Origin: Octopus sinensis
Taxonomy: Eukaryota
Reading direction: 5' to 3'
Length of the DNA: 64,000 nucleotides
NCBI RefSeq assembly: GCF_006345805.1
Contig: NC_043011.1
Location: forward strand, 33,492,464-33,556,463
The notes below the pieces were generated by a model, which saw nothing but the letters and a program-made list of their open reading frames with translations, was not told the origin of the DNA and did no database searches. Each line of letters begins with the position of its first letter. Within the stretch, counting starts at the first letter, position 1. This document shows positions 1 through 64,000 of the stretch, piece after piece. The position numbers and the translations under genes are program-made.

Positions 1-255
1 CCAAAGCAGACGATACCTAAACCTAAGAAAAATATTAAATAAATCATCGATGCAGAAGTAAAATTTCTATACGAAATTGATTTTTCAGCATAATCCAAAG
101 TAGCCCAACAAATGGACTTGCGTGTGTGTGTGATGACCATATCACTTATTTTATAACACAATCGTTGAAGCCCTAATTTTTGCGATATTCTGTAGAACAT
201 ATTCATGAACATTTCACATTTAACCAAGTATTTCGAAAGTAAAAGATTCTGTCTG

Positions 256-860
256 TAGAACTTTACAGGCACGGAAGTACCTTCAGCCAGACCTGTCCGA
301 AATATGTGCTGTACAACAAAGCTGTTCTGCATGCGCTCGTTCGGTGACTTCATGAGTTACCTCGAACACCTGATGTCACGCGTGTGGCCTTCTTTTGGCG
401 TGAGAGAACAAACGTCCTTCATCTGTCTGGTGGTTTTGGTGAAAGAGGTTGTGTGATGGATGAAATTGGAAGGTTTCAAAAGAGATACTGGCCTCTTTGA
501 CCAAAACCATTTCAAGTCTCATTTGAAAGGGAAAGTGATGGTGAAGAAGGAAGTGTTACCTTTCAGGTAATATATTGAAAGGTGGATGAGAGTTGCAAGC
601 ATGGTCCGAATGAAGAGGCTTGCTCTGAGCATGCGCTAATAGATTAGAAGACAAATGGAAGAGGAGACATACTTTGGTTGTTGGGGTGACTGTGGTTCTT
701 GTGGGGTCTCCACAAGTAATTCTCGGAAACTCCCCACCCCATTTGGGTAATTATTCAATGAAATTTTGTTCTGTTATTTTCCTTTTTACTTGATCCTTTA
801 TGTAATCGTCCTGTACCGTCCTCAATGTTTTTACCAATCTTTACTGGTTAACAAAGAGAA
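256..860 (+). mobile_element. 3' fragment of an L1/Tx1-clade LINE (zinc-knuckle region and 3' UTR), decayed
   Basis: Hand translation LYRHGSTFSQTCPKYVLYNKAVLHALV ... FKSHLKGKVMVKKEVLPFR*YIERWMRVASMVRM parallels the C-terminus of the LINE at 14957-17260 (LFRHRSTISRNYPRCAWSDETFLHALV; LHLKRQIRVEREVLP). Confidence 0.75.
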
Positions 861-869
861 TATTAATTT

Positions 870-966
870 GTAGGGATAAAACAAGTATCAATTAAGCACT
901 GGGGTTGATGTAATCGACTTCCCCAGGTCCTCAAAAACTACTAAGCCCCGTGTCAAAGTTTGAAAC

Positions 967-1000
<34 letters not shown>

Positions 1001-1845
1001 ATAAACGCGGCGAGCGGGCAGAATCGTTAGCACGCCGGGCGAAATGCGTAGCCGTATTTCGTCTGCCGCTACGTTCTGAGTTCAAATTCCGCCGAGGTCG
1101 ACTTTGCCTTTCATCCTTTCGGGGTCGATTAAATAAGTACCAGTTAGGCACTGGGGTCGATACAATCGACTTAATCCGTTTGTCTGTCCTTGTTTGTCCT
1201 CTCTGTGTTCAGCCCATTGTGGTTAGTAAAGAAATAGGTATTTCGTCTGTCGCTACGATCTGAGTTCAAATTCCGCCGAGGTCGACTTTGCCTTTCATCC
1301 TTTCGGAGTCGATAAAGTAAATACCAGTTGAACACCGGGGTCGATGTAATCGACTAATCCCCTCCCACCAAATTTCAGGCTTCGTACCTTTATTATTATT
1401 ATTATTACTATTTAAGAAAGCGACGAGCTGGCAGAATCGTTAGCACGCTGGACAAAATGCTTAACGGCGTTTCGTTCGTCTTTATGTTCTAAATTCAAAT
1501 TCTGCCGAGGTCGACTTTACCTTTCATCCTTTAGGGAGGTCGATAAATTAAGTCCTGAGGTCGACGTAATCGACTGCTCTCCTCCCCCAAAATTTCAGGC
1601 TTTTCATTGTTATTAAAGAAATCATTAAGACTGAAATGACAGGATTGTAGCTTTTAGAACAAATGTCTAACGACTTTTCTTCCAGTTGTTTACGTTGTCA
1701 AGTTCAATTGCCACCGAAGTTGACTTCGCCCTTTATCATTCTTTCGGGGTCGAGAAAATGAGTACCAGTTGAGCACTGAGATCGGTGTAATCGACTTCCC
1801 TGTCCTTTAAAAATTGCTGGCTTTGACCAAAATTGGAAACCATTA
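870..1845 (+). mobile_element. Cluster of SINE family A copies (dimer at 1007-1390 plus decayed neighbours) separated by (ATT)n
   Basis: Repeated head ggcgagctggcagaatcgttagcacg (A-box-like), gagttcaaattcc (B-box-like) and body gtcgactttgcctttcatcctttcggggtcgat; more than 30 copies in the window. Confidence 0.9.
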
Positions 1846-2689
1846 TTTTACGTAGTAGTGGTGGTTTCTGTTCGAGTTAGAAATGTTCACCTCGGCGCTG
1901 CAGTTTTGAATTACTAAACGTGTTTTAAAGAGTTGGTAAAGTTTGTACTCTTATTTCATGACGATAACATAACGGAAATATTTATTAATTTTTTCTGCCT
2001 GTCTGGGGGCAACAAAACACTTTATTAAAACATTTTGGTTCGGCTTGATTTTCCTCTAGTTTTTGTCGTATCTTAACAACGTGGCGGCCAGACAAAACCA
2101 CAACAATGATAATACGTCCCACTCAAAGGAAAATCAAAATGTTTTTACAAGCGATAAGCAAGGAAAATCTAACACGAATACAAACGACTCGTCATAATAC
2201 AAAGACATTTCAAAAAGAAAAAAATGACTTTTCAAACACCAAAGGTGACTGATGCCTTGCATGATAATAACAAAATCATACAGTAGCGTTCCCATACATA
2301 CATAAGCCTTATCCAGCGAAAACATTTATGGTAACTATATTATCGCTTATATTGATTCAAACGGAAAATATCTAAATTTGGACAGGGTTCAGGCCCAGGA
2401 GGAATTACAATATTCTTTGTTAGTAACCTTTCTGTCTCGTTGCATGCAGAATTTGCGAGCAGACAAAGAGAAAACTAACATACTTATACCTTGCTAAAAG
2501 TAGAGAAGGGTTCAATAATCCCCCAAAGAAGCAAATTGAAGGACAATTGAGCAGTTATGCACAAGAAGCAATAGAACAAACTTTAATATGATCGACTCGT
2601 GTCAGTTCAGGTCAAATTACGCCTTATTTAATCCACTGCCGCATCGCCAGGTTATTTAACTTCTGCGCTTATCATTATTTCTTGAACAG

Positions 2690-3850
2690 ATCTATCCATG
2701 TGAACTCGTCGAATGAGATGTATATTATCATCAGTCCTGTAAATATAATTCTCAGCAGGGTCATTGTCTATGGTACTACAGGAGATGAGCAGGGGGCAAT
2801 ATTGCATCTATTGACAGAAAAAAATCCTTCGGATCAATCCAGTTGCATTGCAAGTACGAGGCCGAGGCAAAACGGTTGATAGGGGTAATATGCACAAATG
2901 GGTTGATAGAAGTAATATGTCCAAGGCGGCGAGCTGGCAGAAACGTTAGCACGCCGAGCGAAATGCATAGCGGTATTTCGTCTACCGTTACGTTGTGAGT
3001 TGAAATTCCGCCGAAGTCGACTTTGCTTTTCATCCTTTCGGGGTCGATTAAATAAGTACCAGTTACGCACTGGGGTCGATATAATCGACTTAATCCGTTT
3101 GTCTATCCTTGTTTGTCCTCTCTGTGTGTAGCCCCTTGTTGGTAGTAAAGAAATAGGTATTTCGCCTGCCGTTACGTTCTGAGTTCAAATTCCGCCGAGG
3201 TTGACTTTGCCTTTCATAATTTCGGGGTCGATAAATTAAGTACCAGTTATGTACTGGGGTCGATGTAATCGACTTAATCACTGTTTGTCCTTGTTTGTCC
3301 CCTCTATGTTTAGCCCCTTGTGGACAATAAAGAAATAAGTAATATGAACAACATTCCTTCGTCGGCTAATACCCTAATGTATGGGTCAAGGAAGGTGACA
3401 GTAAAGGGTGTTTGTAGCGAAGTTGATATCTGGCGTTTATTTCACCCTTGTGGGACAAAATGGATGGAAGGAAGTTAGTGCGGAGATCACGAAAAATTAC
3501 ATCTAGTTAGGCGAGTCAACATGAGCTTTAAATAATTCTGACCTCTCAAAACTACTGAGCCATACTGAAGTTCTCTCTTGATATGGTCGCAGAAAGTAAA
3601 ACATGAATTTAACCTCCACAAACACGCAAGCCTTATCTAGAAAGGGGAAGGAAAAATTACTTTCTTCGTTTTGCTTTAAATAGAGTCTCTAAATTTGAAC
3701 AAGTTTAAGAGAAACTATGGCAACGATGCATTAGTAAACTGTCTTCTTGCTCGAGGGATTAATTTAAGAGCGGACAAAAAGCTAAAGCGATGACAGTGAT
3801 CGTACAGGAGAGCAGGCTCAGCTGTTATACTTTGTGGCAATAAGAGTCAC
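2690..3850 (+). mobile_element. Possible highly decayed APE-endonuclease region of an L1/Tx1-type LINE, split by a SINE
   Basis: VDIWRLFHPCGTKW near 3422 resembles the D.WR..HP motif of L1-type endonucleases; RVIVYGTT near 2758; many stops. Confidence 0.35.
2925..3336 (+). mobile_element. SINE family A dimer with target-site duplication
   Basis: Flanked by aagtaatatgtccaa (2910-2924) and aagtaatatgaacaa (3337-3351). Confidence 0.9.
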
Positions 3851-4884
3851 TTGAGCCTTTTCTGGGTAAAAAAAAATCAACTAAGCAGAATTTTGAACAG
3901 CACCGCTGGTAGAAACTCAGGAATCAGCCGATGAGATCGCCTGATATTAGGTCCCAGAACAGAAGCCCAGAGTCCCTTTCCTCTGGCTACGCCCTGTAGT
4001 GACAGTAAGGAGAGATGGTGGAGGAAGTGGCTTACGACAGAAAGGACAGCAGTAAAGTCCAGTCACTACAATACTAAACAGCAGCTGCATCACCAATCCA
4101 TCCTCTTGAGACGAGGGGAAAGTGAAGTTATGGATAAAAGATTCCGGGGAGCACGCAATGAAGAAAAGAAAAGCTTTCCCTCAAAAGGAAGAGAGAACCT
4201 AAACAGAAAATAGCAACTAAATAAAAAGAGTAACCTTCTGAGGACAACAACGATAACGGACGACGATGATTTGTATTTCACCTTTTTTATAAAAATTGAA
4301 CCTGGATCTGATAAGAAGAATCATACATTTGTGGTGCAGCGTGGGTTGCAGGCACGTATTAATTATGAATATGCAATCAGAATCATAAAGAAGTTACTCA
4401 AAACACAGGATGTTAGTTAAAAAGAAAGATTAATGATGCTTTTAATGAACTAAAAGAAACGGATGCTAAAGACGGGAGTTGTTTCTTACCACAACCCACA
4501 TAGAAAATGTCAACGAGTATCTTTGCATACACGAGGATACTGCACCAAGACTGCTCGTGGATGTGTAGTGACATGGAGCGTAGAGACTAGACATAACTAT
4601 ATGTGGGAGAGAACATTAAGTGTTTCCTGATTTAATTTTCGTTTTTTTAAAAATTAAATGTGCAGTTTTTTTATTACATATTTTCCTTCATTCTATGTAA
4701 TTGAGTTTTTATAAATTTTTAACTTGACCAGTCCTCCATTGGACAACGTCTTCCACCTCTTCCCTCGTCATTATACAACTTGTCTGTTTCATCCTACACA
4801 TTTTTCTAAACCATTTGTCCAATGAACGTTGTATTTTATTGAATCTCTTCGCGCCCTTGTGACAAATAATAATTATTATCAATA

Positions 4885-5404
4885 GACGGCGAGGTCAGAA
4901 TTGCTTACGCCTCGGACAAAATGCTTAACGGTATTTCGTCTGTCGCTACGTTCTGAGTTCAAATTCTGCCGTGGTCGACTTTGCCCTTCATCCTTTCGAG
5001 GTCGATTAAATAAGTACCAGTTATGCACTGGGTTCGATGTAATCGACTTAATCCGTTTATCAGTCCTTGTTTGTCCTCTTTGTGTTTAGCCCCTTGTGGG
5101 TAGTAAAGAAATAGGTATTTCGTCTGCCGCTACGTTCTGAGTTCAAATTCTGCCGTGGTCGACTTTGCCTTTCATCCTTTCGAGGTCGATTAAATAAGTA
5201 CCAGTTATGCACTGGGTTCGATGTAATCGACTTAATCCGTTTATCAGTCCTTGTTTGTCCTCTTTGTGTTTAGCCCCTTGTGGGTAGTAAAGAAATAGGT
5301 ATTTCGTCTGCCGCTACGTTCTGAGTTCAAATTCCGCCGAGGTCGACTTTGCCTTTCATCCTTTCGGGGTCGGTTAAATAAGTACCAGTTAGGCACTGGG
5401 GTCA
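4885..5404 (+). mobile_element. SINE family A trimer (184-bp period)
   Basis: gtatttcgtctg recurs at 4931, 5115 and 5299; units 1 and 2 share private variants. Confidence 0.9.
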
Positions 5405-5621
5405 ATTTTTGGTATCCGAAAACAGGAGTTTTTGGCAAAAAAATTTTTTTAAATAAACAAATTAGGGAGAAAATGGGGAGAGGGGACGGGCGGAAGTCTT
5501 TCCTAGCCTTTTGGCGAGCGCCGTGATTAGGTCCTCTAACTCGTGTGCAAAATCGATTGGTAAAATCGACTGAAAATGGATCTGTAATACACTATTTTAT
5601 AAACATTAATGTTTTGTGTAA

Positions 5622-6320
5622 AGCGGCGAGCTGGTAGAATCGTTAGAATTCTGGACAAAATGCTTGGCGGCATTTCGTCCGTCTTTCTGAGATGAAATTC
5701 CTCCGAGATCAATTTTGCCTTTGATCCTTTCGGAGTCCATAAAATAAGTGCCAGTTGAGCGCCGGGTTGATGTAATCGGCTAATCACGAAATAACCTTGT
5801 GTCAAAATCTGAAACCAATATTTTGTGTAAAAAAGATGTTCTCTGTTGCGAAGATTCTGAAATTTTCTTTCCAGTTTTTTTTTTTTCTATAGTATTTTTA
5901 ACTCTTTGACCTTCGTTTGCTGAAATAATTACTTCTAATATAGACAGTCTTTACGTTCTGAGTTCAAATTCCGCTGAGCTCGACTTTGCCTTTCATCCTT
6001 TCGGGGTCGATAAATTAAGTACCATTTGCGTACTACTGTCGATCTAATCGACTGAGCCACCCCCTCCCCCAAAATTTCGAGCTTTGTGCCTAGGGTAGAA
6101 AAGTATTTTATTTAAGGCAGCGAGCTGGCAGAAACGTTAGCACGCCGGGCGAAATGCTTACCGGTATTTCGTCTGCGTTACGTTGTGAGTTCAAATTCCG
6201 CCGAGGTCGACTTTGCCTTTCATCCTTTCGGGGTCGATTAAATCGACTTAATCCGTTTGTCTGTCCTTGTTTGTCCTCTCTGTGTTTAGCCCCTTGTGGT
6301 TAGTAAAGAAATAGGTATTG
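5622..6320 (+). mobile_element. Three SINE family A copies
   Basis: Family A motifs; first copy flanked by ttttgtgtaaa at 5612 and 5821. Confidence 0.85.
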
Positions 6321-6871
6321 TGAAAATTCCCCCCCTCCCCCCAACTTCTTCAATTTTGACTTTTTCCGCAACACTAACCCTAAAACCGTAAGTACAGAAA
6401 TGTTTTGAAATTTTTGTCCGAATCCTGATGTCCGTATTTTTTCGCATATTTAGTAAAGAAAAAATTCTTTAAAAAAATTTTATATAGTTTTTGGAAATTG
6501 TTTTCAGAATCATTATTTTCCCGCATATTTTGAAAAAAAAAAAAAAATTCTAAAGAAAGGTTTAAAATGAAGGAAATGGGGGGTGGTGATAACGTAGATA
6601 TGTCGATTTTTGCCAATTTTTTTTACAGATTCGTATTCCCCGAAGCCGAAAGGGGGCGGGGTTTGTGTCGAAAAAAGAAAATTTTTTAAGCGTGGTTTGG
6701 ATGGGGGTAGAAGTCTTACCAAAGGCTGGTATGAAACAAATAATAACGGCTCTTAGAAATTTTTAAATGTGGAATATTAAGGAAAACAACATATTTGTGT
6801 CCTGCCGAAACTATTTTCCCTAATTATATGGAAAGATACGAGGAAAGAAATACAGTAAAAATATACAAAAG

Positions 6872-7245
6872 CGTATGTATGGCTGTGAATTTAATAAATT
6901 CGCTTTGCGACCTCGTCGTTTTGGTTTCAGTACCACTGCATGGGTCGCACACTTGAGCAAGCGTCCTCTATAACAGCCCCGAGCAGACCAATGTCTTGTG
7001 AGTAAATATGGTACACAGAAACTGTGCAGAAGCCTGTCTTATTTATGTGTGCGGCATTCTTCCCCTACGCTTCACAACCAGTGTTGGTTCATGTTTATGC
7101 TCTCCTTAATTTAGCGGTTCGGCAAAAGACACCTATATAATAAGTATCAGGCTTTCTCAAAGTACTAGCGTTGACCTGATTGACTAAAACCCATCAAGAC
7201 GATATCCCAGCATGGCTGTAGCCCAATGAGGGAAACATGTAAAAA
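6872..7245 (+). mobile_element. SINE family B, diverged copy
   Basis: Matches the reverse complement of copies at 47371-47807 and 59527-59905 (ttagcggttcggcaaaagac, cagcatggctgtag). Confidence 0.75.
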
Positions 7246-7730
7246 AAGCGATGATAACCATTAGAGAACAATTAGTAAGGTTTTTGGAAACCTATTTTTG
7301 AGAAAAAGTCAATACAACAAGCTATGCAGTTATTAGAAGGGGAAATTTTCGACAGCTCCCTTCCCAAGTGATCATTAAAAATGAAGTGAAATTCATTATG
7401 AACACCTTCACTTATTAGAAGATTCCTCATATTGATTGCATTCAAAATTATTAAAGACTTTCGTTCAAAGTATTGCACAGCAGCCGCTTTCAACACATTA
7501 ATTTTCACATTAAAAGCAGGCATTGACAACTTGTGTCAAAGCCAGATTTTGATCGTCCAGTATCCTGTGAATAATCTCATTTTCCGTAATTTCCATCATT
7601 CTCTACGCTCATCCGTCCGATTCGTGTTATTGTACAGGGAAATTACATCGTTTGTATCCCGCATTTATACAGCAGGAAAACCGTTAGAGCGAGTATTGCA
7701 TTCGTTTACGTACATTGTATGTAATCTGCC

Positions 7731-7775
7731 TTAATCCTGACACCGCATGTTCAAAGAAGAAAAGGTTTTAATTAG
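7731..7775 (-). CDS. Candidate terminal coding exon (LIKTFSSLNMRCQD*)
   Basis: Minus-strand acceptor ttttcctttcaaatacattcAG; phase 0 fits the candidate exon at 9919-10063; no homology recognised. Confidence 0.3.
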   Translation of the reverse strand, partial: LIKTFSSLNMRCQD

Positions 7776-8480
7776 CTGAATGTATTTGAAAGGAAAACAT
7801 ATTTTTCTCATAGAAATAAGTAGCAGTAGAAATAAATTGAGAACTGGTTTAGTTGATGTAGCGAGCTATAACGACGAAGAAATAATCTAAATGATTAGTT
7901 CTGGTTGAGAAAGGTAGAGAAAACAAACCTGCTATTTGTCCAAAGTCAGTCTCTTAATAAGTTTTAGTCTTACAGAATTAAATGCGTTAAGTACGTCAGA
8001 CAAAATGCTTCTTAATTCAAATTTCGCCTTTCATTCTTTCGGGGTCGATAAATTATCAGTTGAGTACTGGAGATCGATGTAATCGACTTATCAACTCCCT
8101 AAAATTGTTGGCCTTGTATCAAAATTTGAAGCCGTTTCTACAGGGTCCATGCATCTCTTTAAACGCAAAACAGATACAAGAATGTACACACATTTTAGGG
8201 GAGAGTACAATCAATTATCAATTATACGACCTTACTAAAACGGTAGATACTATTTTATCAAGCTTCAGCAAGATGGAAATCGGCATAAAAAGAAGAAAAA
8301 AAACAAAAACGAACACCTGCTTTGTAAACATAATTTATGCTTTGTGTTAAATTTTACCTAAAGTTTAATAAGGTTTAATATCTTTAAATACACTTTATAC
8401 AAAGCGTTTACATGTTTGCTTGGCGACCTTTAGAAATGGGAGTCAAATCAGCCTCAAGTCATGATACTTTTTTTTTCGTT

Positions 8481-8850
8481 TTACTCTTTACTCTTTTACT
8501 TGTTTTAACATGACTGTGGCCATGCTGGAGCACCGCCTTCAGTTGAGCAAATCGACCCCAGGACTTATTGTTTCTAAGACTAGTACTTATTCTATCGGTC
8601 TCTTTTGCAGAACTGCTAAGTTACAGGTACGTAAACACACCACCATCGGTTGTCAAGCGATGTTGGGGGGACAAACACAGACACACAAACATGTACACAC
8701 ACACATACATACATATATACGATGGGCTTCTTTCAGTTTCCGTCTACCAAATCAACTCACAAGGCTTTGGTCGGCCCGAGACTATAGTAGAAGATACTTG
8801 CTCAAGGTGTCACGCAGTGGAACTGAACCCGGAACCATGTGGTTGGTAAG
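8481..8850 (-). mobile_element. SINE family B
   Basis: Same sequence family as 47371-47807, with an internal (CA)/(TA) microsatellite. Confidence 0.9.
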
Positions 8851-9052
8851 ACATTGAATAATGTGTCCTTATCTACACTGTCAGGGAAAAATATTATACG
8901 ACAGTCACAGCTGAAATAGATTTAATCTTATGTTTGTTCTATCAAGGATAACTTAGAGCTAAACTGTTGGCTATAACTAAAACAATTCAATTTCGTTGAT
9001 TGTTTGCTCTGTTGACAAGTCAATTACCTGGAAACCAATTGTAGAAAGAACC

Positions 9053-9276
9053 GGTACTTGTATCGCAGAGTGGTCCCGGTTTGCGCAGACGCGCAGACGC
9101 GCGTCCGTGCTAGCCAGACGTAGCCAGTCGATCCTACGAGCTGACTGGCGCATGCACGATATATACAATATATACTTGTATCGATATATACGTGTATACG
9201 ATATATACTTGTATCGCACGTCCCCGATTCGCGCGCGCGTGTGCGCAAACCGGGACCACTCTGCGATACAAGTACC
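9053..9276. mobile_element. 224-bp MITE with perfect 35-bp TIRs and a 9-bp TSD (Mutator/MULE-like)
   Basis: GGTACTTGTATCGCAGAGTGGTCCCGGTTTGCGCA at 9053-9087, exact reverse complement at 9242-9276; gaaagaacc at 9044-9052 and 9277-9285. Confidence 0.9.
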
Positions 9277-9918
9277 GAAAGAACCCCCCCACCTCTGCAA
9301 TGCTTCCTACAAAGATCTTTTTCTCTTTATTTTTCTAAAATTTCTGTCGTTGGATCTCGGCCATGCTGAAGCACCACATTGAAAGGTTTATAGTTGAACA
9401 AATTGATCCAGGTACTTACATTTTGGGCCTGGTACGTATCCTGTCGATTTTTTCGCCAAAGCGCTAAACCACAGAACGTAAACGAACTAACACCGCTTAT
9501 CAAACGATATGAGATACACCCCAAACTCACATTGTATATATATACATATATTATATATATAAGAGACCAAAGTGTACGTACGCCGCTATATTTATATAAA
9601 AATGGAATACCAAAAATGGGACAAGAACGCAAAACATCCAGACAGACGATACAAAAATAAAAAAATAAGGACGGATCATTCGGAGTTTTCTTTCGTCCGT
9701 CTTTGTGTCCCGAGTTCAATTTAAGCCGCAGTCGACTTTGCTTTTCATCCTTTCGTGGGGTGGGGGTCGATAAAAATCAGTATCAGTATCATATAAAACA
9801 TGTTTTATATGACACATTCTACCAGTGTCCGAAGTTTGAAAGTGTTTAGTTACAAAAAATTATTTTTTAAATCTGTAGGTCAAAAGGTAAAGATTCGAAA
9901 ACCAAACACCATACTTAC

Positions 9919-10063
9919 CACATTCGAATTATGAAACTGTCCGTTCGCCTCCATTTTCCTCACATATATGCCGAACGATCGTCTGCCAGGTTCCATTTCC
10001 GTCACTTGTCGATGGCACATTTCTTGCCGATCAGGTATCAGGTGTTTACTAGCAACGTTAAAC
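9919..10063 (-). CDS. Candidate internal coding exon of an unidentified gene
   Basis: Minus strand taaatAG|...|GTAAGT; 145 nt; only one open frame, FNVASKHLIPDRQEMCHRQVTEMEPGRRSFGIYVRKMEANGQFHNSNV; non-repetitive in the window. Confidence 0.5.
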
Positions 10064-10324
10064 CTATTTAATTCAGAATGAATTATCTATCTTGATATAA
10101 TTAGCCTGATGAAGAAAATTATTACTGCAGTCGGCTTCTAGTAGACACTGGGAGATGTCACACCTCGCTACACAAAAGCTAATTAATTAATCAAAAAAAA
10201 AAACAATACCACTGTATTATGTTCTTTTATTTATTTTCTTACTGTTATTTTTAAAAACAAGTATAAGAGTTCGAATCACACATCGTTCGTTAAAAAAAGT
10301 TATTAATTTTATTTTTGCATTTTT

Positions 10325-10612
10325 TATTTGTTTTAGTCATTGAACTGTGGTCATGTAGAGGTATCGCCTTCGCTAGATTACAGGAACGTAAACAAACCAA
10401 TACTGGTTATCAAGCATTGTGATGCTGGAGAAAACACAAAGACACGCGCACGTGCGCATATGGCTCACGCTTTCCGCCTACCAAATTCACTCACAAGGCA
10501 CTAGTCAGCCCGGGGCTATAGTAGAAGACAACCGTCCAAGGTGCCACGCAGTGGGTCTCAACTCGAAATCACGTGGTTGCAAAATAAACTTCTCAACCAC
10601 ACAACCACTCCT
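10325..10612 (-). mobile_element. SINE family B, internally deleted and diverged
   Basis: gctatagtagaagacaaccgtccaaggtgccacgcagtggg matches family B. Confidence 0.8.
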
Positions 10613-10679
10613 CCGTTACATTCCATAATATATTATATGGATTCTCCCATTGATAATACACACAGCTAACGCATAGTCC

Positions 10680-11348
10680 TTTCTACTATAATCACAAGGC
10701 ATGACATCTGGAGTGGGGGGAGGTTAATCGATTACATCGACCCCAGTGCGAAACTGGTACTTATTTAATCGACCCCGAAAGGATGAAAGGCAAAGTCGAC
10801 CTCGGCGGAATTTGAACTCAGATCGTAGCGACGGGCGAAATGCCTATTTCTATTTCTTTACTACCCACAAGGGGCTAAACACAGAGGGGATAACCAAGGA
10901 CAGACAAACGGATTAAGTCGATTATATCGACCCTTGTGTGTAACTAGTACTTATTCAATCGACCCCGAAAGAATGAAAGGCAAAGTCGACCTCGGCGGAA
11001 TTTGAACTCAGAACGTAACGACAGACGAAATACTGCTAAGAATTTCGCCCGGCGTGCTAACGTTTCTGCCAGCTCGCCGCTCTAGGTAACGCATAGTCCA
11101 ACCGTTCAATGTTTCTTATTTCTTTATTGCCCACAAGAGGCTAAATATAGAGGGGACAAACAAGGAGAGACAAACGGATTAAGTCGATTACATCGACCCC
11201 AGTGCGTAACGGGTACTTAATTTATCGATCCCGAAAGAATGAAAGGCAAAGTCGACCTCGGCGGAATTTGAACTCAGATCGTAGCGACGGGCAAAATACT
11301 GCTAAGCATTTCGTCCAGCATGCTAACGATTGTGCCAGATCGCCGCCT
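10680..11348 (-). mobile_element. Two adjacent SINE family A insertions with iterated target duplications
   Basis: taacgcatagtcc at 10667 and 11087; variant taacgtgtagtcc at about 11353. Confidence 0.9.
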
Positions 11349-11429
11349 TAGGTAACGTGTAGTCCTACGGTCCACTGTTTCTGTCATAGCAACTTCCTTC
11401 TCTCTTAATATTTAAAATGAATATCGTCT

Positions 11430-11865
11430 GGAGCTGGCAGAATAGTTACCGCACCGGGCAAAATGCTTTGCGTCATTTTCTCTGTCTTTACGTTCTGATT
11501 TCAAATGCTACCGAAGTCGCCTTCGCCTTTCATCCTTCGGGGTTGATAAATAAGCACAGCTGAGCACTGGGGCCGATGTAATCGACTTACCTCTACTCCG
11601 AAATTGCTGGCCTTGTAGCAAAATTTGAAACCAATTTGTAAACATGAATAAAGCGGTGAGCTGGCAGAATCGTTGTCGCGCCGAGCAAAAATGCTTAGCA
11701 ATATTTCGTCTGTCTTTACGTTCTGAGTTCAAATGTCGCCGAATTCGACTTCGCCTTTTATCCTTTCGGGATCGATAAAAAAAGTACCAGTTGGGAACTA
11801 GGAGTCTACGTAATCGACTTCCCCTTCTCCCCAGAATTACTGGTATTGTGCCGAAATTTGAAAAA
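11430..11865 (+). mobile_element. Two SINE family A copies (alternative tail aattgctggccttgt...tttgaaa)
   Basis: Family A head and body with a different 3' tail. Confidence 0.85.
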
Positions 11866-12260
11866 AGGTTATAAAAATAAATGAGTGTCTGTATATCCAA
11901 AATAGTAGATCTAAAGTTCCACAGCTGAAATTTTGCATAGAAAGCACAACTTTTTAAGGAAAATATAAGCTATAATGATATTTTCTGAAATTTATTAATT
12001 TTAGCTCTTGGTTGAGAATCTTACAATATTGTATACTTCTAAGAACCCCAACGGATACTGGAAAACAAAGCACCTATTAAAAAACTGAAATTGTTTAACC
12101 AGGTAAGATTATTTAACCCGGTAGTAAAAATAAAAAGAAGTAAATTTCGCAAGGGACTTCGTTTCAGGAACATCGGTTTTTCAGTTTTATCACCGATGCT
12201 TACAGTTTAAGTCGGTACACACCACTGAACAAATACACACACAAATACATACATACACAC

Positions 12261-12317
<57 letters not shown>

Positions 12318-12403
12318 ATATGTATGTATGTATGTATATATCACTGTGGACACCATGTAGGCAGTCATCAAAAAGATTTTGTTCGTCTTGAGGCTGATAG
12401 AGG

Positions 12404-12502
12404 TTCCTTGTCTTTCCTGATGAGAAGACGGCATAATGCACCCTTTATTCCTTCGGAATTAAGAGTATGCAGTCTTCGAAACATGTGTTGAGAGTAAAGG
12501 AA
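12404..12502 (+). ncRNA. Type I hammerhead ribozyme motif, copy 1
   Basis: Stem I ttcctt-gt-ctttc / gagag-ta-aaggaa; CTGATGA 12417-12423; stem II gaagac.gcata / tatgc.gtcttc; GAAA 12478-12481; stem III c-atgt-g; GUU, predicted cleavage after 12489. Confidence 0.8.
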
Positions 12503-12544
12503 TTTTGTTAAAATCTTCGTTCGACTCCATTCTTTCATTTATTC

Positions 12545-12607
<63 letters not shown>

Positions 12608-12681
12608 GTATGTATATATCACTGTGGACACCATGTAGGCAGTCATCAAAAAGATTTTGTTCGTCTTGAGGCTGATAGAGG

Positions 12682-12780
12682 TTCCTTGTCTTTCCTGATG
12701 AGAAGACGGCATAATGCACCCTTTATTCCTTCGGAATTAAGAGTATGCAGTCTTCGAAACATGTGTTGAGAGTAAAGGAA
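12682..12780 (+). ncRNA. Type I hammerhead ribozyme motif, copy 2
   Basis: Identical to copy 1; CTGATGA 12695-12701, GAAA 12756-12759, predicted cleavage after 12767. Confidence 0.8.
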
Positions 12781-12819
12781 TTTTGTTAAAATCTTCGTTC
12801 GACTCCATTCTTTCATTTA

Positions 12820-12865
<46 letters not shown>

Positions 12866-14164
12866 TATATACGTGTATATATACGCGTGTATACAGACGT
12901 GACGTATATATCTATATCTATATATGCATATATAAATGCATACACACATTCACACACACACACTCACACATATACATTCATACATGTATAGTCAAATACA
13001 TGTGAATCTGTGTATGTATGTATATATAATATATTGAACATGCTTTCGTACAAATTCCATCCTTAAAAAAATCGGTCAACATGAGAATATGGTAGAAGAT
13101 TCTTGCATATGTTACCTCGTTATGGGATCGAACCCGAAGGCAAACGTTTACAAAGTGAGCGTCTTAATCACATAGCCATGAACACATGCCATCTATCACA
13201 TCCTTTCTCCTCTTTGCCCAATAAAACAGCTATTAGTGTATCTCTAGTACTTCGTCTCGTAGCAACGCCTGATATCAAATTTCTTATTAGCGAACAGCAA
13301 GTGTCATGGAAAATTAAACCGATAAGCTTCCCACGAAGTTCCCCGAAAGAAAACAAGAAAAAAAAAAGAGAACAGATAAAGAAGCAAAATACATAAACAA
13401 ATAAATAGATAAAGATATTCGCTGCTTAGACTTCCTGAAATACTCAGCATTCAGAACACATACACGCACACGCACACACATGCATATCACGTACATATAT
13501 ATACGTACGTACGTATGTATGTAATCATGCATGTATAGTGTGTATTTCACTGTAGAACTCGAAGTAAATAAAGCTATTGATAACGGTATGTAAATACTGG
13601 CCTAAGGACCCTTTATGATAGAAAAAAAAAAAATCGAAGATTGCGTAACCAATGTGTGTTTGGAGCGGGGCACGAGCGTACGCATATATATGTGCATATA
13701 AAATCAGCCAGTTGTCGAAAAAAAAGCACATTCTAAAAAAGAAATTTTGTGTAGTTATAGCTTTTGTGCTGAGTAGTATATCCTTTGTTATGGCTTATAA
13801 CCAGTCAGAAAATTATCATTGGTTTCACACCTGCTATTGTGCGTAGCAATAACAGCCAAAATCTGCGATGAGGAATCGGTTTCTGACTGAAGAACGAAAG
13901 CTTTGAATGACCCGTCTGTCTCTTATGTTCGTCCCTTCGTGTATTTCACGTTATTTATTTATGTAAAGGTTTATATATATATATATATATACATGGCTGA
14001 AGCCCATAAACATTTTATTAATGGAGGTGAAAATGCAATCTTGGTCAGTTTGGTGATAAAAAAACAAAACAAAACAAAAAAAAAAAACGAAACGAAGAAA
14101 CCCCATTCTGAGAGGGAAAGAGTTACTTTCCTTTGAACGGTTTCTCTAGTCCACAAACGGAGAA

Positions 14165-14560
14165 AATCACGTTTCCGAAGAGAATTTTGTGTCACAAGGG
14201 CATTAGCTAAAAATTCCAGTTCTTGAATTCAATAAGGCATCCGGATCTTGCAAAATTTTAGGATCATTGTCATCTCATCCAAACAAAAGCTTGCACCGTT
14301 TGCTTCCGTTGAGGTACGTACGACTAGGGTTGTTCCAGTAGCTTCCAGTTAATTCTATATGGCATTCCCGCTTGTTTTAATCGCTATATATAACTGGGAT
14401 CATAAAAATGGATCTGTGATAATTTATCCTGGCCTTAAGGGGATCCTCCGTTATTCCAACATATTTCTGTATATGTGTTATTTCATAGACGTCAATGTTG
14501 CATCGACCTTCCACTAGGCACTCGCTGTTAACTGTACATGAACATCTTACCTTTGTATAG
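14165..14560 (-). mobile_element. Penelope-like element, C-terminal GIY-YIG endonuclease fragment (frameshifted)
   Basis: CSCTVNSECLVEGRCNIDVY...KYVGITEDPLKARINYHRSIF, then INWKLLE, SKRCKL and LLNSRT motifs typical of PLE endonucleases. Confidence 0.8.
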
Positions 14561-14758
14561 GGTTCTGTGGCAATCACTGACATCTCTTTTACACTCGTCG
14601 CACAGATGTTCGAGGCCCTTAATAATAATGATTTAAAATTTTGGCACAAGGCCAGCAATTTCGGGGGCGGCGGGGTAAGTCGATTACATCTGCCTCAGTG
14701 ATCAACTGGTTCTTACTTTATTGATCCCCGATAGAATGAAAGGCAAAGTAGGCCTCGG

Positions 14759-14791
<33 letters not shown>

Positions 14792-14922
14792 CCTTTCTAC
14801 TATAGGCATAAGGCCTGAAATTTGGAGAAGAGAACTAGTCGATTAGATCGATCCCGGTTTGTAACTGGTACTTAATTTATCAACCCCGAAAGGGTGAAGG
14901 GCACAGTCGAACACGCGGAATT

Positions 14923-14956
<34 letters not shown>

Positions 14957-14958
<2 letters not shown>

Positions 14959-17260
14959 TTTTTTTTATTGGCCTCATAGGTCTACATAGAACACATAGGG
15001 ATGCAAATACAAATCACAAACGGATCACAAACGTGTAAATATATAAAACAATAACATTGAAAAATTACAATTGCCCAATAGGAGGGGACTTTCAAGGGAA
15101 AACCGCGCAAACCCCACAGAAAATCACGGTTTTCCTGATCACTTAGGCAAGTGTTTCCTCTCTCTCTTACTCCACTTAGAAGCGCATGCTCAGAGCTGGC
15201 CCGTTCACCGAACCATGCTCACCATTCTTATCCACCATTCTTATCTTTCAATAAATTTGCTATTGATAGAAGGGAGCACCTCCCTCTCCACTCTGATCTG
15301 CCTCTTCAAGTGCAACCTGAAAAAGTTGATCAGAGATTCGGTTGAAAACAGCCCGTCTTTAGCCCTTTCAGTCTAGTCCACTACACAACCTCTTTCGCCA
15401 TGCCCAGCAGGTAGATGAAAACGCTTCCTTCCCGACCAAAGGAAGCAGGCAGGGCAATCTTAACAATAGTCTCGGCTGATAGCTGGATCCGTGCGACACA
15501 CGACCGCAAGTGCTCGACATAAACCTACACGTCAGAAATTGTCGGGCACTAGACGAGTGCGTGCAAAAAGGTTTCATCGCTCCACGCACATCTCGGGTAG
15601 TTCCGACTAATAGTACTTCTGTGCCTGAAGAGTTTATCGCGAACCGGCAATGTTCCTCGATAGCACTGCCAGGCCAGGGATTTCTGGAAATTGTCATTAG
15701 GCCCCGACCCGAAAGCCTTCCGGAAAAGACCGGCTAGTTATTCCTCATCGAAGCCCCAAGGACGTCGTCGAACCTATCCCCCACTAACCTCCAATAGAAC
15801 GACAAGGTAGAATTTCCACTGACCGCATTGCCCGGCTGGTAGAGGACTAAGAGGGCTTGTCGGCACTCAAGGTGCCACTCGCCCTCCTTCGATCCCTGCT
15901 TGACCCAGGGTTTCAGTTCCGTTCAAGAAGCGAGTTGAGGAAAAGCGCGCCTGACGAAGGGCAACCACACCTGATTACCGTCAAGGAAACGCTGGAGATG
16001 TCATAGCCTCAGCGTATACCTGTGCCTTCGCAATCACGGCATGCCCAGCCCCCTGCTCAGCAGATGGACCACCGGACAAGAGGAACGCGCCTCTTCTACA
16101 GAAAGCGAAAGAGTACATGAGGCGTGACAAGGAACAAGGCACAACGATCACACAGTGATAGATGATGAATGCGATGTACGTATTCGCCATTTCAAGAACA
16201 GTTTCCTCTCAGCTCATTTCTGGGTAAGCCTGGCTGTCTTGATCATCACCTCGTCCCAGTTATTGTCCACCTAGAGGTCTGAACCGAACCAGACCCCGAA
16301 TAGCTTAACCGGTCCGTCTGTCCTGCGTCCTACGATGCTGCTGGACGGCATAGACCTGCTTCTCCAGGTGCCCAGTTGCAGGCTAAGTGATTTGTCCAGG
16401 CTAATCTCCGCTCCTGTCTCTGCTTCATATTCCTTTAGAGCGCGGCCGATCGCCTTGATGAGCAAGGCGTCCGACACGGCAACAGTGACGTCGTCTGATT
16501 ACGCCGACCCGCTTCTTTCGCATCCTAGCTCTCGCAGGAAACCGCTCAACGCCTCAATTTTCCGTAGGAGTGGCTCTAAGCTCAACACATACAGAAGAGG
16601 CGAGAGCAGGCAACCGAGCGCAGAATACTAAACGATTCCGATAGGTGACAATTGGCCTTGGCCACAGAGGAGATGCCGCCGTAAATTGTCGGGATCCAAC
16701 CCATGAAAACCGGCCCAAAGCCGGACGTTCTGAGGACTGCAGCCAGATATCGATGGTGGACCCCGTCAAAAGCTTTCGATTAATCTAAATTGATCAGGGC
16801 CCCACCCGTGCCAGGTTTCCTAGCCACACCCTCTATGATGTATCGCATGAGGTGGAGGTTGTCGTGGATGTGCCTCGCCAATCAATCCACCGACGACAAG
16901 CACCAACCTCTTCACTAACACCTTGGCCAAAATCTTTAACTCTGTCTTAAGCAGAGTTATGGGACGGAAGTTATCTGCGCTATCTCTCTTGTCTGGGTTC
17001 TTTCCCAGCAGAGTAACCACATCTCGGCTAACAGCGGCGGGAATTCTTCCGTTCTGTTGCCAGTTCAGGTAGACGTCTGCCAAGAAGTCGCCGAGCAGCC
17101 CTGGCATACTTGCGTACAGCTCGTAGAGCAGAACATCTAAACCTGGCGATCTGCTCCTCTTGCAGCCAGCCATGGCTCCCCTTATTTTAGCAACTGTGAT
17201 CGGCCGTTCATAACGATCCGACTCCTCTGTCGAGAGTCGCCGCAGCCCGCCGAAGTATAA
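14957..17260 (-). mobile_element. 5'-truncated L1/Tx1-clade LINE (RT, zinc knuckle, 3' UTR), decayed
   Basis: ORF 16820-17173 SPGLDVLLYELY...FRPITLLKTELKILAKVL; VKLFGVWFGSDL; LPVRDKLFRH...PRC...ETFLHALV*CP; ends in an A-rich/(ATT)n tail. Confidence 0.92.
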
Positions 17261-17359
17261 TTGACATAGTTTGCCAATTGGATATTATGTCGGTATTATA
17301 TTACAATTGGTACAAACACCGCTCTGAGGCTGTAACTAGATATTATGCCGGCATTATAA

Positions 17360-17939
17360 AATCAAAACTGCTGACAAATGGTGCAAGTACCGCTCTAAGG
17401 CTGTAACTGAGGGAGAAAGTATCATGATTGTTTGGGACTTTCCTGTACATACAGACCGGACCATCAAAGCTGATAAACCAGATATTGTTATGAAAGACCA
17501 AAGCAATAACATCTGTTTACTGATTGACATGAGCATACCTTGTTTTCATAATATCTAGGCAAAAGAATTTGATAAGCTCAAACAAATATAAAGATTTGCT
17601 GATTGAAATCGAAAAAAAATGTGGCAACTCAAAACGGTTACAATTCCAGTGATTGTAGGAGCACCAGGAATGGTCAAAAAAAGGAATTGAAAATTACTGG
17701 AGGATGACCTTGGCTTACCATCCTTGCCGGAAGTGCAAAAGATTGTCTTAACTGGTACGTCAAACGTATTAAGAAGAGCATTGTCACTATGAATTTTCTT
17801 TCCTTTTTCTCCTGTATTTTCTTTGTTTTCTTTTTTCTCTGTCTTTCTTCCCCTTCATTTTCTTTCACATGACTACCAATGAGTTTCTTTGCCCTAGGTG
17901 TTGAGAAGACACTCGGAAAAATGGAAACAAAAATGAAAG

Positions 17940-17940
<1 letters not shown>
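17360..17940 (+). mobile_element. R4/Dong-type LINE 3' fragment (restriction-like endonuclease) with (AAT)n tail
   Basis: IVWDFPVHTDRTIKADKPDIVMKDQSNNICLLIDMSIP...YKDLLIEIE...IPVIVGAPG. Confidence 0.85.
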
Positions 17941-17971
<31 letters not shown>

Positions 17972-17999
17972 TATAATAATAATAAATAAACAAATAAAT

Positions 18000-18066
18000 G
18001 CCTTGATTCAGTACCAGGCAGTGACTCCCGTGGTTTCTGATATTAACTGATTGGAAGTTTTATCAT
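18000..18066 (+). mobile_element. 5' part of the ~555-bp AAT-associated element (remainder at 19282-19775)
   Basis: Matches 53231-53297; breaks at tatcat, exactly where the 19282 copy resumes. Confidence 0.8.
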
Positions 18067-18589
18067 TGGACACTTTGCAACAAGTATGGACTTCACAGGA
18101 CAAAAACTTGGTACGACCATAAACCTGAAGGCATCGTCGAAAATAGAAATGCAAAGATCCTATGAGATTTTATGATTCAGTGCGATTATGAGATAGGGAA
18201 TAGGAAGCTGGACATAGTCTTAAATGAGAAAGAAAACAAACTATGCTGGATATAGCATGCCCAGCTGACAAGGTATGCGATAAGGAAGAAAGAAAAGTCG
18301 AGAGATATGACAAGTTAGCTTGGGAAGTTAAGCAGTTGTGGTCGATGAAAAAGGTAGCAATAGTACCAATAATTGTCGGAGTCCTGGCAACAGTGAGCAA
18401 AAATCTCGAGAAGTACGTGGAACAAATAGGGGCTGCAATAAGAGTGGAGCACTTGCAGAAAACAGCACTGCTTGGAACCGCTCGAATACTCTGGAAGGTG
18501 CTCGAAAAATAAGAGGTGTTACCTTAGTTCACTGGTAGTGAACAGCTGACACCATAGTACATCTCCAGCATTAGAAGCTGTGCAAAGGC

Positions 18590-18590
<1 letters not shown>
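18067..18590 (+). mobile_element. R4/Dong-type LINE 3' fragment
   Basis: ORF 18243-18512 LDIACPADKVCDKEERKVERYDKLAWEVKQLW...IVPIIVGVLA...LQKTALLGTARIL; (AAT)n tail. Confidence 0.9.
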
Positions 18591-18631
<41 letters not shown>

Positions 18632-18818
18632 GATGATAATGATGATGATGATAATAATAATAATAATAATCCTTTCTACTATAGGCACCAGGCCTGAAAT
18701 TTTGGGGGAGGGGACTAGATGATTATATCGACCCCAGTGTTTCACTGGGACTTATTTCATGGACCACGAAAGGATAAAAGGTAAATCGACCTCGGTGGAA
18801 TTTGAAAATAATAATAAT

Positions 18819-18929
18819 AATAGAAAATTACTATTTGTAAATCTCTTAACGAGAGATAATAATCTTTACTTTAGAGTACTGTTGCTGAATATCTTTCGTT
18901 GAGAGATTTACAAATAGTAATTTTTTATT
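18819..18929 (+). repeat. Long inverted repeat / hairpin (about 40-bp arms, 31-nt loop)
   Basis: Core arms 18824-18858 and 18890-18924; all non-Watson-Crick positions are G:U pairs on the + strand. Confidence 0.9.
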
Positions 18930-19014
18930 TTATAGATCAGTGACTAGTTGTCACTTTGAAAACTATATATTTCGGACAGGAATTTGGCAGCACCACCTTT
19001 AGCGGAAAAATTAT

Positions 19015-19059
19015 TCTGTGCTGATGAAGGGAAATAACCTGGAAATTGTGATACACAGA
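19015..19059 (+). ncRNA. Minimal type I hammerhead ribozyme motif on a long rod (about 18970-19103)
   Basis: tctgtg CTGATGA agg-gaaataa-cct g GAAA t-tgtg-a TA cacaga; distal pairings agcacc/ggtgct and ttcggacaggaa/ttcttgtttgaa. Confidence 0.7.
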
Positions 19060-19226
19060 TATTGTTTTGAGCTGAGTGGGGGTGCTAAATGTTCTTGTTT
19101 GAAAAGATAAGGACACAGATCGTGTCGTATAGCCAGCTGGAGACGATGTCTCCTGGCGCTAAATTACAGTAACACTCGTCCTAAATCAGGACTGCCATGT
19201 TATGTGGGCAAATAATCTTTACTCTA

Positions 19227-19281
<55 letters not shown>

Positions 19282-19775
19282 TATCATGTACATTGTTTTG
19301 TCTTGGTATAAAAGATGGGCTACAGCAAATATTCTGCTCAATACCACAGATTTGCTTGTCAGTTGTTTGACCATTAACCAGTTGAGCATGTCCCTTAGTG
19401 GCTGACGATATGTGCATCTCTGATCACGAGCAGAAGTAGTGGGGGAGCATCATAGCCATGTGTTGAGAAGGATTCTTTGGGGTTTGAATAATTCACCTCT
19501 GGAAACATGGGTGTTTCGTTCAACGTCCTTAAACAACCCTTATTCAGGGACTTTTTGAGCGGGATGGGTTACTCGATCTGAAGAAAATTCTAACTGGGCT
19601 CCACCTGCAAGGTCATGTGCTGTTTATCTTGATATGAGATCACCATGTCGCGCACATATGGTTGTGATGCATGTGCCTAGTGTACCCTTATCAGACGGGT
19701 AGTCATGATGGGTATACTGGGCTTCGTATATTTTACCCCAGTGTCACTTTGATGGCATGCACTGCTCTCTCACTC
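19282..19775 (+). mobile_element. ~555-bp non-coding element associated with (AAT)n (3' part)
   Basis: Near-identical to 30334-30888, 53231-53785 and the reverse complement of 31518-32035. Confidence 0.9.
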
Positions 19776-19811
<36 letters not shown>

Positions 19812-20489
19812 CTGCAATGCAGCTGCTGCCGCTGCTAATGATGATGATGATGACGATGATGATTGCTAGTCTCCTGGAACTGATCAAAAAGGAAGAGTAA
19901 TAAAGTAACCGCACCACAACATACCCTCATTAACGGTTGTTTTTGTTTTTATCTTTTACTCTGGAGGGAAAGCAACGCCACTGAAACAGGTGAGTAGGAA
20001 CGAGGAAAATATACACAAAGCAGGAACCTTCCCCGAATACCTACAACAGAATGGACTCCGAAAATATGAAAGGAACGGTTGACCTCGGCAAAAATTTGAA
20101 CTCAGAGTGTAGAGCGTCAGTACAAAAACCACGAAGCATTCTGTATAATGCTCTAACTCTAATGGCTTCGCAAAATTGCCCGTTGTTTGTTTATTGTTGT
20201 TTTTAGATAAGAAAGGGTAACAGTGCTCAAAGACCTTTTCAGGCCCTGATACAGGTGGAAGGAAGAGAGATAATCGTCAGACCAGAGGCTGATCCGAAGA
20301 CTTAACTCTGAGGCTTAACCTTAGGCCTGTGATGAACTTTAAACTCGCTATGCCGAATCTTGTTGTTGTTTCACGATATTTTAAATTCCGACCCCTTGGA
20401 GGGATGCCAGTCCGTCGCAGGTTAAGGTTTCAATCACTCTGTAATCTTCAATCCATACTTATTATTTGAAATCTTATACTTTAAATAAA

Positions 20490-20751
20490 GCATGACTGCG
20501 TGGTAAAAAGTTTGCCTTCCAACCGCATGGTAACTTGGGCAAATGTCATCCACTATATCTCCGGCCTGACCAAGCCTTGTGAGTAGACTTGCTTTGTGAG
20601 TGGACTTGGAAGACGGAAACTGAAAGAAGCCCGTCTTATACATACCTACATACATGCATGCATGCATGCATGCATACATACATACATACACACATACATA
20701 CATACATACATATGTACGTACGTACGTACGTACATACATACATACATACAT

Positions 20752-20790
<39 letters not shown>

Positions 20791-21080
20791 CACATACAGA
20801 CACATACATACATAATACATACATACATATATATACATACATACATACATACATACATACATACATACATACATACATACAGACACACATACATACATAC
20901 ATATGTGTACATGTCTTTGTGTTTGCTCGGCACCACAGCTTGACAACTGGTGTTGGTTTGTCTACGTCCCTGTAACTTAGCAGTTCGGCCAAAGTAACTG
21001 ATAGACCTAAAAATAGGTACTGGAATCGATTCGTTCGACTAAAACCTTTTATGTTGGTGCCCCAGCATGGCTGCAGTAAA
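20490..21080 (+). mobile_element. SINE family B with an expanded internal (TACA)n/(GACA)n array
   Basis: Family B 5' half (gacggaaactgaaagaagcccgtc) and 3' half (gcttgacaactggtgttggtttg) flank about 260 bp of tetranucleotide repeat. Confidence 0.85.
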
Positions 21081-21364
21081 GAAAGGGTTAACAAAAACAG
21101 GTACTCATTGAATTGGACTCTTTTGTCGAACCGCTATGCTAATCCTGCGACAAACTGATATCCCGCTGAAATTCATCTTTTTACTGTCGATTCAGCTGTC
21201 GACAGTAACAACATGAAATGAAGAGAAAACACAGCACCGTCCTGTTTAGGATCGAAACTACGACCTTATTTGTGATCGCTGTTATCAACTCTCAAATTAG
21301 TAGGCCGCACACCTTCACTATATTAATTGGCAGTGTTCAACAAAGCGATAGCTTTTATCTTTAA

Positions 21365-21554
21365 TTTTTTACTTGTTTCAGTTACTAGACCGCGGCCATG
21401 CTGGGGCACCGCCTTGTAGAATTTTAGTCGAACGAAGCGACCGCAGTGCATAATTTTTTTTAAAGGTTGATACTTACTCTGTCGTTCTCTTTTGCGGAAC
21501 CGCTAAGTTACGGGAACGTAAACACACCAACACAGGCTGTCAAGCGGTGGTGCA

Positions 21555-21599
<45 letters not shown>

Positions 21600-21668
21600 C
21601 ACACAGACAGAGAGACAAATAGACAAATAGATAGACAGACAGACAGAGAGACAGACAGACAGACAGAC

Positions 21669-21731
<63 letters not shown>

Positions 21732-21885
21732 CATATGCGACAGGCTTCTTTCAGTTTCCGTCTACCAAATCTACTCACAAGGCCTTGGTCGGCTCGATGC
21801 TATAGTAGAAAGCACTTGCCCAAGGTGCCACGCAGTGAGACTGAACCCGGAACCATGTGGTTGAGAAGCAAGCTTTTTCACTACA
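21365..21885 (-). mobile_element. SINE family B with internal (CA)n/(GATA)n
   Basis: Family B halves around a compound microsatellite. Confidence 0.88.
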
Positions 21886-22190
21886 CATCTACAACAGTAC
21901 CCCAGAAGAAAAATGTTCTCTTCGACGGACTTCTACACAATTTCCATTTACAAATTTTTTCTAAACAAGGCTGTGGATCAGCCTGAAGATATCGTTTGAA
22001 GGAAGATACTTGCACGAAGTACTTCGCTATGGAATAGAACCTGAAACCATTAAACGGTGAAGAGAACTTCATAATCACGTGGTCGTTTTATTTATTTCAT
22101 TTATTTCTTCCATATATATAATTTATTTATTTAATTGTTAGTTTGTTTATCTGTTTGTTTATTGTCATCAGATTTGATGTTTTTGTTTAG

Positions 22191-22305
22191 ATTGCAGGAG
22201 AAGAGAAGAAACGAGACGAGAAGTAACAGTGATGACGTCAATGACGTGTCATCAAAGATGGAGATCGATACGAATCGAGCATGCGCACTGACAGCCAAAC
22301 GCTGA
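22191..22305 (+). CDS. Candidate exon (LQEKRRNETRSNSDDVNDVSSKMEIDTNRACALTAKR*); alternatively a promoter-like island
   Basis: Acceptor tttttgtttAG at 22189-22190 and open frame to TGA 22303-22305; also contains TGACGTCA and GCATGCGCA. Confidence 0.35.
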
Positions 22306-22569
22306 AGCAGCGTGGGAGGCGGTAACCATTATTTCTTATTCCATTGATTGTTGCATCGGTGCAACCGCGTACCTGCGCGCATATAAACGAGTGTGTTTGT
22401 GCGTGCGCACGCCTGGATATGTGTATGTGTGTACGCTGTGTGTCTGAGCATGTTATGTGTGTGTGTGTGTGTGTACGTTTGTATTAATAAGCCCATTCCC
22501 TCCCACTGTTACTCACTCATTTACAACCCTCTTATTCAGACTGTAATTCTCTTTTGAAAACCCTTCAAG

Positions 22570-22640
22570 ACATTTCTCTCCCTCTCTCCTTCTCTCTCTC
22601 TCTCTCTCACACACTCTCTCTCACTCACTTTTTTAGATCT

Positions 22641-22672
<32 letters not shown>

Positions 22673-23554
22673 TCTCACTCACTTTTTTAGATATTGTCCT
22701 CCCCCATCTTTTTCTCTCTCCCTTTTTCTTTTATTTCTCTCCTTTTCTCACGTCTCTCTTCTCCACACTCTCCTCTTTCTTTTCCCTCCCACCTCTTTTT
22801 TCGCTAGTATCCAGTTTCCTTAAATCTGTGTGCGTGTGTGTGCATGTGTGTGTGTGTGTCTATGTGTATGTGCCTGTATGTGTATGTGTCTATGTTTGCG
22901 TAAATGTGAGTGAATGTGTATAAAAAGTATAAAGAAAAATCTTACTCGCATATCCTTCTCTCTCTCTCTCTCTCTCTCTCTCTTCCTTTCTTTCTTCGTT
23001 TCTTTCATTCTCTTCGTCTCTCTCTCTCTCTCTTTCTCTCTCTCTCCCTCTCTCAAGTTCCTCATTCAGATTTCACTCTCTCATCTATCACCACACACAC
23101 ACACACAGACACAACACACACAGACACACACACACAACACTCAACACACAACGCACGCACCATGTACACACACACAAAAAAAACTCAACACACACACACA
23201 ACACACACACACACACACCACACACACACACACCACACACACACCCTCTCACACACACACTCACTCACACACACACACACAAACTCTCTCCCTCTCTCAA
23301 ACTCCTCATTCAGATTTCTCTCTCACCTTTCACCACTCACCAACACACACACACACACACACACACTCTCTCTCTCTCTCTCTCTTTCTCTTTCTCTCTA
23401 TCTTTATCCCTTTCTTCCTCTTTCATTCCATCTATTTCGAGTGTTTATATGCGCGTGTGTATACGCGTGCATGCAAACGTTAGCTTGTTTGTACAATGGA
23501 CGATATATAAATATATATATATACACGTGAGCGAGCGCGGGAGTATGTGTGTGT

Positions 23555-23589
<35 letters not shown>

Positions 23590-23613
23590 TGTGTGTGTGT
23601 AAGGGTATTGGTT

Positions 23614-23644
<31 letters not shown>

Positions 23645-23730
23645 TTCTGTATGTGTACGTGTGTGTGTGTGTATGTATGCGTATTGGTTCGTGTATGTGT
23701 GTGTGTGTTTCTGTGTGTATGCATCAATAC
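22570..23730. repeat. Compound (CT)n/(CA)n/(GT)n microsatellite field with short internal duplications
   Basis: Direct inspection. Confidence 0.95.
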
Positions 23731-24592
23731 GTATGAGCCATATATATGATAGTGATATAACTTGATATCGTTATGTGGTTAATTAATGTTTCGTACTCCT
23801 GATGATGGAGGCTGCATTGTTTGTGTGGTGCTACTAGAGCTACTAGCTTGCGAAGATAAAAGAGACAAATAAAGAAAAACAGAGAGAGAGAGAGAGTGAG
23901 ATAGAGAGAGAAGAGAGAGGGGGAGATGTATTATGTGAGAGAGGGAGTGAGAGTGTGAGAAGGAGAGAGAGAGAGAGATATACAGAAGCGGTGGTTGAGA
24001 TTCTTAACGTTAGATCGTTCTTCCACCTCAAAGCGATCCAAGAGGACAGGCCACAGTTAGACGAGTAGACAGACAGAAAGACAGACAAGAAGACAGATAG
24101 AGAGACAGATAAAGACTTGATTGATAAGCCACCACAAACTAGAATTTTGTGAACTGACTTTCTGTATAGGCTTTCATACAACATAGCAAAAGTATAACAA
24201 CAAAAACCAGAAAGGAAGAGACGACCATGAGATAGTGGAGGAACAAGAGAAAAAAAGAGAGAAAAAAGAACAAAAACATTAAAGATATAACACAAAACAA
24301 GACAAGGCTATATATATTCGGACATGTGTGTATATATACATGCATACACATAAATTCAAACCAATAAAACGTATGTGTGTATATATATAGATATATATAT
24401 GTATATATGTAAATAGTAATTTAGACTAAAAAAAAAATCTATATTATTATTATTATTATTATATTATAAAATATATTAAATACGCGGTAAGACTGTGGCA
24501 GAGAGAGACAGAAAGACAGACTTATATATATATACACGTATATAAATATATATATATATAAATAATATATCAAGATAGATTTCCTGTTTCAG

Positions 24593-24626
24593 CACAAGAA
24601 AAATAATAGCCAGCGTTATAAGACTG
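24593..24626 (+). other. Candidate 34-nt micro-exon
   Basis: tttcctgtttcAG|cacaag...agactg|GTGAGT; strong consensus sites on both sides. Confidence 0.4.
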
Positions 24627-24719
24627 GTGAGTTTGACATTTCTAGTTATCACACGTTTGCTTCCGTTCTTGATTGCCATGTAAGAATAATATTAATAATA
24701 ACAATAACAATACCAATCG

Positions 24720-24723
24720 GTTC

Positions 24724-24779
<56 letters not shown>

Positions 24780-25092
24780 TATTATGATTATTATTATTTC
24801 GTTAATGATGGTAAATGTTTGGTAGAAATTCAGTCTTGTTAGTAATTTGTTATTACTGATGTTCTCTCTCACCTTTTTCACTGACTTCTCTTTTCGCACA
24901 TATTCAGCCTACATACACATACATAATTGTATGTCATATTATGCATGTATATATATGTCTGTACATTATATATATATATATATATACACCACACACATAT
25001 ATGTATATATTATATATAAGTATAAAATTATATATATATATATATATATTATATATATTATACAATGTATATATATATTATAGTATATAGTA

Positions 25093-25128
<36 letters not shown>

Positions 25129-25765
25129 AATATATATAATATATATATATATATATATACATGTATATTTATATAAATATATAAAATGTCTTTATAAATG
25201 CTGTCATTATTTTTCGTTTTGAGTACTCATTCATGTTGTATGTGTAGGTATCTATGTATAAATGTATGTGTGTGTGTGTATGTAGAGGGTGTATGTTGTG
25301 TGGGGGGGACGTGCACGCGCGTATATATATATATATAAACATATATACGCATACATACCTATACACGTATATATATATATTATATCTTCATGTATATGTA
25401 TGCATATATATAGTCTACTACGTTCTTAACAGAATATACTATAACTATATGTGTGTGTGTGTATGTATGTGTGTTTGTATGTACGTATGTATGTATATAT
25501 ACGCATACACACACATACACACACACACACATACACACACGCATATATATATATATTGTTGTATTTCGGGATTTTTTTTTTCCAATAAACACACGAAAAA
25601 ATGGCCATCCCGAAATACAACGATATCTGTTTCAATGCACGACTTCACATCAAGAATCTTGCAAAACAAATTCATAAACGTGTGTGTGTATATATACATA
25701 CATACCACATATAATATAAATATATATTATATATATAATATATATAATATATATATATATATATC

Positions 25766-25806
<41 letters not shown>

Positions 25807-26703
25807 TACACACACACACGACAGTCTTCTTTCTGTTTCCGTCTACTAGATACATTCACTTTGGTTGACCCGAGGCTATAGTAGGAGACACTTGCCCAAG
25901 GTGCCACGCAGTGGGACTGAACTCGGAACCATGTGGCTAGACAGCAAGCTTCTTACCATACAGTTTATCGATGCCCCATATCTTTGCCCTACCAGCTTCA
26001 CACACACTCACAGATACACATACACTCTCATACACATATATAAACATACACATATATAAATATACACATATACTATACACCATATATACACCATTTTCTA
26101 TTCATGTATATACCTACCACCTGTCCACCATATGTATTTATACGTATTTGCGGTTTGTTGTTTGACCTACAATTTAATACGAGATAGACTTAACTTGATT
26201 GACCTATTGGGGAAAAGAGTTAACATTTTTTTTGGGGGGGGGTGGCCCCTATTTTATTTATCTAAATCTGAGGGGTCAGTCTGTTTATTTGCCTGTCTTG
26301 TTTTCGTCGCTCTTTTCTCTCCCTTACATACATAATCCAATCCACACACACACACATGTGGTGTGCATATGTATGTCTGTATATATATATATATATTATA
26401 TATAATATAATATATTATATATAATATATATATATATATTATACATACATATATATATTATATATATATATATACATAACATTACATATATATATATAGA
26501 TATAATACATATACATACATATATATATATATAATATACATATATATATATCTATATATATATATATATATAGAGCTTCTGAAGATTTCTCTTGAATGAA
26601 AAGTTCTAGTCCTGTAGAAGCTTTTCTATATAATAAATTAATTTTACTCTGCTATGTATTGAGTACCTTATTTACTGTGGTTAACCCCGAATCAACCCGG
26701 ACC

Positions 26704-26747
<44 letters not shown>

Positions 26748-26821
26748 TGTATGGGTGTATATCTATTTATCTATCTATGCACATATATCTTTATATATGT
26801 ATGTGTATGTTTTTATGGGCG

Positions 26822-26852
<31 letters not shown>

Positions 26853-27330
26853 TGTGTGTGTGTGGTGTGTGTGTGTGCGTGTATGTTTTGTATGTATATA
26901 CATACATTAATAATTAAATACCTGTTGCACGCGTTACATTTGTACAAGTGTCCCAAATGCATCAGTATGTCTTTATTAATAAATAAATATATATATACAC
27001 TCTACATAATTAAGTATTGAATTCTTTTGTTGAACGGTGGTAGTCTTCTTAGATATTTTTCCGGAACCTCAAATATACTTCACACACAAACACAGACACA
27101 TAATATATGCATGCATACATACATAATACATACATACATACATACATACATACATACATACATACATACATACATACATACATACATACATACATACATA
27201 CATACATACATACATACATACATACATACATACATGCATACATGCATACAAACATACAAACATACAAACATACATACATACATACATATAATACATATAA
27301 TACATATATATGTATGTATAAGTTTGTCTG
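24720..27330. repeat. (ATT)n, (TA)n, (TG)n and (TACA)n microsatellite-rich block
   Basis: Direct inspection; source of the many YI/HT/VC ORFs. Confidence 0.9.
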
Positions 27331-28291
27331 TCTGTCATATGTATGTGTTTGTATATTAATGTTTGTCTTTGTTATATAAAAAATAAAGAGCATTTTAGTA
27401 TCAATACAATACTTTTGGTAGAGTATAAATCTATTATTCGTTACTAAGAATAGTATTGATAGTAACTTCGAAGTTTCGGTCAGTTTATCTTACCTATCTG
27501 TTTATCGATCGCTCTATCTATCAAGATATATCATTTACCGTCTGGAGGAATGGCTTCCTTACAAATCGCAGCGTTTTAAAGAATAATATGGAAACAGAAA
27601 AAAAAAAAAAAGTAACGAAAAAATGGTAATATAAAACGAGGAATAGCTGTGTTGTCCCCTTATAGTTGTGATACCACCCGAAACAAGTGCTTAATTATTT
27701 CAGTGTATTAACACATTGTACTCCCGGCTTTACGTTCTGAGTGCAAATACCGCCGAGGTCGACCTTGCCTTTCATCCTTACAAGATCGATAAAACAAGAA
27801 CGTGTTGAACCCTAGTGACGATGTCATTAACTTCCACACCTCTCAAGTTTGCTGGCCTTGTGCCAAAATAAGAAAGGATTATATTGTACCGAATTGAAAT
27901 GTTCTATTTTGTTGTCCTTATGTCAAATTAAGAAATTGTATTTGTCTTTTCTTAGAATCGTCAGAGAGTCGGATAAAATGCTTATGCGGCAGTTTATTCA
28001 CTGTCTTTTACGTTCAGTGTTCAAATACTGTCTTGGCTCTGACTTAGTATTTTGCCGTCCTTCCAACGTCGATAGAACGACATAGGTTTTTGGAGAGGCG
28101 TTAATCGTAGTCTTGTACCTTATGGGACAGGAAAAAAAAATACAGAAGTGCGACGGGGTGGGTTTGGGTTTTAAAAAATGTGAAAAACAATTGAAATTCA
28201 TTGGGAGAATATTTCTGAATCGCAATTTCTGTTATACAAAACAAAATTATCAAAATAGTCCCCTCCACCGAGCTCTCTCTCTCTCCCTCTC

Positions 28292-28343
<52 letters not shown>

Positions 28344-28487
28344 TCTCTCTCTCTCTCTCCACACACACACAAAAGAAAATAAAATCCCTTTTTCTTGTGC
28401 CTTAAGATATCAAAATTCAAGGCTGATTTAATCGGCTAACCCTTTTCACACCAAAATTTCACTACTACTACTAAAAAGGTTAAAGAA

Positions 28488-28818
28488 ACCCCTTCGGTCA
28501 TGAATGACCATAGGATTGCACCTAGAAAGTTTCTCTCCAAAGCACAAGTCTGGACAAGGTTGTTTATGGAAGACCAGCAGTCGCCCATGCATACCAGCCT
28601 CCCTTCTCCACGCCATTGATATTTTCCAAGGGAAAGGCAAAGTCCGATACAGCTTGGCACAAGTGACGTCGCAACTCATTTCTACAGATGAGTGATCTGG
28701 AGCAACGTGAAGTAAAGTGTCTTGCTCAAGAACACAACATACAGCCCGGTCCGGGGAAAGGAACTCACTAACACGTGATTGTGAGCCCAACACTCTAACC
28801 ACTGAACCATGCGCCTTC
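28488..28818 (-). mobile_element. SINE family D (tRNA head plus CORE-like segment)
   Basis: Reverse complement matches 29954-30303; ttgtgttcttgagcaagacactt resembles the CORE domain. Confidence 0.85.
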
Positions 28819-28838
28819 ATCTCACCACCACCACCACC

Positions 28839-28875
<37 letters not shown>

Positions 28876-29212
28876 TACTACTATACTACTACTACTAGCT
28901 GTAGTAGAAGAGCCACGATTAATAGTGTTTGAAACCAGGCCAATATATTTATATTTACGTGTGTGTGTGTTTGTATGTATACATACACACACATGCACAC
29001 ACACACACACATACATATATATTTAGAGAGAGAGAGAGAGGGGGAAAGAGAGCCATCTATTATTATACTTAATGTATATACACTATTGATAGGCCAGTTA
29101 CTGCAGTATTTTCCCAGTGATAACATCACTTATGGACACGCTGTATGAAAAAAACACCCCACCATAAATATAAAAGAGAGACAAGAATATATTCCAGCTG
29201 CGACCAGCTAGA

Positions 29213-29255
29213 GCACCAGATGCATTTCGGCCTTTTGGGACCTCTTCATTGACGC
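29213..29255 (-). ncRNA. Hammerhead-like motif with C3->A substitution, on a rod (about 29183-29279)
   Basis: Minus strand gcgtca ATGAAGA ggtc-ccaaaa-ggcc GAAA t-gc-a TC tggtgc; distal ctggctgcga/tcgcagctgg pairing. Confidence 0.65.
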
Positions 29256-29465
29256 ATATTCGCAGCCAGCCTCATTCTCAATCGAGAATTCGAAGTCTCT
29301 GATATAAGGAAAACAATGAATAAAACACCGACGTTGCGAATAGCCGCTCGCCTGATTAAAAATCAGGTATACGCGACTGAGACAGTATTTAATTAAAATA
29401 GCGATGTATGTATCATACTTAATGTATACACATTGTCAGTAGGCCAGTTACTGCAATGTTTGTCC

Positions 29466-29496
<31 letters not shown>

Positions 29497-29630
29497 TGTA
29501 TGTATGTATTGTTGTATGTATGTATGTATATGTATACATGTATGTATATATATGTATATATGTATGTGTATATATGTATGTGTATGTGTATATGTGTGTG
29601 TGTATGTATGCATGCATGTATATATATGTG

Positions 29631-29677
<47 letters not shown>

Positions 29678-29953
29678 CCTTCACACTATAGTTTCACTAT
29701 GTTAAAAATTTCGATTGGGTCCGTAATAGTGTTTCCATAGTTAAGGTTGTTGAAAGCGTAACATACGAACACATTATGACAAGCAGAATAATATTTACAA
29801 TAATTATTGTGATACAGATTTATAATTTACGCATTGGGGAAAGAAACGTAAAATATACGACAATAAATGATGATAATGGGATTACTGGGTCTATGTACGG
29901 AGATTGATTTGATAGACTAATTCCTAATAATAATAATAATAATAATAATAATA

Positions 29954-30303
29954 GACGCATCGTCCATGGTTCAGTGGTTAGAGCGTCAAGCTCACACTCA
30001 CGTGGTAGTGAGTCTGATTCCTGGACTGGGCTGTGTGTTGTGTTCTTGAGCAAGACACTTCATTTCATGTTGCTCCAGTTCACTCGGTTATAGAAATGAG
30101 TTGTGACATCACTGGTGCCAAGCTGTATCAGCCTTTGTCTTACCCTTGGATAAAATCGGTGGCGTGGAGAGAGAGGGAGCTGGTATGCATGGGTGACTGC
30201 TGGTCTGCCATAAAAAAAACACAACCTTGCTTGGACTTGTTCCTCGGAGGGGAACTTTCTAGGTGCATCCCATGGTCATTCATGACAAAAGGGAGTCTTT
30301 ACT
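29954..30303 (+). mobile_element. SINE family D
   Basis: tggttcagtggttaga A-box-like head, CORE-like segment, (AAT)n flanks. Confidence 0.85.
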
Positions 30304-30333
30304 CTAATAATAATAATAATAATAATAATAAAT

Positions 30334-30888
30334 GCCCTGATGCAGTACCAGGCAGCGGCTCTCATGGCTTCTGATCTTAACTGACTGGAAGTGTTATCAT
30401 GTACATTGTTTTGTCTTGGTATAAAAGATGGGCTAAAGCAAATATTCTGCTCAATACCACAGATTTGCTTGTCAGTTATTTGACCGTAACCAGTTGAGCA
30501 TGTCCCTTAGTGGCTGACGATATGTGCATCTCTGATCACGAGTAGAAGTAGTGGGGGAGCATCATAGCCATGTGTTGAGAGGGATTCTTTGGGGTTTGAA
30601 TGATTCACCTCTGGAAACATGGGTGTTTCATCCAACATCCTTAAACAACCATTAAGCAGGGACCTTTTGAGTGGGATGGGTTACCCAACCAGAAGAAAAT
30701 TCTAACTGGGCCCCAACCGCAAGGTCATGCGCTATTTATCTTGTTATGAGATCACCATGTCGCGCACATATGGTTGTGATGCATATGCCTGGTGTACCCT
30801 TATCAGACGGGTAGTCATGATGGGTATACTGGGCTTCACATAGTTGTACCCCAGTGTCACTTTGATGGCATGCACTGCTCTCTCACTC
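30334..30888 (+). mobile_element. ~555-bp AAT-associated element, full length
   Basis: gccctgatgcagtaccaggc ... gcactgctctctcactc between (AAT)n tracts. Confidence 0.92.
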
Positions 30889-31162
30889 AATAATAATAAT
30901 AATAATCCTTTCTGCTATAGACACAAGGCTTGAAATTTCGGGGGAGGGGGTAAGTTGATTACATCGACCGCATTTCACAACTGGTACATATTTTATCGAC
31001 TCTGTAAGGATGAAGGATAAAGTCGATCACGGTGGAAACGGTAGAATTAATAAGGCGGTGGAGTGGCATAGTTGCTTTAGCGTCGATTAAAATGCATTGC
31101 GGTATTTATTCTGAGTTCAAATCGATAAGATTAACTTACTATTATTATTATTATTATTATTA

Positions 31163-31201
<39 letters not shown>

Positions 31202-31454
31202 ATTATTATTATTGTTGTTGTTGTTGTTGTTATTATTATTAAGACGGTGAGCTAGCAGAATCACTGGCACGCCTGGCGAAATGTTTAGCGGCTTTTCGTT
31301 CGTCTTCACTTTCTGAGTTCAAATTCTCTCGAGGTTGACTTGGCCTTTCATCCTTTCGGGGTCGATAAATTAAGTACCAGTTGAGTACTGGGGCCGATGT
31401 AATCGACTAGCCCCTTCCCCCGAAATTTCAGGTCTTGTGCTTATAGTAGAAAGG

Positions 31455-31517
<63 letters not shown>

Positions 31518-32035
31518 GAGTGACGGAGCAGCGCATGCCATCAAAGTGACATTGAGGTAAAATATATGAAGCCCGATAAGGGTACACCAGGCGCATGCAT
31601 TACAAGCACATGTGTGCGACATGGTATCTCATATCAAGACAAACAACGCATGACCTTACAGAAGGAGGCCCAGTTAGAATTTTCTTCAGGTCGAGTAGCC
31701 CATCCCGCCCAATAGGTCCATGAATAAGGGTTGTTTAAGGGTATTGAACAAAATACCCATGCTTCCAGAGGTTAATTATTCAAACCCCAAAGAATTCCTC
31801 TCAACATATGAATATGATACAACCTCACTACTTCTGCTCGTGATCAGAGATGCACATATCGTTAGCCGCTACTCAACTGTTTACGGTCAAGCAACTAACA
31901 AACAAATCTGTGATATTGAATAGAATATTTGCAGTAGCCCATCTTTTATACCAAAACAGAACATATACATGATAACACTTCCAATCAATTAAGATCAAAA
32001 GCCATTAGAGCAAGTGTCTGGTACTGCACCAGGGC
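31518..32035 (-). mobile_element. ~555-bp AAT-associated element, diverged
   Basis: Reverse complement of 30334-30888 with indels; (ATT)n flanks. Confidence 0.88.
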
Positions 32036-32044
32036 ATTATTATT

Positions 32045-32075
<31 letters not shown>

Positions 32076-32094
32076 CAGGCGTTTTTGTTCTGGT

Positions 32095-33350
32095 AGACGT
32101 TATACGGACACTATACCAAAAGAGCGAGCCGTAGTCAATGCCCAAAGGTCTTCTAGTCACTCCTTCTCCAACTTTCTGACACCCTCCTTAGAATCCTTGC
32201 TGTTCTTAACAAACCTGTTTTCTGTAACAATCCCATCCTGATGGTAATTCCCAACTTCTGGCGCCATGCATCCAATCTTTTACTAATCGCTCCCAGTTCA
32301 CCAAGTACAATAGGTACCACATCTAAGTGTCTGATTCTCCATAATTTCCTGATTTCCTTCTTTAGCTCCTGATATTTCTCAACTTCCTCTTTCTCATTCA
32401 CCCTGTAGTCCCACGGTGAAGAAATAACCGCAATAACTGCTTTGTTCTTCTTTTCTACAACAACAATGTAAAGTTTTCTAGTCACAATAAGGTGGTCACA
32501 AGATTTTATATTGTTCATTTTCAGCAACCCTTTCCGGCTGGTGCTCATAACGTTTCTAACCTCTGCTCAGGTCATGCTCATGATAGAGCTTCCAATGAAC
32601 CAAACTGGCCAGGTTGCCGTGCCTTCTTTTATACTCTTTCTGTGCAAGCATCTTACATTCACTAATAATGGGGTTTGTCGTTCCATCTTTCTTACCATGC
32701 AACCTCCAAAGTGGGGAAGTCACTGACTTGTCAATATTGAACTTGGTCTAGTTCTTTCTCTGCGCCTGTTCTTAGGCTGAGAAGACAAGGGTTTCAATTT
32801 CAACTTTCAAGTCATTTTTCTAGTTCATTCTCTGATCATTGTCAACTGTCTCAGGCATTCTCTACAAGAATTGATCATTTTGATATCTTTCCCTCCATTC
32901 AAGGTGTCATTTTGTCTGTCTTGTTTAATTTCTTCCTTTCCTGTCCTTCATCACGGCTTAGGACTTTTATCTTTCTTACTCCGGCCACCAATCTCTCCTT
33001 TGTATTCTTTACATACCATGCCAGATTAGTTTCCTCAGATTTCACACACAATTCACAGCTAACGAGACCTTTTCCCCTCTCTGTCACGATAGATACAACC
33101 TGTCCACGTCACATTTGGGGAGAACAGCGAGACCCTTGTAGTGTCATGATTTTCCTGATTTTTCTTATCAAGCTTCTAAGTTCATCACTTTTCCAATCTA
33201 TCACACCAGCGATATACCTTATAGTGGCATCGGCCCATGTGCCGACAACCAGTATCTTAACTTTAACACCAATTTCAGTCTCCGCTTATATTCCTTTGAT
33301 AACATCTCTTTCATTTGGTCTGTTTCCAGGATGCCTAAGTAATTACACCC
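32095..33350 (-). mobile_element. R4/Dong-type LINE fragment (RT thumb to RLE endonuclease)
   Basis: NYLGILETD; RGKGLVSCELCVKSEETNLAWYV; VEKYQELKKEIRKLW...VVPIVLGELG...LLQKTGLLRTARILRRV. Confidence 0.88.
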
Positions 33351-33460
33351 GTTGTGACAGAGGGTGCTGACCAGTACCGCTTATGCTAAAATAAGAGTTA
33401 AATTAACTCTAAAGCACTAAATTAACGACTGTCAAAGGGAGGTAAGTCCCGAGAGTACAT

Positions 33461-33516
33461 AGCGGTATTGCAATTTCGAATTTTGGTGTAGAACACCTTA
33501 ATTCTCATCAGCGGCT
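33461..33516 (-). ncRNA. Type I hammerhead ribozyme motif on a rod (about 33420-33555)
   Basis: Minus strand agccg CTGATGA gaatt-aa-ggtgt-tct-acacc-aa-aattc GAAA t-tgca-a TA ccgct; one C:C mismatch in stem I; distal aaggga/tccctt pairing. Confidence 0.75.
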
Positions 33517-33699
33517 CTTGACGCCTAGGGTTAAACTCAACTTCCCTTGTTAATCTTATAGGAAACACCGTTTAAATCCAATGCTGATTTTCCAAACAGT
33601 GAAAGTGTACACAGCAAATTAGAAGGGTGGCTTATTAGCAATTAGAACCGAAAGGCAAAATTAATAGAGGTCACAAAAGTGACTGTATCAGTATATATG

Positions 33700-34400
33700 T
33701 ATGTCATTGTTCAGTTTTATTTCAAGATTTCTTACCAATAGAGAAAGAGCCGGTTTCTAACCTAGATTCAAGGTTGATACATAGATGTATGTATGTATGT
33801 ATGTAGTATGTATGTATGTATGTATGTATGTATGTATGTATGTATGTATGCAGATTTGTATGTTTTGCTTTATGTATGTATTCTCATGCATATAGTTGCA
33901 TATCTAGACTTGCTCATATATATTTAAATGATAAACTTCTGGAAAGTTTTACAGATTTTTACAGTTCCAGTGATAGACTGGATCTGTAGCCTTCGAATTA
34001 GTTTTCTATTTTCTGGTTTTGAGAAGCCTAATTTCTCAAGATTTCATATCCCAGGGCCCCAATATTTACAGTAATAAACCTGAACTTGTAATCTGGATAG
34101 AGTAACTGCAGATTTCTCAATAGTTCAGCATAGGTGTTCTCCTTTTCACTGATCTTCAGCTTTATGTTAACATCCGCTGGGCAGCTAATTTCCACAATTG
34201 TGCACAGTTTCTTTTCTATATCCCAAATCATTATTGAGGTCTTCACTGGGACATTCCACCAGCACTCCTTTTTATTATGAGTGGATTTGGATTCTACCAT
34301 ACTGTGGGTTTTTATTTGTTTGTCCTTTGGATTATTCTTCCATGTCTTAGTAACATCATGTCTCATCGGGTAGATAATTCTGTGAATACATTTTCGGACA
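33700..34400 (-). mobile_element. RLE-type (R4-like) LINE 3' fragment, second family
   Basis: ORF 34028-34366 WWNVPVKT...IWDIEKKLCTIVEISCPADVNI...KENTYAELLRNLQLLYPDYKF; 3' end shared with 46340-46400. Confidence 0.8.
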
Positions 34401-34468
34401 ACTGCTTATGATGTGGGTGATATCTTCTGTGTTGTATGTATGTATGCATGTATGTATTATGTATGTGT

Positions 34469-34797
34469 GGAGGCGCAATGGACCAGTGGTTAGGGCAGCG
34501 GACGTGCGGTCGTAGGATCGCGGTTTCGATTCCCAGACGGGAATCGTGAGTGTTTAATGAGCGAAAATACCTAAAGCTCCACGAAGCTCCGGCAGTGGGT
34601 GGTGGCCAATCCTGCTGTACTCTTTCACCACAAATTTCTCTCACACTTTCTTCTTGTTTCTGTTGTGCCGCTGAATCTCCCCGCGAACTACATTAAGGGT
34701 ACACGTGTCTGTGGAGTGCTCAGCCACTTGCACGTTAATTTCATGAACAGGCTGTTCCGTTGATCGGATCAACTGGAACCCTCGTCGTCGTAACCGA
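34469..34797 (+). mobile_element. SINE family C (tRNA-Arg-like head)
   Basis: ggcgcaatggaccagtggttagggcagcggac...ggtttcgattccc; matches 54236-54616 and 62399-62748. Confidence 0.9.
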
Positions 34798-35180
34798 TTA
34801 TGTATGTATGTATGTACATAATATATATATATTTATGCATATATATATATATATATACATATATATACATATATACATATATATATACACATATATACAT
34901 ACATATATATATCCATGCATACATATATACATGCATATATATATGTATATATATATGCATATATAAATAAATATACATACATACACACAAATGTATGTAT
35001 ATATATATATACCTACATGAACATAAATTCATATATACATATACACACACATGCATATATAAGAAATAAGGCACATATTTACATAGATACGTACATATGC
35101 TTCTAAATATCATTCCATCATTGTAATTAGCCACAAATTCGTCATGATCATCGTCATCGTCGTCGTTGTCATCGTTTTGG

Positions 35181-35234
<54 letters not shown>

Positions 35235-35823
35235 CCAGCATCATCATCATCACTGCCGCCATCTCAATCCCACCCCATGACGAGCCATTGTCCTTTTCGA
35301 TGTCGTATTTTCCCCCTTGGCATTCATAATTTAATAATGAATAACTTCTGTTCTATCTTCACACCTATTATTAGCATATACCCATGTATACATTCGTTTT
35401 GATATATTAGTCTTCATACGCGCACACGCATGCTCGTGCACACACACGTACATAAAATCAAACACACACACACTCACAAAATACGTACGCTGCATCTGCT
35501 TCATTTTACTATGAGCATTCGATATCAGACATTACATATATATATATATACATACATACATACATACATACATACATACATACATACATACACACATACA
35601 CATATGCATACATACTTGTACATATATGTATGTGTGTGTCTGTATGTTTGTGTGTGTGTATATATATGTATATAAATATATATATGTATGTATGTATGTA
35701 TAAATGTTAAACATTCGATGTATTGCTCATTGGCTTTTAGTTCCGGTTGGCACTTTAATGCACACACACGCGCATACACACCCACACACACACAACATAC
35801 GCACACACACACACAAATGTATA

Positions 35824-36702
35824 AATGTGGTCTGATCAGTAAGTATCCTGACTGTTGCCATAGTAACGAAGCTAAAGCACGCAAAGTAGAACTGCTCAGC
35901 ATAGATTGACCTTGAACTCTGTTGTGTATGCGCACTAAGTTTTAACGTTCTAGCTCCCTTTCGCTGTTTACATCAGTGCTTGACAGGAAGGTATGTAGCG
36001 TGTGATCGTCGCATTGACTATGACAGAGGACGTTGAGCAGAGAATCTACATTAAATTTTGCCAAAAGCTTGGCGATACCTGCTCAGAGGCCTACGCAAAG
36101 TTTTCAAAAAGTTTTCGTTTTCGACACAATCAAGGAGATTTTGTGCTACTGAATTCCGAGTGTCTTTTTGGCCAACTGAAAGCAGATTTGGCGCAAACTT
36201 ATCAGACACACGTCTCATACCCAAATCTTCAGTGATAATGGACTGGACTGAACCATAACTAATCTGCACATCCTCTGATAACTTACGGATGAGTCGACGA
36301 TTTTCCCCTTACAGCTGCATGCACATCTGCAATTTCTTCAATTCTGCTGGTTGCAGATCGCCCAGAACGTTCGTCAATATCGGCATTTTTTTGGCCATCT
36401 TGGAAACATCTGAATCACTCGTACACTTGTGTGCGGCTCATACACCCCACTCAGTACACTTTCCACAACTTTGCATAGGTCTCTGAGTAGGTATCACCAT
36501 GGAAACTTTCTCTGTCACGGTCAATGCAACGATCACACACTACACACCTTCCTTCAAACACTGCTGTAAACAATGGAAACGAAGTAGAACGTTAAAACTT
36601 AATTCCCGTGCACAACAGAGTTAAAGGTCCTTTTTGCCAAGCAGCTTCTCTCTGCGTGCTCTAACTTCGTCACTGTGGCAACAGTCCGGATTAGACCCCG
36701 AA
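35824..36702. mobile_element. Fold-back mariner derivative made of two inward-facing 5' ends
   Basis: Plus arm MTEDVEQRIYIKFCQKLGDTCSEAYAK; minus arm ...DERSGRSATS...ISYGSVQSIITEDLGMRRVSDKFAPNLLS...ENFLK; about 250-bp imperfect inverted arms. Confidence 0.88.
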
Positions 36703-36704
36703 TA

Positions 36705-36895
36705 TCATCGTCATCATTGTCCTTTAACGTCCATTGTCCATGCTGGCATGGGTTAGACTTTTTGACTAGTGTTGGAAAGCTGGAGAGCTGCACCGGGCTC
36801 TAGTCTGATTTAGCATGGTTTCTATGGCTGGATGCTCTCCCTAACGCCAACCAATTTACAGAGTGTGCTGAGTGCTTCTACGTGGCAACGGCCGC
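36705..36895 (-). mobile_element. 3' part of a SINE with an RTE-like tail ending in (TGA)n
   Basis: tttaacgtccattgtccatgctggcatggg ... gctggatgctctccctaacgccaacc next to (TCA)n. Confidence 0.6.
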
Positions 36896-37144
36896 GCACC
36901 TATACACGTACACACACACATACACGCAATCAAACACACACTCACAAAATACGTATGCTGCATCTGCTTCATTTTACTATGACCATTCGACATCAGGCAT
37001 TACATGCACACATACATACATACATACATACATACATACATACATACATACATACATACATACATACATACATACATGCATGCATGCATACATACATGCA
37101 TACATACATACATACATGCATGCACACATACATACATACATACA

Positions 37145-37178
<34 letters not shown>

Positions 37179-37997
37179 CATGCATGCATGCATGCATACA
37201 TACATACATACATACATACATACATACACACACATATACATGTATGTATGTATATGCTGGACGTCTGCCACTGAGAAACCTATGCATACATACATAAATA
37301 CATGCATACATACATACATACATACATACATACATACATACATACATACATACATACATACATAAATGATTAAATCATTTAATATATGATCTACTTCAAG
37401 TTTCATGCTTCAATATTGCAGAAGTGCTTGATTACAGCACAATATGAGCATGAAACTTAAAGTTGTTCATGTATAACTCCTGTATTCATTAAATGATACC
37501 TATCTCTCGTCGGACTGAATAGTTTTTTGCCGATCTTTCAGCCAACGAAACAGTACTCCATATATGCACACACACGCACATAAACATACGCACACACATG
37601 CGTGCACACAAGCTCACACACACACATTACAGAAATTACCAGCTCATAGCAAGTTAAAGAAACCACGAAAGAACTCAAAGTGTGAAGACTTAGAATCAAT
37701 TGGCTTTATCTAAGAACAATAAGTCAGGTTATGTGATTACGTTCCTGACGAACTTTCAGACGGGACATATATATATATATATATATAATATATATATATA
37801 TATTATATATATATATATATTATTTCTTTTGTTTTTTAGTTATCTCAGTCATTGGATTGCGGCAATGCTGGGACATCGCCTTGAAGGGTTTAGCTGAACC
37901 AATCAACCCCTTATTTTTTGTGCGTGGTATTTATTCTGTCGTTGACTTTTGCAAAACTGCTAAGTTGTCAAGTGGTTGTGAATCGGTGAAGAACAAG

Positions 37998-38059
<62 letters not shown>

Positions 38060-38149
38060 AACATATATGCAAACACACATACAAGAACATATAAGCACAC
38101 ACACACATACACTCGACAACATTGAGTGTGATGCTCGTGTAGTGTCCCC

Positions 38150-38495
38150 TGGTACCATCGGATGGTGTATAAATAATTCTATAGATCACAGCCATTGAGA
38201 GATAGAATCCTCTCAGTGGGCAGTTGATGAGATTTCGACAGTTACAGGCTGGAGTGTGGGATGAAGACTGTATAGGCGTGCATTTGTTTTTAATGAAATG
38301 TGTAAAAGTGAAAGCAACATTCCATGTGCATGAATAGGTAACATTGACGTTGTGGTAATTAACGAGTTTATGATATCTATGGATTCTTGATACATGATGT
38401 CTAATTAACGCCAAGAAGCTTCTAGCTACGTTAATGGAAACATCTAAATTGGATGGAGAATTAAATCAGATTATCTTTCTAATTCTAACTTTCTT
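38150..38495 (-). mobile_element. Penelope-like element fragment (linker to GIY-YIG start)
   Basis: RIRKII*FNSP...FLALIRHH...NVTYSCTWNV...CNCRNLINCPLRGFYLSMAVIY. Confidence 0.85.
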
Positions 38496-39227
38496 CGATT
38501 GTGAGAGAGGGTGAAGCACCTCTATGTCCCTCGCTGTGTCTTGTTATAATGTGTCTGAATTATCTCTCTTTCTATATATTGAACACTTGTTTTAATTCAG
38601 AGTTTACACACACATACACATACACACAAACACACAAGTATACGCGCTAACACTCACCAACAGACAGAAAGATTCATGCGAAAATCAGTTACAACATATG
38701 AGAAAACAGTATTCTGTGAAAGCATCACTAACCTCTCTTTACACGGATTTATTCGAGCTATGATGGTTATTATAGCAACAACATTTCTGCATTTGTATCC
38801 TCCGGGCCTTTTCGGGTGCTTACCATATATATTATCGGAATTTCGAACCGATCCCGTTACCGTTACTACTAAATCCTAGTTTACATTTGATGCAAAAAGA
38901 AAGTTGTTTTAAGCTCTCTTTGTCAGCGCTGCAAGAATGAAGGATTTCTTGTCCCCTGAGGAGTAGTTAATGTACTTTGTATCTTTCATCTACTGTCTAT
39001 GGGGTGAGTAACAAAACATACTTACATTTGTTTTAGCTGGCAGAATCATTAGCACGCCGGGCAAAGTGCGTATCGATATTTCGTCCTTCTTCGTGCTCTG
39101 AGTTCAAATTCCGCATAGGTTGACTTACTTTTCATCCTTTCGAGGTCGTTAAAATAAGTACCAATCAAGTACTGGGTCGATGTGATTGACTTATCTCCTC
39201 CCCCAAAATTTGCCTATAACAGAAAGG

Positions 39228-39278
<51 letters not shown>

Positions 39279-39455
39279 GCGTGCGCTGCCTTAACATCTG
39301 TAGTGTAAGTACTTCAAATTTATCGCAAGTGTTGTAATACATAGTGGACTGTTTATATGTGTGTGTGTTGTTCAAATTTAGAGAAACAAAAGACGCAGAC
39401 AGATGAAGGAACAACGAGCAGACATATTAGTTCAACGCTTGCGAAGAATGGAAAA

Positions 39456-39496
39456 GTCTTTGACGTTTCGAGCCTACGCTCTTCGACAGAAAAGAT
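39456..39496 (-). ncRNA. Minimal hammerhead-like motif with variant core CUGUCGA
   Basis: Minus strand tctttt CTGTCGA a gagc-gtag-gctc GAAAC GTC aaaga; second family member at about 55285-55326. Confidence 0.5.
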
Positions 39497-39548
39497 GACA
39501 CTTATACTTGTTTCAGTCACTTGATTGCGGCCATGCTGGAGCATCACC

Positions 39549-39579
<31 letters not shown>

Positions 39580-40223
39580 CATACATACATACATACTACA
39601 TACATACATACACACACACACAGAGGCACACTTACATACATATATACATACATACGCATACACATATATACATACATTATTACATGTATATATACATGAT
39701 GGGCCCCATACAGCTTCCGTTTACCAAATTCACCCTCAAGACCATAGTAGAAGACAGTTGCCCAAGGTGCCCGAAATCACGTGGTTTTACAAAACGAGCT
39801 TCTTTACTACATAGTCCATTCATGTAAAATAATTGATCGCACCTCCGTCGATTTCGACGATGAGTGTTCAGTTGTTCCATCATCTGGATTACGAGGTAAT
39901 TGAATTAGTGTCTAAATGGCAGATTATTCCACAAACATGTATATTTAACGTAATTTTCACGAGGATTCAGTATGACACAGTATGTGTGACAAGGCTAGAT
40001 CTTTAAATTAGAGGTGTATAACCCTTTCACTGAGCTTCCACCGTTTACGTTAACCCTATTTTTACTCTCAGAGCATGACTCAAGTTGAGGCTATGATAAA
40101 AGACACTTGTCCGAAACGTCACACTGTAGAACCGAACTCTGGATGTCGTGACCATGCTGCATCTCAACTATTTGCCCGTGATACATCTCATTTAAAAGGT
40201 TGCGAATCACTTCTTATCTATTC

Positions 40224-40263
<40 letters not shown>

Positions 40264-40519
40264 GTTTGAAGAGAGAGAGAGAGAGACGTTTGGAGAGAGA
40301 GAGAGAGAGACGTTTGGAGAGAGAGAGAGTTAAAGAGAGAGAGTGACAGACAGAGACAACTAGGGACAGAGTGGGGATGAAGAGAGAGAGAGAGAGAGAA
40401 ACACATACACAGAGACAGAGGCAGAAGCAAAGACAGGTAGAGAGAGGGAGTGAGTAAGAGAAAGCGAAACAAGAAGGAAGGAAGGAGTAAGAGAGATAGA
40501 GAAAGAAAAAGAGCCTGTC

Positions 40520-41320
40520 AATATAGTCAATACCAACACTGGTTCTGAAAGTGCATTATAGGATATTGTCTCGTAAGAGGAAAGCTCCGACTGACATACA
40601 TTTTTTTGTTAAAGCCTGATGTATTACTCTTTTGTCACTCTAATTTTCTCAACATCCCCATTATAAACTACATTTTCAGTAATACCAAGGTATTTATAGT
40701 TCACATTGTCTGGAACAAGGAGAAAGTAGAGAGGTTATTGGCGTGCATATATTCGGCTTGGAAAGCAATTTTCCGTCTCCCGTCTAATAAAAGTAAACAT
40801 CTTCCCTGGCTGAATTCCATCCGCGTATCAGCAGAAAATTTTGTTATTAATGTAAATTTATCCGTCATCAGTTGAACACGCTGTTGTTGTTGCTGTTGTT
40901 AAGTCCATTCGTATAATCATTCGTTGTGGGTAAATCCATCCGTATATCACCTGCTTTGTGATTACCTTGGAAAAGGGAAAAGTTTGGGTAGTGAATCTTG
41001 ACAGCTAGTCGATGAGTGGAGTCTTTCATGCAATCCGGTGCTTTCTTTGACACCATCCCGGTAACTCCAGGGTAGATGGAGCTCCCCAACCTAGGTAAAG
41101 GCCTACGCCTTACTGGTCACCAGAGCTATTTTAGCCCACTGAGTCACTGCAGTCAGACCTTCAAGTCTAAAGAGTGAGATCGAATTGTGCGGTCGGGCTC
41201 TCACTTTTAAACAGCTAAGCGGAGGCAGGAAAAAAAAACCCTGCAGCGTAAAGGATCAGTTTACACGGACACTCGAGGGCGTGTCAACCTCTTCCTAATG
41301 ATCATCGGATACGAAGAATC
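40520..41320 (-). mobile_element. R4/Dong-type LINE relic (RT thumb; possible 5' region upstream)
   Basis: KFSADTRMEFSQGRC...NYKYLGITEN...RVTKE*YIRL...SELSSY; begins at a (TGA)n tract. Confidence 0.7.
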
Positions 41321-41457
41321 TGTCATCATCATCATCGTCATCATCATCATCATTGTCATCATCATCACCTCAACTGAATATATTGTTGTTAAATCAACCT
41401 AGTCCTCAGAAATGTAACTGTGAATCATTCTAGTGTAGGCCTTTAATAAAGGGTAAG

Positions 41458-41775
41458 TCGCGTGGCTTTGTGGTTAGGTTAATAAGCTCATGATCGTAAC
41501 GTTGTGAGTTCGATTCCTGGCTGTACTTTGAGTCCTTGAGCAAGACACTTTATTTCACATTGCTTCAGTCTACTCATTTGGTAAAAAAAAAGAGTTTAGC
41601 TGCAATTCAAAGGGCCGATCTTGTCACATTTTGTCATGCTGAATCTCCCCGAGAACTACGTTAAGGGTACGCGTGTCTGTGGACTGCTCAGCCACTTACT
41701 CGTTAATTTCCCGAGTAGGCTGTTCCATCGATCGGATCAACTAGAAACCATATCTTCGTAACCAACGGAATAGCA
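41458..41775 (+). mobile_element. Chimeric SINE (family D head and CORE-like segment plus family C tail)
   Basis: ccttgagcaagacactttatttcac followed by gaatctccccgagaactacgttaagggtac; similar copy at 53898-54212 (-). Confidence 0.75.
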
Positions 41776-42383
41776 GTAGTATAGGCCTTTAAATTGTTAC
41801 CAAAGGCGACATAGATTAAAAGTGGTGCTTGATTGGTGTTTAAAAAGTGCTGGCGATGTAATACTATGCGATACTCTAAAAATATTGGCTAGATTCACTG
41901 ACGTTTAGCCTAGTATTCTTCCTTTCGAGACGGTTTGAATAAATTACAGTTTTTGCGAAAGCTAGAGTCCTAAATATTGGCACCGACATTACTGTTACAA
42001 ATGTATACGATAGATTTCCTAATTATATTTCGTCGTACTGAAATACTTTTACAGTTTTTAATGTTGTAGACTATTATATATGATCAATGGGTTTTAGAAA
42101 AGGAAATTACAGTAAGTACCTTTGGTAATAAAAAGCGTGTGCGCAGACATGCTCTCACACACATACACATACACTCACACACATACACTCATGCACATAC
42201 ACTCACTCACACCCACACATGTACGTAAACTCACTCAGACACATACTCATGCAAGTACACTCACTCACACACACATGCACGTACACTCACTCTCTAACAC
42301 AGACACATGCACTAACTCACATACCTACACAGACACATGCACGTACACTCACTCATACACACATGCACACAAGAGGAGAGAGA

Positions 42384-42434
<51 letters not shown>

Positions 42435-42842
42435 GGAGAGAGAGAGAGAGAGCTGTAAACGTTTTACATTAAGTTTAAACGTTTTACTTCATTTTCTAGT
42501 ATGAAGATTATAAAAAAAATAGGTGTTTGTGAACCATTCAGATAGTAAAAGAAATAGACCAATTTTTTTTTTTACCAAAAGCAACATTCTAGTAGCCGTT
42601 AGAGAGGAATAGAGTTAAAGACCTTTTTATAATGAAAACGCAGTGATCGCAAAGTTACTGAGACAGCGTAGCTTTATTAATTAAACGTTATTCAACCCAT
42701 CTTCAGACTGTATTGTTTCCACCTGTTTATTCATAAATTATTACTTTGTTAGACACGCAATGGTCTCGGAGAAATTGGTTTAAACAGCTCCTGGAAATCT
42801 GATACGTAGTGTTTAAACAAACGTATCGGCCTATAGTTTCTA

Positions 42843-42860
42843 TTCCCTAGATGGCGCCTT
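42843..42860 (+). promoter_or_regulatory. CTCF-like motif
   Basis: ccctagatggcgcc matches the CCNNAGRKGGCRS core, in unique sequence. Confidence 0.35.
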
Positions 42861-44262
42861 CACTCTTGGCAACAAAATTTTGTCCGTGTAATAGTAAACT
42901 AGTTTACTGTATAAATTTCATCTTCAATAGTTTTTGTCGGTCTCCTGTATAACGTTACCATTTCTTGTATTAGTATATTCGGAACTGTTCTATTATTCTG
43001 GTTTCCTTCAGGTTTAGTGACATTTTAAGGTGGTTGCGATGACGACTTCCACATTTATTCTTAATACGTTGTGGCAGATTCGAACATGAATATGCTAATT
43101 GCTGTTGTGATTCGATACAGGGGAACAACTCCTTTACAACGATGTGTTTACAACATACTTATTTGCGTAAGCTATATACTTGATGACTTACCTTTATAAT
43201 TCGTTCTGTATTTCTTTCTCCTGGTTGCATTCAGTTATATCGCAATATGGCCGAAATCTTTCTTTCCAGTCCACTTATTTTATTTCATTTTACTGAGAAG
43301 TTTCCTTTCAATTCTTTGGGAAACATACCTATTTAAGTCTTCTTTGAATCCAGTAGTTTTGGGGTTGTATGAGAGGTCGTCAAGAAGAGAGTGCATCCCG
43401 AAGAGCTCACTGCCGACACGTTAGATATTCTCTTCGCTTTTCAACACTAGATTTATATATTTATTTTTTTCCTGTAGCTGTTTAGCAGATGCAGTCTGAG
43501 AGATACTGTGCTACATTCATAGGCTGTCTGCACTGATCTCAGTCTTCTACTTCTTTCATCTCTTCTTAGGTAGAGCTTGTCGATATCACCGCTTCTGTAT
43601 ATATATATATATATATCTTGCAGGCGTTAATGTATATGGAATAGATTCTTCTACATATCATCAAGTATATACTATAGATAATATATCGTGGAAAGAGACA
43701 ATATTGTGGTTAAAAACGTATTCTCTATGCAATCGTTTTTGGTAACGGAGTCTTCTGTTCAAGTCCTTGAATTCATGTCTCAGGGTTGGTAATTCTCCTT
43801 CGAGATTTTGGACTTTAAAACCATTGTACATTTTTTGAACAGTTGTTTTTTTTTCTATAAATCAGCACAGCCCTAATAAAACAGAATAATATATAAAAGC
43901 GTTTTGGACGTGACCGTCCCATATGTTTTCTTTTTCAAACAAGATGTATGTAGAACAATATATTATTATTCGTGCTTTTTTCTTTTACGAGATAAAAATT
44001 TGCTTTGAGTATTTTGAGGAATGTTTTGGATGTTCTGTCTAGTAGTCGAATGAACGCGTAAAATCTCATTATACTGTATATAAATGGAAGATTCTACAGA
44101 AAATATTTTCTGCCAGTTGCGTTCTTTGGCAAGTATCGAATAATTTTGTTATCGCGTTTATTACAGATAATTCTTTGATCTTGTTTCAGACTAATAGTGA
44201 CTGTATACTAACGAGCGTTGATTGATCAGTTTACACATACACACAAACAGACACACACATGC

Positions 44263-44323
<61 letters not shown>

Positions 44324-44416
44324 TATATATATATATATAGATAGATAGATAGATAGATAGATATACACATGCATATATATGTTTGTGCGCATGAATGTGT
44401 GTTTGTGCATATATAA

Positions 44417-44449
<33 letters not shown>

Positions 44450-44627
44450 TGTATGTATGTATGTATGTATGTATGTATGTATGTGTGTGTGTGTGTGTGT
44501 GTATGTATTAGCACATACAGTCAGTAACAGCTCAAAGCAGGCATTGGGTATTAGTAAATTCTGAACAGAAGGTCTTACCACTAAAAGTCAATACTGCAAA
44601 ATATTTAGTTACAAACGCGCACGCACT

Positions 44628-44700
<73 letters not shown>

Positions 44701-45011
44701 ATAAACACACACACATTGTCATGTATATATATATCATCGAAAGTAATTTGACCAAATTTTGAGTGTATTGTAGCTATATACGCGTATCAATAAACACAAA
44801 TATTCTCTTGCCTACAACATGGTAGGCGTACATATTTTCATAGAGTTGTGTGAGTATATATATATATATTTAAATATATATATATATCTATATATATATA
44901 TATATCATATATATTTATATGTGTGATTATATCCGTGTGTCGAAATGTGTGTATATATATAATATGTATATGTATGTATGTATATATATATATATATAAT
45001 ATGTATGTATG

Positions 45012-45055
<44 letters not shown>

Positions 45056-45061
45056 AATATA

Positions 45062-45103
<42 letters not shown>

Positions 45104-45758
45104 AATATATGTACATATATGTATATATATATGTATATAATATGTATATATAATATATATATATATATAATATATATATATAATATATATCTATATACGT
45201 ATATAATATTCGTTATTACTATATTCTATACTCACGTGAAATATAATGTCTCTTAAAACAAGTTCAATAATTAAAGGCAAACACACACTCTGCGGGATGT
45301 TCGCTTCGGTAATGACACTTTCACTCCGTAATGACAGTTAACGGAGGCAGTTTAATTTATTTTAGCATTTCAACTATATTTTATGTACTACGGAACTAAA
45401 CACACGACCTGTGTGATTTATAGCGTTACGCGTTAATATACACATTAAACTTGAAAGACAGTGGATATCGAAATATGACCAGTTAGAGAATCGTACATCG
45501 AATATCATGTTTTACATTGCCCTTTGTATAATGAGTTGGAAATCGTTTTTATTTTTATATTTACTAATTAATATTAATAGTTTTAGGTTGAGAAGGCACT
45601 CACTTTCTACACTGCCTACAGTTCACTGGTATGTATGTATGTATGTATTATGTATGTATGTATGTATGTATGTATGTATGCATGCATGCATGCATGCATG
45701 CATGTATGTATGTATGTATGTATGTATGTATGTATGTATGTATGTATGTATGTATGTA

Positions 45759-46280
45759 CCGTAAATTCTCGAGTATAACCCGCATTTCCCCCCAAACTTT
45801 AAAGGTAAAAACCCCTACTGCATACTATATACGAGGTTAAAAATGAAAAATATTTTCTAAGCAATGTCTGAGTCTCTATTTGCTGTCCGGCAATGTTTAT
45901 TCAGATGCATTTTGTGATGTCGGGGGCGAAAATACCTTAAGCTAAACCTGAAAGCAATGAAGTCATAAAAGAATCATCCATAACTTGCAGTAAGCAACAT
46001 TTATTAAAATAAAAGTATTCAGAACACAGAATAACATGTAACAAAATCAAATTGGCAAACATATTTACATTCCCATATAACAGTTAAGAACATCACCATT
46101 ATTGTATTACGCATACACGGAAGTGTTTCTTCGACTAGATGCTGCTGGCTTAATTACGCACGACTCAAGTTAGAGAAGCGGTGCGTATTATACACAAGGT
46201 TTAGGTTTTTCAGAAATACAGCCCCTTAAAAATCCCCAGCGTATTATACTCAAGGGCGGACTATACTCGAGGATTTGTGG
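45759..46280. mobile_element. pogo/Tigger-like MITE (Tc1/mariner superfamily) inserted at TA in (TATG)n
   Basis: ta|CCGTAAATTCTCGAGTATA ... TATACTCGAGGATTTGTGG|ta; subterminal gcgtattatac repeats. Confidence 0.85.
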
Positions 46281-46339
46281 TATGTATGTATGTATGTATG
46301 TATGTATGTATGTATGTATGTATGTATAGCTATTCTATT

Positions 46340-47025
46340 TTTAATTATATGAATTCTTCCTGTAAGGAAAGAGCTGGTTTCTAATTGAGATACAAAGCTC
46401 CATTGTTTGAATGTTGCTGCAAAAAAAAAAAAAAATTTTTAAACTGTGTCACCTTTTAAACTTGAGAAAAGTCTTACATATTTTCATTGTTCCGCTTACA
46501 AATTGTATTCGCAATGCGAGTTTAAGCTGGTTGATTTCTTTCTCTGAAAAATTCAACTTGTCCAGATTGTCATTTACGTATCTACTCATGCAACAAAGTG
46601 TAAATGTAAATTTATGATCTGGGTATAGAAGCTGAATGTTTCGAAGCAGTTTTCTGTAGTTATCTTTTTTTCTCTTTGATTTTCAAATAGATATTCACAA
46701 CATCACGTTAGCTGATCTCTATGGCGCTACATACTTTTTCTGGTGTCCCAAACAACGATATCCAGCCTGCTATGTTTGCACTTCGTAGATGTTTTGATGG
46801 GAATGTTCTACCTATGTTCCTTGTGTTGATGTTTATGTATGTATTCTATAATAGAGTGATTCACTCTATTTATCTCGGGGCATTTTTGTTTTTCCGGGTC
46901 CTATTTGTTTTTCGGCGACAACGAAATGGGAAGTAATATCATGATGACAGTTTGGGGCAGCTCTTGATCACATGACTAATGTCTTCCACAGAATTGTGAC
47001 ATGATCGACATTTTCGATTGAACTT
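46340..47025 (-). mobile_element. RLE-type (R4-like) LINE 3' fragment
   Basis: KCRSCHNSVEDISHVIKSCP (CCHC knuckle); KHSRLDIVVWD; NYRKLLRNIQLLYPDHKF. Confidence 0.85.
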
Positions 47026-47039
47026 ATGTATGTATGTGT

Positions 47040-47290
47040 GGAGGCGCGTGGCTTAGTAGTTAGGGTATCAGAATCATGATCGTAAGATTGTGGTTTCGAT
47101 TCCTGGACCGGGCGACGCGTTGTACTCTTGAGCAAAACACTTCCTTTCACGTGGCTCCAGTCTACTCAGCTGGCAAAAATGAGTAACGTTGCGATGGACT
47201 GGTGTCCCGTCCAGCTGGGGAACACTACGCCATAGAAGCCGGCAAACCGGGCCCATGAACCTGGCTAGGCTTTAAAAGGGTGCATTTATT
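47040..47290 (+). mobile_element. SINE with family D head and a different tail
   Basis: ggcgcgtggcttagtagttaggg head, ggtttcgattcc B-box, CORE-like segment. Confidence 0.85.
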
Positions 47291-47370
47291 ATTTTTTTTA
47301 TGTATGTATGTATGTATGTATGTATTATGCATGCTCGCGCGCGCGCGTGTGTGTGTATGCATGTATGTAT

Positions 47371-47569
47371 ACTCTTTTATTTGTTTCAGTCATTTGACTG
47401 CGGCCATGCTGGAGCACCGCCTTTAGTCGAGTAAATCGACCCCAGGACTTATTCTTTGTAAGCCTAGTACTTATTCTATCGGACTCTTTTGCCGAACCGC
47501 TAAGTTACGAGGACGCAAACACACTAGCATCGGTTATCAAGCGATGTTGGGGAGAAAAACACGGACATA

Positions 47570-47651
<82 letters not shown>

Positions 47652-47807
47652 GATGGGCTTCTTTCAATTTCCGTCTACGAGATCCACTCACAAGGCTTTG
47701 GTCGGCCCGAGGCTATAGTAGAAGACACCTGCCCAAGGTGCCACGCAGTGGGACTGAACCCGGAACCATGTAGTTGGTAAGCAAGCTACTTACCACGCAG
47801 CCACTCC
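47371..47807 (-). mobile_element. SINE family B, near full length
   Basis: Minus strand ggagtggctgcgtggtaag...gggttcagtccc...ccttgggcaggtgtctt (CORE-like); near-identical to 59527-59905. Confidence 0.92.
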
Positions 47808-49449
47808 TGTTCTCTTTCTCTTTTTAATTTAGAGTTAATTTTGACCGGCCACTTACTTGGTTGCAAAGGAAAGCATTTTTTATTTGTTTTCATCATCTTT
47901 TAAATCTTAAAAAGCTCTTAATGTACACACATATGTATGTATCTATGTGTATAATATACAGGGACGTGTATAGGGAGGGGCTCCTGTTTCTTTATAATAT
48001 AAGTTTTCTATTTAAAGTTCAGAAACACGCTTTAATAGAATACATTGTTACTAGCACTTGTTTTCTTCAGCAACTGGTTCTAAAGCAATCTGCGAAAATA
48101 CTCGACACGATTCAGTCATCGATGTGCAATTACTAAAATTGATATTTTTTTTTATAAAACTAATAAATGATTTAATAACATAACATTTACATTTTTAACA
48201 TGAAACTGATATTTAAAAGCAATTCAATTTTCATTAAAAACTAATAAAAAATATTCTTGTTATTTATTATCAAATGACGCAGTATTTCTTCTCAAGTAGA
48301 TTTGTGATAGATTTTCCTGCCCTGGCTTTGTGTCTATATAACAAAATCATGTTATCATACAAAAGAGAAGAATGTAAGAATTTGTCTTTCATGTCTTTTG
48401 TGAACAACAAAACAAGTCAATCTCTGAAATACGTGTACTGTAGTAGCCAGTTTGAATAGATTTATTATTTTTACAAGAAATCAGTGTTTCCACCTAAAAG
48501 TGACTACAATGTGTTAATATATTTCCCCCTTGGAAATAAAGGAAATAATATTGCTTCCTCGACATTATCATTACCTAGGAATACATTTAATCCGTTGAGA
48601 ACACACTTTATATCTGACAAATAGAACAAGAACTAGCCATAAGGTCAAAAGTGTATCACAATTGTATGAAGAGTTGGGAAACTGAGAGAGAAAAAAAAGA
48701 AGAAAAATGAATGGTTGAAATATTATTAGAAGCGTCTTGAAATTGATTGATATTTATGCTAATTTACAAGGCGTCATTTATTATACTTGCTATTTTAACA
48801 CGGTTTTCTTCTTACTTTCCGTCTTCCATAGTGAAGTTTATCAACAAATAGAAGGACGAATGTTTAAGCAGTGTACGAATTCAGACAGAAGGGTTATATG
48901 AAAAAGAAATATGGGAGCGCATGATGTAGAGAAGAACTAGAGAGAACGGTTCAGTAGCGTAACTAGAGGGTTAGTGTTAGGGTTAGTGTTAGAACTAGGG
49001 ATGATCCTTGAGTTTCCTCCCTACCGCGAAAAACGCAACACAATACATATATAAAGCGCTGCCCTTCTAAATATCCCCCATAGATGACCGCCTCTTCTCA
49101 CACACCTTTAGCTACGCTATATTTTAGCCGTATCTTTGAAGGAAATGGGTTACAAAGAGAAAGCATGAGGACTTAGAACTATGGTAGAGCTGCTAATATA
49201 AGTAGAGTGCACATGGGTCTTCAATCAAGGACTCTTCACGAGGAAAAAGGTTAAATCTTTGGTATCATGTACACTGATCCTTGTGTCTGTAAAAGGCACG
49301 AAACCAACTCACTATTTTACCCCCTTCTTGGATATAATAAAAATGTTATACAATTTCATTTCAATGTCAAGTAAGCAATATGCTTACTTCTCCATTGACC
49401 TACTGGGTTCCCTTCTCATGAATCTGAAAAAAAATCTTTTATACAAAAT

Positions 49450-50420
49450 GGGCCTACAGAAAAGCTGCTCTGAGGACGCCAAAGACTTTGGTACAATATC
49501 TGATCAAGGTAAGTGAAAGTAATTCACCAGATCCAGTAAGTGAAGCTACAGTAATACTGTTACATAAACATAATATCATCCTTGAGTCTCCTCTTTGCCT
49601 TGGAATTGCAATACTAATAGTCATGGAGGTAGCGACTGCATCTAATATTTTTCAGTTACAGCACCTTGATTTACAAACTGCATATACAATCACTGATAGA
49701 GTACTGAAGAGGCTTAATGAGCCGAGGGCTGAACATCAATTCAAATTAATATAACAGAATGTAACTCAAATGGCGTAAGATGCATCTGTTGGGATTACAG
49801 AGGAAACGCCTGGTCAGCGAAGACAAAAAATAATTAATTAATTAATTAAATGACGTGATAGCGAGGTTCAAATATAACTCTGTTGCTTGCAATAACAGAT
49901 GAACCTTCAGAGAATTTGGAGGAATTTTATTGTGCGAAAGCATATTATGTATTTCTGGATACACATGATCAAGAAATTAGGTGATTTTAGAAGAATGGAT
50001 GTAGATAAGACGTGAAACGAGGTTCTATATCACCTGACTGTGCACTTAAGTGAAAGACAGATGGAAATTTGACAATGTGGAGTAAAGTTCAGGGTCTAAA
50101 CTCTCTCTAAAAGTTGTATGACTTCAAAACTTAAAGAAATCTATGACGAACTTTTGACAGATTTAAGGGTTTTTCATTTATTCCAATCACTATTAAAAAA
50201 TTATCTGAGATCCGTCCTCATTTGTATCAGTTATGTATGAGTTGCTTAAAATCTTTGCAATTGGACCAATAACAGCGGCAAATGTGTAGTGCTCTTCTTT
50301 TACGAAGCTCAAGTTAGTTAAATACAAACTGCAGAACCAGAGTTGAGAAGAGGACTCCCTGATCTGCCCTCCGTTGTATGAATTATATATGAGCTCCTGA
50401 AAATTTATGCAACTTTACCA
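49450..50420 (+). pseudogene. Decayed hAT transposase (C-terminal dimerisation domain)
   Basis: YELLKIFAIGPITAANV*CSSFTKLKLVKYKLQNQ at about 50236-50340 fits hAT T.P.T.A..ERSFS.LK.IK..LR; SNIFQLQHLDLQTA upstream. Confidence 0.65.
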
Positions 50421-50498
50421 ATAACACCAGAAACTGAGAAGTTCTTCTTTTCCAAACTCGAGCAAATTAAGTATAAACAGCAGGGGCAGTAATGAGAA

Positions 50499-50729
50499 GG
50501 CGACGAGCTGGCAGAAACATTAGCACATCGAGCGAAATGCTTAGCGGTATTTCGTTTACCACTACGTTCTGAGTTCAAATTCCGCCGAGGTCGACTTTGC
50601 TTTTCATCTTTTCGGGGTTGATAAATTAAATACCAGTTACGCACTGGGGTCGATGTAATCGCCTTAATCCGTTTGTCTGTCCCTGTTTGTCCCCTCTATG
50701 TTTAACCCCTTGTGGGCAATAAAGAAATA
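50499..50729 (+). mobile_element. SINE family A monomer with TSD
   Basis: agtaatgagaa at 50488-50498 and 50730-50740. Confidence 0.92.
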
Positions 50730-51378
50730 AGTAATGAGAAGAGAGACTCTCCCATCTTATGCTGCACAGCAATGAATGAGACTATTATCCTAATATCCTC
50801 GTTGTTAATGAAGAAACGATGCACATTTTCAAGCACATAGTCAACAGAAGATTATCTGATTTTATTAAAGTATGTTGGCTTTCTTATTCTTCACAATTCA
50901 TTTCATTGTAGAGGAACAAGAATGAAAAATTTGATTTTCTGTTTTCCTGATAAAAGTCAATATTTTACAGTGGTTACTTAAAAAGCGTGATCATCATATT
51001 AAACAGCCTACAGTATATTTCTATAAATCTTCAATTTATAGTTTCAATTATAGTTTCATATTATTCCATATTTAAATGCATATTGAGCAGAATGCTATAA
51101 TTTATATGATGAGCAGCGTAAAAGTCAATACAAGTAAAATTAAATACGTCATATTCAACATCTTCATATATTTTGAAAATTTTGCAATAAAACCTTATAA
51201 AATTTTTACAAGTTTTCAGTTATATATCATTTATATATAAAATATATTAAATATATTATTAGTTTTATATTTTAAAAAATACGTTGAATTTAATATAATT
51301 TAATACTATTTATAACATACAACCTGAACATGTTAACGAGTTCTATGACATGCATCTATCTGTCTGTCTGTCTATCTG

Positions 51379-51443
<65 letters not shown>

Positions 51444-51663
51444 TTATCTATCTATTATTCTATCTATCTATCTACCTACCTACCTACCTACCTATCTATT
51501 AATGTACATACGCACACACATGCACACACACACACAAACACAAACACATGTATGTATTTATGTATATTCCCAATCACATGGTTCCGAGTTCAGTCCCACT
51601 GCGTGACACTTTGGGTAAGTGTCTTTTACTATAGCACCGGTCCAACCAAAGCCGAAGCCTGTC

Positions 51664-51697
<34 letters not shown>

Positions 51698-51949
51698 AGA
51701 GAAAGATAGTAGGAGAGAGGGAGGGAGAGAGAGAATATGGGAGAGAGGGAGAGAGAGTTTATGTGGTTGTGGAAATTAGCAGCCCTTTTTTCAACTGAAC
51801 CTCTACCCTTCTGAAAACTCGTACACATCAATGTATGTATGTATGTATGTATGTATGTATGTATGTATGTATGTATGTATATGTGTATGTATACGTGTAT
51901 GTGTGTGTGTTTTTCTCTATCTGATTACCTCTTAGAATTTACTCTTTTG

Positions 51950-52925
51950 ATTGGCCAGCTGCTCGGTAGCAAGAAGGTAAAAAAAAAGACATAGGTATGG
52001 ATTTCTTCTCTTCGTCGCCCTCTCTCCAACTGCTAACCCATCATATTTCAAGAAGGCCTTGATGCCGATCTTTAATGCCCAGATACCATTAATCATCTGA
52101 AATATGTGAATTAAGGAATCCAAATTCAGCCCCAAATACTGAATATCAGGATATGTACGGATTCAGATGTTGCTCTAATGGCGGAGTCGGAGACTTGCAA
52201 AATCCGCAGGGATTTCCCAATCCAAACAGATCGAATGCTAGAGCATAACAGACCGGACCTGGTGGTAATGGACAGATGCACCACATGTGCTATGCGGCGA
52301 GCTGGCAGAAACGGTAGCACGCCGGGCGAAATGCGTAGCCGTATTTCGTCTGCCGTTACGTTCTGAGTTCAAATTCCGCCAAGGTCGACTTTGCCTTTCA
52401 TCCTTTCGGGGTCGATAAATTAAGTACCAGTTACGCACTGGGGTCGATAGATTAAGTACCAGTTACGCACTGGGGTCGATGGAATCGACTTAATCGCTTT
52501 GTCTGTCCTTGTTTGTCCCCTCTGTGTTTAGCCCCTTGTGGGTAGTAAAGAAATATATACAGTTAATGTTGCGTACCCCTTTGACTCTCGAATAGTCAAA
52601 AAGGAAGAAAAAAAATAGATATATACAACCCTCTTCAGTACAAAAAAAAGCCCGGCTATGGATAATGAAGAATGAGAAGATAGTGCCAATTATTGTTGAA
52701 TCCTTGGGGACAATATCAGAACGGATCAGGTGCAATATAAAGGAAAACGGTATAGAGTGCCAAATAGAATTGTTACAAAATGTTTGCCTCCTTGGCACGG
52801 CCAGAACAATCAGGAGAGTAATAGATAGTTGAAAAGAACAGCTAGTATAATACCGTAAGGTGTAGGCAGCAAGCCCGCTACGCACGCAAGACCCCACGAG
52901 TTCCAACGAAACCAGTGATAAAAAG
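51950..52925 (+). mobile_element. R4/Dong-type LINE 3' fragment interrupted by SINE A (52294-52555)
   Basis: KIRRDFPIQTDRMLEHNRPDLVVMD | ...IVPIIVESLGTI...LLQNVCLLGTARTIRRVI; (AAT)n tail. Confidence 0.85.
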
Positions 52926-52926
52926 A

Positions 52927-52961
<35 letters not shown>

Positions 52962-53153
52962 TAATAACAATGATAATAATAATAATAACAATAAACATAG
53001 AGAAAATTGCACTACTAGGCACTGCACACATCCTACGCAGAACACTTTCCATACAATAACCATCAGAGCATCACAACAAATCACAGCACATACCCAAGGC
53101 ACACAGAGCTGCGCTCGGTAGTGAAGTGAAAGCACGTTATAAAAATAAAACTA

Positions 53154-53209
<56 letters not shown>

Positions 53210-53230
53210 GAATAATAATAATAATAATAT

Positions 53231-53785
53231 GCCCTGATGCAGTACCAGGCAGTGGCTCTCATGGCTTCTGATCTTAACTGATTGGAAGTGTTTTCATGTA
53301 CATTGTTTTGTCTTGGTATAAAAGATGGGCTACAGCAAATATTCTGCTCAATACCACAGATTTGCTTGTCAGTTGTTTGACCATAACCAGTTGAGCATGT
53401 CCCTTAGTGGCTGACAATACGTGCATCTCTGATCACGAGCAGAAGTAAGTGGGGGGAGCATCATAGCCATGTGTTGAGAGGATTCTTTGGGGTTTGAATA
53501 ATTCACCTCTGGAAACATGGGTGGTTCTTTCAACATCCTTAAACAACCCTTATTCAGGGACCTTTTGAGTGGGATGGGCTACTCGACCTGAAGAAAATTC
53601 TAACTGGGCCCCACCTGCAAGGTCATGTGCTGTTTATCTTGATATGAGATCACCATGTCGCGCACATATGGTTGTGATGCATGTGCCTGGTGTACCTTTA
53701 TCAGACGGGTAGTCATGATGGGTATATTGGGCTTCGTATATTTTACCCCAGTGTCACTTTGATGGCATGCACTGCTCTCTCACTC
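53231..53785 (+). mobile_element. ~555-bp AAT-associated element, full length
   Basis: As 30334-30888. Confidence 0.92.
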
Positions 53786-54235
53786 AATAATAATAATAAT
53801 ATCATTAATAATATATTATCATTAATAATATAAAGTAACAACACAACTGACATTGGGTATGTTCTACAACGACAAACTGATGTTACACTAAAATATCGTG
53901 GCACTCCATCGGTTACGACGACGAGTGCTCCAGTTGATCCGATCAACGGAACAGCACGCTCGTGAAATTAACGTGCGAGCGGAAGTGCACTCCACAGACA
54001 CGCGTACACTGAACGTAGTTCTCAGGGAGATTTAGAGCGACACAGAGTTTAACACAGCTGGCCCTTTGAAATAGAGCTGAGTGGACTGGGGGGGGGCGTA
54101 AAATGAGGTGTCTTGTGTCTTGCTAAAAGGACACCACGCGATGCCGGGATTGGAACCCACACCTTGCGATCGTGAGCCGAATACTCTAAACATTAAGCTA
54201 CACACCTTACACACGCACGCGCCTTAACACCTACT

Positions 54236-54616
54236 GGAAGCACTCCGTCGGTTACGACGATGAGGGTTCCGGTTGATCCGAATCAACGGAACACCTGCTC
54301 GTGAAATTAACGTGTAAGTGGCTGAGCACTCCACAGACACGTGTACTCTTAACGTAAGTTCTCGGGGATATTCAGCGTGACACAGAGAGTGACAAGGCCG
54401 GCCCTTGAAATACAGGTACAACAGAAACAGGAAGTAAGAGTGAGAGAAAGTTGTGGTGAAAGAGTACAGCATGGATCACCACCATCCCCTGCCGGAGCCT
54501 CGTGGAGCTTTAGGTGTTTTCGCTCAATAAACACTCACAACGCCCGGTCTGGGAATCGAAACCGCGATCCTATGACCGCGAGTCCGCTGCCCTAACCACT
54601 GGGCCATTGCGCCTCC
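54236..54616 (-). mobile_element. SINE family C, full length (head anticodon-like TCG, Arg; possibly an octopus OR-type SINE)
   Basis: Minus strand ggcgcaatggcccagtggttagggcagcggactcgcggtcataggatcgcggtttcgattccc. Confidence 0.9.
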
Positions 54617-55114
54617 ACTAACACCTACTAGCGCGCGCGCACAAACACACACTCACATTCATATATATGAAAGAGAGAGAAAAAGAGAGGGTGGAAGAGG
54701 GAGCAAAGGGATTTACAGGGAAAGAAAGAGAAAGTAGATACACACCTAATCTACAAAAATAGACTCTTTCGTTACAAGCACCAGCAGACGTGTGTGTACA
54801 TACATGTTTATGTGTTTCACGCCGTGCACCAATTGATGTGCACGCAGTATATATGTGCCAGATTTCGTCGGCTGCATATTCACCTATAACATTCAGCTGC
54901 GAAAGGTGCACTACGACCTCTTTTCCCCATTTCCCTCTTCCTTACTCTCTCCCTCCCCTTCTCTCTCTCTTTCACTCCCATATATATGTATATATGTATG
55001 TATGTACACACACACACACACACACACACATGTATAAACACACAAATTTTCTAGCAATGCTGGTGCTGATTTGCACCTTAGTCAGTGTAGTGACTTTGTG
55101 CTGTGTGCTATATA

Positions 55115-55195
<81 letters not shown>

Positions 55196-55284
55196 TATAT
55201 TTGGAATTTACGAAAAAACAAAGACGAAGACAGGTGTGTAAACACAAACAGGTGTATAGTTTAAACGCACGGGAGGGTGAGAAG

Positions 55285-55326
55285 GTCCTTTACGGTTTCG
55301 AGCCTGTGCTCTTCGACAGAAAGGAA
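55285..55326 (-). ncRNA. Minimal hammerhead-like motif with variant core CUGUCGA
   Basis: Minus strand tccttt CTGTCGA a gagc-acag-gctc GAAAC c GTA aagga. Confidence 0.45.
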
Positions 55327-55647
55327 CACGAGAAAATAAACATAGAGAAACAGAGGGTTAATGATTTGTTGTCTATGTTTGCGAAAATCATGTGTGTGTG
55401 TGTGCGCGCGCGCGTGCGTAGTGTGTGTCTGTGTGTGCGTGAGTCTGTGTGCGTGAATTTTTGTGCGTGTGTGCGTGTGTGTTTATGCGTGTGCATGTGT
55501 CTGTGTGCGTGCGTGCATGTGCGTGCGTATATATACGGTATATGTGTGTAGGTGTGTGTGTGTATATATATCTATATATATATATATGTACCTACACATA
55601 CACACATGTACAAATACACACATTCACACATACCACGCACACAGATT

Positions 55648-55692
<45 letters not shown>

Positions 55693-55695
55693 GAG

Positions 55696-55795
55696 NNNNN
55701 NNNNNNNNNNNNNNNNNNNNNNNNNNNNNNNNNNNNNNNNNNNNNNNNNNNNNNNNNNNNNNNNNNNNNNNNNNNNNNNNNNNNNNNNNNNNNNN
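55696..55795. other. Assembly gap (100 N)
   Basis: Run of N. Confidence 1.
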
Positions 55796-56017
55796 CTGAA
55801 ACAAATAGAACCTGAAAGAAGACATATATATATATATATATATTATATATATTATATATATATAATCCAACATGGCTTTGTGCATGGCGCTTTGTGCCGC
55901 TTTTAAAATAGGATCTTGTACTTATCTTAAAGACAACGGACCCAACTCTCAAAGAAGTATTATGCCAAACGAACCTCATGCCAATGCTTATCCATGAATG
56001 TGTACAGAAAACGTATT

Positions 56018-57350
56018 CTTTTCTACTCTAGGCACAAGGCCCGAAATTTTGGGGGAGGGGTAAGTCGATTAGAAATACCCCAGTATGCAACTGGTACTTA
56101 ATTTATCGACCCGAAAGAAAGAAAGGCAAAGTCAACCTCGATGGAATTTGAACTCAGAACATAAAGACAGTTGAAATCCCGCTAAACATTTCGCCGGGCG
56201 TGCTAACGTTTCTTATTTCTTTACTGCCCGCAAGGGGTTACACACAGGGGGGACAAACAAGGACAGACAAACGGATTAAGTCGATTACATCGACCACAGT
56301 GTGTAATTGGTACTTAATTTATCGACCCTCGAAAGGATGAAAGGCAAAGTCGACCTCGGCGGAATTTGAACTCAGAACGTAACGGCAGACGAAATACCTA
56401 TTTCTTTACTGCCCACAAGGGGCTAAACACAGAGGGGACAAACAAGGACAGACAAACGGATTAAGTCGATTACATCGACCCCAGTGCGTGACTGGTACTT
56501 AATTTATCGACCCCGGAAGGATGAAAGGCAAAGTCGACCTCGGCGGAATTTGAACTCAGAACGTACCGGCAGACGAAATACAGCTACGCATTTCGCCCGG
56601 TGCGCTAACGTTTCTGCCAGCTCGTCGCCTTGTACAGAAAACATATTGTAAATTTAAAAAATAAAAAAGCAGAACGTGTTGATATTGATCTGAAATTCTG
56701 ATACAAAGCTAGCAAGGTCGGGCTAGTCGATTACATCGACCTCGGTATTCAACTCGTATTTATTTTATTGACTCCCGAAAAGTTGAAAGGCAAAGTCGAC
56801 GTCTGCGGTGTTTGAACTCAGAACGTAAGGACGGACGAAATACCGCTATGAATTTTGCCCGGCGTTCTAATGATTCTGATTCGTTGCAGCCTTAGAACGT
56901 TTTAATAGTGATTTCAAGCTTTGGCACAAGGCCAGAAATTCCGGGAGGAGGGGGCTATTTGATTAAATTAACCTCAGTATTGATCTGGCTCTTATTTTAT
57001 CGACCTCGAAAGGATAAAAAGCAAAGTCGACCTCGGCGGAGTTTGAACTCAGAACGTAAAGGCTGAGGAAATGCCGCTACGCTTTTTGCCCGGCGTGCTA
57101 ACGATTCTGCCAGCTTGCAACATTATAACATGTCAATATGCTTTTCTACTCAAGACACAAGGCTCGAAATTTTGGGGGTGGTGGCCAGTCGATTAGATCG
57201 ACCCCAGTACGCAACTGGTGCTTAATTTATCAACCCCGAAAAGATAAAAATTAAAATGGTCGACCTCGGCAGAGTTTGAACTAAGAACGTAAAGGTGGAC
57301 GGAATACCGCTATGCATTTTGCGTGGCGTGCTAGCGATTCTGCCAGCTTG
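56018..57350 (-). mobile_element. Array of six or more SINE family A copies
   Basis: 56018-56630 flanked by tgtacagaaaac(g/a)tatt; further copies with the repeated spacer ttgcaacattata...tcaatat. Confidence 0.9.
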
Positions 57351-58252
57351 CAACATTATAGCATTTCAATATTGTTTTTATATAATCTGTGTAATTCATG
57401 TGTAATACAGCCACAATATGTTACTAATTACAACATATTGAATTCTCGTAATTAATTGCCTACTTTGGTAATTCAGTTAAATACATACTCCCGTTAATTA
57501 CATATAAAATTCAATATATGATGCTATTCAATTTAGAGAAATCGACTTTTCTAGAAAACATCCCAAGAAATTCCAAGAAATCACCTTACGCTCGTGTTTC
57601 ACCAATAAGTTAATATCATTGTTTTTGTTGTTATTGTTGTAGCTGTTTTCGTTGTTGTTCAGCTTCCAGATCATTCCTAATCGAGCAGCCGACCAACGAA
57701 TGATCAAAGGTGTTTCAGCTGTGACCATCCCGTGTTTTACTTTAGGCACAGTGTACTCGGGGCTAAATAATCCAATGTGCCTTTCTTTTCTAAGAAAACG
57801 TTGGGTTTTTGGGGGGGGGATGAAGGAAATTTGGCTGCTATTTCAAGCAAATTGAACAACTGCGTTGGGGCTCGCTCGTTAACTTGTTATCTTTATTACG
57901 TCACACCGTAATGAAGAAGCAAAATCAATCAAGTTGGCCTAATATCAAAAATTAATTGTATTCCGCTTCTTGTCATTTTTTTTTGTCGTTGTTATTGTTA
58001 TTGTTGGTGTTGTCATTATTGTGGTTGTTGTTTTCTCATCGTTAATTTCTCCAGTGCAGTGGATAAACAGAATCGGCAGAGCGTCGTGAAAACAATCTTA
58101 CGTCTTGAGGTGAAATTCTTTCAAGGTTGTCGTTGCCTTTCATACTTTCAGGGGTCGGGGAGTTAATAAAATAAAGTAGCGATCGCACATTGAGGTCCAT
58201 GTAATCGAAGGCTCAATCCACCAAAATATGTGATTATCTGCCTGTCTAAAAT

Positions 58253-58373
58253 AATCATGGAATCTTGTGCTTATCGTAGATTAACACAGGATCTTGTACC
58301 CATCTTAAATCAACATGGCGTCTTGCGCCTATACTAAATCAACGTAGGGGTTTTGTGTCTATTTTAAATTAAT
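58253..58373. repeat. Degenerate ~30-bp minisatellite (about 4 units)
   Basis: Units resemble aatcaacatggNgtcttgtgcctatNttaa. Confidence 0.6.
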
Positions 58374-59202
58374 GCTATTTCTTATTCCTTTATTGCCCAC
58401 AAGGGGCTAAACATAGAGGGGACAAACAAGGACAGAAAAAGGGATTAAGTCGATTACATCGACTCCAGTGCGTAACTGGTACTTAATTTATCGACCTCGA
58501 AAGGATGAAAGGCAAAGTCGACCTCAGCGGAATTTGAACTCAGAACGTAACGGCAGACGAAAAAATTAATGTTATTTCTGCCAGCATGGTAGATTGGCTG
58601 AACTGCTAGAATATCTGAGAAAATCAATTGCAGTATGTTGCTCTGGCCCATTCCGTTCTGTGTTCAAATACCGCCAGATTGGGATTTCGTTAATTTTTTT
58701 TTTAATTTCGGAATCGATAAAATAAAGTACCAGTGAAGTTCTGAGAGGGAGAGAGGGAGAGAAGGAGGGAGGGAGGTAGATGAATAGGAGAACCAGGGTG
58801 CGGTTACTTACATCAGCTGTAGTCAGTCTCTACACGTAATTTATGGCTTGGTGCCAGACTTAGAAATCAATAATATTAAGGTATTTATAAAAAGAAAACT
58901 AAACATTATCTCACATTAGGTGGTTGTTTTGATGATGAGCCAAATATAATAAATAATACTTGCTTTTAACTTAGGCACAAGGCCAGAAATCTGGGGTGAA
59001 GAAGTTCGTCAATTAAGTCGACCTCAGAACTTGGTCGGTATTTTATCTTAACAACTCCGGAAGGATGAAAAGCTACGATGACCTCGACGGAAATTAAATG
59101 CTGAAAGTAAAAACAAAAGCCGGAACAATTACGTAAAGATTCAGAACAAACAGACTATGGTAGGATTTGATCTCAGAACCTGAAGATCCGAAACAAATAT
59201 TG

Positions 59203-59498
59203 CAGTGATTCCCAAACTTTTTTAGGCCGCTGCTCCCTTGACACCAAGGTCTCGTTCTTAGCGTCACCCCATCACTCACCACCACAAACACAGAACACTT
59301 TCTACAGTAAATTCAAAACAACTGTATTTCACAAATAAAAACGTAATCTAATTAACCCAATATTTTGGTTGTTTATTTTACGTTCATTACCCCATTTGGC
59401 CACCCCCCCCATTATCGGACCCCACTTTACTTCAACGCACCCCTTGGCTCTTTCCACTGCCCCCAAAGGGGTAGTACCGTCCACTTTGGGAATCACTG
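59203..59498. mobile_element. hAT (Charlie-like) MITE, 296 bp
   Basis: TIR CAGTGATTCCCAAA / TTTGGGAATCACTG; 8-bp TSD aaatattg / aaatatcg. Confidence 0.88.
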
Positions 59499-59526
59499 AA
59501 ATATCGCACAAGTCGATGGTCTTTTT

Positions 59527-59905
59527 TACTCTTTTTCTTATTTCAGTCATTTGATTGCGGCCATGCTGGGGCACCGCCTTTAGTCGAGCAAATCGACCCC
59601 AGGACTTATTCTTTGTAAGCCTAGTACTTATTCTGTCGGTCTCTTTTGCCGAACCGCTAAGTTACGGAGACGTAAACACACCAGCATCGGTTGATAAGTG
59701 ATGTTGGGGGTACAAACACAGACACACAAACACACACACACATATATACGACGGGCTTCATTCAGTTTCCGTCTACCAAATCCACTCACAAGGCTTTGGT
59801 CGACCCGAGGCTATAGTAGAAGACACTTGCCCAAAGTGCCACGCTGTGGGACTGAACCCGGAACCATGTGGTTGGTAAGCAAGCTACTTACCACACAGCC
59901 ACTCC
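59527..59905 (-). mobile_element. SINE family B, full length
   Basis: As 47371-47807. Confidence 0.92.
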
Positions 59906-60255
59906 TAACGATTTCGCCAACCCAGCACCATGAATTGTTACTAATATTAACACAAGGCCATAAAATCAGTCTATTGAGGAGAGGGGTCAGTATTTAAATG
60001 GTAATTTATTTTACCGATCCCAAAAGAAAATAACACAAAGATGACTTCAGCGGGATTCGAATACAGAACGCACTAAGTCGGTTCAAAAACTGCGATGCAA
60101 TTGTCCGACGGTACTCCAACAATTCTGAGCCCAGTTCTCCGCACCAACTCCCACATATATTAAGAATTTGTGTTTATGAGAGAAATAAATATTTCATGAC
60201 GTTAATGAAGCTTAATTAAGTGTTTCATCTGTTGATAATTCTCTAATTCATTTCT

Positions 60256-60288
<33 letters not shown>

Positions 60289-60926
60289 TGTGAGAGAGAG
60301 CGAGAGAGAGAGAGGGAGAGTGTGTGTGTTTATAGGCAGGTGCATGTATGTGTGGTAGGTGTAAGTGGGCGTTTTCTATGTGAGAGAGAGAGAGAGAGAG
60401 AGAAAAAATGAGAGTACATGTGTCTGTTCATTTGTAATCAAATACGTAGGAGTCATCAAATGCGTTTTTGTATGTGTGCATGCGTGTATGCACACATACC
60501 TGTATGAATGTATGTATGTATATCTGTATGTATGTATGTATGTGTGTATATGTGTATGTATGTGTGTATGTATGTGTGTAGGTATGTGTGTATGTGTATA
60601 TATGTATGTGTGTATGTATGTATGTGTATGTATGTGTGTAGGTATGTATGTAGGTATATGTGTATGTATGTATACAGATAACTAGCTAGCTAGATAGATA
60701 GATACATAGATAGATAAATAAATAGATAGATAGATAGTGTAAATATGTGTGCGGAGGTAGCCATAGGTACATACATAGATATATACATACATATTTTGTG
60801 TGTGTGTATGTATATATATATGTATATATATATAATGTCTGTATGTATACACACACACACACACACACATATACACGCTCACATACGTAAGAGAGAGCGA
60901 GAGAGAGAGAGAGAGAGAGAGTGCGT

Positions 60927-60960
<34 letters not shown>

Positions 60961-61714
60961 TATCGGTATGTATAATGCGCCCGAAATGAATTCCCACTCG
61001 GCAACATTGAGAATGTTTTCTTGCGAAGATGTACGTACACACAGACACACACAAATACGCGCGCACGCACACACACGCGCGCGCCCGCACACACACGCGC
61101 GCGCGCCCGCTCACGCGCAAACACATGCATACGTACACACACACACAGCACATATGTAAGTATGTATATGTGTAACCATTAATGTTTAGCCAGCTGATGA
61201 TCTTTCACTTTCATTTCCTCACTTTTTCGATCTCTCTCTCTGTTTGTGCATATATATATATATATATATATTATTGATAAATATCAATTTCTACCCTTAA
61301 TTAATTTTATATAAATAAATATGTCTCTAACCGATAATTGACTGCTGCTAATTATTAGCTGCAGGCTAGTTTTCTCGGGCCTCAACGCGCAAAGTAAGGC
61401 ATTTGAAAGATATATTCAAATGTAATAGGCTGAACTCCATGCACGCGATATTTCGGTATCGTGTTTGCATCTAGTCCAGCAAATTGCATTTATAACGGAC
61501 CATGCTGATGATGGCTGCAGTTTTCCTTGCGGAAAATAACAGTCTAAACTTTTTAGTACATGGGTAATTATTTTATTTCGTATATTTTTCACTTGTTTAT
61601 TGGTATGGTTTTCTGCTGAGTTTGATCTGAGAACATAATCTTTTGTGGTGAATGGCGATTTGACGTCTATATCTAGCATGTTGACTGTCCACTTTTCGTG
61701 TTCAGTCCTTAATT

Positions 61715-61789
<75 letters not shown>

Positions 61790-61904
61790 GAGAGAGAGAG
61801 AGGGAGAGAGATACATATGAATGCTTATATACAACTGTCGAATATAAAAATACTCAATACATTGGTAAGAATTAATAAAACATTTATTTTGGTCGAGTCA
61901 GCCT

Positions 61905-61951
61905 CTTGCCACTCTGAGTTTCACCTAAAGGTACAAGGATCTTCAGGCAAG
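61905..61951 (-). ncRNA. Hammerhead-like motif with a non-canonical GUG site
   Basis: Minus strand cttgc CTGAAGA t cct-tgtaccttt-agg t GAAA ctc-a-gag TG gcaag. Confidence 0.55.
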
Positions 61952-62398
61952 TTGGACCACAACTTGCCTGGTGACCCTGCGAAGCTGACTCGACCAAAAT
62001 AACACACACGCACACACGCACACACACGCACACACACCACACACACAAGCACACACGCATCACGTGATCATGTGATCGACCAGATTATCAGCTGTTGTTA
62101 CACATTGCTGGTCACAATACGCTTCGCTTCGTTTTAAACTTCGAACGACGCCACCCCGCTGGCTAAGCGAGCACGCTAACATTACCCCCCCCCCATCCCC
62201 ACCTCCGATCGAAAGGAGAACTGGAGTAATGTGAAATAAAATGTTTTGCTCAAGAACACAACGCACTGCCCGGTCTCAGAATCGAACTCATGATCTAATA
62301 ATCGTAAATGCAACAGCCTAACCACTAGGCCACAAGCCGAAGCAAGGGAAATTAGTAGACTGACGTTTTAGGTTAACCCGCTTTATCAAAGAAGAGTA

Positions 62399-62748
62399 CT
62401 CGCGGTCGTAGGATCGCGGTTTCGATTCCCAGACCGGGCGTTGTGAGTGTTTATTGTACGAAAACACCTAAATCTCCACGAGTCTTCGGCAGGGGTGGTG
62501 GCGAACCTTGTTGTACCCTTTCACCACAACTTTCTCTAACTCTATCTTCCTGTTTCTGTTGCACCTGTATTTCAAAGGGCCAGCCTTGTCACTGTCTGTG
62601 TCACGCTGAATCTCCCCCCGAGAACAATGTCAAGGGTACACGTGTCTGTGGAGTGCTCAGCTACTTGCACGTTAATTTCACGAGCTAGCTGTTCCGTTGA
62701 TTGATCGGATCAACTGGAACACTCGTCGCCGTAACCGACGGAGTGCCA
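62399..62748 (+). mobile_element. SINE family C (5'-truncated)
   Basis: Matches 34469-34797 and 54236-54616. Confidence 0.88.
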
Positions 62749-63529
62749 ACCAACCATATATTATATATATATATATATATATATGCACACATATATACAT
62801 ACATACATACATACATACAAACACACATACATACATATATATATATATATATACACATACAACAAACACATGCATACATATACACATGCATACATATATA
62901 CATACATATTTATTCTTGCTTGTGTGTGTGTTTGTAGTTTGATTGTTGTAGGATACGAGATGAATTAGGGAACTAATCTCAATTCTTGTTTGGAACTACT
63001 TCCCTTAATTGTCGAAGCAATTAATTATTCTGTGGAAGCAGGTATGAACATGAACTTCACAGACCTCGATTTGTTGTGTTCTTGAAATAAATGGATTTCA
63101 TCATCGGTTCGAGGATATTGCTTTTGATGAACGAAGTTCCAAGCGAACAGATTCCCCTCTACTTCACTTCCCTTTCTCTGTACGTGTCTATATACATACA
63201 TGCATGCATACGTACATACATACCTGCAGGCATGCATACATACATACATATATGAACATGTCTAGATATGCAACTATTTGCATTAGAATACATACACAAA
63301 GGAAAACATACAAACCTGCATATATATACATAAATATATACATAGGCACATACATACATGCATGCATACATACATACATACATACATACATACATACATA
63401 CATACATGCATACATGCATTTGATACATACATTCATATATACCTAAGAACATACAACAGACTTATGTACGTAAGTACATACGTATATTCTTACAAGAATA
63501 TATTTATATTTTAGTTCGTATATGAATAC

Positions 63530-63586
<57 letters not shown>

Positions 63587-63805
63587 ACTTATAAACAAGG
63601 GCAAAAGAAAAAAATTCCAATGCCAAATATGCCGAAATATAGACTTAATCATCAATAACCATATAATTTATCACTATAAGCACGCGTCTCGAAAGTAAGC
63701 CGATAGAAATTTCTAAAAAATTCGTTATCGGATCGGTCCCAATTTCTGAGTTAATTCATTTAGAATTTTCTCGTCATCGGCGATAAATACGATAAGAAAA
63801 TAAAT

Positions 63806-63845
63806 GAGATACTTACTTGTACCCATGGGTACAAGTAAGTATCTC
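63806..63845. repeat. Perfect 40-bp palindrome
   Basis: gagatacttacttgtacccatgggtacaagtaagtatctc equals its own reverse complement. Confidence 0.97.
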
Positions 63846-64000
63846 TGGCAACGATCACGCTCGGATGGTACTCTTAGTGCTCCACTAGCACGGATGCCAG
63901 CCATCGAATTTTGGAAAAAAAAAAAAGATTCTGCTTACCACCACCTCTTATTAAAGTAAATGGTAATAAGTATGTGCTTGATAGCTATTTTTATAGAATG

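What the first reader, a model, noticed from the sequence alone, without database searches (positions are those of the whole stretch)
12404..61951. Unrelated hammerhead families share one architecture, each with its own self-complementary stem III
Seen: motifs at 12404/12682 (+, ACAUGU), 19015 (+, AUUGUGAU), 29213 (-, AUGCAU), 33461 (-, AUUGCAAU), 39456 (-, ACGU; relative at 55285) and 61905 (-, ACUCAGAGU). Flanks are unrelated between families, yet four families put the core at the tip of a long G:U-rich rod, and most lie within a few hundred bases of microsatellites. Known: minimal type I hammerheads with palindromic loop III mark PLE pseudo-LTRs and cleave as dimers. Inference: about one motif per 8 kb here implies many PLE/retrozyme lineages, and the different palindromes may act as family-specific dimerisation codes that could cleave host transcripts when a partner RNA is present.
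Basis: partly seen in the sequence, partly recalled or inferred. Interest (0 to 1): 0.75.

Follow-up and report, generated by a model that had tools for sequence, protein, structure and literature searches.

The report
Retroelement hammerheads, six repeat families
These are hammerhead (self-cutting RNA) motifs inside six families of jumping DNA; their short palindromes likely let two copies of one element pair and cut, a known design, but two unrelated families share the same palindrome, so it is not a family code on its own.

Summary
The motifs are real (5 strict hits in the window, 0 in 30 shuffles) and belong to six dispersed repeat families. A is the 3' end of an RT + GIY-YIG Penelope-like element (PLE), and E's relatives end a second PLE. 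B, C and D are 335-353-nt permuted units of the non-LTR retrozyme kind; F is short and has no partner found. Palindromic stem III and many families per genome are published. The code idea fails: B and D share AUCGCGAU (the window's B palindrome is CpG decay), E has the pan-animal ACGU, collisions match random draws, and a double hammerhead also pairs stem I between partners, which alone separates the families. Rods are family features of B, C and D only, with few G:U pairs. F's rod is an inverted copy. Genome density is about 1 per 80 kb, not 1 per 8 kb. The window copies of C, F and E2 are broken. The oddest point is a fixed A6U core in E (16,780 exact motifs, including a young coding lineage). 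The scan found both the swarm and A6U before on other DNA. Cleavage is untested.

The parts
12342..12540 (+). Family A copy 1: 5'-truncated 3' end of a young PLE; type I hammerhead, core CUGAUGA at 12417, long stem II, stem III ACAUGUGU, U17; ends in (TA)n
12620..12818 (+). Family A copy 2, identical, 278 nt downstream; the pair is predicted to fold as a double hammerhead in cis (-131.3 kcal/mol; two monomers -128.7; free minimum -131.5)
18858..19224 (+). Family B: 353-nt permuted retrozyme-like unit plus short overlap; core at 19021, A.G at 10.1/11.1, stem III AUUGUGAU (CpG-decayed AUCGCGAU), rod; short inverted piece at 18821-18858
29051..29466 (-). Family C: 345-nt unit plus about 70-nt terminal redundancy; family core U3-A8 covariant (UUGAAAA), stem III AUGCAU, rod; window copy has A3/G8 (core at 29249)
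33354..33685 (-). Family D: 335-nt unit; canonical core at 33511; stem III AUUGCAAU of a subfamily, family majority AUCGCGAU; rod
39354..39496 (-). Family E copy 1: minimal hammerhead, core CUGUCGA (A6U) at 39489, extra A after 9, stem III ACGU, C17; PLE-type 3' end
55190..55340 (-). Family E copy 2 (other subfamily), core at 55319, palindrome broken by one inserted base (ACCGU); ends in (TA)n
61800..61970 (-). Family F: short old element, core CUGAAGA at 61946, U.U at 10.1/11.1, stem III ACUCAGAGU; window copy G17 (family A17)
61955..62005 (+). Inverted 5'-truncated pieces of family F that create the apparent rod of this copy
63676..63817 (-).

Best explanation
The motifs are type I hammerheads carried by two Penelope-like retrotransposon lineages (A, E), three 335-353-nt non-coding units (B, C, D) and one short family (F), and they likely cut the element's own tandem RNA by pairing two copies through the palindromic stem III plus stem I. 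Shown: family membership, the A and E link to RT + GIY-YIG frames, fixed 3' ends, ragged 5' ends, inverted truncated neighbours, more-than-unit copies, and letter changes that keep stem III self-complementary. Inferred: a multimeric transcript folds so that the unit between two cut sites closes into the rod and stem III pairs between successive copies; the cut unit of B, C or D is likely ligated to a circle and copied by a PLE reverse transcriptase from a fixed site roughly opposite the ribozyme; A and E likely land in (TA)n through PLE endonuclease preference. Palindromes differ because each lineage drifts under a self-complementarity constraint; partner choice would rest at least as much on stem I and the rod. 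Most genomic copies are likely inert fossils.
For: A hammerhead lies 506-598 nt after the GIY-YIG frame in 25 of 30 loci, and longer copies show an RT (YRDD) and the endonuclease in one frame. An E-type motif lies 857-1153 nt after a GIY-YIG segment in 30 of 30 loci, with (TA)5 101-133 nt further on in 29 of 30; that frame has weak Pfam GIY-YIG and RVT_1 hits. Unit periods are B 353, C 345, D 335; tandem copies occur; circular folds have z -9.0, -6.6, -5.0 and 38-43% GC. 3' ends cluster about 140-230 nt past the cut and copies run across the cut. Covariation: A stem II A-U to G-C and stem III AUAU to ACGU; C core U3-A8 (U3 in 19 of 24 other copies); D subclade of six with support 0.94. Same design in PMC4209133 (main text parts 1-2, supplement part 2) and PMC7229834 (parts 1-4).
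Against: No cleavage was measured. 5' ends do not pile up at the cut site (B 1 of 89 exactly there, C 0 of 32, D 2 of 50 within 2 nt). In one real B tandem the double-hammerhead fold is 15.6 kcal/mol above the free minimum and 3.4 above two monomers. Eight-letter stems (A, B, D) can form 2 bp plus a tetraloop, which PMC7229834 ties to monomer cleavage in invertebrates, so dimers may not be needed. The window's own E subfamily (73-80% like the coding one) and family F were not linked to a frame. Pfam gave no hit for the A-lineage frames; their PLE label rests on motifs recognised from recall.
Confidence: 0.8

Rival explanations
1. Stem III palindromes are a selected family-specific dimerisation code that keeps lineages apart and lets family RNA trigger cleavage of host transcripts that carry a copy.
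For: At least 13 further hit clusters with other self-complementary stems occur (mostly single hits). Mismatched stems pair poorly (-2 or weaker against -4.7 to -10.1 kcal/mol for A-D and F homodimers). A D subfamily changed both palindrome arms together. AUCAUGAU, a restored palindrome, is in excess among B variants (13 of 100; Fisher p 0.0016).
Against: B and D share AUCGCGAU, two unrelated hits share ACGUACGU, and E's ACGU is universal. Collisions equal random expectation. Stem I already excludes cross-family dimers. B's AUCAUGAU copies are scattered on the tree, not a clade. Three of 8 window copies are broken.
Confidence: 0.1
2. The motifs are vestigial: the elements spread without cleavage and the hammerheads only hitch-hike, at least in family E.
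For: E has U at the invariant A6 in 99 of the first 100 listed of 16,780 matches, and A6C slows a hammerhead more than 10,000-fold in Mg2+ relative to Mn2+ (PMC7151607, passages). A's young subfamily has the weaker U17. Naiad PLEs spread without canonical hammerheads (PMC8557442, passages).
Against: In E the rest of the core, stem II and ACGU stay fixed while N7 takes all four letters and N17 three, the pattern of a constrained motif. A, C and D show covariation.
Confidence: 0.2
3. B, C and D work as monomers helped by the rod or by loop I-II contacts, and the palindrome is a leftover.
For: B and D can form 2 bp plus a tetraloop; invertebrate retrozymes cleave as monomers (PMC7229834). The monomer fold is favoured over the dimer in the one B tandem tested.
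Against: C has only 1 bp plus a tetraloop and E no loop. Self-complementarity of the loop letters is kept through changes, which a monomer does not need.
Confidence: 0.25

Closest known systems
Minimal and small-palindromic-helix-III type I hammerheads in PLE pseudo-LTRs (Cervera and de la Pena 2014, PMC4209133; seen: main text parts 1-2 of 4, supplementary file 2 part 2)
   Same: Motif at the PLE 3' end; extra base between 9 and 10.1 and ACGU stem (E); U3-A8 core (C); several families per genome with different or shared palindromes (Aedes CGCG, GGCC, CGCG); mostly solo truncated copies; U17 common.
   Different: E has A6U, absent from their alignment and consensus (CUGANGA). A has a long branched stem II. 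No cephalopod is listed in the supplement text searched.
Metazoan non-LTR retrozymes (Cervera and de la Pena 2020, PMC7229834; seen: parts 1-4 of 6)
   Same: B, C, D: non-coding 335-353-nt units, GC below 50%, tandem or more-than-unit copies, self-paired circular fold, one type I hammerhead per unit. U.U at the base of helix II (F) as in axolotl Amex2. Sixteen hammerhead families reported in one coral genome.
   Different: Mostly single or partial-tandem copies with inverted truncated neighbours and fixed 3' ends, not long arrays. B has A.G at 10.1/11.1 and C a U3-A8 core. Circular RNA is not shown here.
Small hammerhead variants of PLEs that cleave as dimers (Lunse, Weinberg and Breaker, RNA Biol 14:1499; not held; known from recall and from passages of review PMC6765202)
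   Same: Diminished palindromic stem III, PLE association, dimer cleavage.
   Different: Could not check whether it already lists A6U or tests heterodimers.
Natural core variants A6C (phage Bcep176) and U3-A8 (PMC3088659, PMC7151607; seen: passages)
   Same: Natural change at position 6; U3-A8 covariation as in family C.
   Different: Here U6, in a eukaryotic minimal hammerhead with at least 16,780 exact copies.

Membership tests
Type I hammerhead ribozyme | Core CUGANGA...GAAA...UH with three stems, open at stem I | tested here: met
   Met for A and D; for B and F at family level with a mismatch at 10.1/11.1; for C as U3-A8
Type I hammerhead ribozyme | A at position 6 | tested here: not met
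   Family E only: U6 in 99 of 100 listed matches
Type I hammerhead ribozyme | Covariation of stems | tested here: met
   A stems II and III, D stem III, C 3-8 pair; not assessed for F
Type I hammerhead ribozyme | Self-cleavage after H17 | not testable with these tools
   Only contigs were available; no pile-up of 5' ends at the cut
EN+ Penelope-like element (A, E) | One frame with RT then C-terminal GIY-YIG | tested here: met
   A lineage frames of 535-670 aa (motifs by recall, no Pfam hit); E lineage RT + GIY-YIG, open frames up to 1009 aa
EN+ Penelope-like element (A, E) | Hammerhead near the 3' end | tested here: met
   25 of 30 and 30 of 30
EN+ Penelope-like element (A, E) | Inverted 5'-truncated neighbours and (TA)n targets | tested here: met
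EN+ Penelope-like element (A, E) | Clade placement by RT phylogeny; full element flanked by two pLTRs | not tested
   No tree against reference PLEs was built; clade names would be recall only
Non-LTR retrozyme (B, C, D) | 150-400-nt non-coding unit with one type I hammerhead, tandem or more-than-unit copies, GC below 50% | tested here: met
Non-LTR retrozyme (B, C, D) | Highly self-paired circular fold | tested here: met
   z -9.0, -6.6, -5.0 on majority units
Non-LTR retrozyme (B, C, D) | Expressed as linear and circular monomers | tested here: inconclusive
   B contigs in 4 of 4 runs of guessed RNA type; go-back joints of one unit length cannot be told from tandem DNA
Non-LTR retrozyme (B, C, D) | Canonical loop I-loop II tertiary contacts | not tested
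   Not examined
Non-LTR retrozyme (F) | Unit-length tandem structure | tested here: inconclusive
   The one 370-nt tandem includes unrelated flank (L209); family-shared part is about 140 nt

The most novel reading that the evidence does not exclude
The most abundant hammerhead seen in this genome, in a still-young Penelope-like lineage, is a working natural A6U variant (CUGUNGA plus extra A, stem III ACGU) that standard CUGANGA searches miss: a tuned-down or cofactor-dependent obligate dimer. Beside it, subfamilies re-spell their palindromes in compensating steps (D, A) that make sister subfamilies, which share stem I, partly unable to cross-cleave.
Probability: 0.3. Interest if true: 0.55.

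Novelty: new member of a known kind. Interest (0 to 1): 0.3.

Why it matters
The swarm is the published PLE and retrozyme design in one more animal, so it matters mainly as material. It offers ready natural pairs for an open question, whether PLE hammerheads need to cut and how partners are chosen: B and D have the same palindrome but different stem I; D1 and D2 have the same stem I but different palindromes; E has at least 16,780 copies with a core change expected to slow cutting, yet sits in a lineage with 97-99% identical, open frames. If E cuts, descriptor-based counts miss a large class; if it does not, PLE spread does not need cleavage.

Tried and rejected
Rfam scan: no hammerhead family among the 150 rows shown of 347; the top rows were microsatellite noise. 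The LINE-like fragment at 32153-33354 was considered as the host of D; rejected because D homology stops at 33354 and other copies lack it. The descriptor hit at 34159 (-) lies inside a LINE frame and has no palindrome; rejected. A B subfamily with AUCAUGAU: not seen on a 50-copy tree with palindrome and CpG columns masked; 20 of the copies were picked by their palindrome and some aligned poorly. Pile-up of 5' ends at the cut: none. Run search: no RNA holder listed; contigs of four runs of guessed type were laid on B only, read C at 19047 at full depth and C at 19049 in 52-100% of depth, and cannot show expression, ends or circles. E tandem L196 and F tandem L209 are local duplications with flank. 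Paper searches: hammerhead + octopus + Penelope, hammerhead + retrozyme + cephalopod, octopus + genome + Penelope + ribozyme, hammerhead + A6U, hammerhead + heterodimer + palindromic + retrotransposon, double hammerhead / trans-cleavage / retrozyme: the listings showed no paper on these families, on A6U in PLEs or on a palindrome code; hits other than those cited were seen as listings only. Lunse et al. and supplementary file 1 of PMC4209133 could not be seen and may bear on A6U. Intron strand bias was not tested (no annotation). The taxon guess (an octopus) is recall from repeat content.
Full report
Observation. The eight motifs are in the sequence. A strict type I descriptor (core, stems I-III, H17; U3-A8 and position-6 variants allowed only with G10.1-C11.1) gave 6 hits in the window, 5 with a self-complementary stem III. 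Thirty local shuffles gave a mean of 0.07 hits and none self-complementary, and the reversed window gave 0. C, D and F are missed by the descriptor because the window copies are mutated. On 80 evenly spaced 10-kb stretches (799,700 bases) it gave 14 hits, 10 self-complementary, and 0 in the reversed and two shuffled controls. That is about 1 per 80 kb, or roughly 34,000 genome-wide (16,000-63,000). BLAST with the six family majorities found 8 core-spanning copies in the window and 9 in the 800 kb; the families were chosen from this window, so part of that contrast is built in. The window is a rich spot, not the norm.

Families. Each motif belongs to a dispersed repeat (first-look candidates: E 2811, D 506, B 2663, A 2189, C 355, F 194; lower bounds, best 40 scored). 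All show fixed 3' ends and ragged 5' ends, and inverted truncated neighbours are common. A is young (95-100% identity). Longer copies run into a frame ending in a GIY-YIG-type domain. The hammerhead lies 506-598 nt after that frame in 25 of 30 loci, and eight longer stretches show RT and endonuclease motifs in frames of 535-670 aa. Pfam did not hit these frames, so the PLE label rests on recalled motifs. An E relative follows an RT + GIY-YIG frame (weak Pfam hits). The 150 best matches to its endonuclease are 96-100% identical, with open frames up to 1009 aa, and 30 of 30 fetched loci carry the motif about 1 kb downstream, then (TA)n in 29. The window's own E subfamily is 73-80% like this one and was not itself tied to a frame. 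B, C and D are permuted units of 353, 345 and 335 nt with tandem or more-than-unit copies and stable circular folds. Their 3' ends form clusters (B +169-178 and +223-234; D +131-145 and +180-195; C about +141-170 and +191-204 from the cut), and copies pass through the cut site, as expected for a circular or uncut multimeric template. F shares about 140 nt and has no partner found.

Palindromes. A reads ACAUGUGU then U17; older relatives have ACAUAUGU then C17 (16 of 62 rows) or ACACGUGU then A17 (4 of 62), with an A-U to G-C change in stem II. B's source is AUCGCGAU: 27 of 100 listed matches, 66 more being CpG transitions of it, the window's form 4 (hand count). D's commonest form is the same AUCGCGAU (8 of 30), but a clade of six that includes the window copy (support 0.94, palindrome and CpG columns masked) carries AUUGCAAU or a one-letter variant: a true compensating change. 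C has AUGCAU with a U3-A8 core (U3 in 19 of 24 other copies), the variant described for Schistosoma (PMC4209133). E has ACGU, the commonest minimal form in animals. F has ACUCAGAGU with a central mismatch. A scan of all 1.57 Mb fetched gave 169 distinct hits in 33 clusters, at least 13 of them further clusters with self-complementary stems, mostly single hits not verified as families; two unrelated ones share ACGUACGU. Ten 8-letter palindromes show 2 collisions against 0.7 (uniform) or 1.9 (position 2 as observed) expected. So self-complementarity is kept, but nothing shows avoidance between families.

Mechanism. In a double hammerhead the strand that supplies U16.1-H17 also supplies the 3' arm of stem I, so each core must pair stem I with its partner (follows from the geometry; dimer model as in PMC4209133). 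B and D pair perfectly in stem III (-10.1 kcal/mol) but form only 1-2 stem I pairs next to the core. Partner choice is thus set by stem I and the rod even where palindromes coincide. The palindrome alone could separate only sister subfamilies such as D1 and D2. The rod is what the unit between two cut sites forms when its ends meet. It is strong in the B, C and D majorities, weak in A, absent in E, and in F it comes from an inverted copy; G:U pairs rise from 4 of 57 in the B majority to 10 of 52 in the window copy, as decay would give. For the window's A tandem the cis double hammerhead is within 0.2 kcal/mol of the free minimum; for one B tandem it is not favoured. All cleavage steps are inferred.

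Microsatellites. All cores are within 274 nt of one, against 58% of background positions within 300 nt (p about 0.02). At family level A, E and F end in (TA)n or similar repeats, a PLE bias described in PMC8557442 (passages).

A6U. The pattern with A6U and C7 has 2,794 exact matches; with positions 6 and 7 free it has 16,780, control 0, and U6 in 99 of the first 100 listed, while N7 is U 52, A 22, C 17, G 9 by hand count. Four related hits keep A6. A natural A6C is slow in Mg2+ (PMC3088659, PMC7151607; passages). I found no paper on A6U in PLEs, but Lunse et al. was not available. I noted the variant before opening earlier notes; the scan had seen it in this genome and others, and the swarm reading too.

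Verdict. The architecture is known; the family-code and host-cleavage ideas are unsupported; three of eight window copies are broken. New members of known kinds, interest 0.3, with the A6U lineage and the D1/D2 and B/D pairs as the parts worth a bench test.

Noticed in passing
window 32153-33354 (-) and 33940-34405 (-): Two 5'-truncated, broken LINE-like fragments whose C-termini look like restriction-like endonucleases (label from recall; no Pfam hit); the first ends in (GAT)n and abuts family D.
   Followed up: partly
   Followed up: partly
family B: The double change that restores a palindrome (AUCAUGAU) is about twice as common as independence predicts (13 of 100), yet is not a clade; the other restoring change (AUUGCAAU) is not in excess. 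Unexplained.
   Followed up: partly
L207 (G000:C10064:35291-36905): Array of seven 165-nt truncated family B pieces ahead of a full unit, suggesting repeated template jumps or a smaller circle.
   Followed up: no
families B, C, D: 3' ends fall in two clusters about 35-55 nt apart, roughly opposite the ribozyme on the circle; resembles the PLE tail described in PMC8557442.
   Followed up: partly
L199-L205, A-lineage frames: A long Asn/Ser-rich low-complexity insert between the RT-side conserved block and the GIY-YIG domain, kept in frame in all long copies.
   Followed up: no
family F loci L141-L165: Many copies start about 12 nt before the core and abut an inverted copy that starts at the same place (head-to-head palindromes).
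   Followed up: no
window 968-6233, 31205-31422, 50461-52590, 56720-57372: A very abundant SINE-like repeat with 184-nt internal tandem units.
   Followed up: no
window 16820-17284 (-): Fragment of a LINE-type reverse transcriptase (weak RVT_1 hit).
   Followed up: no
L039, L036, L189: Three further single hits with the U3-A8 core besides family C.
   Followed up: no
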